Assembly: GCA_002269645.1 (NCBI GenBank)
Contig: NIVC01000814.1
Coordinates: forward strand, 376,806-440,805
DNA from: Macrostomum lignano
Lineage: Eukaryota
Length of the DNA: 64,000 bases
Direction of reading: 5' to 3'
Of the stretch, positions 1-64,000 are shown one piece after another (the stretch's first letter is position 1; every line of letters starts with the position of its first letter). The notes beneath the pieces were generated by a model. It was not told the DNA's origin and did not search any database. It saw only the letters and a list, made by a program, of their open reading frames with translations. The position numbers were made by a program, and so were the translations under genes.

Positions 1-245
1 GGTCATCAAGATAGGTAGCTATGACCCACTATAATGGTCATCAAGATAGGTAGCTATGACCCACTATTGAGTTAGAATACGGTAGATAAAAATTCTAACA
101 AGCATTAATTGAATTGCTTTAAATGTTTTAATTTTTGTTCTGCTTAAGTTAAAAAGGTATGGCATGATTTTAATGCAGATATTTTTAGCTTATTTAACTA
201 CTTATGTCGCCTATTTTTGCTCATATCTTGCGTACTTATCACCAG

Positions 246-3088
246 GTGAAAATGACAATTTACGAAGAGCAGCTCAGTTTCCGTCTGGTGCACAGCCTAG
301 TTAAAGCGGACTTCCGCTTGCCAAACGGACACAGCCTGTTGCACATGTCCTGCGATCCGGCCACCGAGATTGACAGCTTTCATGTTAGCAGCGCTGTCAG
401 CGTGCCAAATTGCACCGTGGCTAAACTGCTGCTGCACTGCGGCGCAGATCCAAATTCTATGTCGGATGCTGGGGACACGCCGTTGCATCTTATTGTCAGG
501 TAATTTTTGCTGCAGTTGTTGTAGTAGACTGTATGCTGCAGTAGGCTTCTATTTTGTAGCAGATCCTGTAGTAGACTTCCATCTGGTAGCAGATCCTGCA
601 GACATCCTCTAGTAGGCTTTGATATGGTAGCAGAGGCTTTAGTAGACTTTTATGTGGTAGTAGAGGCTGTAGTAGACTTCTATATGGTAAGCTGAGGCTG
701 TAGTAAACTTCTATATGGTAAGCTGAGGCTGTAGTAGACTTCTATATGGTAAGCTGAGGCTGTAGTAGACTTATATATCGCAGCAGAGGCTGTAGTAGCT
801 TTAATATCGTAGCTGAGGCTGTAGTAGACTTAAATATCGCAGCAGAGGCTGTAGTAGACTTTAATATCGTAGCTGAGGCTGTAGTAGACTTTAATATCGT
901 AGCTGAGGCTGTAGTAGACTTTAATATCGTAGCTGAGGCTGTAGTAGACTTGAATATCGTAGCTGAGGCTGTAGTAGACTTGAATATCGTAGCTGAGGCT
1001 GTAGTAGACTTTAATATCGTAGCTGAGGCTGTAGTAGACTTTAATATCGTAGCTGAGGCTGTAGTAGACTTGAATATCGTAGCTGAGGCTGTAGTAGACT
1101 TGAATATCGTAGCTGAGGCTGTAGTAGACTTGAATATCGTAGCTGAGGCTGTAGTAGACTTGAATATCGTAGCTGAGGCTGTAGTAGACTTGAATAGCGT
1201 AGCAGAGGCTGTGGTTATATTTTTATTTATATTACTTGTAGTAGAAGGCTTAGCTAACTATGGCTGCTGCAGAACTAAGCGATGATAATTAACAGTACTT
1301 TTTTATCTATAATTTCAGATACGACCGCGCACTGCCGGATTTCCTCACCCTGGAGAGTACAATCACGTGCTTAGTAACGCACGGCGCTCACACGGATGTG
1401 CGCAATTGTCACGGTCAGCGTCCGCAGGATGTGGCACCGCCAGCACAGTCTGGCGAACAGTCAGTTGGCGAAGGCGGAGGCGGCCTGGCTGCTTTGGTAC
1501 TGTCTGGCTGTGGTCAGCAACGGTTAATGTGTCTGGCTGCCGAGGCTGTTGCTAAGTGAGTTGGTTTTACCAATCTACCTGTAATTTATCAACATTAGAA
1601 TTCTGTGAGTGCGTGCTAAAATATCAAATATAAGATAAAGATACACAAATTATCTCTCTCCAGAATCGGGGTTGCTAAGAAACCAACCGCTTCACAGATT
1701 ACACAGAATCAACCCGAAGGAGGGTTAAAATGCTAGTCTGTATACTAAAATAAAAGGTACCCAGTGGTCCAGCGCGGCGCTATCATATGCCAGCAGCCCA
1801 GGCTCGATTCCAATTGCAGTCGCATTGATTTGGTGGCTAAATTGGAATCTCGGCTTGGCTCTGTTCGTGCAATTAACGCCCAGCTTGAGGGCCAACCCCC
1901 AAAGGCACAGTGAAGTGTACATGCCTAACGATAAATAGAGTTAGGGCCGCTGTACACTCCTGTGTGAGTGTGTGCCTGCGCGTGTATCTGCCAATTACGA
2001 CTCAAGTAGGACGGGAAACCTCGTTTCTTACAAAATTTTAGAAGGCGGGCTTTCCCGAAAAAATACACTACGGAGATAGGAAGTTTTCAGCACAAAAATT
2101 GCTATTGCTTTTGATAGGAGGCAGATCCAGCGTTCACCTTTTGATATGCTGTGCTATATATGTGCTATATATGTATGTTAATTTTTTATTCTACCTACAT
2201 TTCCTGTACCTAAAATTCGTTAAAATGCATGACACAGCTCGAATATTTGGTTTTATGAATCTATTTTATCATCTCTGCTACAAGTATTTGTTACACAGTC
2301 AGCTAAGAGTGATAAAATAGACTCATAAAACCAAAGAGCCGAGCTGTGCCATTTCAATGGTTTTTAGGCACAAGACACGTGCAAATGTAAGAAGAATAAA
2401 AAATTAACATCGAATCCTAATTTTCTGAACGAAAAGCTTCATGAATATCGATAGAGCAATAAGAAAGGCACACCATATCAAAAGATGAACACTGGGTCTG
2501 CCTCCTATTAAAAGCAATAGCAATTTTTGTGCTGAAAGAATGAAAACTTCCTATCTCCGTAGTGTATTTTTTCGGGAAAGCCGGCCTTCTAAATTTTTCT
2601 AAGAAACGAGGCTTCCCGTCCTTTTACTTGAGTCGTCCTTGCTGTCTGCTCAGGGGAGTCGGCGGAATGGGCAGTGAAAATAGAACTGTAGTAGCCTTCA
2701 ATTCCTATTTTGAACCAACCTGCGCAGGCACTGGCTGCCAATAATCTGCGCCAGAAGTCACAAACCGGAGACAGACTGCTGCCAAGCAGCCAATACAGCT
2801 GGCGATTTGGCAGAAGCAGCCGCCGCAACTGTTGCTACGGGGTTTCATCTGCCGCCCGGCCTGTTGCAGTTTGTCGGACTGCACAGCCAGCATCGGCAGG
2901 CCTGCCGGCGCTGCCGACCAGCCGCTGTCGGCATCGGGCCAGGCCAGCCCAATCGCTGCCTGCGCTCCCTCACTCTGGCCGCCGCTTCGGTTGCTAAGGG
3001 CGACTCGTTGTCTTCCTCTAAGTCTTTGTCTGCTCAGTCTATCAGACTAGCCGACGTTGACATGCGATCGGATGGTCGGTTGCAATGA
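246..3088 (+). CDS. FEM1B: Protein fem-1 homolog B, last three coding exons (5' part outside window)
   Basis: Exons 246-499, 1319-1555, 2728-3088 joined by phase-consistent GT-AG introns. Translation has the ankyrin repeat KLLLHCGADPNSMSDAGDTPLHLIV, then YDRALPDFLTLESTITCLVTHGAHTD, LMCLAAEAV and LPPGLLQFVGLH, matching the FEM1B C-terminus as recalled. Confidence 0.88.
520..1210. repeat. 30-bp minisatellite (GCTGAGGCTGTAGTAGACTTGAATATCGTA) in FEM1B intron
   Basis: Direct tandem repeats, degenerate at the 5' end; explains spurious ORF 950-1285. Confidence 0.95.
1757..1996 (+). mobile_element. Possible tRNA-derived SINE fragment
   Basis: A-box-like CAGTGGTCCAGCGCGG and B-box-like GGCTCGATTCC with tRNA-like spacing; no cloverleaf acceptor stem. 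Confidence 0.35.
1997..2636. mobile_element. Foldback/MITE-like element with long imperfect inverted repeats
   Basis: ACGACTCAAGTAGGACGGGAAACCTCGTTTCTT at 1997 mirrors AAGAAACGAGGCTTCCCGTCCTTTTACTTGAGTCGT ending 2636; arms continue imperfectly to about 2240/2340. No TSD found. Confidence 0.75.
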
Positions 3089-3269
3089 TTTATTGACTTA
3101 TTGATTAATGTTATAGAATAATAATATTGTACATAGTTACTCGGCTATCCACATGCGTCTATAAGTTGAATGATCAAGGTTTTGGTTATAGAGTTTTATC
3201 GTCTGTGGTATGCAGCCGATACCTTTTAAGCTTGTTTATATTACAAAAGATCATTAGATTTATACGATC

Positions 3270-4110
3270 ATCTGTAGGATCATTGAAAGATTGCTATGAC
3301 CCACTGTAGGATCATTGAAAGATTGCTATGACCCACTGTAGGATCATTGAAAGATTGCTATGACCCACTGTAGGATCATTGAAAGATTGCTATGACCCAC
3401 TGTAGGATCATTGAAAGATTGCTATGACCCACTGTAGGATCATTGAAAGATTGCTATGACCCACTGTAGGATCATTGAAAGATTGCTATGACCCACTGTA
3501 GGGTTACTAAAAGATTGCTATGACCCACTGTAGGGTCATTGAAAGATTGCTATGACCCACTGTAGGGTTACTAAAAGATTGCTATGACCCACTGTAGGGT
3601 TACTAAAAGATTGCTATGACCCACTGTAGGGTCATTGAAAGATTGCTATGACCCACTGTAGGATCATTGAAAGATTGCTATGACCCACTGTAGGGTCATT
3701 GAAAGATTGCTATGACCCACTGTAGGATCATTGAAAGATTGCTATGACCCACTGTAGGGTTATTAATAGATCGCTGTGACCCACTGTAGGATCATTGAAA
3801 GATTGCTGTGACCCACTGTAGGGTTATTAATAGATCGCTGTGACCCACTGTAGGATCATTAAAAGATTGCTATGACCCACTGTAGGGTCATTGAAAGATT
3901 GCTATGACCCACTGTAGGGTTACTAATAGATCGCTGTGACCCACTTATCACTGAAGTCCAGTAATTCAGGGCCACGAGGATCTGGAAGATTGCTATGACC
4001 CACTGTAGGGTCATTGAAAGATTGCTATGACCCACTGTAGGGTTACTAATAGATCGCTGTGACCCACTTATCACTGAAGTCCAGTAATTCAGGGCCACGA
4101 GGATCTGGAA
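3270..4110. repeat. 32-bp minisatellite (CTATGACCCACTGTAGGATCATTGAAAGATTG)
   Basis: Direct tandem repeats; a related 35-bp unit occupies positions 1-65. Confidence 0.95.
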
Positions 4111-4911
4111 GATCGCAAATTCTGTTTATAGCCTGTTAAAAGCTTTTCATATATTACTCACTTGAATTCACTTTTTAAGTCTGTAATTCTTTATTTTAAA
4201 ATCGTATCCTGTCCGCTCAGTTTTCACTTACGCCTTGGATATTCATGTTTATCCTAGATAGAAGCTGCTTTATCTGATGTAAAACTAACAGAAAGACACC
4301 TGATTTTGTAAATTTATAACGTTACTTACAGTAGTCTTTCTTATTCAACTTTGTGTCTTGTTTTGTAATTTTTCTGTCTTAATTTCATTAAAAAACTTGT
4401 GATTGTTGATTTGTATATTTTTGTGTTAATTTCTCTGTTTAATTCATTTAGTGCTACTGAGTTGCATTGTAGACACAAGTAGTATATAAAATTGGCTGAC
4501 ATTAAGAAAAAGCAAAAACTACAGACTTATTATCCATTAATTAAGAAATAGGTATACTACTTCTAGTAGATTCAATAGCTTAAGCAGTTTTAATTTTTTT
4601 CTATAGTAATTATTACCAATCTGCTGATATCGTGTTTATATTCAGCCAAATATAATATCTTTGTTCAATTGTAAAACTCCTATAATAAATAAACAAAATT
4701 AATTATTATTTTAAATGCAAATTCAGTTTATTTGGTTTCTTTGAGACGGGTGCACAGGAAAAAGTTATACTCACGTATTAGACTACAAATTGTTTGTTAT
4801 AAACTCAAACCCGTTGATTCTTAAAAATAATAATTCAAGCAACAGATGACCCAACGAGTCGGAGTATAGGCATGAGAAAAATTAATTTTAAACAATGCTG
4901 TTGCTACGCTG

Positions 4912-7252
4912 TCAGTCGGTCGAGTCCACCTCTCGTCTTCGGCGTCTTGTCAGGCCCATCAGCTTGAATAGGTGGCTTCTCTGGCGCCGGTGACCCTGCT
5001 GCTGTTTTTGTTGCTGCTGCTGCTGCTGCCGCTTTCTGCTTGTGGCGGCGCTCAAATTGTCGGCTGCCGCCAGATCGACGCAAGTCAGAGTGGCCATAGA
5101 CGGATTTGAAGTGTCACAATCGGCCTCGCTTATATCCGTCAGGCTCTGTCGCAGGCTGGAGTCAATTTGGCCTAGCAGTTGGTCGCAAGTTCGAATCCTA
5201 TTAACAGTCAGGTTGGCCAGCTCCGAGGTTGTTAGAATCGATCGAATCCGATCGAGTTGAGTCAGGCAGCTCTGTTGGATTTGTCGAATTTCAATCAAAT
5301 CGTTACCTGGCTGATCCTCAAGTGTCAAAGGAGACAGCGGGGCAACTCCGCTGCAGGTGAAAAATGCCGAGTCCATTGAGGCTGCCGTGTCCTTGCAGTT
5401 GGATTGAGTTTCCACTGTGCTATTGGAGAGATCCGGAGACTGATCAATGATTGCTGCTTGCTGGTTCGAGTTCGCCTGTTGGTCAAGCAGCAACTGCCAG
5501 GCTAGGGAGGCGTCTGTTGATGAGGCTGCTTAGGGATGGGGCGGATATGGGAGTAATGAGTTACCAACGATAGAACCAAGTTGTCCTTTAGGGGCGTAGC
5601 CATAAGGAGCGGAGCAAGTGATGGTGCACCTTAAAATTAAAAACCCTATGGCTTGGGCAGGCATAAACGACAATTGCCATGCGCTTGATCCCCCGCCCCA
5701 CCTTGAGGCCTGTTATGGAAATCAATAATTTTGCTTCCGCGGGCGCCAAAACGATCCAGTGCCGGCGGCGTTAAAATCGAGTGTCTGTGGCGCCAAAATG
5801 ATCGAGTGCCAGTGGCGCCAAAACGATCCAGTGCCTGTGGCGCCAAACTGATCGAGTGCCTGCGGCGTTGAAATACATGTAAGTGCCAGTGGCGCCAAAA
5901 TGATCCAGTACCTGCGGCGCTAAAATGATCGAGTGCCTGCGGCGTTAAAATGATCGAGTGCCTGCGGCGCCAAAACGATCGAGTGCCTGTGGCGCCAAAC
6001 TGATCCAGTGCCTGTGACGCCAAAACGATCGAGTGCCTGCGGTGCCAAAACGATCGAGTGCCTGCGGTGCCAAAACGATCGAGTGCCTGTGACGCCAAAA
6101 CGATCGAGTGCCTGTGACGCCAAAACGATCGAGTGCCTGTGGCGCCAAAACGATCGAGTGCCTGCGGCGTTGAAAAAAGTGCCAGTGGCGCCAAAATGAT
6201 CCAGTGCCTGCGGCGCTAAAATGATCGAGTGCCAGTGGCGCCAAAACGAGTGCCTGCGGTGCCAAAATGAGGGCAAACACCACCGATTCCCAAAAATAAT
6301 ATGTAGAAATTTAGTCGTGTAATGCGCTCGTAAAATTCTCGGCTTCGTCCCGCACCATAAAATCGATTGCGACATCCTTGGACATGTATGTCATGTACCG
6401 ATCCTTACTGCAGAAGCTTTGGCACCCCTAAGTGCTTGCCATGCAGTTTCCATTGTACATATCATAGCCCATTCAAATGAAGGGTCTTCCCCCAGCTGAC
6501 TCACGCAAATCCCAAGTCTCAGTAGCTGTTGTCTCCTCCAGCTGCTGCTGTTGCACCGACTGATTCAACCGACGCCGATGCAGTGGTCGCTGCTGCTGAA
6601 GTCGGGCCGGTTTCCTACTGCTGGCCTTGCCACAGGCGCGCTTTTGAGCTTGATGATGCAGCAACAGTTGAGGCCTTCGACTGGGCGAATCCAGGTCAGT
6701 CTTGGCCGCGCTCTTCGTCGACAGAACCATCGGCACCGCCCGCTTAGCAGCCAGGATTGTCGCTTCTGCTCTACAGTAGCAACAGACGCTGTAGCTTATC
6801 GCGGACACAATGTCCTTTTCCGTTAGCTCATCCGATGATGTAGCCAACTCTGCTAGATTGTCATCCACAAACACTCGCTGAGTTGAGTAGCTCAACATCC
6901 GACTCTCCTGATTGGCCAGATCCACTCGGCAGGCAGCAACGGGAAAGCCGAAATGCCTGACTGGCGACAGAGGTGCTCGCTCGTCCCAGCTGCTGGTGAA
7001 CTCCTGCAAACTGTGGTAGGTCAGCTGACTCGACAGCGACTGACCTGCCGTCGTTGATGCCACCATAGCAGCATTGACGACATGTCCTGAGCACAGCTGC
7101 TGCGCCACAGAGTCGCACAGATGAGGCAATAGCTGACGCCGATTCAGCGTTAACTGATGGCGTCTTTTCGACCTGATGAATCCGAAACGGCGCTTCCCCG
7201 TGTTGCCGCGTACATGATGAAGCAGACAAGCGGAACCAACGATGCTTTTCAT
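4912..7252 (-). CDS. Uncharacterised two-exon protein (about 454 aa)
   Basis: Exons 7252-6505 and 5528-4912 join in phase 1 via GTGAGT...CCTAAG. Exon-like GC content, polyQ tracts, basic C-terminal RRRRRE; no family recognised. Confidence 0.6.
5745..6270. repeat. About 25-bp minisatellite (TGCCTGTGGCGCCAAAACGATCGAG) in orphan-gene intron
   Basis: Direct tandem repeats; explains overlapping ORFs 5646-6375. Confidence 0.9.
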
Positions 7253-7681
7253 TGTATTGAGGCGCGGTTGAAAAACTATGATTTGTTTATCAGCATATTC
7301 AACACCAATTAAATTTGTAAAGTGGAAGCTGATAGGTGCAAACCATATGTTTTCATATACACGTAATATAAAAAAGAATGTTAAATTTCCATGAGCTCTG
7401 TATCTAATTCTAGTTTTATCTTATTTAATCATCAATACACAGCTTCTGAGCACAATTCTAACGAAAGTGTACCATAGACATGGAAGTTCTGCATCATTAA
7501 CGTACTAAAGTCTTTTTATGATCTGTTAGGCCATAAAGTCAATATTTGATTTCGCACACAGCCACAATTCACTCAGTGCAACAGAGAATATTCAGCTTGT
7601 CTCCTTGCTTCCCAAGCAGTACCTAAGTACATGTAGCATCATCGCCATCAATTATGAAATAAAATCATCCGACTACTCTAG

Positions 7682-8032
7682 ACCGCTCTCCTAACTGCTC
7701 TCTCATTGGCTGAGCTAGATTGGGCCTGCCCCTCTGGACTGAGTTTCGTCCTTCTAACTTTGACCTCTCTCCTAACTGCTCTCTCATTGGCTGAGCTAGA
7801 TTGGGCCTGCCCCTCTGGACTGAGTTTCGTCCTTCTAACTTTGACCTCTCTCCTAACTGCTCTCTCATTGGCTGAGCTAGATTGGGCCTGCCCCTCTGGA
7901 CTGAGTTTCGTCCTTCTAACTTTGACCTCTCTCCTAACTGCTCTCTCATTGGCTGAGCTAGATTGGGCCTGCCTGAGTTTCGTCCGTGTAACATCGACCT
8001 GTCTCTTTACTGCTCTCTTATTGGCTGAGCTC
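7682..8032. repeat. 81-bp tandem repeat with CCAAT boxes, about 4 copies
   Basis: Unit contains ATTGGCTGAG and ATTGGGCC; same family as 20870-21190. Confidence 0.9.
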
Positions 8033-8474
8033 AAACCGGCAAAATTTAAAACAGTAAAATCAAAACAGGTTTCTTTATTAATTCCAGTTGGAAGTAAAAT
8101 TCAAACCGCGAGCAATTATTACGGATGTAAATTTGTTTATTTAAATGCGCAATCGTATATAAGATTCAAAAACATTCAGTAGACTACCGAGGAATAACCA
8201 AGAATCGCTAAAGTTACTATTTAATCAGAATCAGAGATACTAAAATAATTACTAGTTATTTTACTATCCGTGGTGTGCACAGACGTTTCTTTCGTAGCAA
8301 CTTTTTCAGGGCTACGTGAGGGATTTTACGATTCAAATCTTTATTCGTCTACTTTTCTCAGTAGTCTAAATTGAATCTCCCACAGTGAGCTAAGATACAT
8401 TCTTTATCTGAGCGTTCAAATAAATCCTGATAAAACAGTAACTTCCAGTAGTCCTTCGTGCTAACATTGAATAG

Positions 8475-9287
8475 TCATCTGAGGAAGGCAACCTCCAAGA
8501 TGCTGACCTCAATATCTTTGGACTCCTTAAGATGATGGTTGTACGATCTGTTCAGATTGTATCGCAGATTAGCAACCTGACTGACGCTATAGTCGCGACC
8601 TTCCACCATAGCGCTAGCAACGTCATCGTTGCTCATCAGCTTCCGAGCGCAGGCCTGCCTCGCGCGATGCATCACAAATGGCATTGTGGTAGTTTTGTGC
8701 AACGAGAACACTAACCCACAAGAAGCGGCAATACCGGCTTCTAAAAAAGCAATATCGATTCCTTTCGATGATGTTGACTGTCCTGCTTTCTTGTTCCTCC
8801 TATTACTATTGCTTTTGTGACTGAGTTTCGCGTCGCTGTAAGTGCCAAACGGTGGATTGGTCACAACCACATCGAACTGTCTTTGATGAACTAGTCCAGC
8901 CGACAGGCGAGTCACATCCGCCTGCAGCAGATCCCAGTTCGCTGATACGTCATTATCATCATCATCGTTGCCAGGTGAAAACAGCTCCATCAAGTTGGAG
9001 CGGCAGAGGTCAAGCGAGTCGCTGTCAATATCGACTCCGCACACGTAACCGGAGCCCAAAGCCAGACAGCCGGTCATGAGGGCGCCGGGACCGCAGCCCA
9101 GATCCAATACGGACTGCTCGGCAGTGAAGCAATTCCAGCGCATCTTGGCATCGTACAGCCAGCTGGCAGCCACCTCGCCAGGCGTGGCGTATTGCTCCCA
9201 ACGCGATTGAGGATTAGCAAATGTTGGCACCTGTTGCAGCAGCGATTCTAACTGTTTCCGATTGCGAACCAGAGGCTGTACAGGGGC
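8475..9287 (-). CDS. METTL5: 18S rRNA N6-adenosine methyltransferase METTL5 (start codon not encoded in frame locally)
   Basis: LESLLQQV...EQYATP N-terminus, SAM motif DLGCGPG, catalytic NPPF, FSLHKTTT. Single exon; an in-frame TAA lies just upstream and the first in-frame ATG falls after conserved residues. Phase-0 acceptors at 9288-9289 (TTCCAG|GCC) and 12 nt further in (TACAG|CCT). Confidence 0.93.
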   Translation of the reverse strand, partial: APVQPLVRNRKQLESLLQQVPTFANPQSRWEQYATPGEVAASWLYDAKMRWNCFTAEQSVLDLGCGPGALMTGCLALGSGYVCGVDIDSDSLDLCRSNLMELFSPGNDDDDNDVSANWDLLQADVTRLSAGLVHQRQFDVVVTNPPFGTYSDAKLSHKSNSNRRNKKAGQSTSSKGIDIAFLEAGIAASCGLVFSLHKTTTMPFVMHRARQACARKLMSNDDVASAMVEGRDYSVSQVANLRYNLNRSYNHHLKESKDIEVSILEVAFLR

Positions 9288-9344
9288 CTGGAAGCGAGCC
9301 GACAAGTTTTAAGATAATCTAGGTTAATTAGAAACATTATTGCT

Positions 9345-9990
9345 GAGACGAGATGCGAGACTGGGGAGTGATTTAGTGAGAGGAGACCTGAGGCTGAGAC
9401 TGATATGAGAGACTTGGCGAGAAGAGATCTGAAACTGAGATGAGAGATTTAGTGAGAGAACATCTGAAACTCAAATGTGAGATTTGGTGAGAAGAGATTT
9501 GAGAATGAGATGTGAGACTTGGCGAGAAGAGATCTGAAACTGAGACGAGAGATTTGGTGAGAGGAGATCTGAGATTTAGATGAGAGGAGATGTGAGAATT
9601 GGTGAGAAGAGATCTGAAACTGACATGAGAGACCTGGCGAGAAGAGATCTGAGATTGAGATGAGAGATTTAGTGAGATGAGATCTGAGACGTGAGACTTG
9701 GCGAGAAGAGATCTGAAACTCAGATGACAGATTTGATGAGAAGAGATCTGAAACTAAGATAAGAGATTTGGTGAGAATAGATAAGAGACTGAGATGAGAG
9801 ATTTGGTGAGAAGAGATCTGAAACTGAGATGTGAGAATTGGTGAGAAGAGATCTGAAACTGAGATGAGAGACTTGGCGAGAAGAGATCTGAGATTGAGAT
9901 GAGATCTGAGACGTGAGACTTGGCGAGAAGAGATCTGAAACTGAGATAAGAGATTTGGTGAGAAGAGATCTGAAAGTGAGAAGATATCTG
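9345..9990. repeat. Degenerate GA-rich minisatellite (about 35 bp, GAGAAGAGATCTGAAACTGAGATGAGAGATTTGGT)
   Basis: Tandem repeats immediately upstream of the METTL5 acceptor. Confidence 0.9.
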
Positions 9991-10609
9991 GCAAGACGAG
10001 TTTTGATTTTCATAGAAATCAAGCTAGTTCTGTTGATTGTTAATTAAAAAATCAAAAAAGACAGTTGATTCTCTTTCGAAATTTTTGTTAAATTGATTTC
10101 AAACAAACATTTCAATAATACAGTAATTAAGTAGTATATTTAGAACATCATACTCGAACACAAGTTTTAGCAGCCACTATTAATAAGAATTTAATTTATT
10201 AATGTACTTTTTATGCGATTTTTCAAGTTAGCAATTTTTCATAAGCAAATCATTATCCTCAAGTAAAGTACAGGAAATGCATTTGCGAAGCACGATTCAT
10301 ATGGACAGGCAAATACGATGTTTAAATACAATAATGATTGCATGTAGAAAATTTACATACTCTTAATCATAGGAGCTTCGCAGATTGTTGAGAGTTCTAG
10401 GAGTTCGTAGAGAGCCACATTTATGGAAGATGACACAGGCACATTTAAGGAAGAAGTAGCTTTTAGATCGTAAGGAGCTACATCTGTAAAATAGAATATG
10501 TGCTGAAAAAATCGTATATCCTTATAAGGGAGTCAAATTTGTGGAAGAGAGTACATTTAAGAGACTGTAGAGAGCCAAATTTTCGGAAGATGACATGTTT
10601 CAAGAAATT

Positions 10610-11400
10610 GTAGGGAGCCACATCTGTAAAAGATTATTTGTGCTAAAAATCGAAGAAAAGCACATCTGTGGAAGAGAATATATTCTAAGAGAGAGCGTAC
10701 AAAGCCACATTTTCGGAAAGAGGACATGTTCTAAGAAATCGTAGGGAGCCACATCTTTAAGACGACACGCGCTAAAAATCGTAGGGAGCCACATCTGTAA
10801 GAGGACACGCGCTAAAAATCGTAGGGAGCCACATCTGTAAGAGGACACGCGCTAAGAAATCGTAGGGAGCCACATCTGTAAGAGGACACGCGCTAAAAAT
10901 CGTAGGGAGCCACATCTGTAAGAGGACACGCGCTAAAAATCGTAGGGAGCCACATCTTTAAGAGGACACGCGCTAAGAAATCGTAGGGAGCCACATCTGT
11001 AAGAGGACACGCGCTAAAAATCGTAGGGAGCCACATCTGTAAGAGGACACGCGCTAAGAAATCGTAGGGAGCCACATCTGTAAGAGGACACGCGCTAAGA
11101 AATCGTAGGGAGCCACATCTGTAAGAGGACACGCGCTAAGAAATCGTAGGGAGCCACATCTGTAAGAGGACACGCGCTAAAAATCGTAGGGAGTCACATC
11201 TGTAAGAGGACACGCGCTAAGAAATCGTAGGGAGCCACATCTGTAAGAGGACACGCGCTAAAAATCGTAGGGAGCCACATCTGTAAGAGGACACGCGCTA
11301 AGAAATCGTAGGGAGCCACATCTGTAAGAGGACACGCGCTAAAAATCGTAGGGAGCCACATCTGTAAGAGGACACGCGCTAAGAAATCGTAGGGAGCCAC
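10610..11400. repeat. 40/41-bp minisatellite (CTAA(G)AAATCGTAGGGAGCCACATCTGTAAGAGGACACGCG)
   Basis: Near-perfect core about 10740-11400, degenerate left flank. Confidence 0.95.
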
Positions 11401-11543
11401 ATTTTGTGAAGAGAGTATGAGTATATTTCTATATGAGTATATAAATATTTAACGCAGAGCAAATAGGGCTTTCAAAGTTTCGAATGCGTGATAAATTCTC
11501 CTTAGATATATTAAATTACAAAGATTAATCCACATTATTACTA

Positions 11544-12017
11544 TTAGTAGCGTCGATAGGACTTGCTAGCGGATCCACTGGAATTGTCTCCGTTATTCCT
11601 ATCGAAATGACGACTGTCTCGTTTAACACCGGCGGCAATATTTCTCGACGGTTCGTTGCGTTGATAATAATCGCCGTCTCGACTGTCGCCTCTGTGGTTG
11701 CCATGGTAACGCTGGCGCTGCTGATGCCGCCGACCCTCGCTAGTCCAGTCGTACTGCCGCCGGGGATTCCGGTACCAGCGGGTCACCACGGGGGGTGTTG
11801 GCGATTTCTCGCGATTCCAACAGGCCTGAAAGTCCGGATCCTGCTCGGTGAACCGGTGCTGGAATTTCATCTCTAATTGGAGGACGCTGAGACCGCCGGA
11901 TGGCGGAGCTGCGGCTGCTGCGGTTGACTGCTCAACAGCTGTCTTAGAAGACTCTGCTGCCTCTGCTGTTGCCTGAGTGGAACTTTTCTCAGCTGCAGCT
12001 TCTTCTGGCATTTTCAT
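11544..12017 (-). CDS. RAMAC: RNMT-activating mini-protein (RAM/FAM103A1) homolog
   Basis: LEMKFQHRFTEQDPDFQ...PPVVTRW core followed by an R/N/Q/Y/G-rich tail as in RAM; ATG at 12017 (second ATG at 12011). Confidence 0.75.
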   Translation of the reverse strand: MKMPEEAAAEKSSTQATAEAAESSKTAVEQSTAAAAAPPSGGLSVLQLEMKFQHRFTEQDPDFQACWNREKSPTPPVVTRWYRNPRRQYDWTSEGRRHQQRQRYHGNHRGDSRDGDYYQRNEPSRNIAAGVKRDSRHFDRNNGDNSSGSASKSYRRY

Positions 12018-12439
12018 CAATAAATGAGTTGATTGCTTTATTAGGCCAGCCAAGTTGGTCTAGCGCTTCAAGTTAAGCAGAGCTGGCCGCGGTTAGTGCG
12101 CAGCTTAACTATCGAAAATTTGACTGCCTAAACTAACGCTTAACCTAAACTCTTATTAAATAAAACAAAACCTATCCTGTATCTAAACTATATCATAAAA
12201 CTAAACTAAACCGAATCTTAAACCCTAATCTAAACCTTTAATCTGGGGGTCGGCCAATTTCGGCCCACGAAGCCTCTCTATCCCGCCCTCGGGTCCTTTG
12301 AAACTTCACAATAGCAATCCGACCCGCTCAAGGTTTGTGTCTCTTCTCAGCTCTCTTCTCTCGTCTCTTTTTTCTTTTCTCCGTTCTCTTCTCCCTGCAC
12401 AGCCTGTGATAGCATGTCAGCGGAATGGGCCACCAATAG

Positions 12440-13570
12440 ACAAGGGCGCCCACCTACGAGACAGGGGCACCCACCTAGGAGACAGGGGCGCCCACCTAGG
12501 AGACAGGGGCACCCACCTAGGAGACAGGGGCGCCCACCTAGGAGACAGGGGCGCCCACCTAGGAGACAGGGGCGCCCACTAAGAGACAGGGGCAACCACC
12601 AAAGAAGACAGGGGCGCCCACCTAGGAGACAGGGGCGCCCACCTAGGAGACAGGGGCGCCCACCTAGGAGACAGGGGCGCCCACCTAGGAGACAGGGGCG
12701 CCCACCTAGGAGACAGGGGCACCCACTTAGGAGACAGGGGCGCCCACTAAGAGACAGGGGCAACCACCAAAGAAGACAGGGGCGCCCACCTAGGAGACAG
12801 GGGCACCCACCTAGGACAGGGGCACCCACTTAGGAGACAGGGGCGCCCACTAAGAGACAGGGGCACCCACCCAGGAGACAGGGGCGCCCACCTAGGAGAC
12901 AGGGGCGCCCACCTAGGAGACAGGGGCACCCACCCAGGAGACAGGAGCGCCCACCCAGGAGACAGGAGCGCCCACCCAGGAGACAGGAGCGCCCACCAAG
13001 GAGACAGGGGCGCCCACTAAGAGACAGGGGCACCCACCAAAGAGACAGGGGCAACCACCAAAGAAGACAGGGGCGCCCACCTAGGAGACAGGGGCACCCA
13101 CCTAGGAGACAGGGGCGCCCACCTATAGGAGACTGGGGCGCCCACCTAGGAGACAGGGGTACCCACCTAGGAGACAGGGGCGCCCACCTATAGGAGACAG
13201 GGGCGCCCACCTAGGAGACAGGGGCACCCACCAAGGAGACAGGGGCACCCACCAAGGAGACAGGGGCGCCCACTAAGAGACAGGGGCACCCACCAAAGAG
13301 ACAGGGGCACCCACCAAGGAGACAGGGGCGCCCACTAAGAGACAGGGGCACCCACCAAGGAGACAGGGGCGCCCACTAAGAGACAGGGGCACCCACCAAA
13401 GAGACAGGGGCGCCCACTAAGAGACAGGGGCACCCACCAAAGAGACAGGGGCGCCCACTAAGAGACAGGGGCGCCCACCAAGAAACAGAGAAGAAACAGA
13501 GGCACCCACCAAAAGATAGGGGCGTCCATTTAAAAGACATGGGCGCCCACCTAGGAGACAGGGGCACCCA
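12440..13570. repeat. 21-bp GC-rich minisatellite (GGAGACAGGGGCGCCCACCTA)
   Basis: Direct tandem repeats with variant units; explains ORFs 12298-13585. Confidence 0.95.
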
Positions 13571-14259
13571 CAATGACTTTCCCACTCTCGTCAGACCGTA
13601 TACAGCACATTCTCATTATGTTTCGGCAATGAAAGCGTAAAGACAGTTAGTTTATAAAATAAAATTATGTTCAACTCTGTTGAAAAATTATTTACGCACG
13701 TAGCTATACTTTCAGTTTTTGCAGCGCGCAGGTAGCCAAAAACTGATTGAAATATATAGGGGAGTTGCCTGTGTAGATGATGCACACACACAACTAGATG
13801 GCAGTAATAATAATATTAATAATAATAATAAAAATTATACAGAAATTCAATTTATCCAACGGCACAGGAACACCTACAAGAAAAGCACATGTCAATACCA
13901 ATAAGAGAAAATTACTGGATAGATGAAAAAATCACAAAACTGTAGTAGTAAGTTAGGCATATAAATAGCAAAATACAGAGATAAATATTATAGCATCTAC
14001 TTAGAATTTCTGCATGCACTTATTAATTTAAGAATCGAAATGAAGTGTGTGCATTTAAACACATTGAAAGCAGTTTAAGTTGAAAAAAAGCATTATATTT
14101 TTCTCAAAATTTATAAAAAATTATAAGCAGACTGTTTTCTGCTATTTGGAAACATAAAAAGTCACAACCAAAAATTATTTTTGTCTAGTTTTTGATGTTT
14201 TGTATATTAAAACAGAAGTTGATGTACTATTAAATTACTTTATTTAAGGACTCGGATAG

Positions 14260-14269
14260 TCTGTCTTTG

Positions 14270-14326
<57 letters not shown>

Positions 14327-14353
14327 TTCTGTCTGTCTGTCTGTCTGTCTACC

Positions 14354-14419
<66 letters not shown>

Positions 14420-14421
14420 CC

Positions 14422-14454
<33 letters not shown>

Positions 14455-14457
14455 TAA

Positions 14458-14511
<54 letters not shown>

Positions 14512-14573
14512 CCTGTCTGTCTGTCTGTCTGTCTGTCTGTCTGCCTGTCTGTCTGTCTGTCTGTCTGTCTACC

Positions 14574-14615
<42 letters not shown>

Positions 14616-14617
14616 CC

Positions 14618-14663
<46 letters not shown>

Positions 14664-14695
14664 CCTGTCTGTCTGTCTGTCTGTCTGTCTGTCTC
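14260..14695. repeat. (GTCT)n microsatellite with ACCT interruptions
   Basis: Directly visible. Confidence 0.98.
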
Positions 14696-14904
14696 CCCAT
14701 CACAGCTGCAGCTCCCAAATTTACAAAAAACTGAATAACAAGAAAATAATGATACATCAGTTTAATATTGTTCCATGTAGATATTACATATAAGCAGATA
14801 CACTTATAGTCAATATGTATAGAAGCAGAAATCTCTTATTCACAAGCGTGACTGAGGCCAGATTAGAGAACAATGGCACATCACAGATCGCCGCGAAGGC
14901 CTCC

Positions 14905-16158
14905 TCACTGGCGCAACTGAGCCAGTCGCTTGTTGAGCGCGTCCTCGCGCTTCCGCTCCTCGGACTGGGCTGACGCGGCCCCCGGGGTGGCTCCGGCGGC
15001 CGGTTCGAGCCCGGCCAATTGGTCGGCCACCTCCAGCCCGTTCTCGTCGGCCACCTGTTGAATCAGGGAGCTCACCTGATCCTCCGGGGCGCTTAGCGTC
15101 ATCGCATTGCCCATAGACGATTCTACAGTCTGCGTGCGAACGTCTAAATCTTCGAATGTTTTCTCGAATTTGCCCATCACCTTTTCGACCTCCTCCAGGT
15201 TCATGCTGGACATGGCTCGCTCTAGGTCTTTGGTTACCTAGATTAAAGGAACAGCAACGGTTGCTATGGTCTTAAATTATGCTACATACTGGTAATCAAA
15301 ATACTAATTTGATATAAAATTCGCTTACTTAAGTTATTTACCCTACATATCGGCCATCTTACGTGGCAACTTAAAACACTAACTAAGTGTAGAAGATGGA
15401 ATAGAAGCTACAGTAAGATTATATAATTGTTCCCTACAAAATAATTTACGCTACATTTCGGGCACAGATACAGATAAACTACTGTTAGATCAAACATAAG
15501 TTATATAATATAATTTCAATTAAAAATTGCCCTACAAAGCATTTTTCGATACATATCGGCTTTTTTAACAGTATAATTAACTGTTAAATACTGTTAAATA
15601 CATTTAACAGTATTCTGTTAAAATAAGGATAAATTTGTTTGTTTTCCTTTACTCTTATTAAGATAGAAATGTATAAACATCAATCGTACCTGTCCAATAT
15701 TTTTAGTAACGCCCTTCATAGTTTGGGCAGTTTGCACTCTAGCAGCTACAGCGTCAATGCGGGCAGCAAACCGGAGATAATTAAGCGATTCGTTCTTCTT
15801 TCTGATGGCATTCTCGGCATAGATTCGAGCGCCTTCGACGTTGCGCTGCTGTAACGCTTTCTTAACTTTGGCCTGTTTAAAATAGGGAATTATTTCACAA
15901 TTTTTGGTTAATAGCATATACTACTGTCAATATTTGCACCGCAAGTAAGTACGATAATTAGCGTTTAATGGTATCCTTCGTTAATAGCGGCAAAAATGAA
16001 AAAATATATGCTGGTCTAGTGAAGAAAATAAAAATCCTCACCTGTTCTTTAGCCTGCTCCTTCTCAGCTTTGGCAGCGAGTCGAGACAACTGTTTATTAG
16101 TCATGCGAAGATTAAACAATGTTTCTGTTAGATCGGGTTCCTTTCCAAACAGAGGCAT
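14905..16158 (-). CDS. CHMP1A: ESCRT-III subunit CHMP1A (about 210 aa)
   Basis: Exons 16158-16042, 15872-15690, 15237-14905, all phase 0. Motifs [40 protein letters not shown] and C-terminal LNKRLAQLR. Confidence 0.92.
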
Positions 16159-16869
16159 GATTGCGTGTCCGATAGAGTTTGCACTGAGCATGAATAAAAT
16201 AAAGAAATTGTTTTTATCGATACTACTTACTATGATCGCTTAAGTCAGTAGTATAAAACTAACTGAAAAAGAAAGAAATTTAGAAAAAAATACAAAAAAA
16301 CAAGAAGCTACGGGTTAATTCTATTCTGTTGAAACTGAACTTTTAATTTTAAACTTGTTTTATATAAAAATAGCAGCATGGTGATTTTTGATAAAATGTT
16401 TACAGGGTGATCTTTTCAGTTTTAGCAGGACAAAAATAGACTGAAAATACGAGTGTACATACACTGACACGATCTATCAGATTATTATATCAAATTAGGC
16501 AAATCTGCAAATAAAATGTTTATAGAGAAAAAAATATTCTTTTTAAAATGTGCTTATTAAAGACAGTGTTCAACTTTGAGTAGGCGATAAAGAAAATGCA
16601 TAATAAAATTGTTTATCCAGACCGTATCATACTGGGCACAATAGGAATTTTGGCAATGCTTCTTACCGCTTATTGGTTGCAAACTATGATCGAATTATAA
16701 AATCAAGTTATGCAGACGAATAACAGGACTGCTGGGATGACTGAACAGAAAATACAAACTAAAAGATAACTTTAATTAGATCAAACAGACCTAAATACTA
16801 GGATTTATTGTAAGAGAAATTTGCAAATCGAAAAAATAAACAGATAAAATTATTAGATTTACAGATTTT

Positions 16870-17300
16870 GACTTTCAGGGTGACAAAGACTACAGAGATT
16901 AAGAGGCCAGTTATTGTCAGGGTGGAAAAGAGTACAGAGATTGAGACGCCGGTTATTGTCAGGGTGACAAAAACTACAGAGACTGAGAGGCCCGTTATTG
17001 TTAGTGTGACAAAGACTACAGAGAGAGGCCGGTTATTGTCAGGGTGACAAAGACTACACAGATTGAGAGGCCGGTTATTGTCAGGGTGACAAAGACTACA
17101 GAGAGAGGCCGGTTATTGTCAGGGTGACAAAGACTACAGAGAGAGGCCGGTTATTGTCAGGGTGATAAAGACTACACAGATTGAGAGGCCGGTTATTGTC
17201 AGGGTGACAAAGACTACAGAGAGAGACCGGTTATTGTCGGGGTGACAAAGACTACAGAGATTGAGAGACCAGTTATTGTCAGTGACAAAGACCACACAGG
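16870..17300. repeat. 38-42-bp minisatellite (GGTTATTGTCAGGGTGACAAAGACTACAGAGA...)
   Basis: Direct tandem repeats. Confidence 0.9.
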
Positions 17301-17374
17301 CCAATTTTACATTAGGTAGTCATTTCAAAACAATTTTTACAATATTGAAGTAACACTGAAAAAAGTTAAGCATC

Positions 17375-17914
17375 CTATTTTCTAGACGAAGCAACCCGAT
17401 CCAAAAAGGCGGCATTTGCCTGGCGCATTTGATCACGCCGTTGTTCAGTCGATAATTGCTGCTTTGGCGGCTCCTTTGATGTCTTATCAGCTTCGCCAGA
17501 CAGTGGTTTACCGCCGGACATAGATTTAATATTTTTCGTTGCTCTCTCGTATTTAGCCAGCTTCCTACGCTTCATCTCGGCCTCTTGCTGCTCAATAAAA
17601 GACCGACGAAGACTGCCGTTTGATGTTTCACCGCCGCCGCCGCCTAATTGTTGAGTGAAAGGCGCCGGTCTATTAGCTTCTACATAGGCGGCTAATTGTT
17701 GGCTCTCCCGTTCAGCTATTTGTTGATTTAATTGTCGCCGCTCACTATTGGCTGGCAGTACGCTGTAGCTGCCCCGATATTCTAACTGCCTGCCCCCTGC
17801 CTGGCGCTGATTGGCTAATTGATCTGATTGGCTGCCGTCAGGATTGGCTGGGTTAACACCGCTGCTACGATTATTGTAAATGCCTGTTGGCTGAGCGTTG
17901 GAATCGCTGTACAT
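17375..17914 (-). CDS. EPSTI1: EPSTI1-like coiled-coil protein
   Basis: YRGSYSVLPANSERRQLNQQIAERESQQL...LGGG resembles the EPSTI1 core. ATG at 17914 is 2 nt after a strong acceptor (GTACACAG|CA-ATG). Confidence 0.6.
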   Translation of the reverse strand: MYSDSNAQPTGIYNNRSSGVNPANPDGSQSDQLANQRQAGGRQLEYRGSYSVLPANSERRQLNQQIAERESQQLAAYVEANRPAPFTQQLGGGGGETSNGSLRRSFIEQQEAEMKRRKLAKYERATKNIKSMSGGKPLSGEADKTSKEPPKQQLSTEQRRDQMRQANAAFLDRVASSRK

Positions 17915-18019
17915 TGCTGTGTACACAGAAATATGTGTAAATAAATTTAAATTTAAATAAGCAAGATTAAACAAGGAGAAAAAAAACAAGGTTTAGTGCT
18001 ATGATCTTTTTTATTGATT

Positions 18020-18090
18020 TATCTATCTATTTGTCTAACTACGTATCTATCTCTATCTATCTATCTATCTATCTATCTATTTATCCAACT
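18020..18090. repeat. (CTAT)n microsatellite
   Basis: Directly visible. Confidence 0.9.
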
Positions 18091-18626
18091 ATATATCCAC
18101 CCATCTTTATTCCTCTTTATCTCCATAATATACTACATGTAGCACTCTCCGGAATTCCGACAGACTAAAAAGCCAAAAAAGCATCAAGGTAAACAACAAA
18201 GCATCAAACTGCTTGTCTTCCGAACAAAAAACTCAGATGGACAATATTGTCTGGCTGTTTATTTGTTTTATTATCGCGGTTCCCTTTTCGAGTTTTTTTT
18301 TAAGTTGCAGACTTATTAATTGATTTTAATTACTATATAGTTACTTGTACGCAAACACTGCGGCTACACAGCGGGGGTTTCTGAAATCAGAGTCATTAAT
18401 AGAGATATATTGTTTTCTCTAAAAGCTAAAGGAGTCAGTTATACTTAAGATAGACAGACAGAAGAGACAGGGTAGAATTGTGAGAATTAACTAAAGCATT
18501 TATCAAATGGCGACTTTTATTAAGTATTTGATGATAAATTATATGGCTATTATCTAGCGTATAGTTTTTATTAGAAACAGTATAGTTTTCAGTCAGTTCG
18601 AATAGACGAGGGCGACTCTCGCCAAC

Positions 18627-18977
18627 TCAATGGTAGCCTTCGTGCGGATAATCCAAAAATTTCAAACCCTCCTCCGTGTTCTTCATCGGCTTATGCGTCG
18701 GCACCCTAAAATAGCCGCTACCAAGCATTATAATCACGGTTGTAGCCGCCACAATTAAACCGGCGCCAAATACTTTGTTATACTTGGCGTTGAAATGAGC
18801 GTAGCCTTCGCTATATTTCATAGTGGGTTGGATAATCTCATTCATAGAGATTGACCGGGCGGCCTCGGTGTAAGAATGATAAATGCCGACGTGCTTCTCG
18901 TGATGGCCGTGATGACACAGAGCCCGACGGCTCTGCCTGGTGGCTACAAGGCTGGCCAGCTTAAGGATTCGATTCAT
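18627..18977 (-). CDS. Small single-TM, likely mitochondrial protein, prag01/Deltameth_res family
   Basis: Arg/Leu-rich presequence-like N-terminus, then MNEIIQPTMKYSEGYAHFNAKYNKVFGAGLIVAATTVII, resembling the Deltameth_res (prag01) domain. Confidence 0.55.
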   Translation of the reverse strand: MNRILKLASLVATRQSRRALCHHGHHEKHVGIYHSYTEAARSISMNEIIQPTMKYSEGYAHFNAKYNKVFGAGLIVAATTVIIMLGSGYFRVPTHKPMKNTEEGLKFLDYPHEGYH

Positions 18978-19129
18978 ATTTGCTTTTTAAAGAGTTTTGG
19001 TTGACATGCATTGGTCGGGTGGCGATGGTTTTTAATAATCACTGAATTTAATGTACAGATTTAATTTAGACCAGTTTTATAAAACTTTACAAGCTTGATT
19101 TTGACTATAGATTACCGCTAGATTAGACT

Positions 19130-19900
19130 AGACCATAGACTATAGTGTCGCTAATATACCATAGACTAAGTGCGCCACTATACCGTAAACTATAGTGCTG
19201 CTAGACCATAGACAGTAGGGTGCCACTAGACCATAGACTCTAGTGTGCCGCTAATACCATAGACTCTAGTGTGTCGCTAATACCATAGACGCTAGTGTGC
19301 CGCTAATAACATAGACGCTAGTGTGCGGCTAATAACTTACTCTAGTGTGCCGCTAATACCATAGACTCTAGTGGGCCGCTAGACCATAGACGCTAGTGTG
19401 CCGCTAATAACATAGACTCTAGTGTGCCGCTAATAACATAGACTCTAGTGTGCCGCTAATACCATAGACGCTAGTGTGCCGCTAATACCATAGACGCTAG
19501 TGTGCCGCTAATAACATAGACTCTAGTGTGCCGCTAATACCATAGACGCTAGTGTGCCGCTAATACCATAGACGCTAGTGTGCCGCTAATAACATAGACG
19601 CTAGTGTGCCGCTAATAACATAGACTCTAGTGTGCCGCTAATACCATAGACGCTAGTGTGCCGCTAATACCATAGACGCTAGTGTGCCGCTAATAACATA
19701 GACTCTAGTGTGCCGCTAATACCATAGACGCTAGTGTGCCGCTAATACCATAGACGCTAGTGTGCCGCTAATACCATAGACTCTAGTGGGCCGCTAGACC
19801 ATAGACTCTAGTGTGCCGCTAGACCATAGACTCTAGTGTGCCGCTAGACCATAGATTATAGAGTGCCGCTAGACCATGGACTTACAGAATGCCGCTAGAC
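19130..19900. repeat. 26-bp minisatellite (CCATAGACTCTAGTGTGCCGCTAATA)
   Basis: Direct tandem repeats. Confidence 0.95.
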
Positions 19901-20869
19901 TAACCTTAGTGTCTACGGGCTTTAATATAGCTGTGTCTTGAGGTACATCTGTGTATAGATGAAAAAATAAAAAAAGTAAAAATCGGAAAAGCCATATATT
20001 AACTATTAGAACTCAAAATGAACAATATTAACAATGTATTTCTGACTTTAGGTTTAGCATATATGATATAAAAAATTAAAACAGAAGAGTAAATTTCGTA
20101 CTACACATACTACGCATACTAAACTGGCCAATTTTTGTATTATTTAAAGCAAATTGAACATAAAAAACAGCACAGTATCTGCGGATATCAACTTCATACA
20201 CATCAACACTTTTGCAAGAAATCTAAGCTTTGATGAACAACAATTGCATGAACTATTATCGTGGGGCAACTGAAGGTTTAGCCATTGAAAAAACACTTGC
20301 ACAAAAAGGCACAATGACCTACAATGGAACTATAATAGTATTTGTGTGCGTTTGACTGAGAGGTATGTTAAAAATTAATTCCTAGCGCATGAGTGATATA
20401 TAAAATGAGTAAATATCATCAGAGTGTTATTATACTCGTATCAAAACAATCAATGAATTAAATGTCTTCACTTGGAGTATTGTATTTCTGTGCAACACAG
20501 AGAAGGCAAAAACAATAGCGCTAAAAATGACAGAAAAAGGATATATTATTATTTATTGTTAGGAACAGCTTACAAAACAATCGCAGAGCGTACTCACTAC
20601 TGGAAGCAATGTATGAGTATATATATATTAAACAAAGATTCAAATTAAATATGCTGAGCATAGGTCACAGATACCGGAATAACAAGATACGTCACCCGCA
20701 AAATATGCGTTCATTTCGTTTTTTTCTGTAGCAAAATTGGCTGTTTTCGGTTTTATAATTTTATAATAAAAAATTCTTAGATTTTGCAAGATCGAAAATT
20801 TTACGACCAAGCAAGAGAGACAAGGGATACCAGACCGATAAACAGTTTGGCTTTCCTCTTGCCCAATGG

Positions 20870-21190
20870 TGTCTAACTTTGACCTCTCTCCTTACTGCTC
20901 TCTCATTGGCTGAGCTAAATTGGGCCTGCCCTCTAGCCAGACTGTGCTTTGTCCGTCTGATTTTGACCTCTCTCCTCACTGCTCTCTCATTGGCTGAGCT
21001 AAATTGGGCCTGCCCTCTAGCCAGACTGTGCTTTGTCCGTCTGATTTTGACCTCTCTCCTCACTGCTCTCTCATTGGCTGAGCTAAATTGGTCCCCTAGG
21101 CTGGGTTTCGTCCGTCCAACTTTGACTTCTCTCCTTACTGCCCTCTCACTGGCTGAGCTAGATTGGGCCTGCCCCTAGACTGAGTTTCGT
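20870..21190. repeat. 81-84-bp CCAAT-box tandem repeat, second locus of the 7682-8032 family
   Basis: CTGCTCTCTCATTGGCTGAGCTAAATTGGGCCTGCCC shared with the 7.7-kb array, same orientation. Confidence 0.9.
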
Positions 21191-21614
21191 CTATACTGCG
21201 TTCACTTGTGTACATCGAGTTAAATCAAATCCTTATTGTTCATTCTGAACTTATATGACCCTAAGGCCGCAAACCCAGAGCAAGGAAAGGAAATTTTAGC
21301 TTCCACTTTAACTTTAAGCGACACTGCGCAGACAAACTACTGAATAATGAGTAAATGTACTCTTTTTTCACAACAATAACTGCGAGTGAGATATTTCGTT
21401 AGTCTAGTTATATCCTGTGGCATAGATGCACAGAGTACAAAATAAACATGTATGAATACATATCATAAGCATTTACACGCAAAATATAGAGAACTAAATT
21501 CAATATGTCAACAGTTTGTATTAATTGAACAAGCCCTATTTTATATTTCGTTAGGGCCACGACTATTTGCCTGTCCGTAGTGAGTAACTTCAAAATTTGC
21601 CACGTTTTGTCCAT

Positions 21615-21870
21615 TAATTACCCCATGTAAGCATTTCATCACGTGACTGTTTTATAGTCTACTTATTACTTATCTTTGCACTAGCGAGAAATAAGTGTGA
21701 AATGTTTAATGACCCGCGCGATCGTAATTGGCTATTATTCAACTTAAGTATTCACATACTAAATAATCTAGCATAAAGGGGTAGATAGATAATAAAGGGG
21801 TAGATAGACAATAAACGATGGAAAGCAGTCACGTGATGAAGTTTGTATATGGATTAAGTGTACATTGGGG
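21615..21870. mobile_element. Possible small MITE
   Basis: Inverted TTCATCACGTGACTG (about 21636) and CAGTCACGTGATGAA (about 21827) with imperfect extension to flanking TTAA. Confidence 0.3.
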
Positions 21871-22044
21871 AGGAAATAAAGAATAATGGCTAAAACTAAT
21901 TGCCATTTGTGCCTGAGTGAATACTTTTATTATCAACCAGGATAAGAAAGAGCTATCAAAACGATTAGGCCATTAAAGTACGTAGTCATTACGAATTCAA
22001 TTTTTAATTCAATTATATTGATAACCCAATATACAGCCAAAAAC

Positions 22045-24208
22045 TTATTGAACTTTCTTATCCTTAACAAGGCCATTTCCGCCGTTATCGCCAGCGGTTG
22101 CTGCGGCCGAGTCTATCCAATGCTCCATGGCGCATTTCTTTGGAAACCAGCCCCTAGAAGCGGAAGCGTCTCTCGCAGACTGAGACTGCTCATCAGCTAG
22201 TAATAGCTGACCGTAGAGCCATTCGCCGTGAGCTCGAGTTACAATCAGTCGCTGACCAGGCGACAATGACAATCGTTTCTCTTCGATCCAGATTGAGCAC
22301 GGCTGGCAACAGGCGGTTCTCAAGCCGAAGCTAATAGGAAATCTGGTACCAGTGTAAGCTCGAATAACGCTCGCTAATACAGCCGTACTGGCTTTATGCG
22401 CCTTTTGCAGCACCTGCTCCTTTGTTAAATCGTATTTGCCGCAATCGGGTGCCAACGGCCAATCGTCCAGGCCGTTGCCAACTGGTCGGCCGGACCAGTT
22501 TATCACCTGCCGGGTAGGAGGGAGATGGCATCTATTCTCATAGGCGATTGTGCCTAACAGGTACATTTACATATAACTGGGGTCTAACAGGGTAACAGGT
22601 GTCTAACAGATACATTGGTATCTAACACGTGTCTAACAGATACATTGGTATCTAACAGGTGTCTAACAGGTACATTGGTATCTAACAGGTGTCTAACAGG
22701 TACATTGGTATCTGACAGGTGTCTAATAGATACATTGGTATCTGACAGGTGTCTAACAGATACATTGGTATCTGACAGGTGTCTAACAGATACATTGGTA
22801 TCTAAAAGGTGTCTAACAGATACATTGGTATCCAACAGGTGTCTAGCAACTAACACACTTTGAGCATAACACGCGTCTGGTTTGTGTGTGTGTGTGTTAT
22901 TTTGCGTGTTAACGTTAACAATCCAGAAAAGTCCAACATGCAACTTAATTACCTGCTTAAAGTTTCTCATCCTACCCAAATCGTAGGGATATTGAAACTT
23001 CGGCGGCTGTCCAGCCTCATCAATGGACAAGTGAGCAGTCATGGAGTCGTGCCGGCATTCTAATCGATAATCGGCTTTATCGCAGATCCAAAACTCGATA
23101 CCAGTTCGATTGCGTAATATCGATTTTAGCTGAACAAAGAACAGAGCGCCAACTGCTATGGTGGTGCCTAAAGCGAGGCCCAGACAGAAGAATGCTAACA
23201 ATACCTCCCACAGGTTCATCATAGCGTAGTCCTCGGTCGGGAACTCAGAGTCCTGATGATAGAACGGATAGAACAGAGTATAATAGACGCAGTAGGACAC
23301 AATGACAGCCGAGTGCAGGCAGCCTAACGGGGCGAACAATAGAAAATAGGTGAACTGAGCGTGATTCCGGTGACCGACGCAGGCGTTGATCCATGGACAG
23401 TGATGATCCATCTTGGTGACGCAGCGGCCGCACCTGCTGCAGTGATGCGATCTGCAAATTTTATAATTACAGGTATTTTAGTGTCGCTTTTTTATCAGCA
23501 TAGGTTGCAATTGTTATTATTTTATATATTCTCTCGAGATGAATTATATTGCAATAATCTCGTACATTATATTTTAATCCTGATCATTTCGATCATTTAT
23601 AATTATTATCGTCTGGCTGGTCCCATATACTCGACTCTTACACCATTGATCATCAACATTATCATTGGCAACACCATCACTATCACTGTCATTACCAGTA
23701 TCATCATCATCGAAATCATCATTATCATCACACTTATCATCATTAAAATCATCACCCCACCATCTTCATCATCATCACCACCACCATCATCACAATCATA
23801 GTATTAATAATAATTTTCATAACTATAATACTCATGCCTTAAAATAATTTCAAAAGAAAAGTACTCAGCTTGTAAGTTAGTCAATAAACCAACGAAGGCC
23901 ACTCACCTAGGAGCTTTGTATCCCTTACAGATAGAGCACCATTGCAACAAAGATTTCAGTTGTTGATCGTCTGTCAAATCGATCGGTCTCCAGCCAATAG
24001 GCACAAAACCGGGACCCCAGAACATGGCCTTCAAATAGGTGGACATCACCAGGTAGTATTCAAGCGCGTATACGGCTACGTGCAGCAAATTGCTGTGCGA
24101 TTTCAATGGCGGCCACCATATTAGCAGCAGTCGACTAGTATAGATAGCTATATAGAATATGATAAATAGGGCGATTAAGGGGCCCCAGTGCAGGACCCGG
24201 CGAAGTCT
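22045..24208 (-). CDS. ZDHHC6: Palmitoyltransferase ZDHHC6 (DHHC plus C-terminal SH3-like domain); ATG not found in frame
   Basis: Exons 24208-23907, 23451-22953, 22506-22045 are phase-consistent. Motifs LHWGP, GPGFVP, YKAPRSHHC, KMDHHCPW, YPYDLG, VINWSG and GEWLYG...RGWFP. Confidence 0.93.
22575..22850. repeat. 30-bp minisatellite in ZDHHC6 intron
   Basis: AACAGGTGTCTAACAGATACATTGGTATCT tandem copies. Confidence 0.95.
23620..23800. repeat. Degenerate (CAT)n microsatellite in ZDHHC6 intron
   Basis: Directly visible. Confidence 0.85.
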
Positions 24209-24249
24209 CTGCTTAGCTGTGCGACAGGAAGAGTCCAGAAAAAGAGTTA

Positions 24250-24670
24250 TGCGTGTGGAGTAGTGGCTAGTCTTTGTTGACTGTAGCTGCGTGTGGAGTA
24301 GTGGCTAGTCTTTGTTGACTGTAGCTGCGTGTGGAGTAGTGGCTAGTCTTTGTTGACTGTAGCTGTGTGTTGGGTGGTGGCCAGTCTTTGTTGACTGTAG
24401 CTGTGTGTTGGGTGGTGGCTAGTCTTTGTTGACTGTAGCTGTGTGTTGGGTGGTGGCCAGTCTTTGTTGACTGTAGCTGTGTGTTGGGTGGTGGCCAGTC
24501 TTTGTTGACTGTAGCTGTGTGTTGGGTGGTGGCTAGTCTTTGTTGACTGTAGCTGTGTGTTGGGTGGTGGCTAGTCTTTGTTGACTGTAGCTGTGTGTTG
24601 GGTGGTGGCCAGTCTTTGTTGACTGTAGCTGTGTGTTGGGTGGTGGCCAGTCTTTGTTGACTGTAGCTGT
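24250..24670. repeat. 38-bp minisatellite abutting the ZDHHC6 acceptor
   Basis: AGTCTTTGTTGACTGTAGCTGTGTGTTGGGTGGTGGCC tandem copies. Confidence 0.95.
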
Positions 24671-25654
24671 GTATGGGGCGGCTATTCTCGATTTTATGTT
24701 TAAATCAGTCGATTGAAAATAAATATGCATCAAAGACGAGGTATAATACGTATAACGAAGTAGTGTTATGATATATTTCTAGTTAGTCAACGAAATTGAC
24801 ATTGATTATAATTTAGTTGCAAATAGGACACAAAAAATCACAAGACAGGAGTGAACTATCAACCCAACATATCAATATATTTAAAGCTCCAGAACCAAAT
24901 ATAAAAACAGAATCGTTTTAGCAATTTTATAATATAGTAGAGATCTAAATTTAATACCGCATACGAGATGAGGATAAATCAGCGCAATAAAACAACTGGG
25001 AAGTTACCCTAATAACATGGAATAAAAATTAATTTAATAAAAAAGTTATTATAAGTGAAAATTTCATAAATTACTTTTATAAAAAATTGTGCAAGATATT
25101 TACATCAGATTGGACATGAAGTCCAGATGTGTAATCTTCAAAAGTATTGATAAAGGAAGCCTGAATGTCTCAATTAATGAATTCAAATTATATCTGAGAT
25201 ATCAGGTAAATTACCAATGTTACGAACTGTTTAGTGTCCTATTCAATTGAGACATTTTTGCATACTTTCTATACTTTTAAGTGAGGTTATTAATTTAATG
25301 TCATTCTAGCATAAAAATCTGATATACCTTAATGCACGAGTATAACAAACAAGAGGTACTTGTAAATGAGCTATATATATAGTATCTGAATATTCATAAA
25401 TAGTCATGCACCTTTTTTAATACAGGATAATAAACAATTAATAAAAAAGAAAAAATGACAATAACAATTGGACGCAAAAAAAAACTTTTTCAACTCAATT
25501 CAACGTAGCCTTAAAAAGGTATAATATAACCATCTAACTATCTAGTCAGAGGAACAGCTCCCAAAAAATGTAAACTATTGAATTATGGATATTTAATGAG
25601 TTTAGCTCGTATAATCGTTATTCTTTTACCTAGATAAGAAGCTTAGGTTTACAG

Positions 25655-25770
25655 AAGCTTACAATTTACAGAAGCTTACAGTTTATATAAGCTTACAGTT
25701 CACAGAAGCTCACAGTTTACAGAAGCTTACAGTTTACAGAAGCTTACAGTTTACAGAAGCTTACAGAATC
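25655..25770. repeat. 17-bp minisatellite (AGCTTACAGTTTACAGA)
   Basis: Direct tandem repeats. Confidence 0.85.
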
Positions 25771-25901
25771 AGTGCAGTAGCTTGTAAAGGAACAATACAT
25801 CTAAGATTTTGCTTTTAAAGCAGAATTTGTGACCACAGTAACGAAAACAGACGGTCAACCTTTCTTGGAAATATCTTTCAGTTCTTCAGTTGGAATTTCA
25901 A

Positions 25902-27767
25902 TCACAGAGCACTAGCACTATTAGAAGCCGATGGCGTCTTGGCACTGCTCGGATCATTCTGATTGGCTGAAGAATCCACAACTGCCGCCTCATTCTGCTG
26001 ATCACTTAAGACAGCCTGTTGATCTGATGACTCAACATCGAAACGATTGTTCTCGCGATAATCATCCGGAAGCGATGTATGAAAGTATAATTTTAATTCT
26101 CTTTTAATAGCCGCGCAAAGGTAAGATGTTAGTAGGATTAGAGGAACAATGTAAAGCAAAGCTGGTTGGCCGCTGCCTGTAGCAAAGAGAACGCCGGCAC
26201 AGGCGCCAAGTCCAAGCAGGTAGCCAATCATTGACGAGACAAAATAAGGATAGAAACGATTTTTCCAAGCCAAATCGAAGAACAAATTCAGACTGATTAG
26301 GATAGCCGGCATTATGACATCGCCGAGACCGAGAATTGAGTAGGGCAGCAGGCAGGTGGATACAGACTCAGCCGGAGGATAGGGCATGACCTTAAACACA
26401 ATGGGAATAATCTCCCCGGATAAACCGGCTGTTCCCAAGGCTACGCGTTCCATAAAAGAGCCGCCACGTTCGACGTAATAATCCATAACGGTGTCACGCC
26501 TAACTCTATTCAAGGTTGAAGCCTCCGTTGACGGCGGGTTCGTTGGACTCGGGCCGCTGCCGCTGCCGCCGCCGCCGCCAGAGAATAGCGGCGTAATAAA
26601 GACAAAGAAAACGTCGTACACTAGGAAGCATATCAGGATAATTGTAGCAATCTTGATGCGCAGAGCCATAGCCAAGGATTCAATGACGCGCAACACGAGT
26701 ACAACGTTAAGAATATTAGTCAAGATGAAGGCCCAATGAGCATTGCGGAATACAAACCAGATTACGGCAACTGCCAGACAAAATGGATAAACGATAAACT
26801 CTAAATAAGTGTAAGATATTTTTCCGCAACATTTGCCAAGATCGAATTCTACAGTAGTTGCTAGCCAAGGCCTTGGACCAGTCTCTAGTTTGGCTTTCAC
26901 GCAGGCCAGATAGATTCTATTGATATAATAGACGAGACTGCTAGACACGGAATAGCCGTAGAGCACTAGCATTAACCAAACGAAATAGTCGTAAGCAAAG
27001 TTCAATAGCAACAGTATAGTGATTGGAATGGCAAGCAGAATAATAGTGAATATCGCTGTGTGCCACCAAGGCGCGCTAGCATTTACGTCTGGCTCATGTT
27101 CGGAGTTCGTATTCACATTAGAGGCCAACCTTGAGCGTGTTAACAAGTATTCTTTCAATGCTGTAGCGGCTGTAATGCAAGACAGCACCATAGTGACCAA
27201 TGCGATAGCATACAAAATGAGAAACATGTACTGCTTAGAACCGGAATTGTCGTCGTCTGGCCTATAGAGAGTCGCTTTGACATTCGAATCCGACATGAAC
27301 TGCGACTTAAAGGATTGGTAAGCTACCTTCGATATAACGACAGTTTGAAAGCTCTTAGGTAGAAGGTGCGACTCGGCCGTTAAATAAGTCGGATACCTTT
27401 CTGACGATACCACAATAAGACCAATGGCACCTTGAGCGAATGCGTTAACAGCCTTATCTGTATAGGTGCAACCACCCAAAGCCAGTATGACAATGCGATT
27501 AGCATAACTGGCATTGTTTCTATTGCATCCGTTGTTTGGATAAGCATCGATAATTGGCTTGCTATCCGACGAGTGGAAAGTGTTGCTCAGATTAAAGGTT
27601 AACGATGGATCGCCGTAGGCGCAATAGTTCTCATAATGAGAATCCGTGGTGCCAACGCGAAGATAAGCAATACCATTGATATTTAAATTCAAGGCTCTCG
27701 CTGTTCCGACTTCGAGTAGGAGAACCAGCAGAACTACCAGCGACAACCAACTTGCTCGTTGGTTCAT
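25902..27767 (-). CDS. SPPL2: Signal peptide peptidase-like 2 (GxGD intramembrane protease with PA domain), intronless
   Basis: Signal peptide, PA domain (NGC...IVILALGGCTYTDKAVNAFAQGAIGLIV), catalytic YD (LVYDVFFVF), LGLGD and QPALLY; ATG at 27767. Confidence 0.93.
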   Translation of the reverse strand: MNQRASWLSLVVLLVLLLEVGTARALNLNINGIAYLRVGTTDSHYENYCAYGDPSLTFNLSNTFHSSDSKPIIDAYPNNGCNRNNASYANRIVILALGGCTYTDKAVNAFAQGAIGLIVVSSERYPTYLTAESHLLPKSFQTVVISKVAYQSFKSQFMSDSNVKATLYRPDDDNSGSKQYMFLILYAIALVTMVLSCITAATALKEYLLTRSRLASNVNTNSEHEPDVNASAPWWHTAIFTIILLAIPITILLLLNFAYDYFVWLMLVLYGYSVSSSLVYYINRIYLACVKAKLETGPRPWLATTVEFDLGKCCGKISYTYLEFIVYPFCLAVAVIWFVFRNAHWAFILTNILNVVLVLRVIESLAMALRIKIATIILICFLVYDVFFVFITPLFSGGGGGSGSGPSPTNPPSTEASTLNRVRRDTVMDYYVERGGSFMERVALGTAGLSGEIIPIVFKVMPYPPAESVSTCLLPYSILGLGDVIMPAILISLNLFFDLAWKNRFYPYFVSSMIGYLLGLGACAGVLFATGSGQPALLYIVPLILLTSYLCAAIKRELKLYFHTSLPDDYRENNRFDVESSDQQAVLSDQQNEAAVVDSSANQNDPSSAKTPSASNSASAL

Positions 27768-28569
27768 TGCTTTCTCTTTGAAGAAAATTGATCGTTCAAA
27801 CAAATATTTATATAACTGCTGATCAACTCGTGAAAAATGGTATCATGAAACATTCAAAATATTGTGTCAGTCAGAGTTTACGATTTTAAATTTGGATACA
27901 AAGCTAGCTAAACAATAACAATTTTAAAAAAACACGAAGACATAAGGCGTACTTTAACTCATAAATTCGCTTCAAATTTAATTTATTAACTAAACAAATA
28001 CAATGCCAGCGAAAAAACAAACAAATATTTACAATTTGTAACAATTAAAAAATCAATCTAATAATTATAACTATTATTACCAAATATATAGAGACACCAT
28101 AGAAAATTTGCACAACATTCAATAAGTAAGAAGATACAATGAGAGTAACTATTAAACAGACTGATTGATATCTTACAGTGATTTTTTTAATCCAGTAGTA
28201 ATAGGACAATATAAAGTATTGTACAATAATAACTAGTGTGTATAGTAGGGTAAAATATGTGGACAATCTGATTGAAAAATCGAAGGAATTTAGTCGATCA
28301 TATAACACGATGAACAAGTATTACTGTGTAATTATGCATCTGGGTTGCATATGCATCATTATAATGAGTACAAAAACCAGTAAATTACCAAGCAAAACCA
28401 AGGATTACTAGAATTAGTATAAATGTAGCAACAAAATTGATCGATAGCAACGTATAATTTTTGTTACTAACACAACACCGATTCGTTAAGTTGAATGCTA
28501 CCCGTTTTCGTGCTTGTAAGAATTCTTCAGAATGTACTATAAAGCGATGTTATGAGCGATTCTGTGCTG

Positions 28570-28887
28570 AATTGATTAATTAATTGAATACACCTGTTCT
28601 GATGCGCAGATGTGCAACCGACAGCTCAGCCTCAGCTATTGCGCAGCGCATCTGAAGGCTGCGTACGGCTATTCAGTCTAAGAACTTCAGCTACAAAGGT
28701 TCGCCACATAGCCTCAAATACCCCAGCCAATGCAGGCACCCATTTTACAGCTGGGTGAACTGAAGCAATGCAGAGTCAATTGGCTTGCTCAAGGACAAAA
28801 ATAAAGTTCCGAATGGGTCGAGAATCGAACCCCTGACTTTTCAGTTGTGAGTTAGAGTTAGACGTCTAACCACTAGGCTACAACCCC
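28570..28887 (-). mobile_element. tRNA-derived CORE-type SINE
   Basis: Minus-strand head with A box TAGCCTAGTGG and B box GGTTCGATTCTC. 28739-28796 (CCCATTTTACAGCTGGGTGAACTGAAGC...CTTGCTCAAGGAC) resembles the MIR/CORE consensus as recalled. 3' boundary approximate. Confidence 0.65.
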
Positions 28888-29439
28888 TAGATTTCAACCT
28901 TTTGGATCGAACAGGTACTCAGTGCAAGTGGTCTTCTGTAAGTTTTTTGGAGTAATTTAACATTGAACAGATTTAAGGACGTCAAGCTAGGGGTCAAGGG
29001 ACAACATCCATATGATTGTGTGTCTTCCTGAATTTAGACCCCGGATGCCGGAGTCTCAGTGGTTTAAAGTGTCCAAAGGTAGATATATAAGTATGTATCT
29101 GATTTAGACTGATTCCGGTTGGCGTCCTGGTTTTCGAATGCCAAATTATAATACGATTTTTCTCTGACGCATACTCATAAAACCGAGTTTGAAAGGCTCA
29201 ATTTTCTTTGTCAGTTAATTAGTATCTTTACCCTATATCTGTATCATTTCTAATGTACTAAATCGAATAGATTTATTAACAATCGACCGGATAATAAATG
29301 ATGCCTGCAGCTCACATCAAGGAATTTTTCTGTTAAATAAGGTAACGTAGTTCTAGGCGTTATTAAGCAAGAAAGATAGGAACCCTCCAAGCAGGGTGTC
29401 TTGATGAAACTATTGACGAATGCCAGTTGCAACGCTGTG

Positions 29440-30558
<1,119 letters not shown>

Positions 30559-31295
30559 ACTAAATCACTCTTGTTTGAATAAAATCATGCAAATTATCAA
30601 TAAAAAAGTATAGATTCATAAAGCATAATTGTAACTACTTTATACTTGACCTATCTAAGTATGAAATTTGATTACATCAAAACTATTATTAAATTCTAAC
30701 AGTAATAAAAGCAAAATAAATTGAAATCAAATAAGTTACACAATCAATCAGAACACAAATACTGGACACTGTCTTTATTTACTTAGCAGATTAATAAGAA
30801 ATCAATATTTTAAAACGAATTATAAAAAAATCTTATTTAACACGACAACTACATGTTGATATCACAAAATGGCACAAATGTCATTGTGCCTTACAGTAGT
30901 ATAATTGGACATGTAAACGACACAACCAGGAAGAAGAGTAGTTAGCTAGTAGTATGAAGAGACATGAAATTCATATGTACATTGCAGTACATTATGAATA
31001 AGAATTTAAGCAGATAATTTAACTAACAAAAACAATTATTCCAAGACTCGAAAATTAGTATAGGAAAGATTTTTAAGACATTCAGATTAAAATGTACCAA
31101 AAACCCTACTATAACCAACAGCGATGACCAAAAGCGAAAAATAACAATGCAGCCTAAGCGTCGCAAATTAAAACTACTCCTATGATTTAAGGCGAAAATT
31201 TCTATTCTTACAGAATTTTGAACCAATTTACCATAAACTATGACCCAACAAGTATCATAGAAAACTTACTATGCCGTTGCTACGGCAATAAAACA

Positions 31296-32000
31296 ACAAA
31301 GCAACTGAAGCTGCGGTTGCTATGGAGATAATGGCAAATAACTGCATAGCAACTAAAGCTGCGGTTGCTATGATGATAATAACGCACAACTGCATAGCAA
31401 CTAAAGCTGCGGTTGCTATGGAGATAATAGCAAATAGCTGCATAGCAACTAAAGTTGCGGTTGCTATGGAGATAATAGCAAATAGCTGCATAGCAACTAA
31501 AGCTGCGGTTGCTATGGAGATAATGGCAAATAACTGCACAGCAACTAAAGCTGCGGTTGCTATGATGATAATAACGCGTAACTGCATAGCAACTAAAGCT
31601 GTGGTTGCTATGATGATAATAACGCGTAACTGCATAGCAACTAAAGCTGTGGTTGCTATGATGATAATAACGCGTAACTGCATAGCAACTAAAGCTGTGG
31701 TTGCTATGATGATAATAACGCACAACTGCATAGCAACTAAAGCTGTGGTTGCTATGATGATAATAGCAAATAGCTGCATAGCAACTAAAGCTGCGGTTGC
31801 TATGGAGATAATAGCAAATAGCTGCATAGCAACTAAAGCTGCGGTTGCTATGGAGATAATGGCAAATAGCTGCATAGCAACTAAAGCTGCGGTTGCTATG
31901 GAGATAATAGCAAATAGCTGCATAGCAACTAAAGCTGCGGTTGCTATGGAGATAATAGCAAATAGCTGCATAGCAACCAAAGCTGCGGTTGCTATGGTTA
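31296..32000. repeat. 48-bp tandem repeat, each unit with a 9-bp hairpin stem
   Basis: CATAGCAAC-TAAAGCTGCG-GTTGCTATG in each of about 14 units. Confidence 0.95.
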
Positions 32001-32094
32001 TAAATTAAATCGCGCATAAAGTCATAGACTGCAAAGCAACTAGTATTCAATTGAGGGCATAGTAACTAACGGTTGCTATGCAAACAGGCCGCAA

Positions 32095-35000
32095 CTACAA
32101 AAACGTTGTATCCTCAGTAAAAGCCCCAGCAAATCGATAGTCATCCCTGGCCAATACGCAGTACAATCGCTGAGGTGTCGGTCGCGAACCCGGCCCGGGT
32201 CGAGGCGCCACGCATCGTAGCAGCATCTCCTTGGCTGTGAATGGCGGGAATTTGCCTCCGCTATTAGTAGCAGAAGATGATTCCGGCAATGTTGCAGATG
32301 TTGCAGAATTGGCGGCAGCGGCGGCAGCAGCGACAGCGGCCGAGGCAGCGTGACTTTCAACAAACATTCGTTGCAAAGCGCTGCCAATAGGGCCTCGAGA
32401 TGCGCCAACAACCGGCACCTCCGGTTGCCTGAGCAGATCTAGAAGGAATTGCCTAGTAACTGGGTCAGCCGAGTAAGAGGAGTCCTTGGCAACGCCGGTA
32501 CAGCAGGAGTTGAACTTGAACAGTAGGGAGCGCAATCGAACCACCTGAAGCAGTATGAGGTGTCTAAATACACAGTGACAAAACGAAACGCAAGGAAACT
32601 TTCTATTTTGGCTGGCTGAGTCTCAAAAAATATAAATGCTATACAAAAGTGCAATGCCCACTTAGCGCTATTAATAGTTTTGAGAAATAGTTACCGTGTG
32701 CTATTTTTACACATTTCCTTACACTCGCCCTCTGGTTCGCTGTTATGATGGGGTGGAGCAGGGTAACTGACTAACTAACTGACTAACTGACTGACTAACT
32801 GACTAACTAACTGACTAACTGACTAACTAACTAGCTAAACATCTAACTAAATAACTAACTGGTTAACTAACTCTGTGGTAAAGTACTAACTGACCGACTA
32901 ACTGACTGACTGGCGTGACTGAATGAATAACAAACCAATTAAATTAGATGGCTACAACTTATCTCATACTCAGATCCACAATATCATAACAAATTACCTG
33001 CAATTCCAGGTAAGCAATATCATTAACTAAGCTTTCGTATCGATCAGGATTAGCCGTCCGCTCTCTCGTAGCGTCGCAGGCTTTCTCGCAAGCGGCCTCC
33101 AGAGTGCGCAGAAACTTGGGCGCCGATTCCGACAGCATAGCTGCCTCTTCGGCTGGCAAATCCACTAAGCTAGCCAGACCGTCCAGCACAGCATTGGGTA
33201 GCAACAGCTTAGCAACCTCGGCCGGCGTTAAGCCGCTTAATTGTTGGAGTATCTTTTCTACTTCTTTAGTATCGTCAAACAGACGCCGTTGCAGTCTAGC
33301 CGGTATGGGCTTGGCAAGCTGCCAGGTTTCTAGCCAGATATTGCCCGGCAGTTGCATTCTTGCTGACAATTGGCCGTTGGAGAAATCTCGGGGCGAATGC
33401 CAGCGTACAAAGTCTTCCAGGCAGCAGCCCGGGTTCGCAGCCTGGGCGAGAGGACGGGTGGGAGATTATCGGGGGTTGATAGGGGAGATTATCGGGGGTT
33501 GATAGGGGAGATTATCGGGGGTTGATAGAGGAGATTATCGGGGGTTGATAGGGGAGATTATCGGGGGTTGATAGAGGAGATTATCGGGGGTTGATAGGGG
33601 AGATTATCGGGGGTTGATAAGGGAGATTATCGGGGGTTGATATGGGGAGATTATCGGGGGTTGATATGGGGAGATTATCGGGGGTTGATAGGGGAGATTA
33701 TCGGGGTTGATAGGGGAGATTATCGGGTTGATAGGGGAGATTATCGGGGGTTGATATGGGGAGATTATCGGGGGTTGATAAGGTAGATTATCGAAGTTTT
33801 GGCTAGAGAAGATCATCGGGGGTTGATAGCGATTTCCAATGGGGATCAAAAGCGATTTCCAATAAGGGATCAAACAGCGATTCCCAATGGGGATCAAACA
33901 GCGATTTCCAATGGGGATCAAAGGGCAATTTCAGTGTGGGGATCAAAAAGCGATTCCCAGCGTGGGATCGAACCCCAGACCAACCTTAAAGGCCTGCATA
34001 TCGCTGAGCAGTGAGCTGCTCTGCATTCGAGCCCGCAGCGCGGCGGCCTGAGAATCGGTGCCCAATTTAGCCAGCAATTCGGTGTGCTCTTCCAGACTGT
34101 CCTCGGTCATTGGCGGCGCCTGTTGCGTAGCCGGAACCCACAGCACTCTATCGGGCCGTTTCAACAGTCGAACGGGTTCAGCAGCCGAAGCCGACGAAGA
34201 TGTCGAGGCGACGACGAATTGTCGAAGCCGACCGTCTGGCTGATGATCGGGCTGCATCGGCTCCTCTTCGCATTCGAAGAATTCGTCCTCTCCATCCTCT
34301 CCGTCAACGCTGACGTCACCTTCCATGTTGACGTCATTGTTGGATTGTTGTTCACTCGAAGCTGTGACGGACTCCGACTCTTCGCGTTGCTGTACAGTTG
34401 CCATGGAGGAGGTTTTCTCCCTAGAAATACGCAGATCGACTCTTTTAGCGGTACCAAATAGGCATAGGCATGCCCTAGTGCATAGTTGAGTAGATACTCG
34501 AAGATGGCAGGAGTAGATACTCGAAGATGGCAGGAGTAGATACTCGCGCAAGAGTAGATACTCGAAGATGGCAAGAGTAGATACTCTAAGATGGCGAGAG
34601 TAGATACTCGAAGATGGCAAGAGTAGATACTCGAAGATGACAAGAGTAGATACTCGAAGATGACAAGAGTAGATACTCGAAGATGGCAAGAGTAGATACT
34701 CTAAGATGGCGAGAGTAGATACTCGAAGATGGCAAGAGTGGATACTCGAAGATGGCAAGAGTAGATGCTCGAAGATGACAAGAGTAGATGCTCGAAGATG
34801 ACAAGAGTAGATACTCGAAGATGGCAAGAGTAGATACTCGAAGATGACAAGAGTAGATACTCGAAGATGGCAAGAGTAGATACTCGAAGATGGCAAGAGT
34901 AGATACTCGAAGATGGCGCAAGAGTAGATAATCGAAGATAGCAAGAGTAGATGGCAAGAGTAGATACTCGAAGATGGCAAGAGTAGATACTCGAAGATGG

Positions 35001-38000
35001 CGCAAGAGTAGATACTCGAAGATGGCAAGAGTAGATACTCGAAGATGGCGAGAGTAGATACTCGAAGATGGCAGGAGTAGTTACTCGAAGATGGCAAGTA
35101 GATACTTAAACAATGGCACCCGAGCATGCTAAACATTAATGACAACTTTGAATGTACTTTTTTTACATTTTTAAAAAACCATTCAATGCCTACTATAAGT
35201 AACAAACCTAGCCAGTTTTCGCCCGATACACAATTGCAACATCTGCAATTTCTGGTGCAACAGCGAGGTGCCCAAGTCTGGCGGCGTCTCAACAATGTCC
35301 TCTTGACACTGGCTGTCTTCCGTCTCGGCAGAAGGCGACGCCGTGGCAGCCGCTGGCAACGGACAGGAGTTCTCCCAGCGATAGCGCAATTCCAGCACCA
35401 CCTCTTGCCACAGGTGAGCAACAGCGTGAATACCGCTGGAGTGAGTGTGATTCAGTGTGGCCACGGCCAGGGTCAGACGGTGGGCAAGGGAGCCCAGTGG
35501 GGCGCATTTCAGATCGCGAGCCAACTTCTGAGCTCGCTCGGAGTACTGCTGAGGCTGCTGCTGAGTCGCATCTGAGGGGGGGGGGAAGCACGTTTCATAG
35601 TCTATCACATACCGGATGCTTTAGTGAACACTGGCTACCACATCCCGGATGCCTTAGTGGACATCGGCTACCACATCCCTGATGCTTTAGTGGTCATTGG
35701 CTACCACATCCCTGATGCTTTAGTGGTCATTGGCTACCACATCCCTGATGCTTTAGTGAACACTGGTTACCACATCCCAGATGCCTTAGTGAAAATCGGC
35801 TACCACATCCCAGATGCCTTGTGGTCATTGGCTACCACATCACGGATGCTTTAGTGGACATTGGCTACCACATCCCTGATGCTTTAGTAGTCATTGGCTA
35901 CCACATCCCTGATGCTTTAGTAGTCATTGGCTACCACATCCCTGATGCTTTAGTGAACACTGGTTACCACATCCCAGATGCCTTAGTGAAAATCGGCTAC
36001 CACATCCCAGATGCCTTGTGGTCATTGGCTACCACATCCCTGATGCTTTAGTGAACACTGGTTACCACATCCCAGATGCCTTAGTGAAAATCGGCTACCA
36101 CATCCCGGATGCCTTGTGGTCATTGGCTACCACATCACGGATGCTTTAGTGGACATTGGCTACCACATCCCTGATGCTTTAGTAGTCATTGGCTACCACA
36201 TCCCTGATGCTTTAGTAGTCATTGGCTACCACATCCCTGATGCTTTAGTGGACACTGGCTACCACATCCCTGATGTTCTAGTTGACATTGGCTACCAGCT
36301 TGAATGTTGCAAATCTCGCACATAACGTTCTCCATCATAAACTCCAAAACAAACCTACTCGACACTCCTGCCGCATCGGGGAACAAAAAGTGCAGCAAGC
36401 TGTTCAGCTGGGCTTCGCTCAACGGAGCCGATTGGTCGCTTCGGACAGACAGCTTGGAAGTGGCCCGGCGAACCACACCGGTGGCAGCGTCGGTCATGCT
36501 GGGCACTCGGCTGCCAGTCAGACGGTCCAGAGCTCTGCAGAGTGGAAGTTTTGTATGGCAATTTTTAATGGTACATTTGTATCTTGTATACAGAGATTTA
36601 TAATATGGAAATAGGGTAGCAAGATGTGGTCAAGCAACTAGGGATAGAGCTGAGAGGCTGGCACAGCAACTGAGAACGGAAATAACAGGTTTGCCCAGCA
36701 AATGAGGATGGAGCTGAGAAACTGATCGAGCAACTGAGGGTGGATCTGAGAGGCTGGTTCAGCAAATGAGGATGGAGCTGACAGGCTGGTTTAGCAACTG
36801 AGAACGGAAATAACAGGTTTGCCCAGCAACTGAGGATGGAGCTGAGAAACTGATCGAGCAACTGAGGGTGGATCTGAGAGGCTGGTTCAGCAAATGAGGA
36901 TGGAGCTGACAGGCTGGTTCAGCAACTGAGAACGGAAATAACAGGTTTGCCCAGCAACTGAGGATGGAGCTGAGAAACTGATCGAGCAACTGAGGGTAGA
37001 TCTGAGAGGCTGGTTCAGCAAATGAGGATGGAGCTGAGAGACTGATCGAGCAACTGAGGATGGAGCTGAGAGACTGATCGAGCAACTGAGGATGGAGCTG
37101 AGAGACTTATCGAGCAACTGAAGATGGAGCTGAGAGGCTGATCGATCAACTGAAGATGGAGCTGAGAGACTGATCGAGCAACTGAGGATGGAGCTGAGAG
37201 ACTGATCGAGCAACTGAGGATGGAGCTGAGAGACTGATCGAGCAACTGAGGATGGAGCTGAGAGACTGATCGAGCAACTGAGGATGGAGCTGAGAGACTG
37301 ATCGAGCAACTGAGGATGGAGCTGAGAGACTGATCGAGCAACTGAGGATGGAGCTGAGAGACTGATCGAGCAACTGAGGATGGAGCTGAGAGACTGATCG
37401 AGCAACTGAGGATAGAGCTGAGAGACTGATCGAGCAACTGAGGATGGAGCTGAGAGACTGATCGAGCAACTGAGGATGGAGCTGAGAGACTGATCGAGCA
37501 ACTGAGAATGGAGCTGAGAGACTGATCGAGCAACTGAGCATGGAGCTGTGGAGGCTGGCCCAGCAACTGAGCATGGAGCTGTGGAGGCTGGCCCAGCAAC
37601 TGAGCATGGAGCTGTGAAGGCTGGCCCAGCAACTGAGCATGGAGCTGTGGAGGCTGGCCCAGCAACTGAGCATGGAGTTGTGGAGGCTGGCCCAGCAACT
37701 GAGGATGGAGCTGGGAGGCTGGCCTAGTAACTGAGGATGTAGCAGGGAGACTGGTCCAGCAACTGAGGATCTGAAAGGATGATTGCCCATAATCCAAGAC
37801 CATCGCGCAGAACTATCAAGACAACACAAACCATCGCGCAGAACTATCAAGACAACACAAACCATCGCGCAGAACTATCAAGACAACACAAACCATCGCG
37901 CAGAACTATCAAGACAATCACAAACCTACCTAGAAGCAGTAGCCGACTCCAACGCGGCTCCATCGCTGCTTTTGCCGCCGCCGCCGCCGCCGTCGGCAGC

Positions 38001-41000
38001 GCCACCAGACCCGGTAGAGGTGCCGCCAACACCAGCGGCAGTCGGCGACGAAGTAAAGAGCGCAGCTAGCAGGTCGTGAACAGTCTCTCGTCGAGAGCAC
38101 AGTCTCAGCAGGCGGCCTAAACAGTCGGTCAATCTGCACAGCGCGTCGTCAAGAAATCTCGCCCTCAAAGTCCAAACTGGCGCGTGCAACGGATCCAAAT
38201 CAGTGTAGGACTCCGTATCCACTACCATCTCTTCGGCTAGGCGAGGCCAAACGGCGGCTAATTGCAATTCGCTGATTGGCTCCTCGCACGGACCAATAGG
38301 AAGCCGAGCTGGCAGGTCCAATTCGCGTTGCTGCTGATTGCGCCGATGACGAAGCGTGTCGGGCAGGGGACTCAGACAGGCTAACAGGCGGTCGGAGAAC
38401 TGGCTTAGGCTGTAGCTCAGTCGAATAGCTGCGCTAATTGATGGCCCGTTAGAGGACGAGAATTGGCTGCCGGACTGCACTGCGGGACAGGCCATTCGCT
38501 GTCTAAACATATCGATAGCGCCTTGCAGGTGCCTGTAGTGCCTGGGGATTTTGCACAGCTGGGCTATTTCGAATCGGGTGCGGAGCCCGGAGCCGAGGGC
38601 CTGCGGCGAGGATTTCAAATTGGCTGGAGTAATTAGTTATGCTAATGCGCTATTGTGCAGATGCAGATAATGGATGCGCTTTCAGTATTAAGCAGTGTAT
38701 GATCTGTAATAGAGTTGGAGGCTGAAAACCTGAGATCTAGCTAGCAACTGAGGATGAAGCTGGGAGGCTGGCCCAACTCGACACTTTATGAGGATGGCCC
38801 AACAACTGACACTTTGCAAGGCTGGCCCAGCAACTGAGGATCTGGGAGGCTGGCCCAGCAACTGAGGATCTGGGAGGCTGGCCCAGCAACTGAGGATCTG
38901 GGAGGCTGGCCCAGCAACTGAGGATCTGGGAGGTTGGCCCAGCAACTGAGGATCTAGAAGGCTGGCCTAGAAACTGACACTTTAAGAGGCTAGCCCAGCA
39001 ACTGAGGATCTGGGAGGCTGGCCCAGAAACTGACACTTTAGGAGGCTGGCCCAGCAACTGAGGATCTGGAATGCTGGCCTAGAAACTGACACTTTAGGAG
39101 GCTGGCCCAGAAACTGACACTTTAGGAGGCTGGCCCAGCAACTGAGGATCTGGAATGCTGGCCTAGAAACTGACACTTTAGGAGGCTGGCCCAGAAACTG
39201 ACACTTTAGGAGGCTGGCCCAGCAACTGAGGATCTAGAAGGCTGGCCTAGAAACTGACACTTTAAGAGGCTAGCCCAGCAACTGAGGATCTGGGAGGCTG
39301 GCCCAGAAACTGACACTTTAGGAGGCTGGCCCAGCAACTGAGGATCTGGGATGCTGGCCTAGAAACTGACACTTTAGGAGGCTGGCCCAGAAACTGACAC
39401 TTTAGGAGGCTGGCCCAGCAACTGAGGATCTGGGATGCTGGCCTAGAAACTGACACTTTAGGAGGCTGGCCCAGAAACTGACACTTTAGGAGGCTGGCCC
39501 AGCAACTGAGGATCTGGGAGACTGGCCCAGAAACTGACACTTTAGGAGGCTGGCCCAGCAACTGAGGATCTGGAAGGGTTGCCCAGCAACTGAGGATTTG
39601 GGAGGCTGGCCTAGAAACTGACACTTTAGGAGGCTGGCCCAGCAACTGAGGATCTAGAAGGCTGGCCCAGCTACTAAGGATCTGAGAGGGCTTCCTATTA
39701 ACTGGAGGTCTGGAGGGCGGCCTAATAACTAAGGATCTAGGAAATCTCTATTGAATTTCAGATGATACAAATAGCAGTATGATTTAAATTTAAATATTTC
39801 TACTGAACACAGCATATAATAGAACGCAAGATTCGAGCCTAGGACCTACAAGTAAAAATGCTTACCTGGCCAAAGTACAGCCTCCGATCGGGCCGGCCAA
39901 CCTGCAGAAAGATCGGCAGGTGGCAGCCGGAATTGTGCGCAGTGATACACAGGCTGCTTAGCAACAGTCGCAATCGACTCTCATTGCACACTGTCTGGTC
40001 TTGGCTCGGCTTCACTACAATCAGCTCGCGTAGGCCGAACCAGCGTGTTAAACAATGAGCAACGCTGGGGAAATCGTTATCGGATGAGGCAATCTGATGC
40101 AGCACTGGCGGCCAAAAGGTCTTGCTGTCGCTGGCCGGAGGCTGCTCAGCTGCTTTCCCAGCTTCATCTGTCCCAGCTAGATCGGGTTGATCTTCTTCGC
40201 TAGGCTTTGGAGGCTGAACCTGTTTAGTCGGGATTTCAAGTATAAGCTGTATTTGAATTGGAACATTTAAAATATTGACTCAACTGGATGGGATTTGAAC
40301 TATACTGGATGGGATTTGAACTCAACTGGATGGGATTTGAACTATACTGGATGGGATTTGAACTATACTGGATGGGATTTTAATTTTTATGGACGGGATT
40401 TGAACTTTACTGGATGGGATTTGAACTCAAATAAATGGGAGTTGAACTCAACTGGATGGGATTTGAACTCAACTAAATGGGATTTGAACTTAACTGGACT
40501 GGATGGGATTTGAACTATACTGGGTGAGATTTGAACTATACTGGATGGATTTGAACTATACTGGATGGGATTTTAATTTTTATGGACGGGATTTGAACTT
40601 TACTGGATGGGATTTGAACTATACTGGATGGGATTTTAATTTTTATGGACGGGATTTGAACTTAACTAGATGGGATTTGAACTCAACTAAATGGGATTTG
40701 AACTTAACTGGACTGGATGGGATTTGAACTTAATTGGATGGGATTTGAATTCAACTGGATGGGATTTAAACACAACTGGATGGGATTTGAACTCAACTGG
40801 ACGGGATTTGAACCTAACTGAATGGGATTTTAACAGAAGTGGGTGGAAGTTGAACACTTAATAGGATTTGAACTTAACTGCGTGTTTGAACTTTACTGGA
40901 TGGGATTTGAACTCAACTGAATGCGATTTAAACTTTACTGGATGGAATTGGAACTTAACTAAATCACCTACTTGACAATGATGCGTCAATCTAAACTCGC

Positions 41001-41352
41001 AGTCCATGTACCGTACACTACAAGACTGATCTTTCCAAGTGTGCTGCTGCCGATCCAAGTGCCTATCGGTGCCGAATCGTCTAGTGGCGTTGCTGCCTGC
41101 GGCGGCCGTGGCGTGACGCGAGTCGGCCATTCTCTCAGCCTCAGGCACCGATTCTAAGCCCGTGCCACCGGACTTCACGGAGAACCGACCGCCGCCATCC
41201 ACTTTCCATTCGTTGAATACCTCTTCTAACTCGGACATGAACTGCTCCCAGTCTGATGCGCTGGTGAAATCCGTGATTTCAAAAACGTCACCTTCTTCCT
41301 CTATAATGCTGGTCTCCGTTGTCAGAGGCGGAGACTGCGGAAATGTAGCCAT
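32095..41352 (-). CDS. RAB3GAP1: Rab3 GTPase-activating protein catalytic subunit (about 1100 aa)
   Basis: Eight phase-consistent exons: 41352-40972, 40246-39866, 38600-37930, 36534-36359, 35571-35208, 34420-33985, 33441-32998, 32544-32095. Motifs FEITDFTSASDWEQF, DNDFP, RWFGLRE, DLDPLHAPVW, HLWQEVVLELRYRWE, SDMQAFKAANPGC and YRFAGAFTED. Confidence 0.95.
32762..32910. repeat. (CTAA/CTGA)n microsatellite, RAB3GAP1 intron 7
   Basis: Directly visible. Confidence 0.9.
33462..33960. repeat. 23-bp (GGGGAGATTATCGGGGGTTGATA) and 24-bp minisatellites, RAB3GAP1 intron 6
   Basis: Direct tandem repeats. Confidence 0.93.
34490..35100. repeat. 23-bp minisatellite (GAGTAGATACTCGAAGATGGCAA), RAB3GAP1 intron 5
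   Basis: Direct tandem repeats; creates the false read-through in ORF 33943-35421. Confidence 0.95.
35600..36295. repeat. 33-bp minisatellite (GGCTACCACATCCCTGATGCTTTAGTGGTCATT), RAB3GAP1 intron 4
   Basis: Direct tandem repeats. Confidence 0.95.
36640..37920. repeat. Compound minisatellite (32-bp GAGCAACTGAGGATGGAGCTGAGAGACTGATC and variants, plus a 31-bp unit at 37790-37920), RAB3GAP1 intron 3
   Basis: Direct tandem repeats. Confidence 0.93.
38740..39700. repeat. About 28-bp minisatellite (CAGCAACTGAGGATCTGGGAGGCTGGCC and variants), RAB3GAP1 intron 2
   Basis: Direct tandem repeats related to the intron-3 array. Confidence 0.93.
40280..40960. repeat. 21-bp minisatellite (GATGGGATTTGAACTATACTG), RAB3GAP1 intron 1
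   Basis: Direct tandem repeats. Confidence 0.93.
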
Positions 41353-42839
41353 TATTGCTGCTGACAGCCACGCTGATAGAGCTGAAGGCTCGCTTAATTT
41401 ATTTCAGCTTTTATTACCAAAACAAGCAAAAAATGCCAACATGAAAGCAAAAAATATAAAGTTTATTGAATTGAATTGCAATGTCAGAAAACTATAGGCA
41501 GTTTAAATAATTAATAGTCGAAATCAAAAATAAAAAATAATGAATGCAATGTAATAAGGCTCTTTTAAAGAATTATTGGCTAAGCATTGTTTTTGCCCTA
41601 CTATTAGTAGCTTCAGCTTGGGAAAATGTTAGAGGTGGGTTGTATAGGTTTTTAAGATAGTATAAAATATTTATCAGCAATTCACATTACTAAATATATC
41701 AAGTATATTAGTAAAAAGCTAGTAAATTTGTAGTAGATAATCAATTAAATTGTTTCAAAGAGGCAGATCAAGTATTTTAAGTCTATGGCTACTTTGATTT
41801 TTTTACTTGTAATATCCCACTCAATATTCTGGTCATAGTTGATTTGTCTCCAATTTTTCAAAAATTGAAATTTAAAAATACAGTTCAATAGTTTTAGCTT
41901 TATCTTTAATGCATTCAATTCAATAGAAAAGATCTTTATTGTTTTTGTTTCAGGGCAAAGTCTAAGAGTAATGAATAGTAACAGTCAGTCAAAGTTATAT
42001 AATATTTTTGTAAATTTTTGGCAGATAGCTATTAGTTCAACTTCAACTATAATCTAGAGATTTTCATTTCTTAAAGTGTTCATTTTTGTGGAATTAGCCT
42101 ACTACATAAGTGTAATGATTATAAAGATAAATGCTACAAAAAGTCATATCTCTTATGATAGGATGAAAAGGATTTTAAGAACTAAGGCTAGAATATAGTC
42201 TGTATAACATAAGATTTATGCCTATAATTAATTATTGTTTAAGCCCTACAAGTTTATTTTAACTTATAAAAATCAATTAATTTAACAGAACCAAGTATAT
42301 TAATGTGGAAGCCTTTTTTACACAAAAATTTCCTATGAAATTTCAAATCTACACATTTCCAAGAAAAACATTTAGTTTTAACTAGCAATCTTCGCCCCCC
42401 GATGGGGGACATCTGGATAGAACTTCTGTTCTCTACAAGTAAAAAAAACCGCCAAATAGAGTCTTCACAAAGACAACAGAAAAACTGCTCAAATGAAGCG
42501 CAATGCAAAAAGAAAACATCCCAAGACAGCAAGCATCCCCCCGCACCCCCAGATAGCAAGCACCCCCAGATAGCAAGCACCCCCAGATAGCAAGCACCCC
42601 CAGATAGCAAGCACCCCCAGGCAGATAGCAAGCACCCCCAGATAGCAAGCACCCCCAGATAGCAAGCATCCCTCAGATAGCAAGCACCCCAGATAGAAAG
42701 AACCCCCAGATAGCAAGCATCCAATTGATAGCAAGTATCTATCCTTAAATAGGAAGCATCCACCAGACAAAAAGTATATAGTGCAACATTTCCTTTTAGC
42801 TTTCTAGGGGCTCCTTTATAATTGGCATGACGCTTCTTA

Positions 42840-44975
42840 TTACGTTTGAAAATGTCTCTCCTGTGTTTGAAATGGTGGCTATTTTATATTTGAATTGGTG
42901 GCTCTTTAATGTTTGACATCGTGCTAGTTTTATGTTTGTCATGGTGGCTCCTTAATGTTAGAAACGGTGGCTCTTTAATGTTTGACATGGAGTCACATAT
43001 ATGTTTCACATGGTGGCTCTTCTATGTCTAACTTGGTAGCTCTTTTATGTTTGACATCGTGGCTCGTTAATGTTCGACATGGTGGCTATTTACTGTTTGA
43101 CATGGTGGCTTTTTAATGTTTGACATGGTGGCTCTTTAATGTTCAACATGGTGGCTCTTTATTGTTTGACATGGTGGCTTTTTAATGTTTGACATGGTGT
43201 CTCTTAAATGCTCGACATTGTGGCTCTTTAATGTTCTACATTGTGGCTCTTTAATTTTCTACATTGTTGCTCTTTAATGTTTGACATGGTGGCTCTTTAA
43301 TGTTTTACATGGTGGTTCTTTAATGTTCTACATTGTGGCTCTTTAATGTTGTACATTGTGCTCTTTAATATTTGACATTGTGGCTCTTTAATGTTCTACA
43401 TGGTGGCTCTTTAGTGTTTGACATGGTGGCTCTTTAATGTTCAACATGGTGGCTCTTTATTGTTTGACATGATGGCTCTTTAATGTTCGACATGGTGGCT
43501 CTTTACTGTTAGATATGGTGGCTCTTTAATGTTTGACATGGTGGCTCTTTAATGTTTGACATGGTGGCTCTTTAATGTTCTACATGGTTGCTCTATAATG
43601 CTCTATATTGTGGCTCTTTAATGCTCTACATGGTGGCTGTTCAATGTTCTACATATTGTGGCTCTTTAATCTTCGACATGGTGGCTCTTTAATGTTCGAC
43701 ATAGTGGCTCTTTATTGTTTGACATGATGGCTCTTTAATGTTTGACATGGTGGCTCTTTAATTTTCTACATGGTGGCTCTTTAATGTTCTACATATTGTG
43801 GCTCTTTAATCTTCGACATGGTGGCTCTTTTAGTGTTCTACATTGTGGCTCTTTATTGTTTGACATGATGGCTTTTTAATGTTTGACATGGCTCTTTAAT
43901 GTTCTACATTGTGGCTCTTTAATGTTCTACATTGTGGCTCTTTAAATGTTCTACATGGTGGCTCTTTATTGTTTGACATGGTGGCTCTTTAATGTTCTAC
44001 ATGGTGGCTCTTTAATGTTCTACATGGAGGCTCTTTAATGTTTGACATGGAGTCACGTATGTGTTAGACATGGAGTCACGTATATGCTTTACATGGTGGC
44101 TCTTTAATGTTTGACATGTTGGCTCTTTAATGTGTGACATGGTGGCTCTTTAATGTTTGACATGTTGGCTCTTTAATGTGTGACATGGTGGCTCTTTAAT
44201 GTTTGACATGGAGTCATGTATGTGTTTGGCATGGAGTCACGTATATGCTTTACATGGTGACTCTTTAATGTTCGACATGGTGGCTCTTTAATGTTTGACA
44301 TGGAGTCACGTATATGTTTGACATGTAGTCACGTATATGTTTGACATGGTGGCTCTTTAATGTTTGACATGGTGGCTCTTTTATGCTTGAAATGGTGGCT
44401 CTTTAATGTTCGACATGGTGGCTCTTTTATGTTTAACATGGAGTCACGTATGTGTTTGACATGGAGTCACGTATATATTTGGCATGGAGTCACGTATATG
44501 CTTTACATGGTGGCTCTTTAATGTTCGACATGGTGGCTCTTTATTGTTCGAAATTGTGGCTCTTTAATGTTCGACATGGTGGCTCTTTAATGTTCGACAT
44601 GGTGGCTCTTTAATGTTCTACATGGTGGCTCTTTAATGCTCTATATTGTGGCTCTTTAATGCTCTACATGGTGGCTCTTTAATGTTCTACATATTGTGGC
44701 TCTTTAATCTTCGACATGGTGGCTCTTTCATGTTCGACATGGTTGCTCTTTATTGTTTGACATGATGGCTCTTTAATGTTTGACATGGTGGCTCTTTAGT
44801 GTTTGACATGGCGGCTCTTTAATTTTTGACATGGTGGCTCTTTAATTTTTGACATGGTGGCTCTTTAATGTTAGACATGGAGTCACGTATATGCTTTACA
44901 TGGTGGCTCTTTTATTTTTTGACATGGTGGCTCTTTAATGTTCGACAGTGTGGCTCTTCTATGTTTGACATTGTG
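42840..44975. repeat. 23-bp minisatellite (TTTAATGTTTGACATGGTGGCTC), about 2.1 kb
   Basis: Direct tandem repeats with variant units. Confidence 0.95.
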
Positions 44976-45033
44976 CTTTTTTTATGTTTAGCAGTTTTGT
45001 GTTTTTAAGGTGTTTTAATAAAAAAATCTTTTT

Positions 45034-45100
45034 GCACTACTGAGATTCGAACTCAGGTCGCTACATTAGCAGTCCAGTCTGTTCGCATCTAGGCTATCTC
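45034..45100 (-). pseudogene. tRNA-like fragment (SINE head or pseudo-tRNA)
   Basis: Minus strand TAGCCTAG A-box, GGACTGCTAAT (GCT in loop position), perfect T-arm CTGAG-TTCGAAT-CTCAG; acceptor and anticodon stems do not pair. Confidence 0.45.
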
Positions 45101-48029
45101 TTTTCAATTGGAGAACATGAATTGTGGCCCTTATAATTAAATTCTTACAGCAAGTCAATTGGAGTAGAAAGTTATGACATAATCAACTTCTCAGTCAGCC
45201 AGTATCAGTTTCAATTTAAGTTAGCAATATGGTTACGCAATTTTAACCAAGTCTTGTGTGCATTTCTTGGGCACTGTTTTCAACTTGTTGTGATGCAATC
45301 TTTATTACAATCAGAATTCAGCTAGTCAGTTTTTTCTCTAGCATTCTTACAATGCATTTCAGGTCAAAAGAGCTGCTTGACCTTTGCAAAAAAGCATGTT
45401 TTTCGAATATTTAATCCCTTTAATATTGAGCAATTTCTTAGCCAAGATGCATGTACCATCCCAGGAAAATTTCTGATCGAATGGTGCAAGTTTGAAGAAA
45501 ATCGGTTGAGCCATTTTTTCTGAAATCTATCGCATACCCATATACAGACATTTCATTTTTAGTATATAGGATAGACATTTGCTAAAATAGTTTTATTACT
45601 TTTTGCTTAAAATGATCCTAAAAAATAGTATAAATAAGATAGGTTAGAGTTGTTTTTTTCAATTTGCCTTTAAACTTTACAAGCTAATTGAAAAAAATCT
45701 ATTCAGTGAGTTCTGAATAAATAAGAGTGTATAGAGAAGTGATTCAAACTTTGTTAATTTTTTTAAGTGAAGCAGAAATATATACCATATATACTACTGA
45801 TAAATAGAATACCAAGACAAGAAAGGAGACAAAGTATTGATAGATCTCAAAGCATACTTATAGAATAGTAACAAAGGCCATGACTTTTTAATCTTGGAAA
45901 TGTCTTTGCTTAGCCATAGTTTGGAACACTATATATATCCTAGGAAAATTACCAAATTTTTTGGTGTATACCTGTGTATGCCAAATACATTACCTTATGC
46001 AAAGCTTCATATTAAAAAATTTAAAACATAACTAGACTAGTGATTTTTATATTCAATTTCAATTAGATTAGATGAGAATGAGAAAGAGAAAAAATAACTA
46101 TATTTATATATTCTTTTTTCTATCTATAAATAACAAAAATAAAGTTTGTGCATTTTTGTTACAACTTCCAATTGTCACCTTGTAGAAAAACCCAGAAAGC
46201 AGTTTTGCATTAAATAGTTATCAAATTTTACAATTAAAATGCATGGACAACTATTGTGACTGTGATTTTTATAACAACTTTTTAAATTTTCAATGCATTA
46301 TCACATATCAAAAAATTAAAAGTGTGCACCAAAAGCCCAAAATCACTTTTTTACACTAACATATACACCAAATTTCTTGAGCCAACCCCAGAAATTTCTA
46401 GCATATATGCTTTCTCCTTGACTATGGATGACTAGAAGAGATATGCATGCAATACATATATAATTAATAGTAATATACTAGCAATCTTCATCTCCCAATA
46501 GGGGACATCTGGATAGAATCCTTGTTCTTTACAAATAACAAATAGACAACAAAATAAAGCTTTCATAAGAAAACAACAGACATTCCCTCTAAAAACAAAA
46601 TATCCCAAGACAGCAAGCATTCAAGTATCAATCTTCAAATAGCAAGCATCCCCAAGACTGCAAGAATTCCCCAGATAGCAAGCAACCCCAGATAGCAAGC
46701 ATCCCCCAAATAGCAAGCATCCCCTAGACCCTAGATAGCAAGCATCCCCCAGATAGCAAGCATCTCCCAGACTGCAAGCAATTCTAGATAGCAAGCATAA
46801 CCTGGATACAAAGAGACCTTATAGATATCTAGCAACCCCCTCTCATATAGCAAGTACCTTCCACCCCCCCCCCAAGAGCAAGCATCTCCCAATAGCAAGT
46901 TACTCCAGTAGCAAGCATCCTTCTGATAGCAAGCATCCCCTCAATAGCAAGCATTCTTTTAATAGCAAGCATCCCTTAGATAGCAAGCATACCCCTGATA
47001 GCAAGTATCTATCCTTAAATAGCAAGCATCTACCAGAGAACAAGAAGCTAGTGCAACAATTTCTTTAGCTTTATAGTGGCTCTATTTTGTTTGGCATGAC
47101 ACTTCTTTTTATGTGTGTATTGTGGAATGGTGTCTCTGTTATGTTGAATTGGTGGCTCTTTAATATTTGACATGGTGTCTTTTCTATGTTGGACATGATG
47201 GCTCTTTTGTGTTTGACATGATAGCTCTTTAATGTTTGACATGGTGGCTCTTCTATGTTTGACATAGAGTCGCATATATGTTTGACATGGTGGCTCTTTA
47301 ATGTTCAACATTTACAATGATATGGTGGAAAGATTCTTTCATTTTACAATCTCTTTATAGTATGGACAACAATATTTCACACTGTTGGGGATTGTATAAT
47401 GAAAGTGAGGGGGCTTTAAAAAAAGAGAAAGGAGGGATGCCAAAAAATCACGACTTACTTTTGTGGAATCTCTATTAGGTAGCCTAGACAAGGGGTTAAA
47501 CAAGGTATACGATCCTCCCATCCCCTGTAAACAAATTTTCAACTTGGCAGTAGAGGTCGGATGAGATCCCGATCCCGAAATCTCGGGATCCCAAGGAAAA
47601 TTGAATTCCCGCGGGACCAGAATCCTGACCCTAAAAAACTCGAGATTCGGGAACAGGTCTTTTGATTAATAATTTATAGAACTAGTGATTACTTGAAGGT
47701 ACGAGGGGCGTCCGGAAAGTAGTGTTACTTTTGCTTGGTGTGGACATATGGACAGTCACACTTGCATGTGCTTAGTGTCATTTGAAAGCGGCAAGTCTCT
47801 TCTTTAAAATGACACCAATTGCAAGAGATTTGGATCTGTGCTTCAAGAGATATGTACGATTAAGTAGAGAAAGGTCAGTCATAGACTTACAGAACCTCAA
47901 AAATGTCAACAGAAAACTTTTATCACGAGCGTAATTACTCCAGAAAAAAACAAAAAACACAACAGTACAGTACAGAAGCAGGTGAAACAGATAACAAGCA
48001 AATTATCACACAAGCGAACAACATTAAAA

Positions 48030-49418
48030 TCATTCATCGGTTGGTAGACTTGTCTTCTCAACGTAGTCACCATGAGACATGATGCACTTCTCCCATCGGT
48101 CTCGCATCTTGTCGATGGCGTTTGCATACACATTTCTTGGGATCTGGTACAGCAAGATCCTCCTGACCTCACTCTCCAAGTGATCACAACTGTTGTGAAC
48201 TCGCCCTTGAAGCTGTCGCTTTAACTCAGGAAACAAGGCGAAGTCCGCAGGTGCCAGGTCAGGAGAATATGGAGGGTGAGGAAGCAACTCAAAGTTCAGT
48301 TGGTCAATTGCTTGCATGGTCTTTGCAGCAGTATGCGGCCTCGCATTGTCGTGGTGGAGGATATGGGGTCTTTCTTTCCCCCATCTTTTGTTGCAGATGC
48401 ATACATGCGCAACAGTCGGCCGAGTCGGCCGATCCGGCCGACCGATTTGGCGGCCAATCAAGGAAGTCGCAAAAATGCCCACCCAAAAAATAACCTGAAG
48501 AGTAGTACTAAGTAGCTGATGAGGCATTTTAGCTTAATAAAACAGTCATAGTTACTCCTGCCGTTTACCCAAAGTTGCGTTAATTTTGCTTTCGGGTTTT
48601 TTTATATGTAAGTCGCATTTTTGGCCAAAAACTACGTCGCATTTTTGTTAAAACTAAGTCGCACGGCTGACCGAATTTTGGAGGTTGCACATGTATGTGC
48701 AGATGTCTGACTTCAGTTTTGTCAGGGAGGTCACATACCAATCAGCATTGATGGTCGAGTTTGGCTCCAGGAACTCGATGGTCAGTGGGCCATTGCAATC
48801 AAAAAAGAGAGTCAGCATGACTTTGTTGCTGTGCCGGTCTCGGCGAGCTTTTGTTGGTGGATCAGATCCCCTGACGGTCCAAACCATTGACTCCTGCTTT
48901 GTTGGAGGGTCGAAGTATGGCACCCATGTCTCGTCGCCAGTTACGATCAGCTCTCGAAAGGCTTCCCATCCTCCATGTTGATTGACCAGCTCCAGGTTGT
49001 TCACACATTTCTGCTGGCGATCCAGCTTCATGACCTCAGTGAGCAATCGTGGTACCCAACGGGCACTCAGCTTGACGTGATTCATCTTCTGCAGGCACTC
49101 GTGAACTGTGGACTTCGGGCAATCCAATCGATCGGCCATTTCGCGAATGCTCTGGCGGCAGTCTTCATCAATCAAGTCGAGAATGCGATCCGTCAGGCTG
49201 CTGCTGTCGCGAATTGCAGGGCATCCGGACCTTGGCATGTTGCTCACGTCAGTTCTTCTAGCCTGAAACTCGCCCACCCACCTGCTTACTGTCATCTTGC
49301 TGACAGCATGGTCACCATGAGCTATGCAAAGTTGCCTGTGGATGTCAGCCGATTTGGTTCCGGAGCTCCAAAGTGTAAAGATGGCATGTCGCTGCCCAGT
49401 CTTTGAATGCACATCCAT
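48030..49418 (-). pseudogene. Mariner transposase, interrupted by one MITE insertion
   Basis: HTH, WVPR, TGDETW, HHDNARPH and YSPDLAPAD with 34 residues between D2 and D3. Removing 48400-48697 plus one TSD restores SDIC-NKRW in frame (about 360 aa). Confidence 0.95.
48400..48697. mobile_element. 298-bp MITE with 14-bp TIRs and perfect 8-bp TSD
   Basis: CATACATGCGCAAC...GTTGCACATGTATG, flanked by TGCAGATG at 48392-48399 and 48698-48705; internal AGTCGCA repeats. Confidence 0.92.
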
Positions 49419-51500
49419 TTGCAGTTCACAATTGAAAATTGAATGTCAATAAACTTTGCAGGTGCAGCAGAAGCAGTTTTACAAGTCCCGTAGTTTTATG
49501 AGACAGCCCTTCTTGTTCACTGCATCACATTTGGCCATAGACAGCCCATGATTACGAAAAAGTCGATAAACTCGTAAAAGTTTTCTATTGACATTTTTGA
49601 GGTTCTGTAAGTCTATGACTGACCTTTCTCTACTTAATCGTCCATATCTCTTGAAACACAGATTCAAATCTCTTGCAATTGGTGTCATTTTAAAGAAGAG
49701 ACTTGCCGCTTTCAAATGACACCAAGCACATACAAGTGTGACTGTCTATACGTCCACACCAAGCAAAAGTAACACTACTTTCTGGACGCCCCTCGTATTT
49801 TGCTTTAACTTATACTCGTTACATTATTTACTTTGTTGGTTACAAAACTTCATATCAATTTTGTTGTGTTTTACTTCTTGATCTTGACAATCTTTTCTCA
49901 ATTTTGTTTAACTTTACATGGACAATACACTAAAAGACCTGATCCCAATTCCCAAATCCCGATCCCAATCCCGAGAAAAAAATTATTCCCAATCCCGATC
50001 TCGCCCGAAGATTTCAATCCCATCCGACCTCTAGTTGCCAGATCATATTATAAAATTGATGAAAAGCTCAAGTTTTGTTATTCAATCCCTTTCTATACAT
50101 TTCATCATTTCCTCCATTTGAATAATTGTATAGGGCCTAACGCTAACAAAAGTGAATATAGATACATCCCTACTCTTGCTAAGAATTGTGGCTTACAATT
50201 AATTAGGGTAATTGCGCTTCAAAAATGCTTTCACACTGATATGCAAACAAGACTCCTATCTTTTACATAGGAGATTGTATAATGTAAGGGGATCATAAAA
50301 CAAAAGAATGCCAAATTTTTATTGCAGTCTTTCTATCTCCTATTTTTTGCTATGAATTTTTATTTGACCCATATTTTCTAGTGCCTCTTAAAACTATATG
50401 AACTTCAAACTTTGTATGAAATTTTTACCAAACATATATTCAAATATATTCAAAACTTCTAACTGTTGACTGTCCATATTTATTTTAACAAACAAAAGTA
50501 GCACTAAGTCTAAATGGTTAAAATAGATGCCTATTTTTTAGCAGCAAATACTGTTCTTTACCCCAATACGGCAATACATGCTTCATTGCTAAGTATTGTC
50601 TTCATAGGATGCAGCAGACAAACTGTCTACCCTAGGCCACAAGGTCTTTATTTAAAATTAGGCCTAGCCTAAGCCTATTGGCTATTTTATTAGGCCCCTA
50701 TAATAAATAAAATGAGCCTATGACTAGCCATACACAGCACGCAGGCTTATATTGTATTGGCCCCTACTGGTAGTGCTACTATAATAAAAAGTAGGCCTAC
50801 TAAACTGCATACGGTACACAGTATCAATGATTGACCTGATCTGACTAACATATATCTGTCAGCACTCAAAAAGAAAAAAATACGTAATACTGTCAAAAAC
50901 ATTAAGAAAGCCAGGGTTCAAAACGCTGTTCTTAAAGACGTTTTTACAATTTCGTATGGTTGGATTTTAAATCTTATCTCGCCGATTTATTAAAAATCTA
51001 CTTTCCTTTGTTTAAATTGTAAACAATAAAATTTAAAAAAACTTGTAACAAAAAGTATTTTGACAAGCAAGTACACAAGATAGGATATGCTACAAATGAA
51101 AAAAGAGTCAGAAAAGAGCTCACTGGTGTAGCTAAAATATATGAAGTCATGAATAGCTAAAACAGTTATGCAAACTGAAACAGATATATCAGCAGTGTAA
51201 TAAATCCGCTTTTCAGTTGTTTATTCATTGAAACAGATATATCAGCAGTGTAATAAATCCGCTTTTCAGTTGTTTATTCATTTACTGTCTTTTTAATTTC
51301 CTATTTAATTCGTCGTTAATCGCTAGACGTTAAGTTCGTTCGAAGTGTGTTAATGCTTGTTTTTCACGCTTTAAAATATCACGCGCTTTCAAAAATACTA
51401 TATCTTTTTACAAAAATCGCCTATTATGGAGAACAATCCTCAATTATACTAGATATTTGTTACATTGACAAAATAATATTTAACTACCTTTTCTGAATAA

Positions 51501-52556
51501 AGCCATGGATTGCTCGTCTGCATTAAATTCAAAGTTTGCAATTTTGCCCCGCGAGGCCCCCGTTCGCATCGATTGGCTACTGAAGATTCCTTAATTAGTT
51601 GTCTATATGGTTATAAAAAAAGTTGTGTGTAATTGCTGCAATGGGTTGTTTCATACATAGTAAACCCTTCCCTGAGAGCTGTCAAATTGAGTCCGCATTT
51701 CGTCGGTCATGCAGTGTCCTGCAGATGGCTACAATGATTTAAAAAAAGCTGTAAGTACATGTACGTTGGGGCATGCAGGCCAAAATCGTGCACATCAAAT
51801 TTGTAATATGTAAACAACTGCGATGGCTTGTCTTTATTTGCTTATCCTGTCAAAGATGCACAAGGGCTGGCTATTTGGCTCGACAACGTTGAAATTATTA
51901 TAAAACAGATCGAGAATTCGCACCGACATATCAAAAAAGGTACACCTGTGTGAGCTAGCTCCATTCAAGAACGAAAATTTTCTTACTTTGGCACAGGGTA
52001 GCCAAGCTCAGCTGGTACATGAATGTACAGTAAGAGTAGAAAAATATTGAGACCGGGAGCGGTTCAGAAGTACGAAATGGCCCGATTCTCCACTAGTCCT
52101 GCAGCGCTTTGATGCTGAAGACTCATGCAGTTGGACAATAACACCGCGGAGATTTGCATCCATTTGCCAAACGAAGCTTAAAGCAGCTGATTCAAACAAA
52201 AGATCGAAGCCTTATTCTATCTAGAAAGCGACGCCATCGGGTCGAAAGATTTCTAAAGGCCAAGTGTAAAAGGCATTTGCCTCTGGAGTAGTAATTCAGA
52301 CAACTGAGGAGAAGTGCATGTGCGTGGAAAACTGAATGCGAAAGTTTCAAAGAAAATCTATTTAGTTAATCAGCTAGCTATAAAATTGTTACATGTATTC
52401 ATATTTAGGAGACTTCCGTACATAAGAACTGTATCTTACAGTACGTTTTTGCCATAGACAACTAAGGAATCTTCAGTAGCCAATCGGTGCGAACGCGGGG
52501 GCTTCGCGGGGCAAAATTGCACCCCCAAATTTAAAGCAGAGGAGCAATCCATGGTT
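51501..52556. mobile_element. Non-autonomous DNA element with about 110-bp TIRs and TAA TSD (PIF/Harbinger-like)
   Basis: TAA|AGCCATGGATTGCTC...GAGCAATCCATGGTT|TAA; inner arms GCAATTTTGCCCCGCG...GAAGATTCCTTA mirrored. Confidence 0.75.
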
Positions 52557-53421
52557 TAATCATCCCAGCCTGGTTGAGCTCACGATTCTTTCACTGTCCA
52601 CACGTACCAAGCTGATTTTGGAACAATAAGGGCCTCTATATGTGCCATGTACGAGCTATTCTTGCCAGACCAATTAATTGAACGCAGCTAGGAGCCATAA
52701 AAGTCAAAGCGGTATAGCGAAAAAGCTGGCTATAGCGGCCGAGAAAGCGGATCCCAACGGACCGGCTTTGACATCATGCAAAACTGCACATGCTATTCAT
52801 GGAATAATACAGGTTCTTATAATACATCAATGCATGACTTTCTATTCTTTGCTGACATTCATTATTAATTGTCGCGGAGTCAAGAAACTAAACAACATAT
52901 ACTTTTGCTGCATTTTAGTAAGTTTTCTTAGTATAGTAATTAAATTTTACCTTTATTACATAGCTACTAGTATATTTAAAATAAAAGTCTTTTACATCAA
53001 AATCTTCTGGAAGCCTATATTTACATGTACTATACTAAAAAATTTCAGAAAAGCCTGTGAAATAAAACTTTACGGCTCTATCTGTGAATCGAAATGACCA
53101 AGTTAATTGGTAGTGTTGATGTGGTTTCTAATATAGAAAATTTTGCAAAAAACTACACAGCTATCACAGAAAATAACAATCGAAACTGCAGCTGCACCCT
53201 GCTGATCAGTGCTGATATGTGCGAGACGGATACCTTCTATATATATTTATTCTATCCAGAATACATGTACATGTATATTACGATACTAACTATAAGCTGG
53301 AAAGCAGCTTGACACATTCTCAAAGGTATCAAGGCTATAGCTAATCATTACTTTTTAGACAGAAAGTATCTCTTGCAGACAGTTTGTTTAAACCATTTGG
53401 AAACAAAAAAATCTATAAAGT

Positions 53422-55479
53422 TCATCCAAACCTAAGCTGTTTCGCCTGCAAGTCAGTTCGCTCTCGCCATTCCCGGAACCGAGCTCTAGCGCCCATGCTA
53501 GGAAAGTGCAAGTCTAGAAGTTGAGCGCACTTCTCCAATGCCGACATGTTTGGCGCCTGGACTCGGATGACGCGCCTCTCCTCGCCATTCGGACGGCGCC
53601 TGATGCGGTCGGTTATCTCTATGCTACAGCCGCTGCGGGCGGAAACTACCGCACCGCGGCGATCGCAGCTGCCAGGAAAAAATGGCAGCAAGCCCGACGA
53701 GCTGTTCTCTACGTCAACCTCCAGTGTCAGGGGTCGAGCTTCGTTTAATTGCCGACGACTCATAGCGCTGCCGCCAAAGCTGTCAGTGGCATAGGGCTGC
53801 TCAGCGGCTGCGGGAGAGCGGGTAATTGCTATCAGTTGCATTCGATTGTCCTGCAACACAAGCCTATGAGAACTCTTGTTAGAAACGGCCCGTTGTGTCC
53901 ACACTGAATTAGACGAAAGCATCCACAAAAAGTTTTGAAATAGTTTGAGAGACTCGTCAAAGAATTCTTACTCATTGACTCGGCAGAGTTTCCCACGGCG
54001 CCATCAATACCACAGAAGTCACCGCTAGCAGCAGACGCTTCAGGCCCGACATTTTGGGACGACATCAATGGCTGGGTTGGCTGCGGATTAGACGGCTCTT
54101 GATCCCGGTCGGACGTTGTGTCTGGAGCAGCACTACTCAGCCAAGATCGCTCAGGCAAGTCGGGCTGACTCATCAGCACAGGCATAGACACCATGAGCTC
54201 GTTAATCGCTGCTGTAATGTCTTTACTCCGCTTGGCGCAAATATGAACAGCCCGTTTGCGCGCGGTGCCCAGCGTATCCTTTTCCCGTTTGCTGCATTCC
54301 ACCGAGCAGCAGGATACGGTTATGTCCACTTGGCACTGCCGCATGACGGCCTCCATGTCATTTCCGTGCACGAAGCTGATGACGCTCGTCCAGTTTTGGG
54401 GAACGTAAACTGTACGACGAACCGTAGTTTCTGGCTGTGAGGAGTTGAAAAGCTCGAAAATAATGCAAATTATTTTCTTGGAAAGTAGGTGACTTTGTCT
54501 ATATAGCGGCTGTTCAATTAATAGCTAGCTAGCTTCGATTAATTTTAAAGCTTGTCTAGAATTTCGATGCCTTGATCTGCCTTGATCTGATCTGACTGCT
54601 TAAGAAACTGTTTTCAATTTAAATAAAAAGCTGCTTCATAGAATATAATCAAACCTCAACAGCGGGCTGCTTTTCACCAAAAGCAGAACCAGTGGATGCA
54701 TTGGCAGTAGTCTCTTTAATAGGCATGGCGTTTGCTACAATAGGGCCAACGACTACTGGTGCTGCAGTAATTGCCGAGGTGAGACACGAAGAATCCGGTA
54801 CATTGTAAATCTGTTGAGAATGTGGCTGCTGCTGCTGCTGCTGCTGCTGCTGATACTGCATGCTGCTATTGCATGCATTGGAGGCTGGTACAGCAAAATT
54901 GTAGCTTTGCTGCATCTGATGCTGACAACTAAACTGTTGCTGAAGATTGTCAAACAAGTTTTCTGTTGGATCAGGAATCTTCTTTTGACTAAAGCAGCTT
55001 TGACTTTGTTGCTTGGAATGTTCAAGTTGATTGATGCTACTTTGCTGCATCAGTTGCTGCTTCAGCGTCTGATCATTTCTAGCAAGAGGCTCGTGACACT
55101 GATCCAGTTTAGATGTAGGAATCTGCAGGTTGAACGGTGTCATGAATTTCCATGGTTTGTTATATGAAGTTTAAGAAATTTATTCTACACACGGATGCTA
55201 TATGCTCGTACTAAAAAGGTGACAGTCTAACCGCAGATGGTGAGAATGAATCGTCAGGTAGAGACGTACAGACATACTCTGACAGATATACTTCAGGCCA
55301 CTGGGAATTATGAGCAGTATACGAGCGTCTGTAGAAGAGAACAGAAAGAGAGAAGAGAAGAGAAGTCAAAAGAGAAAGCTACGGTCGAACTCACGGCGGT
55401 ATTGCTAGTAAGCCAGCATTCGTCATTGTCGTCGATCTCTGCATCGTTGCCACAAAAGAGTGCACCTTGTTGACCAGGC

Positions 55480-55537
<58 letters not shown>

Positions 55538-55886
55538 GCTGTTGCTGCTCACGTGCTTCAAGCTCAGCTGTAGCAGTCAACGAGCTCTCGGTCTCAGTGA
55601 AGCAGCAATCGTTTGGCTGTGATGAATCTTCGCTGCAAAGTGCATCGCCGCCGCTGCTGCTGCTGCTGCTGCCAGAGTAGGCTTTGTCAAACTCTTCGCA
55701 AGCGCACCGGACAGTCTGGCTTTGCCTCCGGCCATCTTTCGGCCGCTGAGTTTGTTGTCGCTGCTGCTTGAGCTTGTTTGACTTGCTTCGACGAACGCTT
55801 TGCACTTGAGAGTTGAGGTTAAAAGACGCTCTGGTGGACTTTTTATCTTTGTTTGTACGCGACGGTGAAGAGAAGCCGTTGCCCAT
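53422..55886 (-). CDS. PolyQ protein with two degenerate KH-like domains (about 634 aa)
   Basis: Exons 55886-55395, 55122-54655, 54434-53972, 53903-53422 are phase-consistent. N-terminal MGNGFS; beta-alpha-alpha-beta-beta-alpha-like segments RRTVYVPQNW...AVHICAKRSKDITAAINEL and LTLEVDV...RVIRVQAPNMSALEKCAQLL. Confidence 0.65.
55480..55550. repeat. (GTT)n coding microsatellite (polyQ)
   Basis: Within exon 1 of the KH-like gene. Confidence 0.95.
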
Positions 55887-56049
55887 TTGCGACTTGTAGC
55901 TATTCAATTCGTCTAACACCTTTGTTTGTTAAGGCACTGAGCTACGTAGGATTTACTTTAAAACTTGCTTTTACAAGTACGGGCTCCAAAAGTGTTTCAA
56001 TAAAGTCTGGAAATATCTTTGTCCATAGACATCTTTGTCATATAGCGCT

Positions 56050-56833
56050 TATATCGCTTTTGACGCTCTAGATAAGACTTAAGACATTCAAAATAAGACT
56101 GCATAGGATCGCAAGCAAGGCCAGGCTAGCCACGGCCAGAGCAAGCCCAGTCTTGGCTGCAGGGATGGCTTGGCCATAGACTAAAAAATTGAATATCAAA
56201 ATGAGAATAAGACGCTCAATATGAGACCGGGAGTGAACGTAATTTATTTGCTTTTTGGCAGTCACCATACAAACAGCTAAGGAGAAATTAGGCAATAAAC
56301 AAGAAGCAGAATAGCATATCGAAATGTTTAGTCCATCACTGAAGTCAGCCTGGCGGACTGCGTTAGAAGGCCATTCGATTTAAGCACCTGCCAAAGTGCC
56401 TCTGACAGCGGAGTTCCCATCTGGCCGCCTTCTCAGCTGTGATGACGAGGCCGACTGCCTCCCGTGCAATCCGCTCCAGCAGCATGAAGGTTGATCCATT
56501 GTTTACTGCGTCGATCAGATGCTGACGGTCTGCTGCAGGAATCGATGGTGCCATCACAGTGAAATCCAAGGGGTCAGATGCAACCCAAGGGGTGAAGAAG
56601 GAGAGCTGGCTGAGGGTCAGAGGGTTAGAGCGATATCTGAAGGCTTTCACACTCAGTCTCATATTGAGCGTCTTATTCTCATTTTGATATTCCATTTTTT
56701 AGTCTATGGCCAAGCCATTCCTGCAGCCAAGACTGGGCATGCTCTGGCCGTGGCTAGCCTGGCCTTGCTTGCGATCCTATGCAGTCTTATTTTGAATGTC
56801 TAAAGTCTTATCTAGAGCGTCAAAAGCGATACT
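56050..56833. mobile_element. MITE/foldback element with about 185-bp TIRs enclosing a coding-like segment
   Basis: TATATCGCTTTTGACGCTCTAGATAAGAC... mirrored to 56833; identical peptides in ORFs 56068-56295(-) and 56519-56803(+) arise from the TIRs; TA or AT TSD ambiguous. Confidence 0.8.
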
Positions 56834-57719
56834 ACTGCTGCAGGATTTGCTTTGGCTAGTGAAATATTTTGTTTTGGAATTTTGTTTTCCGGTAACAAGG
56901 TTAACTCAAACGTACAATGCTCAACGTACATCTTTAAACAAAAAGCGATATCTTCGCTCAATTCCGATCAATGGCTACTTTCCGCTACGGAAGCGATTCT
57001 CTGCTTTATCAAGTACTTGTTTTTGCTGTTTAGACCTCATCAAAACTGCACTGCTAATAAAAACTATACTTTATCCGCAGTTTCAACCAGTAGTATACGT
57101 TTTTTTGACACAAAGCCGATTTCCTTATGGCGAAATACATAGTAAGTACAGGCCCAAAAAATGGCAGAGTCCGAAATTTCATGTGCACGCAGTCTGAAAT
57201 TCCATGTGCACGCAGTCTGAAATTCCAAGTGCACGCTAAATATCTTTTACGCAACGTGATTATTCAGACGAATTGCATATCCACCTGTCCAAAATACAAG
57301 TAACCGATTCTAGCAATGGTGACACAAACACACTTCAAAGGATTCCATTCAAGACAAATTTACTCCAAAGCTATTCACACATTTCAAGTGTTATTGAAAT
57401 ATTGAAAACTTGTGAATATTATCACCCTTTTGAAGAAAGATAGTAAATGATCTATTCTTGAGTGCCTATAGAATTTTTGCACCAACTTGAGCAGATGGTT
57501 TACAGATACTATGTCAACAACTGCGTCAACATGCTTCTTCTTTATACTATATATATATACGAACACACTGACACAGAAAATATTAAATAACTTAAACCAA
57601 GTTTACATTATACTACTTGTTCAACTATACTTACATCTTAAGTGAAATGAAGCGATCACGTCAGCAGGAATTGGCCGAGCGCTATGTTAAACAAGGTAAG
57701 ATAATCACCTACTCTAGTT

Positions 57720-57945
57720 CAGTTTTCTTTTTTAGATTGACTGTTCGCTATAGTTTAGTTTCTAGATTGATTGTTAGTTCGGTTTCTGTTTAGACCGATC
57801 CTCTGTTTGTTCAGTCTCTAGATTGATTGTCTGCTAGTTCGGTTTCTGTTTAGACTAATACTCTGCTAGTTCAGAATTTCTAGATTGATTGTCTGCTAGT
57901 TCGGTTTCTGTTTAGACTGATTCTCTGCTAGTTCAGTTTCTATAT
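57720..57945. repeat. About 60-bp degenerate tandem repeat
   Basis: TAGATTGATTGTCTGCTAGTTCGGTTTCTGTTTAGAC... about 3-4 copies. Confidence 0.75.
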
Positions 57946-58759
57946 ACATTGTATACATGCACCTATACCAAATTTCCCTCATCTTATCCATTATTATAGC
58001 ATTCAAGAATGGTTTCTTCACGCGGCCACCTCCAGATCAGTGCAAACGCATTTGCCACGACACCACCACATCCAATTCTGCTGCAAGAGCATCATATTCT
58101 ACATCTCTCGCCAGAGTAACCTCGATTCATGTCGAGAGACAGACAACTGAGCTAGATCGCATTTACACAAGAACTGATGTTATTCAGTCAATTAGGCAGC
58201 AATCGAACCCACGACCAACTGACCAACTGCAGTATGCACCACCACCACCATCACCAACCAGCTACAATGACCCACCCAACAAAGCAAACTTGCAGTAAGC
58301 CTACAAGTACCAAACCAACGACAGCAACTGAAACACCATCATCATCAATTGCCATTTCTACCCAAGTTCAACCGCTGCTAAACTCGCCAATTATTGTACA
58401 GAAGGACATCAAGTCTGTAAAAGTCTCTCAAATGAGCACAGGCTTCTACCAAGTAGAATTAGCAAAGACCTGTAATACAACTCAAGTATTTGAATATTGG
58501 GACCTATCTTAAAAAGACATTTTTCTAACTCTTCATAAAATTTTGCCAGCAATGTGTCCAAGTAATTGCTCTTTTAGTATATATCAAACAAGTCTGTAAT
58601 CAATAATATAATCTCTATAAATTCATTATTCTAAAAAATTCTTTCAATTTTATTCACATTCATTGAAATTATTTAATTCAATAAAAAGTCAATATCTTGT
58701 ACAGTCATCATTAAACAAAAATTATTAATCCATGCAAATAATTTTTTTTTCATACGTTT

Positions 58760-59660
58760 CTTTAGCCATGGTCTGGCTTTTGCCTCAACAGTATGATTTA
58801 GCTGTGGTCCAGCTTTTGCCTCAACAGTATGATTTAGCTGTGGTCCAGCTTTTGCCTCAACAGTATGATTTAGCTGTGGTCCAGCTTTTGCCTCAACAGT
58901 ATGATTTAGCTGTGGTCCAGCTTTTGCCTCAACAGTATGATTTAGCTGTGGTCCAGCTTTTGCCTCAACAGTATGATTTAGCTGTGGTCCAGCTTTTGCC
59001 TCAACAGTATGATTTAGCTGTGGTCCAGCTTTTGCCTCAACAGTATGATTTAGCTGTGGTCCAGCTTTTGCCCCAACAGTTTTTAGCCGTGGTCCGGCTT
59101 TTTTGCCTCAGCAGTATGATTTAGCTGTGGTCTAGCTTAAAACTGCATCAACAGTGATTTAGCTATAGTCCAGGCTTAACTACCTCAACGATGATTTAGC
59201 TATAGTCAAGGCTTAACTGTCTCAACAGTAATTTTAGCTGTTGTCCAGACTTAACTGCCTCAACAGTGATTTTAGCTGTGGTCCAGGCAACTGTCTCAAC
59301 AGGGATTTAGCTGTAGTCCGATTAGCTTAACTGTCCAGTTATTTAGCTGTGAGCCAAGCAGCAGCACCCGTCTCAACAGTGAGAATTAGCTATGGTCAGC
59401 TTTACCTCAACTGTGATTTGGCTGCTGTGGTCTAGCATAACTGACTCAACAGTAATTTTAGCTGTAGTCGTCCAGCTTAACCACCCGTCCAGTTTTATAA
59501 CCATGGTCCAGCTTAACCACCGTCTCAACGTACAGCGATTTAGTCGTGGTCCAGCTTAACCGTCTCAACGTACAGTGATTTAGCCATGGGTCTAGTAGCA
59601 ATTAACCGTATCAATAGTGATTTAGCCGTGGTCCAGCTTAACTGTCTCAACACAGTAATT
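58760..59660. repeat. 36-bp minisatellite (TAGCTGTGGTCCAGCTTTTGCCTCAACAGTATGATT), degenerating rightwards
   Basis: Perfect to about 59100, then decays. Confidence 0.93.
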
Positions 59661-60375
59661 TAGCTTAGTCCAAACAGCATTTGTGTGTCAACTGCACTGA
59701 CTGCATGCGGTTATAGCAGCGGCAGTCATTATAGTCCCAACAAGCTGCGCGTCGCAGCATGATAGTGTAACTCTATATAGCTTCTGCTCAATATAGGACT
59801 GCAAAAGCTGAGTTACAACTATACCTTTTTCTGTTTGAAAAGTAACACTCTATATATAGGTTACTCAAGCAATCTCTTGTCACCGTGCGAGCTAAAAAAT
59901 TCCAACATGCAAGCAAAACTTTCAATAAATTAATTTCATAGCACCGCGTGCAGCTTATTTTTACTCTAAAATCCAAGATTGCTAATTTTTCAAGTCGCAA
60001 AATATTTTAATTACATTCTACTTGAGAACAAAACCAATCTAATGAAGCAGCAACCAGCAGTCTTCTTATTAAACGCTTGCCATCGTGTTACTCTTGCAAA
60101 TTTATAACTAGTGTGCCTAAGATTCATTAATTTTATTGTATAAAATATCAACCTACATTTGCGTAAAATTAGACCTAATCATGCAACCCACCCTAGAAAC
60201 TTATGCCACCTTTGGCACGCAACAATGTCTTAATCAGCACGCAACAATTAAATTTGTTTACTAGTTCACAAACAGCATGCAATGCTTGCTATAAATACAA
60301 GACCCGAAATAGTCAATTTTTCATGAGCTCAATCATTACAGCAAAAGAAATACTATATTCAATTGCTTGTAAGAC

Positions 60376-61574
60376 ATGGCAGCTTGCATCAAGACGGAGT
60401 CAATTGTACGCTCCGACTCGAGTCCGATTTTTTACGTTGGAGAGCAGTCTACAACCACGACTGGTTCGTCCTGCCAGTTTCGATCTATTGCGTGGAAACC
60501 ATCAATCGAGTGTACAAAATGGTACCCAATTATATTGCAAACCAAGGCTCCAATGGAGCTTTTTCGTGGAATCGCAGAAAGGCCAGAGCTCGATCATCCG
60601 TCTTGCAGACACGACTCTCGCGACGCAGTAAGTGTCCAATTTCATCCAGACAGCTGCGATAAGGAACTCTTCCACTCTCTCCGGTGAGCACCATATTAAA
60701 TTTATACAATTAATTTTAGGAAACTATATTCATAATTTATATAATGTTTTGCAGTCAAGTCGAAAAAGGTCTATCGGTCAAGTTGAACGAGATTCAAGAT
60801 GCTCGACCCTTGGCACGACTAACAAAACCAGCTCATCAGCATGCTAACGACGTCCTCGAGTTTGTGCCTCAACAATGGCTGGCTATAAAGCCTGCTTACC
60901 CTTGTGCCACAATCAGGATCAGCAACGATCATCCACACGGGAAGGAGGTGTCCATTTCCGATTTCAAAGGTGTCAGCGGTACCTACCAAATGACAGTGCA
61001 AGCAACGAGCTTGTATTGTCCAAAAGGCTGCCTCGTCTGGCGCATTACATTCGCTGTGCGCTCTCTGACACTCATAGAATCTTCCGACAACATGTTGCAG
61101 CGCCTCGACATGTTCAAGGGAGTGCTTGCACACCTACCCGCGACCAAGTCAGCAATTAGAAGCAGGAGTCCGTCCCCAACATCTACCTGTGAGCAAGAAG
61201 AAGCAAATGAACAAAGCCTGCAGAATTCAAGCCAGGTGACACCTGCCAAGTCACCTGCAAAGCGTCGGTCTACCACCACCGTATCGAAGAAGTCGACTAC
61301 ATCGAATGCAGCGCCAGCCTCTATTGAACCGCCGCCTAAAAAGCAAGTTCGAAAACGCAGCGGTGCAAAACAGCAAAACAATTCTGCCGAAGCTGGTGCA
61401 GATGGCACAGACTGGGTGGAGGCTCCACCAGCAAAGATCTTGGTGAGTACACCTGCCTCTGGAACCAGGGTAGCGTCCAAGGAGACAGCATTTTTAAAGC
61501 GTGCTGCTGCGGACGCTACTACAGCTAGCGTGTCTTCATCGGACGACTCGTACAGCAGCTCTGATGATGAGTAA
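60376..61574 (+). CDS. Two-exon putative OB-fold ssDNA-binding protein (NCLDV/T7 gp2.5-like), about 375 aa
   Basis: Exons 60376-60683 and 60755-61574 joined by a 71-bp phase-2 GT-AG intron. YPIILQTKAPMELFRGI...VSVQF...ELFHSLRQVEKGL and GTYQMTVQATSLY...WRITFAVRSL recall the viral SSB pattern; acidic tail SSSDDSYSSSDDE. Confidence 0.5.
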
Positions 61575-61747
61575 CAAAATTTTTGACTAATTTTATCCAA
61601 GTTTTAACTAACTTATTCCACTATATTTATCAAATTTTTGGCTAGGGAAATATTATTTTTTAGGGAAAAGCTCAAAACATTGTTTGCTACTCCTTGTACG
61701 CTAACCAGGTTTTGTAATTTAATATTAGAATTTACGATAGTATAGTC

Positions 61748-62342
61748 ATGTTTAACTTTTCTTATTATTTATTTTCCGTTTTAGCGACTTGTCCTATTAA
61801 TAGTTACTGCGAGTCTGAAGCTGCACCGTTTGAAAAATTTGATTTAAAGCAGACCAAACAGAAGCTACAGACCAGAAACCGGTTTTGCAAACTATTCCTA
61901 AGCCGACCAACAATGCTAAAGACAATTTATTCAAATGCTAAAATCCAACTTTATCCAGCAGGAAAACTAACTATATATGGCTGTAAATCAAATTCTCAGA
62001 TAGTCTCAGTTTTACGATTTATCAACGACACTATTAATTGTGTAGATTTTGATTCAGTAAAAATTCAGAGCAGTACCTATGTCGGCTTTATTGGTCATCT
62101 TTGGCCAAAATTCGGTTTCTCTAGTCTAAAAAGATATGCAGGCTACTATTCGAATTATCTGGTTGGATACGATGCAGAAAATTTCCCACAAGCAGTTTCT
62201 GTTAGATCAGCATCAAAACCAAGGCTTTTTTGTAACATATTTTTTTCGAAAAAGTTTGTTATTATGGGCGTTCGAAAACACTCATGAATTGAATAATATT
62301 CTTAACCATGTCAAGGATTTTTTAATCTCTGTTAATAACTAA
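61748..62342 (+). CDS. Divergent TATA-binding-protein-like gene, intronless, frameshift near the 3' end
   Basis: Two TBP repeats: AKIQLYPAGKLTIYGCKS and YDAENFPQAV...PRLFCNIFFSKKFVIMGVR; the C-terminal helix THELNNILNHVKDFL continues in another frame (to 62342). Confidence 0.7.
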
Positions 62343-62564
62343 ACTTAACAAGTAAACAATTGCTGTCAAATCGCAGTTGCGATGCATTCTTTTACAAACA
62401 TTTTGTCTTTTTTTTTTATTTACCAATTGTTTTCTCTAATAGTAAACGTGTCAGCTATACCTATAACTAACCAAATCATCATTTTTCTTACAGCCGCAAA
62501 TGACAAACCGGATCATCTATTAATATTATGCTCGATACGCTCGTTGTCGAGCTAGGTGCACACA

Positions 62565-63650
62565 ATGCCGCGTGCACAATGCCAAATCTGCAGAAAAAAG
62601 TTCAGTAATCAAGCCGAGCTGCATGCTCACTCGCATGGTGCTTGTTTTTCACCGCAACGATTACTGACGGCGGATCGCTGCAAAACCTGATCGAAAACCC
62701 ACCAGATGGGTGGTCCATCGCTTTGCGCGAGTCAGCTCATCGTGGTCGGGTAAATTTTGTCGAATTTACTCCCACTCTTGAACAACAAGGCAACAGCTCT
62801 GGCGAGTTACTTCCTGGCGAGTTGATTGCGTCTTTAAGAGAACCAATATTTAAAATATTGGAAAAAATTGGCTCACCCAGTTTATTAATAAGAGTCTGCT
62901 TTCACTTGAAAGTGACACTATTTCGACCGAAACAGCAGCAGACGACAACGATGGCTCGAGCAGCGAAGAGATCATTTCGGTCTATTTTAATACCAACATT
63001 GCGACAATATCATTTGATGAGACGATTGCAAACAGTGACATGCTGTTATCTCCCGAGGCCTACAATGACTGGTTCGCACGCGTTATTAATCAGTTGTTAA
63101 TAAAAATTGACAATTTTCAATCTCGAGGTAGTAATTGGCAATATAGAGCAATCGAGCAGCTAGACTTGATGCTCTGGCGTTTATCGCAAAAGCCATGCAA
63201 GCACACTGTCAACAAATACGTCCCACGGTGGTGTGGGGGGCGGCGGCAGTGGTGGTGGTGGCGGCGGTGGTGGTGGTGGTGGTGGGGCGGTGGTGGTGGT
63301 GGTGGTGGCGGCGGCGGCGGCGGCGCGGCGGGCGGGGAGTCCGGTCCAGTCCGGTCCGGTCCAGTCCGGTCCGGTCTGGTTAAGCAGCAATCGTTTAAAG
63401 TTCCAGTCTCAATCGGTCGCAAAGCTGGCAGTACTGCTTCTAAAGCCGCACAGAGCAGTTTAAAGCATCAAGACTATTTAAGAGTCTTACACAAGTGACA
63501 ACTTGTGTTTTCGCGCATGCAGTCCATTCGTTCTCGAAAACAGAAAGTTTTTTTTTGATGCAACAAAGAAAACTTGCACTAAGCTTCTTCGATACGAAGC
63601 GATCCTGGACAAGTTCAATTAATTCGCTACCCTTTGGACACTGGCACTTG
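62565..63650 (+). pseudogene. Polinton/Maverick-type PolB-like relic: C2H2 finger, N-terminal GSxW domain, C-terminal thumb; core deleted
   Basis: CQICRKKFSNQAELHAHSH (from 62565); RESAHRGRV...IRVCFHLKVTLF; KIDNFQSRGSNWQY...NKYVP..GG; then GLVKQQSFKV...RKAGST...LKHQDYLRVLHK*QLVFSRMQSIRSRKQKVFF. Several frameshifts and an in-frame TGA. Confidence 0.6.
63228..63375. repeat. (GGT/GGC)n plus (GTCCG)n microsatellite at the PolB deletion junction
   Basis: Directly visible. Confidence 0.9.
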
Positions 63651-63955
63651 GCTAATTAATTAACAATATGCTCTGATCTCTTTTGTTGTACAAAGTAATA
63701 GCATGCTATAGAAGACTGTAACCCATCATTAATTTTTTCATTGATCATTATTTACAATAAATAAATGATACCGGCATTCGTTTAAATTATAATTTTAGCA
63801 CTTTTTTAATTGTGTTTAATTATTTGAAAAAGTATATTTTTTATAGTTAGATTCTCAAGACTAAGCTTGTGTTTGTAGTAGACGTAAATGTAGTGCTATC
63901 GTTCATGTTTCAAGAAAAAAAACTTTTTTTTAAACTTTCAGCTACAAGAATCGAC

Positions 63956-64000
63956 ATGAATCCCGAGCAGCAGCAGCAACAACAACTAACTGATCGTAAG
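63956..64000 (+). CDS. Possible 5' end of another gene (MNPEQQQQQQLTDRK...), runs off the window
   Basis: ATG 15 nt after a polypyrimidine CTTTCAG acceptor (63940-63941); only 15 codons visible. Confidence 0.3.
   Translation, partial: MNPEQQQQQQLTDRK

Follow-up and report, generated by a model that had tools for sequence, protein, structure and literature searches.

A run of ten minus-strand genes

The window analyzed here, a stretch of 64,000 nucleotides of Macrostomum lignano DNA, is the final 64 kb of contig NIVC01000814.1 (assembly Mlig_3_7, GCA_002269645.1), and its end is the end of the contig. Window and record are 100% identical over 20,351 nt. Adding 376,805 to a window position gives the position in the GenBank record. 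As shown in Table 1, GenBank CDS calls and exon mapping place nine annotated genes and one intact unannotated ORF (RAMAC) on the minus strand between 41352 and 4912. No opposite-strand gene lies inside the run, which is the adjacency required of M. lignano operons in PMC8629364. Since the protein accessions are consecutive (PAA76550–PAA76558), there is no annotated gene, on either strand, between the coding sequences of the cluster. The preliminary description had reported ten genes in one orientation, 0.7–3 kb apart. This was confirmed: all are on the minus strand, and the CDS-to-CDS gaps range from 712 to 3067 nt. Under random orientation, co-orientation of 10/10 genes has a P of about 0.002.

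Table 1. Positions of genes and other features in the window, in ascending order.
Feature	Position	Strand	Description
Ankyrin-repeat gene	<1-3088	+	Called gene, 760 aa; Ank_2 and related domains
Orphan protein	7417-4912	-	508 aa annotated, 5'-partial; 453 aa from ATG 7252; 2 exons
METTL5	9287-8475	-	270 aa, single exon; GenBank CDS partial; identity confirmed by PDB search
RAMAC (RNMT-activating mini protein)	12011-11544	-	155-aa intact ORF, ATG 12011; Pfam RAM
CHMP1A (Snf7 family)	16155-14905	-	3 exons (exon map); Pfam Snf7 1e-12
EPSTI1-like (putative label)	17914-17375	-	179 aa, single exon; GenBank CDS 5'-partial
prag01-like	18977-18627	-	116 aa, single exon, ATG 18977; Deltameth_res weak
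ZDHHC6-type palmitoyltransferase	24235-22045	-	429 aa, 3 exons (exon map)
SPPL2-type signal peptide peptidase	27836-25902	-	Single exon; GenBank CDS 5'-partial; own ATG 27767
TRAPPC3	30558-29440 (CDS)	-	178 aa, 3 exons (exon map); Pfam TRAPP
Spacer 1 (RAB3GAP1 to TRAPPC3)	30586-32094	-	1509 nt, of which 698 nt are a 48-mer minisatellite (31300-31997)
RAB3GAP1 (Rab3 GTPase-activating protein catalytic subunit)	41352-32095	-	8 exons, 1091 aa; Pfam Rab3-GTPase_cat 3e-50
Gene-free region upstream of RAB3GAP1	41353-51352		10 kb; candidate promoter region of the first unit
23-mer satellite, 2.1 kb	42864-44989		Upstream of RAB3GAP1; TRF
Mariner-like transposase remnant	48030-49418		Upstream of RAB3GAP1; Pfam Transposase_1/HTH_48

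Pfam searches confirmed the Rab3-GTPase_cat, TRAPP, Peptidase_A22B and PA, DHHC, Snf7, RAM and methyltransferase domains. RAB3GAP1, the first gene of the cluster (tag Mlig018442g2), has a complete CDS with its own ATG, and its protein maps exactly onto the 8 exons. The N-terminus of METTL5 matches that of the human protein, with query residue 10 aligned to human residue 6 in the PDB search. No CDS is annotated for RAMAC on this contig; one is annotated in the paralogous copies L003 and L004. The Deltameth_res match of the prag01-like protein is below the Pfam cut-off (24.8 vs 27 bits), the EPSTI1-like protein had no Pfam match at E ≤ 1, and no Pfam family was found for the orphan, the last gene of the cluster, whose intron (6504-5526) carries a 25-mer minisatellite. 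A search with the SPPL2 protein matched M. lignano and vertebrates only, in a database seemingly devoid of other macrostomid proteomes. Exact look-ups returned no record for SPPL2 read from its second ATG or for the plus-strand ORF 60744-61574, and Rfam and tRNA scans of the whole window were empty.

The ankyrin-repeat gene is convergent with the orphan and sets the downstream boundary of the cluster. On the other side, three copies have no called genes within 10 kb upstream of RAB3GAP1. Identity between paralogous copies is 99.4% in the 1 kb upstream of RAB3GAP1 vs about 96% in most spacers. We considered this as a sign of a promoter and rejected it: the high-identity tract extends over 6 kb of RAB3GAP1 with its introns, another tract spans ZDHHC6, and the pattern looks like patchy gene conversion. 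Neither the locus nor the Mlig identifiers were found in the literature searched, and the cluster proteins matched no RNA-derived (Logan) contigs.

Candidate spliced-leader acceptors

M. lignano uses a single 35-nt spliced leader (SL) ending in AUG, CGGTCTCTTACTGCGAAGACTCAATTTATTGCATG; 30% of its genes are trans-spliced and 15% lie in operons (PMC8629364). The organism that carries the window therefore performs SL trans-splicing with a known SL. That such splicing resolves polycistronic transcripts, as the preliminary description had assumed, is already published for this very species and is established rather than new.

Across the window, matches of at least 6 nt to the SL suffix occur at chance level (15 and 21 per strand vs about 16 expected), as do loose approximate matches (22 vs 23.5). 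Because short matches are this frequent, only positional and between-copy evidence was used, plus one outlier at RAMAC. The evidence is of three types: ORFs that lack an ATG and begin at an acceptor, scars derived from the SL that vary between copies, and 5'-partial CDSs. These indirect but convergent lines suggest that, among the nine downstream genes, at least seven are SL trans-spliced, namely TRAPPC3, SPPL2, ZDHHC6, prag01, CHMP1A, RAMAC and METTL5. The case for the EPSTI1-like gene and the orphan is weaker.

Two of the genes lack an ATG of their own. In METTL5, the consensus acceptor TTCCAG (9293-9288) is followed without a gap by the ORF, whose frame is that of the SL AUG. The ZDHHC6 ORF opens at 24235, directly after tttttCTG (24238-24236) and likewise in the SL-AUG frame; we read this site as a partly overwritten CAG acceptor. 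A paralogous copy has tttGCATG/GAC here (the slash marks the junction), and the UniProt model reads TLFQ/DSS, implying CAG. At RAMAC, the 16-nt SL-like stretch AACTCATTTATTGATG (12030-12015) ends 3 nt upstream of the ATG, the first exon base being 12014. It is the best SL-like match of the window, with 2 edits in its 16 nt where 0.1 such matches would be expected by chance, and the ORF is in frame with the SL AUG.

SPPL2 has the acceptor ATCAGCAG/ with first exon base 27815, in frame with the SL AUG, and a second possible acceptor, TTTCATG/, at 27843. In prag01, the SL scar TGCATG (19010-19005) stands where TTCCAG is expected, and the first exon base is 19004: the window and copies L004 and L005 read aaTGCATG/TCAACC, while L001 reads aaTTCCAG/TCAACC. 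CHMP1A carries the scar TTCATG (16194-16189) for TTCCAG, and its exon begins at 16188 in the frame of the SL AUG; the window reads ttaTTCATG/CTCAGT, L001 reads tttTGCATG/, and the UniProt model P0021 reads ILFQ/LSANS. For TRAPPC3, a putative SL site at 30585 is marked by the heptamer TTGCATG (30592-30586), an exact 7-nt SL suffix. The heptamer precedes the ATG by 27 nt, and a 7-codon uORF starting at the SL AUG would terminate short of this ATG. For the EPSTI1-like gene, the acceptor is ACAG/ (17918-17917) or else lies just past the ATG (first exon base 17911), and the orphan has the SL-like TATTGATG at 7437-7430. Five or six of the GenBank CDSs in the cluster are 5'-partial; some of them start one codon past a genomic ATG, in CHMP1A and the EPSTI1-like gene, and 7–12 nt downstream of the inferred site in SPPL2 and the orphan.

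At prag01, ZDHHC6, CHMP1A and RAMAC, SL-derived bases replace the acceptor AG in the assembly. Near-identical paralogous copies of the first three differ at the acceptor only, towards the SL suffix: TTCCAG vs TGCATG (prag01), CTG vs GCATG (ZDHHC6) and TTCATG vs TGCATG (CHMP1A). Mlig_3_7 was polished by Pilon with RNA-seq (PMC5730564), and the SL-like bases are most likely a scar of this polishing. The assembly thus appears to carry SL bases over real acceptor AGs, with spurious genomic ATGs and lost AG dinucleotides. In M. lignano, a transgenic model, such overwritten acceptors could mislead splice-motif statistics, gene prediction and the design of guides and primers. Translation of METTL5 and ZDHHC6 would rely on the SL AUG, and reporter or rescue constructs would have to supply a start codon.

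The three AG acceptors quoted in the preliminary description (TTTAG/, ACAG/ and CTCAG/) are indeed present, to within 1 nt of the positions given, but the main SL acceptors are probably others. At these sites the SL AUG would be out of frame, and the resulting uORFs would overlap the start codon; the inferred SL sites lie 5–27 nt further upstream. Within the quoted string TTATTCATGCTCAG, the ATG probably stems from the SL and is an artefact of the assembly, occupying the place of the true acceptor CAG.

Spacers and transcriptional units

Minisatellite had been said to fill much of each gap. Tandem arrays found by TRF make up 37% of the total spacer length; the share per spacer ranges from 0 to 57%, and the TRAPPC3–SPPL2 spacer has none. 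From stop codon to acceptor and with TRF arrays subtracted, the spacers measure, in gene order, 811, 1596, 1126, 1981, 629, 761, 1412, 974 and 752 nt; these are upper bounds, in which 3'UTRs are counted and interspersed repeats are left unmasked. Against the published operon criterion of a repeat-adjusted intergenic distance below 1 kb (PMC8629364), five of the nine spacers lie below it outright, being at most 974 nt even with the 3'UTR, one of 1126 nt probably does too, and three of 1412–1981 nt probably do not. No interspersed repeats were detected in two of these three, and the 1596-nt TRAPPC3–SPPL2 spacer showed neither a tandem nor a dispersed repeat.

No AATAAA or ATTAAA was found between the stop codon and the minisatellite for RAB3GAP1, the EPSTI1-like gene and RAMAC, so that their transcripts must enter the arrays. 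In the AT-rich DNA of the cluster, both hexamers are about as frequent as expected by chance.

The transcript evidence in this analysis is second-hand, drawn from annotation, locus tags and polishing scars. An Mlig locus-tag prefix denotes a transcriptional-unit (TU) cluster, and gN a gene cut from the TU (PMC5730564, methods); we infer that a shared prefix reflects a shared primary transcript. The prefix Mlig015429 is common to SPPL2, ZDHHC6 (g2) and the EPSTI1-like gene (g3/g8), whose numbers run g1/g2/g3 on one contig and g5/g6/g8 on a second, and prag01 probably belongs to the same TU. Under each of two independent prefixes on two contigs, Mlig015112 and Mlig024045, RAMAC is g1 and METTL5 is g2 (METTL5 being Mlig015112g2 and Mlig024045g2 in other copies). 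RAB3GAP1, TRAPPC3, CHMP1A and the orphan (Mlig026529) have separate prefixes. Assembly of the TUs allowed up to 1000 multimappings per read (PMC5730564), and reads from dispersed minisatellites could therefore bridge adjacent genes artificially.

Two older UniProt models, A0A1I8JC39 and A0A1I8GW07, fuse RAB3GAP1 with TRAPPC3, and their junctions were reproduced in the window: weak GT donors at 32104 and 32098 (GTTTTT, GTAGTT) are joined to the acceptor TTTAG/ (30560). Chimeric gene models have been taken as operon evidence in flatworms (PMC12582326). Given the weak donors, the fused models could also be an artefact of the gene predictor. Altogether, linking evidence of some sort exists for seven of the nine junctions, and none for TRAPPC3–SPPL2 and CHMP1A–RAMAC.

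One operon, several, or ten separate genes

We favor, with some reservation, the interpretation that the cluster consists of about two to four adjacent polycistronic units with SL-matured mRNAs rather than of ten separate genes. SPPL2-ZDHHC6-prag01-EPSTI1-like and RAMAC-METTL5 are likely units with positive evidence, and a junction is also probable for RAB3GAP1-TRAPPC3, EPSTI1-like-CHMP1A and METTL5-orphan. RNA polymerase II would read through the spacers, minisatellites included; each upstream cistron would be cleaved and polyadenylated, and SL trans-splicing would cap each downstream cistron, using a [T/C]TNCAG-type acceptor 0–30 nt before the coding region. The terminal AUG of the SL would be the sole possible start codon for METTL5 and ZDHHC6, and it would also be in frame with the long ORF of CHMP1A, of RAMAC and, at one site, of SPPL2. 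The spacers of 0.6–2 kb are long enough for promoters, and the reporters tested in M. lignano could be driven by regions no longer than 2 kb (PMC5730564).

The preliminary description had proposed either a single polycistronic unit or a few side by side. A few adjacent units fit the organism, the SL acceptors and the shared TU prefixes, whereas four separately prefixed genes and three spacers of 1.4–2.0 kb, two of them without linking evidence, speak against the single unit. A single operon would have its promoter upstream of RAB3GAP1 and yield one primary transcript, 36 kb long or more, with nine minisatellite-rich spacers, resolved by the SL into ten mRNAs; the separate TU prefixes would then be breaks of the RNA-seq assembly at repeats. 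The unbroken co-orientation between the 10-kb gene-free region and the convergent gene downstream agrees with this, as do the seven linked junctions and the trans-splicing evidence, which covers at least seven downstream genes out of nine. TUs are moreover stated to split in repeat-rich operon spacers of M. lignano (PMC8629364), and chimeric models in other flatworms cross intergenic distances of several kb (PMC12582326). However, TUs here bridge the repeat-filled SPPL2–ZDHHC6 and RAMAC–METTL5 spacers, so that repeats alone fail to explain the breaks. The unlinked TRAPPC3–SPPL2 (1596 nt) and CHMP1A–RAMAC (1412 nt after TRF) spacers exceed the 1-kb criterion, and the largest operon found genome-wide under the published criteria has nine genes (PMC8629364). 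We regard one ten-gene operon as unlikely. At the other extreme, each gene could have its own promoter in a 0.7–3 kb spacer, with the SL merely trimming the outron and the co-orientation being accidental; shared prefixes and fused models would be artefacts of read-through, of multimapping repeat reads or of gene prediction. About 60% of those M. lignano genes that are SL trans-spliced do lie outside operons, and the spacers are far above the operon mode of about 100 nt (PMC8629364), leaving room for promoters. The heavy multimapping tolerated in TU assembly and the weak donors of the fused models point the same way. Nevertheless, ten monocistronic units appear distinctly improbable: the ten genes are co-oriented, three lack a hexamer before the downstream array, and the ordered numbering of RAMAC/METTL5 under two prefixes and of SPPL2/ZDHHC6/EPSTI1-like, each on two contigs, is hard to obtain by chance bridging.

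If all ten genes did form one operon, it would surpass every operon described in a flatworm and rank near the top among animals, and metazoan operons would tolerate spacers at least 10 times the classical 100 nt or so. One transcription unit, or nearly one, would extend the size range of flatworm operons, with a polymerase that crosses kilobases of minisatellite, and would bear on the constraint on operon spacing and on neutral repeat build-up inside operons. Ten genes had been called large for an animal operon; they would exceed the published flatworm maximum, though by only one.

Under the favored reading of a few adjacent units, the cluster is likely a further case of the SL trans-spliced operons already known from the same species and assembly, with the same 35-nt SL (Wudarski et al. 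2017, PMC5730564; Ustyantsev & Berezikov 2021, PMC8629364). It resembles them in its [T/C]TNCAG acceptors (METTL5 and prag01 have TTCCAG), in its conserved housekeeping genes, in spacers that tandem repeats have lengthened and in TUs cut into.g1/.g2 genes. It differs in that ten genes would exceed their maximum and that three spacers are above the repeat-adjusted 1 kb when only tandem repeats are subtracted. Operon candidates of parasitic flatworms, described in 2025, mostly have two genes and at most nine. The threshold used was 300 nt, and all nine spacers here would exceed it. Fused gene models, paralleled by the RAB3GAP1-TRAPPC3 models, are taken there as signs of polycistronic pre-mRNA over intergenic distances of up to several kb (PMC12582326).

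Like the SL2 operons of C. elegans, the cluster combines co-oriented, functionally unrelated housekeeping genes. C. elegans operons comprise 2–8 genes, and the SL capping of their downstream cistrons is coupled to upstream 3'-end formation. Unlike in C. elegans, the SL would supply the start codon for some genes of the cluster. Such a start codon is reportedly a flatworm feature. Intercistronic distances in C. elegans are about 100 nt and a dedicated SL2 is used, whereas the spacers of the cluster are 0.6–2 kb after repeat removal and there is one SL. With a shortest repeat-adjusted spacer of 629 nt and a single SL (PMC8629364; PMC12582326), the cluster falls outside operons of the SL2 type.

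Long co-oriented arrays of unrelated genes with kb-scale spacing also recall the polycistronic units of kinetoplastids, which would be the closest analogue if the ten-gene reading were right. Kinetoplastid units hold tens to hundreds of intron-poor genes, with universal trans-splicing and promoters only at the array ends. In M. lignano, by contrast, 30% of genes are trans-spliced, and the genes of the cluster have cis-introns and form an array of ten.

Gene content of the cluster and its paralogous copies

The preliminary description reported ten co-oriented genes on the minus strand, and this was borne out. Nine of them were placed by GenBank CDS features and exact protein mapping (see table). 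The tenth, RAMAC, is an intact ORF that has no CDS in the GenBank annotation of NIVC01000814.1 and is annotated in two paralogous copies of the locus. Since accessions PAA76550-PAA76558 run unbroken, nothing is annotated between the cluster genes on either strand. Pfam and PDB searches upheld seven gene identities. The longest ORF of the region encodes an SPPL2-type signal peptide peptidase that shares 97% identity with a GenBank protein of Macrostomum lignano. The prag01 Pfam match scores under the family cut-off, and the label 'EPSTI1-like' found no Pfam support at E<=1.

Cluster genes in transcription order (all on the minus strand; window coordinates), with locus tags in two paralogous copies and the length of the spacer to the next gene
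Gene	Position	Structure	Tag, contig 126	Tag, contig 1614	Stop to next acceptor (nt)	Same, minus TRF arrays (nt)
RAB3GAP1	41352-32095	8 exons	Mlig018442g1		1509	811
TRAPPC3	30558-29440	3 exons	Mlig032831g1		1596	1596
SPPL2	27836-25902	single exon	Mlig015429g1	Mlig015429g5	1666	1126
ZDHHC6	24235-22045	3 exons	Mlig015429g2	Mlig015429g6	3040	1981
prag01-like	18977-18627	single exon			710	629
EPSTI1-like	17914-17375	single exon	Mlig015429g3	Mlig015429g8	1186	761
CHMP1A	16155-14905	3 exons	not annotated	Mlig029636g6	2890	1412
RAMAC	11544-12011	155-aa ORF, Pfam RAM	Mlig015112g1	Mlig024045g1	2256	974
METTL5	9287-8475	single exon	Mlig015112g2	Mlig024045g2	1045	752
Orphan, 508 aa	7417-4912	2 exons	Mlig026529g1	Mlig026529g3		

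The next gene downstream of the cluster lies on the plus strand, is convergent with it and encodes ankyrin repeats. Upstream, no gene is annotated within 10 kb in the three copies of the locus that were compared. The gene-free stretch upstream of RAB3GAP1 contains a 2.1-kb satellite (42864-44989; 92 copies of 23-nt units) and a degenerate mariner/Mos1-type transposase in two ORFs (48030-49418; HTH_48, Transposase_1, DDE_3). On the plus strand, a match resembling the spliced leader (SL) at 60326, with 3 edits over 16 nt where chance predicts about 2 matches of this quality, lies near an ORF with a weak TBP-domain match (61748-62287, plus strand), and a plus-strand gene may start there. The window corresponds to NIVC01000814.1:376,806-440,805 of the Mlig_3_7 assembly (GCA_002269645.1), with 100% identity over the 20,351 nt compared, and its end coincides with the end of that contig.

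Three more copies of the locus are present in the assembly, on NIVC01000126.1 (contig 126), NIVC01001614.1 (contig 1614) and NIVC01004279.1, with identical gene order and 92-99% nucleotide identity. These copies are recent duplicates, and the conserved order thus adds no independent evolutionary evidence. RAMAC is annotated on contig 126 as a truncated product of 75 aa. Compared with this contig, the window showed ~99.8% identity over the first two-thirds of RAB3GAP1 together with 1 kb of upstream sequence (35350-42350) and over ZDHHC6, introns included (22045-24350), and ~96% elsewhere, including the SPPL2 coding sequence. Such patchy identity suggests gene-conversion tracts between duplicated chromosomes.

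Putative trans-splice acceptors and apparent SL bases in the assembly

M. lignano has a single SL of 35 nt, CGGTCTCTTACTGCGAAGACTCAATTTATTGCATG, and the trans-splice acceptor motif [T/C]TNCAG, as determined with the same assembly (Ustyantsev and Berezikov, PMC8629364). The METTL5 ORF opens directly after cgcTTCCAG/ (the slash marks the acceptor boundary; first exon base 9287) and contains no ATG. Its residue 10 pairs with residue 6 of human METTL5 in the PDB search, and the AUG at the end of the SL is thus the only plausible initiator. The ORF of ZDHHC6, opening at 24235, also has no ATG. RAMAC is preceded by the window's best SL-like match, AACTCATTTATTGATG (12015-12030, minus; 2 edits relative to the 3'-terminal 16 nt of the SL, 0.1 expected by chance), which ends 3 nt before its ATG. 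An exact 7-nt SL suffix (30586-30592, minus) lies 27 nt upstream of the TRAPPC3 ATG, and the SL-like TATTGATG is found at 7437-7430 for the orphan; these two matches are weaker, because short SL suffixes are about as frequent in the window as chance predicts.

At prag01, ZDHHC6 and CHMP1A, near-identical copies diverge at the acceptor only, always toward the SL suffix. For prag01, the window reads aaTGCATG/TCAACC (19005-19010, minus) and contig 126 aaTTCCAG/TCAACC. For ZDHHC6, the window has tttttCTG/GAC (24236-24238, minus) and another copy tttGCATG/GAC; for CHMP1A, the corresponding sequences are ttaTTCATG/CTCAGT (16189-16194, minus) and tttTGCATG/. The UniProt models of the latter two read TLFQ/DSS and ILFQ/LSANS, and the Q in both indicates CAG at the acceptor. 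From these comparisons, Mlig_3_7 appears to hold SL 3' bases (..TTGCATG; partial CTG, TTCATG) where the acceptor CAG belongs. We infer that the acceptors of these three genes were overwritten by RNA-seq reads carrying the SL, which would provide indirect experimental evidence for trans-splicing at those exact positions. The most likely cause is polishing with Pilon, for which RNA-seq as well as DNA reads were used (PMC5730564). Because the chimeric CTG at ZDHHC6 corresponds neither to the genome nor to the SL, it speaks for consensus voting at single bases and against a biological event.

Candidate scars lie on the minus strand at 19005-19010, 24236-24238, 16189-16194 and 12015-12030, possibly also at 30586-30592 and 7430-7437, and the extent of overwriting varies between copies. 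If read correctly, they created false genomic ATGs and destroyed AG acceptors, and they may be partly behind the finding that only 44% of SL sites fitted the acceptor motif (PMC8629364). These SL bases, apparently written into the reference at acceptors, are the most useful by-product of the analysis.

SPPL2, ZDHHC6, EPSTI1-like, CHMP1A, METTL5 and the orphan are 5'-partial in GenBank. The annotated CDS starts one codon after a genomic ATG in CHMP1A (16155) and EPSTI1-like (17911), and 7-12 nt downstream of the putative SL site in SPPL2 (27836) and the orphan (7417). First exon bases are predicted at 30585 for TRAPPC3, 27815 or 27843 for SPPL2, 24235 for ZDHHC6, 19004 for prag01, 17911-17916 for EPSTI1-like, 16188 for CHMP1A, 12014 for RAMAC, 9287 for METTL5 and 7429 for the orphan. 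At the predicted sites, the SL AUG shares the reading frame of the long ORF in SPPL2 (27815), ZDHHC6, CHMP1A (16188), RAMAC and METTL5; in TRAPPC3, prag01 and the orphan, it opens a short uORF, 3-7 codons long, that closes ahead of the annotated or genomic ATG of the gene. Different acceptors had been proposed in the preliminary description, namely TTTAG/ (TRAPPC3), ACAG/ (EPSTI1-like) and CTCAG/ (CHMP1A). At each of them the SL AUG would be out of frame and would open a uORF of 7-34 codons overlapping the real start, making them less plausible as main sites. TTTAG/ is nevertheless the acceptor in fused RAB3GAP1-TRAPPC3 UniProt models.

Spacers and repeats

CDS gaps of 712-3067 nt agree with the 0.7-3 kb described before. 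Tandem arrays make up 37% of the total spacer length, consistent with gaps rich in minisatellite, except that TRF, a tandem-repeat finder, detected no array between TRAPPC3 and SPPL2. The TRF-subtracted lengths give maximum values for the intercistronic distance, since they still contain the 3'UTRs; poly(A) hexamers (AATAAA/ATTAAA) are no denser than expected by chance and thus do not locate the 3' ends. Between stop codon and array, RAB3GAP1, EPSTI1-like and RAMAC have no hexamer, indicating that these arrays must be transcribed.

A search of the long spacers turned up no dispersed repeats except for an 81-nt family. Tandem repeats of this family (81-84 nt) occur in two different spacers (7681-7973 and 20871-21178), which makes it a dispersed minisatellite family. 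Past the CHMP1A stop codon, at a distance of 210 nt and directly following the only nearby ATTAAA of that gene, comes a (GTCT)n microsatellite with 109 repeat units (14259-14694). In each of the seven RAB3GAP1 introns (32545-40971; 453-1395 nt each), a different minisatellite particular to that intron (periods 12-33 nt) makes up ~80% of the sequence, leaving only between a few tens and a few hundred nt free of repeats.

Probable co-transcription and comparison with known operons

All transcript evidence considered here is second-hand. Multimapping minisatellite reads could join genes artificially, and the spacers are long enough for promoters. In the published annotation, RNA-seq transcriptional units (TUs) were clustered at 95% identity and given a common name prefix, and SL and poly(A) signals then served to divide them into genes (Wudarski et al., PMC5730564). 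Given these pipeline methods, we infer that a common prefix with numbering in transcription order in non-homologous neighbours reflects one TU cut into several genes. Locus tags were fetched by exact protein look-up; Mlig015429g7 on contig 1614 is presumably prag01. The g1/g2 pattern of RAMAC and METTL5 was seen twice, under two independent prefixes. RAB3GAP1 and TRAPPC3 are fused in UniProt models A0A1I8JC39 (1267 aa) and A0A1I8GW07 (1269 aa), so that one 90%-identity protein cluster mixes two unrelated proteins. Both fusion junctions are reproducible in the window by splicing the GT donors 32104 and 32098, which are weak, to TTTAG/ at 30560 (minus). A 2025 survey of parasitic flatworms takes chimeric models to indicate polycistronic pre-mRNA and reports spacers of up to several kb (PMC12582326).

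Seven of the nine junctions have linking evidence of some kind from distance, TU prefixes or fused models; TRAPPC3-SPPL2 and CHMP1A-RAMAC have none from these three sources. The preliminary description had left the choice between one polycistronic unit and a few adjacent ones. The likeliest reading, which we consider probable, is a small set of adjacent operons resolved by the SL: roughly RAB3GAP1 with TRAPPC3, SPPL2 through CHMP1A, and RAMAC with METTL5 and the orphan. One operon of all ten genes, with two junctions unlinked, is possible and rather unlikely; RNA-seq TUs are prone to breaking within repeat-rich operon spacers (PMC8629364). Ten independent trans-spliced genes, whose TU joins would be artefacts, is the least likely reading and seems improbable.

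Trans-spliced operons are already established in M. lignano and the locus is publicly annotated; no paper found by literature search mentions it. The cluster does not match the SL2-type operons of C. elegans, which have ~100-nt spacers and a dedicated SL. Operon spacers in M. lignano have a mode of ~100 nt that is visible only once repeats are subtracted, and the operational threshold is 1 kb, repeat-adjusted (PMC8629364). By most operational criteria, the cluster would belong with the operons of this species, which mostly contain two or three genes and in the two largest cases nine (PMC8629364). Ten genes would be one above that maximum, which is also nine in parasitic flatworms (PMC12582326).

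What the first reader, a model, noticed from the sequence alone, without database searches (positions are those of the whole stretch)
9270..9340. METTL5 has no in-frame ATG: start codon possibly donated by a spliced leader
Seen: the conserved N-terminus (PLVRNRKQLESLLQQV) is preceded in frame by TAA; the nearby ATG (about 9338) is out of frame. Two phase-0 acceptors (TTCCAG|GCC at 9288, TACAG|CCT) sit directly before the conserved region. Established: flatworm spliced leaders end in AUG, and in schistosomes that AUG can serve as initiator. Inference: SL-AUG splicing gives M-APVQPLVR... or M-PLVRNRKQLES..., so translation of this gene would depend on trans-splicing.
Basis: partly seen in the sequence, partly recalled or inferred. 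Interest (0 to 1): 0.75.

Follow-up and report, generated by a model that had tools for sequence, protein, structure and literature searches.

The report
Spliced leader supplies METTL5 start codon
In the flatworm Macrostomum lignano, this copy of the rRNA methyltransferase gene METTL5 has no start codon of its own and almost certainly gets its AUG from the trans-spliced leader, a mechanism known in flatworms since 2006, so this is a good new example rather than a new principle.

Summary
The window is Macrostomum lignano (assembly Mlig_3_7). METTL5 is one exon on the minus strand (8475-9287). An in-frame TAA (9311-9309) closes the frame upstream. The only nearby ATG (9337-9335) is out of frame. 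The first in-frame ATG would delete about 50 conserved residues.

TTCCAG|GCC (exon starts at 9287) fits the published M. lignano SL-acceptor motif [T/C]TNCAG. The GenBank CDS is 5'-partial and starts exactly there in all three genomic copies. METTL5 is gene 2 of a transcriptional unit whose gene 1 is RAM. The SL ends in ...TTGCATG.

In two paralogous copies the assembly reads TGCATG|GCC instead of TTCCAG|GCC, which is the SL's last six bases. The same copy-specific change occurs at three other SL junctions nearby. One lies in a 5'UTR. Another has only a partial change (CTG|). Mlig_3_7 was polished with RNA-seq, so these are most likely SL-read artefacts, and they record the SL-GCC junction.

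Verdict: interpretation supported, confidence about 0.8. It is a new member of a known kind (Cheng et al. 2006). No reads, RACE or proteomics were available here. Side finding: the assembly carries SL-derived bases at trans-splice sites.

The parts
8475..9287 (-). METTL5 coding exon as encoded in the genome: 270 codons (APVQPLVR...EVAFLR) plus the stop at 8477-8475. It has no ATG of its own at the 5' end.
   Evidence: Identical to the 270-aa 5'-partial NCBI protein P0121. Pfam methyltransferase hits. Best solved relative is human METTL5, 6h2u, E=1.4e-26. DLGCGPG and NPPFGT lie in columns invariant across 12 orthologues.
9288..9293 (-). SL trans-splice acceptor TTCCAG. The exon starts at 9287, in phase 0 with the ORF.
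   Evidence: Fits the motif [T/C]TNCAG reported at M. lignano SL acceptor sites (PMC8629364). The annotated CDS boundary falls here in three copies. Paralogues read TGCATG here.
9276..9280 (-). Second in-phase acceptor candidate, TACAG|CCT (exon would start at 9275), which would give M-PLVRNRKQLES...
   Evidence: No annotation or paralogue footprint supports its use. It is unchanged in all copies.
9309..9311 (-). In-frame stop codon TAA that closes the METTL5 frame upstream of the acceptor.
9248..9337 (-). Out-of-frame ATG (9337-9335) that opens a 29-codon ORF in the unspliced RNA. Trans-splicing at 9288|9287 removes the ATG, because it lies in the outron.
9288..11543 (-). Outron, or intercistronic spacer, between RAM and METTL5 (2256 nt). 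It holds two tandem arrays: 9394-9981 (35-nt unit) and 10718-11402 (40/81-nt unit).
   Evidence: The proximal part is conserved in the paralogues.
11544..12011 (-). Upstream same-strand gene RAM (RNMT-activating mini protein, 155 aa). It is gene 1 of the same transcriptional unit in the paralogous loci.
   Evidence: PF15320, 36.2 bits against a cutoff of 25. Names BOX15_Mlig015112g1 and Mlig024045g1 beside METTL5 ...g2.

Best explanation
METTL5 in this copy is the downstream gene of a RAM-METTL5 transcriptional unit of Macrostomum lignano. Its mRNA is made by trans-splicing the 35-nt spliced leader (...CAATTTATTGCATG) onto the acceptor TTCCAG|GCC, so the exon starts at window position 9287 on the minus strand. 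The last three bases of the leader are AUG. They are the first AUG of the mature mRNA, 32 nt from the cap, and they are in phase with the exon. Translation therefore gives M-APVQPLVRNRKQLES..., 271 aa. The precursor cannot be translated into METTL5. Its frame is closed by TAA six codons upstream of the exon, and its only nearby AUG is out of frame. Shown here: the sequence anatomy, the species, the annotated boundary, the motif fit, and the SL-derived bases at this junction in paralogous copies. Inferred: that the SL is joined here in vivo, and that ribosomes start at the SL AUG.
For: (1) Anatomy. (2) Species and family: 99% identity to M. lignano PAA90118.1, and 36-42% identity to the aligned METTL5 orthologues from other organisms. 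Human METTL5 is the best solved relative. Its residue 6 aligns with residue 11 of the SL-initiated protein, so the predicted N-terminus has normal length. (3) The SL sequence ends in ATG (PMC5173321; PMC8629364; PMC10468722 describes the final ATG as a likely start codon). (4) The SL-acceptor motif [T/C]TNCAG equals TTCCAG. (5) All three annotated copies are 5'-partial and start at GCC. The names g1 (RAM) and g2 (METTL5) mark one transcriptional unit, and such units were cut at experimentally mapped SL sites. (6) Paralogues L004 and L005 read GCTGCATG|GCC where the window reads GCTTCCAG|GCC. That is three substitutions in five bases, giving the SL's last six bases. The same copy-specific TTCCAG/TGCATG swap lies 27 nt upstream of the ATG of a 116-aa gene, where it is non-coding (window 19010-19005). 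At the DHHC CDS start the copies read TTTTCTG| or TTGCATG|. At a Snf7 site they read ATTCATG|, TTGCATG| or TTTCATG| after a poly-T tract. About eight places in about 30 kb of multi-copy alignment have at least 3 substitutions in 5 nt with clean flanks. Three of them carry a TGCATG allele, all on the gene-sense strand. Mlig_3_7 was polished with Pilon using RNA-seq reads. (7) In the spliced mRNA the SL AUG is first. The next AUG (nt 172) is out of frame. (8) The copies differ by 7 synonymous and 3 non-synonymous changes, so the gene is under constraint. (9) Precedent: Cheng et al. 2006, as reported in PMC9851317 and PMC12582326. In Schistosoma mansoni the SL AUG is in frame in 28% of trans-spliced transcripts, and more than 40 cDNAs need it.
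Against: No read, EST, RACE product or peptide could be inspected. The SL junction rests on the public annotation and on SL-like bases in paralogous copies. M-prefixed versions of the protein are not in the 15-billion-protein collection. SL reads cannot tell the three copies apart, because the first coding difference is at codon 93. Why the window copy escaped overwriting is therefore only conjecture (a higher ratio of DNA to RNA reads). The RAM-METTL5 spacer is 2.26 kb. That is long for an operon, although about 1.3 kb of it is tandem repeat, and the published operon criterion subtracts repeats. RAM is not among the called genes on the window's own contig.
Confidence: 0.8

Rival explanations
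1. The SL is joined mainly at the second in-phase acceptor TACAG|CCT (exon start 9275), giving M-PLVRNRKQLES.... The start codon is still donated by the SL, but the N-terminus is four residues shorter.
For: It is in phase, with an open frame of 267 codons and 14 of 20 upstream bases pyrimidine. The resulting N-terminus aligns within one residue of several orthologues' Met.
Against: The annotated CDS starts at 9287 in all three copies. The SL-like overwrite in the paralogues sits at the first acceptor, and the second is unchanged everywhere. GTACAG does not fit [T/C]TNCAG.
Confidence: 0.08
2. The gene has an ordinary genomic ATG. The TGCATG|GCC of the two paralogues is real, and the window copy is a variant or assembly error that lost it. 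Alternatively the paralogues use a genomic ATG and only the window copy depends on the SL.
For: Two of three copies read ATG in frame immediately before GCC. SL reads should map equally to all three copies, so unequal polishing needs an extra assumption.
Against: The same TTCCAG/TGCATG swap occurs at a non-coding junction, where an ATG only makes a 6-codon upstream ORF. The DHHC junction shows a half-converted CTG| that is neither an acceptor nor an ATG in three copies. The Snf7 site shows mosaic SL-ward variants. RNA-seq polishing is documented. The 5'-partial annotation starts after the ATG even in those copies. Three substitutions that by chance create a consensus acceptor are very unlikely.
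Confidence: 0.05
3. An unannotated upstream exon is cis-spliced to the same acceptor and supplies the ATG.
For: Flatworm acceptors are often shared between cis- and trans-splicing (PMC12582326). There are 2.26 kb of transcribed spacer upstream.
Against: The transcript-based gene model is a single interval of exactly 813 nt in three copies. The spacer is mostly tandem repeat. The gene is cut off as g2 of its unit.
Confidence: 0.04
4. Translation starts without the SL AUG, either at a near-cognate codon (TTG at 9305-9303, or the CTG in PLV) or at the internal Met of AKMRWN. Alternatively this copy is an untranslated pseudogene.
For: A TTG lies in frame after the stop. In-frame internal ATGs exist at mRNA nt 180 and 246.
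Against: The TTG lies in the outron and is removed by splicing at 9288|9287. An internal start would delete eight invariant N-terminal columns and is preceded by an out-of-frame AUG. The 7:3 ratio of synonymous to non-synonymous changes and the intact 270-codon frame argue against a pseudogene.
Confidence: 0.03

Closest known systems
Flatworm mRNAs that use the SL 3'-terminal AUG as initiator (Schistosoma mansoni; Cheng, Cohen, Ndegwa & Davis 2006, J Biol Chem 281:733, as cited in PMC9851317 and PMC12582326)
   Same: The SL ends in AUG. The acceptor is in phase with a conserved ORF that has no AUG of its own. The SL AUG becomes the first AUG of the mRNA.
   Different: A different flatworm order (Macrostomorpha, free-living), a different SL sequence and a different gene (METTL5). 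Translation from the SL AUG was tested experimentally in that work and is only inferred here.
slORFs, reading frames created by SL addition (slORFfinder, PMC9851317)
   Same: The ORF exists only after the SL is joined, and the start codon lies in the leader.
   Different: slORFfinder rests on SL-read junctions and ribosome footprints, and neither was available here. This is the canonical protein's frame, not an alternative one.
SL-resolved operons of M. lignano (Wudarski 2017, PMC5730564; Ustyantsev & Berezikov 2021, PMC8629364)
   Same: Same-strand upstream gene, shared transcriptional-unit id (g1, g2), and a [T/C]TNCAG acceptor at the 5' end of the downstream gene.
   Different: The spacer is 2.26 kb (about 1 kb without tandem repeats), against a typical distance of about 100 bp and a 1000-bp repeat-corrected threshold. 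Those papers do not discuss start-codon donation for individual genes.
Human METTL5-TRMT112, the 18S rRNA m6A1832 methyltransferase (PDB 6h2u, 6h2v)
   Same: Best solved relative. The N-terminal helix, the SAM-binding motif and the NPPF motif all align.
   Different: The M. lignano protein has two lineage-specific insertions: about 22 aa after NPPFGT and about 19 aa before the C-terminal strands. Its start codon is not encoded with the gene.

Membership tests
SL-AUG-initiated flatworm mRNA (Cheng 2006 class) | The organism's spliced leader ends in AUG | tested here: met
   The species was identified as M. lignano. The published SL is ...CAATTTATTGCATG. There is no SL RNA gene in the window itself, so the SL sequence comes from the literature.
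SL-AUG-initiated flatworm mRNA (Cheng 2006 class) | An AG acceptor in phase 0 immediately upstream of the conserved ORF | tested here: met
   TTCCAG|GCC, exon start 9287, with a 271-codon frame from the SL ATG. Fits [T/C]TNCAG.
SL-AUG-initiated flatworm mRNA (Cheng 2006 class) | No genomic in-frame AUG between the upstream stop and the conserved N-terminus | tested here: met
   TAA at 9311-9309. The first in-frame ATG is about 50 codons into the conserved region.
SL-AUG-initiated flatworm mRNA (Cheng 2006 class) | Transcripts that carry the SL joined at that acceptor | tested here: inconclusive
   Indirect only. The 5'-partial CDS boundary is at 9287 in three copies, and the gene is named g2. 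SL-derived TGCATG replaces the acceptor in two paralogous copies of an assembly polished with RNA-seq. No reads could be inspected.
SL-AUG-initiated flatworm mRNA (Cheng 2006 class) | Translation actually starts at the SL AUG | not testable with these tools
   Needs N-terminal proteomics, initiation-site ribosome profiling or a reporter. The support here is only that it is the first AUG and the next one is out of frame.
METTL5 (rRNA N6-adenosine methyltransferase) | Class I SAM-binding motif (D/E-L-G-x-G-x-G) and the NPPF catalytic motif | tested here: met
   DLGCGPG and NPPFGT lie in columns invariant across 12 orthologues.
METTL5 (rRNA N6-adenosine methyltransferase) | Closest relatives are METTL5 orthologues rather than other methyltransferase families | tested here: met
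   The best named hits are all METTL5. The best PDB hit is human METTL5, E=1.4e-26, across three aligned segments.
METTL5 (rRNA N6-adenosine methyltransferase) | m6A methylation of 18S rRNA together with TRMT112 | not testable with these tools
   Biochemical property.
SL-resolved operon (polycistronic transcriptional unit) | Adjacent same-strand genes in one transcript, with the downstream gene SL trans-spliced | tested here: inconclusive
   RAM (11544-12011) lies on the same strand upstream. The paralogous loci share unit ids, g1 and g2. The spacer is 2256 nt, about 1.3 kb of it tandem repeat. RAM is not called on the window's own contig. No precursor reads were seen.

The most novel reading that the evidence does not exclude
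The TGCATG alleles are real genomic sequence, not polishing artefacts. On this reading the 3' end of the spliced leader has repeatedly been copied into the genome at trans-splice junctions, for example by repair templated on SL-spliced mRNA. Paralogous copies of one gene would then switch between an SL-donated and a genome-encoded start codon (METTL5: TTCCAG in one copy, TGCATG in two).
Probability: 0.04. Interest if true: 0.8.

Novelty: new member of a known kind. Interest (0 to 1): 0.3.

Why it matters
Biology: production of a conserved ribosome-modifying enzyme in this flatworm depends on trans-splicing, because the unspliced polycistronic precursor cannot yield the protein. This extends the start-codon donation described in schistosomes to a free-living, early-branching flatworm that can be made transgenic, so the mechanism could be tested directly there.

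Annotation: many M. lignano proteins labelled 'partial' may be complete once the leader's Met is added. In this 30-kb stretch, 16 of 28 annotated CDS starts across four contigs are 5'-partial.

Technical: the reference assembly Mlig_3_7 appears to carry SL-derived bases in place of the last 1-5 outron bases at trans-splice sites, differently in different copies. That creates false ATGs, erases real AG acceptors and inflates apparent divergence between paralogues. It may be part of the reason that only 9551 of 21754 SL sites showed the acceptor motif.

Tried and rejected
- SL RNA gene in the window: no full SL with up to 6 errors and no Rfam family. The SL sequence had to come from papers.
- Enrichment of TGCATG in the window as a whole: none, 36 found against 53 expected. 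TTGCATG occurs 14 times, which is not decisive.
- Exact look-up of M-prefixed METTL5 proteins (three variants): not in the collection. No independent transcript-derived protein was found.
- Look-up of the SPP-like ORF from its internal ATG: not on record.
- A 5-mer control using at least 2 substitutions was swamped by tandem repeats and was uninformative. It was replaced by the stricter test of at least 3 substitutions with clean flanks.
- A global three-way alignment without filtering was too noisy because of a structural difference in one copy.
- Considered and rejected: an internal Met start, a TTG start, a pseudogene, a retrogene carrying an SL remnant (upstream sequence is conserved far beyond the junction), and an upstream cis exon.
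- The bacterial promoter and terminator scan was not used, because it does not apply to a eukaryote.

Full report
**What is there**

The window is from Macrostomum lignano. The ORF at 8475-9305 (minus strand) is 99% identical to GenBank PAA90118.1, 'hypothetical protein BOX15_Mlig015112g2, partial'. An identical 270-aa protein is annotated on a 440,805-bp contig of assembly GCA_002269645.1 (Mlig_3_7) that contains the window. The protein is METTL5:
- It hits class I methyltransferase Pfam families.
- All of its best named relatives are METTL5, at 36-42% identity.
- The best solved relative is human METTL5, 6h2u, E=1.4e-26.
- The DLGCGPG and NPPFGT motifs lie in columns invariant across 12 orthologues.

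**Check of the observation**

On the minus strand the sequence reads ...CTT TAA AAC TTG TCG GCT CGC TTC CAG|GCC CCT GTA CAG|CCT CTG GTT CGC AAT CGG AAA CAG....
- The in-frame TAA is at 9311-9309. No ATG lies between it and the conserved block.
- The ATG at 9337-9335 is in another frame. It opens a 29-codon ORF ending at 9250-9248.
- The first in-frame ATG (AKMRWN) would remove eight invariant alignment columns.
- Of 14 AG dinucleotides between 9460 and 9200, only two lie after the stop, before the conserved block and in phase: CAG|GCC (exon start 9287) and CAG|CCT (exon start 9275).

**Evidence that the spliced leader is joined at 9288|9287**

1. The published M. lignano SL is CGGTCTCTTACTGCGAAGACTCAATTTATTGCATG (PMC5173321; PMC8629364). 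PMC10468722 notes that the final ATG is probably a start codon.
2. The top motif at M. lignano SL acceptor sites is [T/C]TNCAG, placed right at the junction. The window has TTCCAG.
3. The Mlig_3_7 gene models were built by cutting transcriptional units at experimentally mapped SL sites and poly(A) sites (PMC5730564). In all three genomic copies the CDS is 5'-partial and starts at the G of GCC.
4. METTL5 is named ...g2 and the upstream same-strand gene ...g1 in both paralogous loci (Mlig015112, Mlig024045). That upstream gene is RAM, the RNMT-activating mini protein (PF15320). It is intact in the window at 11544-12011.

**An unexpected twist that serves as evidence**

The window was aligned with the two paralogous loci. 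About 500 nt around the junction are near-identical, except that the paralogues read GCTGCATG|GCC where the window reads GCTTCCAG|GCC. That is three substitutions within five bases. The result is exactly the last six bases of the SL, including an in-frame ATG. Two readings are possible: a real genomic start codon in those copies, or SL-containing RNA reads written into the assembly.

[quoted passage not shown] I then compared up to four copies of the neighbouring genes.
- *116-aa gene.* Its first exon base is at window 19004, 27 nt upstream of the ATG. Three copies, including the window, read AATGCATG|TCAACC and one reads AATTCCAG|TCAACC. This is the same swap at a non-coding position, where an ATG would only create a 6-codon upstream ORF.
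- *DHHC gene.* At the 5'-partial CDS start (window 24235), three copies read CTTTTTCTG|GAC and one reads CTTTGCATG|GAC. CTG is neither an acceptor nor a start codon. It is what a CAG acceptor becomes if only position -2 is overwritten by the SL base.
- *Snf7.* At a site 33 nt upstream of its ATG (window 16188), a poly-T tract is followed by ATTCATG|, TTGCATG| or TTTCATG| in the three copies. Both variable positions have an allele matching the SL.

In about 30 kb of multi-copy alignment, only about eight places have at least 3 substitutions in 5 nt with clean flanks. Three of them carry the TGCATG allele, all on the gene-sense strand. GCATG and TGCAT (with their reverse complements) are the top-ranked 5-mers in that test.

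This graded, copy-specific drift towards the SL, always just upstream of a junction, is what forced end-to-end alignment of SL-bearing reads followed by majority polishing would produce. It is hard to explain biologically. I therefore read the paralogues' ATG as an artefact. If so, it records that RNA reads with ...TGCATG joined to GCCCCTGTACAG exist. Only a copy with an AG can make such reads, and the window copy is the one whose AG survived in the assembly.

**Mechanism**

In the mature mRNA (SL plus exon) the SL AUG at nt 33 is the only AUG in the leader and the first in the message. The following base is G. The next AUG (nt 172) is out of frame with a 25-codon ORF. In-frame AUGs follow only at nt 180 and 246. 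Scanning from the cap therefore gives M-APVQPLVRNRKQLES..., 271 aa. Human METTL5 residue 6 aligns with residue 11 of that protein, and orthologue start codons fall within five residues of this position.

The precursor cannot make the protein. Its frame is closed by TAA, and the out-of-frame ATG at 9337 lies in the outron. The copies differ by 7 synonymous and 3 non-synonymous changes, so the gene is under constraint.

What is inferred rather than shown: the junction in vivo, and initiation at the SL AUG.

**Rivals**
- The second acceptor (9275) would also use the SL AUG. It has no support from the annotation or from the overwrite pattern.
- A real genomic ATG in the paralogues cannot be excluded without DNA reads, but the non-coding and half-converted cases argue against it.
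- An upstream cis exon is not in any of the three single-interval gene models, and the spacer is mostly two tandem arrays.
- Non-AUG or internal initiation would either lie in the outron or delete conserved residues.

A weak point for the artefact reading is that SL reads cannot distinguish the three copies, because the first difference is at codon 93. The sparing of the window copy therefore needs a different ratio of DNA to RNA coverage, which I could not check.

**Comparison with what is known**

All reported flatworm SLs end in AUG, and its use as an initiator was shown in 2006. [quoted passage not shown] My literature searches found no paper that describes this for individual M. lignano genes. 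This is therefore a new member of a known kind, in a free-living flatworm where reporters can test it. It is not a new mechanism.

**Limits**

The tools gave no access to reads, to other Macrostomum genomes or to an RNA-free assembly. Exact look-ups of M-prefixed proteins found nothing.

Noticed in passing
window 19005-19010 (-), 24236-24242 (-), 16189-16195 (-); paralogue loci L004, L005, L007, L008, L009: The assembly carries bases of the spliced leader's 3' end (TGCATG, TTGCATG, or only the T at position -2) in place of the last outron bases at trans-splice junctions, differently in different copies. This is most likely a result of polishing Mlig_3_7 with RNA-seq. It erases AG acceptors and creates false ATGs.
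   Followed up: yes
window 16155 (Snf7/CHMP CDS start, -) and 17911 (178-aa gene CDS start, -): Both annotated 5'-partial CDSs start immediately after a genomic ATG (AATCATG|CCT giving M-PLFGK, and GCAATG|TAC). Across four contigs, 6 of 16 5'-partial CDS starts follow ATG, 2 follow CAG and 2 follow CTG. These may be further SL-AUG starts whose acceptor was overwritten, or real ATGs that the annotation cut off.
   Followed up: partly
window 30580-30586 (-): TTGCATG follows a T-rich tract 27 nt upstream of the ATG of a TRAPP-subunit gene (PF04051; two introns, 178 aa). It may be another overwritten SL junction.
   Followed up: partly
window 9394-9981 and 10718-11402: Two tandem arrays fill the RAM-METTL5 spacer. 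One has a 35-nt unit, about 16 copies at 75% identity. On the sense strand it is pyrimidine-rich and repeats acceptor-like TCTCAG and TTTCAG motifs. The other has a 40/81-nt unit, about 17 copies at 96-97% identity. The first array is conserved in the paralogous loci.
   Followed up: partly
window about 4900-38000, minus strand: A run of at least ten same-strand genes: Rab3GAP catalytic subunit, TRAPP subunit, signal-peptide-peptidase-like, DHHC palmitoyltransferase, a 116-aa gene, a 178-aa gene, Snf7/CHMP, RAM, METTL5 and a 508-aa gene. Several have SL junction signs, which suggests operon-like organisation. RAM (cap-methylation cofactor) and METTL5 (rRNA methyltransferase) share a transcriptional unit.
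   Followed up: partly
L004 7276-7503, compared with window 11544-12011 and L005 7397-7864: RAM is truncated to 75 aa (...SPTPPW*) in one paralogous copy but is 155 aa in the window and in the other copy. This is a frameshift or an assembly indel. RAM is not among the called genes on the window's own contig although its ORF is intact there.
   Followed up: no
window 8475-9287 (-), protein residues about 156-177 and 215-233: M. lignano METTL5 has two insertions absent from 11 orthologues: about 22 aa (YSDAKLSHKSNSNRRNKKAGQSTSS) directly after the NPPFGT motif, and about 19 aa (CARKLMSNDDVASAMVEGRDY) before the C-terminal strands.
   Followed up: no
window 48030-49418 (-): A degenerate mariner/Mos1-type transposase split into two ORFs (HTH_48 and Transposase_1, then DDE_3).
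   Followed up: partly
window 12298-12833, both strands; also 7665-8182, 31255-32050 and 36887-37865: Long ORFs made of short tandem repeats, such as the GRPPRRQ repeats. They coincide with the GC-rich, strongly AT-skewed segment at 12-14 kb. They are probably satellite DNA rather than genes.
   Followed up: no

Follow-up and report, generated by a model that had tools for sequence, protein, structure and literature searches.

The right-hand part of a 64,000-nucleotide stretch of Macrostomum lignano DNA (hereafter the window) is almost certainly the left arm of a Maverick/Polinton of about 15 kb. The best reading of the region is that of a young, polymerase-deleted element, and we hold the whole proposed scheme, including the mechanism of expression set out below, to be reasonably probable. 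The family bears on the timing of Maverick/Polinton gene expression and on present-day viral activity, as it gives a candidate factor, a box and a laboratory host, so that binding assays, mapping of 5' ends and RNAi could address the matter of timing.

Ends and gene set of the element

The initial annotation, which described a virus-like module, saw no terminus in the window, but the left one lies at 57089, 800 bases to the left of where that module had been begun. Following the element beyond 64 kb, as had been recommended, brought out an integrase gene and putative capsid, ATPase and protease genes on the overlapping contig C892, together with the right inverted repeat and an identical 6-bp duplication, and the element is closed at about 15 kb (the family ranges from 15 to 20 kb). 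The terminal inverted repeats are 104 nt long with AGTAGT ends and 95% identity between left and right, and, with 36 termini examined, the right-end hexamer equals some left-end hexamer in 14/14 cases, being TCAACC at the window locus. Because of the termini, the duplication and the gene set we assign the element to the plain Mavericks/Polintons; it is thus, as first suggested, a giant transposon or a DNA virus that has integrated, and it has a TBP-like gene, but it is not a new kind of module.

The ORFs are co-oriented on the + strand, as first described, and travel together in six divergent families, and the TBP-like ORF is multi-copy (78 matches, 29 of them with at least 97% identity). The integrase matches PF00665 at 33.7 bits (cut-off 32.6) and carries a chromodomain, on C892. 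The putative packaging ATPase and adenovirus-type protease have P-loop and Cys/His motifs and 25-44% identity to genes of metagenome elements, with Pfam scores below the cut-off. The putative capsid genes, a 462-aa frame and minor-capsid-like frames located where such genes would be expected, have 27-42% identity to metagenome relatives and no Pfam match. A PLA2 accessory gene (PF08398, 37.3 bits), which together with an Alpha-class PolB marks the Alpha adintoviruses, makes a place in that group possible. The region 57900-60300, formerly counted with the module, is in fact an orphan spliced gene and a tandem array; the orphan gene has no Pfam match and no counterpart in the other families, and the GT..AG joint of its intron was found in 3/4 runs.

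Table 1. Positions of features in the window
Feature	Positions	Strand	Details
Target-site duplication, left copy TCAACC, 6 bp	57083..57088	+	same hexamer after right end on overlapping contig C892
Left terminal inverted repeat, begins AGTAGT	57089..57191	+	right end on C892; same start in other copies
Orphan spliced gene	57647..58298	+	exon 57647-57695, intron 57696-57999, second exon; frame ends early in window copy
36-nt tandem array, length varies among copies	58761..59664		–
Ordinary TATA box, likely left-arm promoter (predicted)	60290..60297	+	upstream of SSB-like gene
SSB-like gene, 375 aa, acidic tail	60376..61574	+	exons 60376-60683, 60755-61574; intron 60684-60754
Candidate internal phase-0 splice donor (GTGAGT) in SSB-like frame	61443..61448	+	GTRAG at same Leu-Val-Ser in 19/21 stretches
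TBP-fold exon without start codon	61785..62342	+	phase-0 acceptor AG 61783-61784; 185 codons in most copies
Acceptor before terminal-protein gene	62480..62493	+	23 host spliced-leader letters end exactly here (one contig, run X8)
Zinc finger, putative terminal-protein domain (GSNW at 63127) and Gly-rich linker	62565..63463	+	frameshifted in window copy
Junction of 3,162-nt deletion	63457..63458		vOTU protease, exonuclease and polymerase domains removed
Leftover 3' end of polymerase gene	63458..63659	+	out of frame with terminal-protein part
dUTPase gene start	63956..64000	+	acceptor ends at 63941; full dUTPase frame on C892

The available text of PMC8097293, PMC8502044 and PMC11161782 describes Mavericks/Polintons (adintoviruses) with (AGT)2 ends, a 6-bp duplication and a length of 15-20 kb, as here. 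As far as the passages available go, they also share an rve integrase with chromodomain and the putative ATPase, protease and capsid genes with the window family, a pPolB with terminal-protein, vOTU, exonuclease and palm parts with its complete relatives, and, in the Alpha-class virion modules, the PLA2 gene. The window family differs in its left arm, which has spliceosomal introns and a spliced-leader join whereas intact vertebrate elements are described as intronless in those parts of PMC8097293, PMC8502044 and PMC11161782; in its TBP-fold, SSB-like and dUTPase genes, with dNK in other families; and in that its commonest form is without a polymerase.

The polymerase deletion

The C2H2 finger and GSxW motif of the initial annotation are present, but what it called a PolB relic is the result not of decay but of one clean deletion common to 30 assembled places, its joint being spanned by 30/40 of the matches listed and found as an RNA-type joint in 3/4 runs. 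From its position, and following the available text of PMC11161782, the domain with GSNW is probably a terminal protein. Complete relatives match PF03175 at 72 bits with all catalytic motifs, showing that a protein-primed family B polymerase is present in the family, and the window copy is non-autonomous because the catalytic part of this polymerase is deleted. The deleted copies are close to one another: 10 of them, compared along 3.4 kb, differ by 0-8 substitutions. It is fairly likely that they borrow the polymerase of complete relatives, much as defective-interfering genomes depend on theirs, and they would remain able to produce terminal protein, SSB-like protein, capsid and integrase; that the terminal protein they use is their own is possible, if on balance doubtful.

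Nearly as probable as its opposite is that the deletion family is a passive passenger, its break having fallen beside the vOTU cysteine by chance, its terminal-protein-only frame idle and its proteins supplied by complete copies. A Gly-rich repeat just upstream of the deletion makes this region unstable, and as one deletion event explains all copies, its position (it begins some 14 nt short of the codon for the vOTU cysteine) is one observation, which counts for a passenger. Set against this are the terminal-protein frame, open for 293-301 codons to the junction in 9/15 of the deleted-copy stretches read, and the excess of the deleted family over polymerase-complete places (30 vs 3); the copies are too young for measurable selection. 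The terminal-protein-only family, of which our literature search found no earlier description, is a natural system in which to test whether Polinton polymerases have the terminal-protein/vOTU split that has been proposed for them. The Stylophora Polinton, in the available part of PMC11161782, has a separate terminal-protein gene and so likewise a terminal protein as a stand-alone frame, whereas in the window family the polymerase is deleted, not split off, and there is dependence on other copies. Further downstream, the additional start first noticed at 63956 is indeed an ATG, and is now assigned to a dUTPase (the C84 copy matches Pfam PF00692 at 50.5 bits, and the whole frame is on C892).

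The SSB-like gene and splicing of the left arm

The intron of the spliced, SSB-like gene of the initial annotation was confirmed (GT..AG joint in 5/7 runs), while the SSB identity of its 375-aa protein is a lead only: its language-model feature neighbours are NCLDV proteins (0.86-0.92), and it had no match in Pfam, PHROGs or PDB. Six D/E and no K/R residues are found among the last 20, relatives also end acidic, and the UniRef protein P0149 is of the same length and sequence type; a model of exon 2, folded alone, had a pLDDT of 44.8. The T7 gp2.5-type and NCLDV/poxvirus SSBs resemble it in having a folded part of about 240 residues, a basic linker and an acidic tail, and in their location beside replication genes, but no sequence-profile or fold match to them was obtained. 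DUF2738 and Pox_I3 we take to be SSB families; a literature search for DUF2738 found no text naming it. The UniRef names carried by SSB-like proteins (VASt, OTU, YDG, PTB, FYR) were rejected, being mutually discordant and without Pfam support.

RNA-type contigs came from 7 runs, taken as RNA by guess, and they show the presence of joints, not their absence, and do not reveal where transcripts start, their strand or the length of the molecule. The host spliced leader is joined to one site, the terminal-protein acceptor, in a single contig from one run, and our literature search found no earlier description of such a join in a Maverick. Among the joints listed in the 7 runs there was no leader at the TBP or dUTPase acceptor and no joint 61442->61785. 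The polypyrimidine-AG sites that had been noted before several ORFs are present at the TBP, terminal-protein and dUTPase genes, and as an acceptor-like site occurs in 25% of random 130-nt left-arm windows, we give weight only to sites that are constant across families or appear in RNA. The phase-0 acceptor before the TBP exon occurs in 20/21 stretches, and the pattern at the polymerase and dUTPase acceptors was found in only some families.

We propose that host Pol II would start at the ordinary TATA box that precedes the SSB-like gene (a TATA-type box lies there in 5/5 families with a located gene start, 6 having been tried) and that the transcript would read on through the TBP-like, terminal-protein/polymerase and dUTPase genes, while each downstream gene would receive the host spliced leader at its acceptor, as genes in host operons do. 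It is likely that host cis- and trans-splicing releases the left-arm genes from a single transcript, and about evenly poised whether the leader is joined to downstream acceptors as a general rule. The left arm might instead form a single unit with alternative cis-splicing, like adenovirus E2, and the leader join be incidental trans-splicing at an unpaired acceptor; two cis introns are shown, a third is predicted and a single leader join is listed, but this is rather unlikely, since no cis joint to acceptors 61784, 62493 or 63941 is among the joints listed whereas the leader join is, and since the host has the spliced leader on 30% of its genes, and operons, according to the available text of PMC8629364. 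The cis-spliced and leader-operon schemes are compatible with each other.

With leader splicing as proposed, the start-less TBP exon would get its methionine from the terminal AUG of the leader, which is in frame, and the available part of PMC9851317 describes the leader AUG as an initiator in flatworms. Alternatively, the exon would be spliced to the SSB-like exon at 61443, also in frame. That one or other of these routes gives the TBP its start codon we regard as quite likely. GTR-AGY codons are present at the donor in 5/5 families, against a background of 32/60 and 50/143, and in four families a further conserved peptide comes after the Val-Ser of the donor; protein constraint could thus account for some of the donor conservation. 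At the terminal-protein and dUTPase acceptors the leader AUG opens a short out-of-frame ORF and is therefore not a general initiator. If true, a DNA virus with the host spliced leader on its genes and a leader-dependent TBP start would be closely and unusually adapted to its flatworm host.

The TBP-like gene and the TATAAG box

The ORF first called TBP-like matches Pfam PF00352 at 24.9 bits (cut-off 22.9), and a two-lobed TBP saddle is predicted for it (pLDDT 89.5; TM 0.72-0.78), with TBPs at all listed Foldseek ranks up to 44 (TM up to 0.78) and as 35/37 of its PDB sequence matches; the gene is real and its TBP fold predicted. It has a fixed position in six families, with 39-46% identity and open frames; in the window copy the frame closes after 20 codons, and it is also broken in 2/12 other copies. 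D130, E132, F134 and F153 are invariant (D130 and E132 in 11 alignment rows). The second-lobe phenylalanine pair is kept, the first-lobe positions hold P42 and Y57 (in a register that hinges on a gap), and the strand-1 asparagines are replaced, so that two of the four intercalating phenylalanines and the asparagines, all of which we take to act in TATA reading, are changed.

TBP-like genes were found in 29/44 Maverick metagenome loci and are thus widespread; library matches number 142, with genomic contexts known only through the metagenome scan. In a quick tree of 70 rows (sampled by hand from the 142, long rows kept, no donor or order of events claimed) the window family groups with metagenome Maverick TBPs (SH-aLRT 93, where 95 marks support) and a long branch separates off a second host clade. 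Searches of a protein word index with the TBP-like protein as query, weak evidence by their method, found nothing, and therefore no annotated SSB-TBP fusion. The combination of genes had been thought undescribed, but the TBP gene is common among Mavericks and already labelled in print: the Fig. 5 legend of PMC8502044 gives a TBP label to one gene of a Polinton-related MELD virus, within a section on non-animal hosts, the available text holding no family, fold, promoter or expression route.

The TATAAG box, a pattern chosen after the sequences had been viewed, has 24 sense and 0 antisense matches in 5 right arms (0.55 expected per strand) and 0 matches in 7 left-arm stretches (1.4 expected), and is fixed as TATAAG[CT][AT]A in five families with a 30-60% difference between their proteins. 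The early/late split is blurred by TATATAAGG, which stands ahead of the SSB-like gene in two families, and the ATPase, integrase and protease are among the right-arm genes without a box of their own. We propose that the TBP-like protein, which may be the element's own basal transcription factor, would bind this box and recruit host TFIIB together with Pol II; of the four phenylalanines that grip TATA two are changed in it, but the acidic TFIIB stirrup is kept. That the protein reads the box and so turns on the right-arm genes for capsid and packaging is somewhat more probable than any other role. In the available text of PMC7221094 the acidic C-terminal stirrup of TBP, apparently kept here (D130, E132), contacts TFIIB, and viral TBPs in general are held unlikely to recruit host TFIIB. 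A complex prediction with the C-terminal exon of host TFIIB, in which the alignment was not used, scored 0.00 and has no weight either way.

Unlikely, though not greatly so, is that host TBP reads TATAAG, which from its letters is near enough to an ordinary TATA box, and that the viral protein is no late-gene switch but acts in replication or packaging, for example as an SSB-TBP fusion that holds on to replicating DNA or to the AT-rich ends, or serves as a decoy that ties up host TFIIB/TFIIA. The gene's position between the SSB-like and polymerase genes, its fusion to a deoxynucleoside kinase in one family (460 aa), the conserved in-frame donor and the changed phenylalanines and asparagines favour such a role. 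The box, however, is fixed across five families, seemingly tighter than host TBP would need, the whole two-lobed saddle and the stirrup acids are kept, and other Mavericks have a separate TBP-like gene that begins with an ATG of its own and often adjoins a PC4-like one.

As a switch, the protein would resemble the beta/gamma-herpesvirus vTBPs such as KSHV ORF24, viral TBP mimics that direct host Pol II to late promoters; in the available text of PMC12529657 ORF24 is large, acts in concert with further viral factors and, by prediction, does not bind TFIIB, whereas here we see a bare 185-aa saddle, its stirrup acids apparently kept, and no partner complex. Giant viruses and poxviruses also have a divergent two-lobed TBP fold (available text of PMC7221094; BFVD matches), but mostly encode their own TFIIB and RNA polymerase, neither of which the 15-20 kb element shows. 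That everything proposed holds jointly, with an early/late cascade through a bare 185-aa viral TBP and host TFIIB on TATAAG, an early operon cut by the leader, the leader AUG or SSB splice as the sole TBP start codon, and a terminal-protein-only family about 10:1 over its helper, is improbable; if true, the host splicing machinery would gate the late switch.

A giant-virus insertion was rejected, the closed element of about 15 kb being far from the large genome with its own RNA polymerase and TFIIB of Nucleocytoviricota; no copy has a PF00382 match, the 15 TFIIB-family matches all lying outside the element copies. Viral-contig scans gave 3 loci, all giant-virus-like and without Maverick genes, and two other scans gave none. 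That the ORFs are ordinary or decayed host genes adjoining by chance, as their introns and host-type acceptors might suggest, is next to impossible and counts as already refuted: they are non-host in their assignments, multi-copy and together in six families between inverted repeats and a 6-bp duplication, with an integrase gene and putative capsid and protease genes next on C892, and the host TBP is located elsewhere, with only 24% identity to the TBP-like protein.

Structure, ends and copies of the element

The window is the final 64 kb of its contig (C814), and a terminal repeat starts within it at 57089 with the letters AGTAGT, other copies beginning at the same letter. The window and contig C892 share an overlap of 1,912 bases at the window's end (99.0%). 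Past this overlap C892 carries, in order, genes for dUTPase, PLA2, ATPase, minor capsid, a protein-X-like product, integrase, major capsid and protease. A right repeat comes next (104 nt, 95%), and after it stands TCAACC, the hexamer found also in front of the left end. Because C892 supplies both the right repeat and a hexamer matching the left flank, the element at this locus is about 15 kb long, similar to closed copies found on single contigs (14.7-15.3 kb). From 45 exact matches and a few inexact ones, 36 termini were read; 16 different hexamers flank them, and each of the 14 present at right ends recurs at left ends. The AGT-type end motif and 6-bp duplication are those given for Mavericks in PMC8097293. 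Pfam confirmed pPolB, dUTPase and PLA2 on the copy in contig C84 and an integrase with chromodomain on C892, while the ATPase, protease and capsid genes are putative, named from their motifs and place and from an identity of 25-44% to metagenome relatives. The element is a real, multi-copy, non-autonomous Maverick; a literature search covering mostly open-access papers found no paper on Maverick with Macrostomum.

On contigs C84, C4450 and C4064 the left and right flanks come from different insertions, which shows that arms of near-identical copies were exchanged there in the assembly. The PLA2 gene of one family (L111:1881-2386) is interrupted by about 80 nt in a tblastn map. The host flank of the window carries two small elements with inverted repeats, at 56052-56831 (186-nt arms at 96%) and 51497-52560 (nested 26-40-nt arms), which are probably MITEs, and the further features tabulated here.

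Features of the host flank within the window
Feature	Window position	Strand	Basis or remark
Co-oriented host genes	4900-38600	minus	many tandem arrays between
Methyltransferase	8475-9308	minus	
DHHC-type frame	22584-23477	minus	by eye
Signal peptide peptidase-like gene	25902-27842	minus	
Mariner-type transposase frame	48654-49445	minus	PF01359 52 bits, PF17906

A clean deletion in the polymerase gene

The initial annotation had called the ZnF-GSxW-PolB reading frame of the window a relic, but decay is not what was found, as a clean junction brings together two points between which a longer copy has 3,162 nt. This junction was spanned by 30 of the 40 matches listed (from 48 candidates), these being places, some of which are one insertion on two contigs; 9 of the 40 breakpoint-region matches continue into the polymerase, three with the full spacing and three with a second deletion. 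The junction is real, because it appears as a joint in three of four sequencing runs. It lies about 14 nt ahead of the codon for the vOTU-motif cysteine. The vOTU, exonuclease and palm motifs are removed, and a zinc finger, a GSxW-bearing domain and a Gly-rich linker are retained upstream. By its position the GSxW-bearing domain is the putative terminal-protein domain of PMC11161782, a paper that predicts a cleavage separating terminal protein from vOTU.

Of 15 stretches read from deleted copies, 9 have a frame of 293-301 codons that ends at the junction, and the others shift frame earlier. In the window copy the terminal-protein frame closes after 41 codons and the TBP frame after 20, the latter break being present in 2 of 12 other stretches; the runs read both breaks differently from the window, and either an assembly error or a minor subfamily is possible. 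The whole polymerase occupies a single frame in one of 17 stretches read, and therefore a helper copy can exist, from which deleted copies would borrow polymerase. Ten copies compared over 3.4 kb differ by 0-8 substitutions (45 pairs, median 2), the mark of a recent burst. Run X1 shows the joint of another internal deletion in the polymerase, 1,153 nt long (L091:3866-5020), and three assembled copies, on C4827, C2428 and C300, are shorter by this amount.

The TBP-like gene and its spread among Mavericks

The TBP-like exon has 185 codons and lies behind a polypyrimidine-AG site with no ATG at its head. In six family representatives, 39-46% identical to the window type, the gene is kept between the SSB-like and polymerase genes, and the downstream gene order is the same in the four families traced further. 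Pfam placed three of the six representatives above the cut-off and two just under it, with one giving no match, and 35 of 37 matches of a TBP-like profile to PDB sequences were TBPs. An AlphaFold model was two-lobed (pLDDT 89.5, pTM 0.67), and its structure matches were TBPs throughout the listed ranks to 44 (best E 3.7e-10, TM 0.64-0.78), supporting a predicted TBP fold. Identity to the host TBP was 24% over 131 residues, and a quick tree grouped the host protein with other cellular TBPs; the gene is therefore no fresh capture. In the alignment the two stirrup acids and the phenylalanines of the second lobe were invariant, the first lobe having Pro and Tyr; the roles presumed for these positions are in part those given in PMC7221094. 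One family has the TBP-fold exon joined in frame to a deoxynucleoside kinase, 460 aa in all (minus strand, L032:4140-5519 and L033:4072-5451). Elsewhere the kinase overlaps or follows the exon, and it is lost from the window's family.

A profile search with the TBP-like protein gave 142 proteins, four of them close, and about 40 of the remainder, picked by eye and pattern, carry a K-L-Y-x-G-R-P-x-M-L type motif. Twelve such queries led to 44 metagenome loci, 29 with at least one Maverick gene and 21 with at least two (15 of 17 with a Maverick gene among loci of 4 kb or more). A second Maverick clade of the host has its own TBP-like gene, with at least 150 matches (150 listed of 330 candidates), and 11 of 12 TBP-centred stretches sampled from it adjoin Maverick genes. 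As both the metagenome loci and this clade carry the gene beside Maverick genes, it is a common Maverick accessory. A TBP-like gene is labelled in a MELD virus figure of PMC8502044 and its preprint; neither TBP nor TATA occurs in the main text of PMC10748475, PMC8097293 or PMC11161782.

The second clade (C414, C96, C136, C100, C130 and others; L193-L210) is distant from that of the window; its TBP-like gene starts with an ATG of its own, and a PC4-like gene is present as well (PF02229, 29.7 bits). Metagenome Mavericks at L139:3208-4234, L146:8810-9565 and L154:2793-3350 have, directly before the TBP-like gene, one or two short ORFs that look like PC4 by eye but have no Pfam match. No paper on Polinton with PC4 and TATA was found in a search covering mostly open-access papers.

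Candidate promoters, splicing and the SSB-like gene

The pattern TATAAG[CT][AT]A, fixed after the sequences had been inspected, occurred 24 times in sense and never in antisense in five right arms (0.55 expected per strand), at sites preceding the PLA2, minor capsid, protein-X-like and pre-capsid genes. It was absent from seven left-arm stretches (1.4 expected), occurred three times in the host part of the window (1.8 expected per strand), and an ordinary TATA box was found at the SSB-like gene in five of six families tried. Such a division would suit a host-read early arm on the left and, on the right, a late arm under the viral factor, in the manner of herpesvirus vTBP (PMC12529657). The TBP-like protein would probably act as the late-gene switch, but the host TBP could itself read the right-arm box.

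Homologs of the SSB-like protein were found only in this host (six matches), UniRef assigns the protein to Macrostomum lignano, and it matched no Pfam, PHROGs or PDB profile. Its language-model neighbours were NCLDV proteins (0.92), DUF5871/DUF2738 (0.87) and Pox_I3 (0.86, 12% of members), which we take to be SSBs, and these neighbours together with an acidic tail make the SSB identity suggested in the initial annotation somewhat probable.

A GT..AG joint was present for the SSB-like gene in five of seven runs guessed to be RNA (X2, X6, X7, X8 and X12, from three studies; not in X18 or X1), and for an orphan gene in three of four such runs. In one X8 contig, 23 foreign letters run up to the terminal-protein acceptor (window 62493). 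PMC8629364 gives a 35-nt leader for Macrostomum lignano, and these letters are identical to 23 of its final 24. The genome has 58 occurrences of them, but no listed copy of the element contains one; of 20 occurrences read, 9 belong to SL RNA genes, in which a GTAAG donor follows. The contig is a trans-spliced product, seen once. Flatworm leaders end in AUG and are able to start translation, according to PMC9851317. The TBP acceptor is in phase 0 in 20 of 21 stretches, and a joined leader would therefore yield an in-frame Met-Arg-Leu-Val. The SSB-like frame contains a candidate phase-0 donor in 19 of 21 stretches, at which the Val-Ser codons are GTR-AGY in five of five families compared to 32/60 and 50/143 in the same frames, a control weakened by the families' shared ancestry; at both remaining invariant serines the codons are TCN or mixed. 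Neither a leader-TBP nor an SSB-TBP product was seen in the runs guessed to be RNA. The left arm may be an operon. For Polinton with spliced leader, a search covering mostly open-access papers listed one paper, on a dinoflagellate, and further literature searches brought up nothing more on these points among the papers listed.

Many genomic copies of the leader sequence (L093-L097, L119, L120, L123-L128, L131-L133) are not SL RNA genes; several of these have a common flank and may be repeat family heads or retrocopies. The true SL RNA genes lie in arrays with a period of about 11.3 kb.
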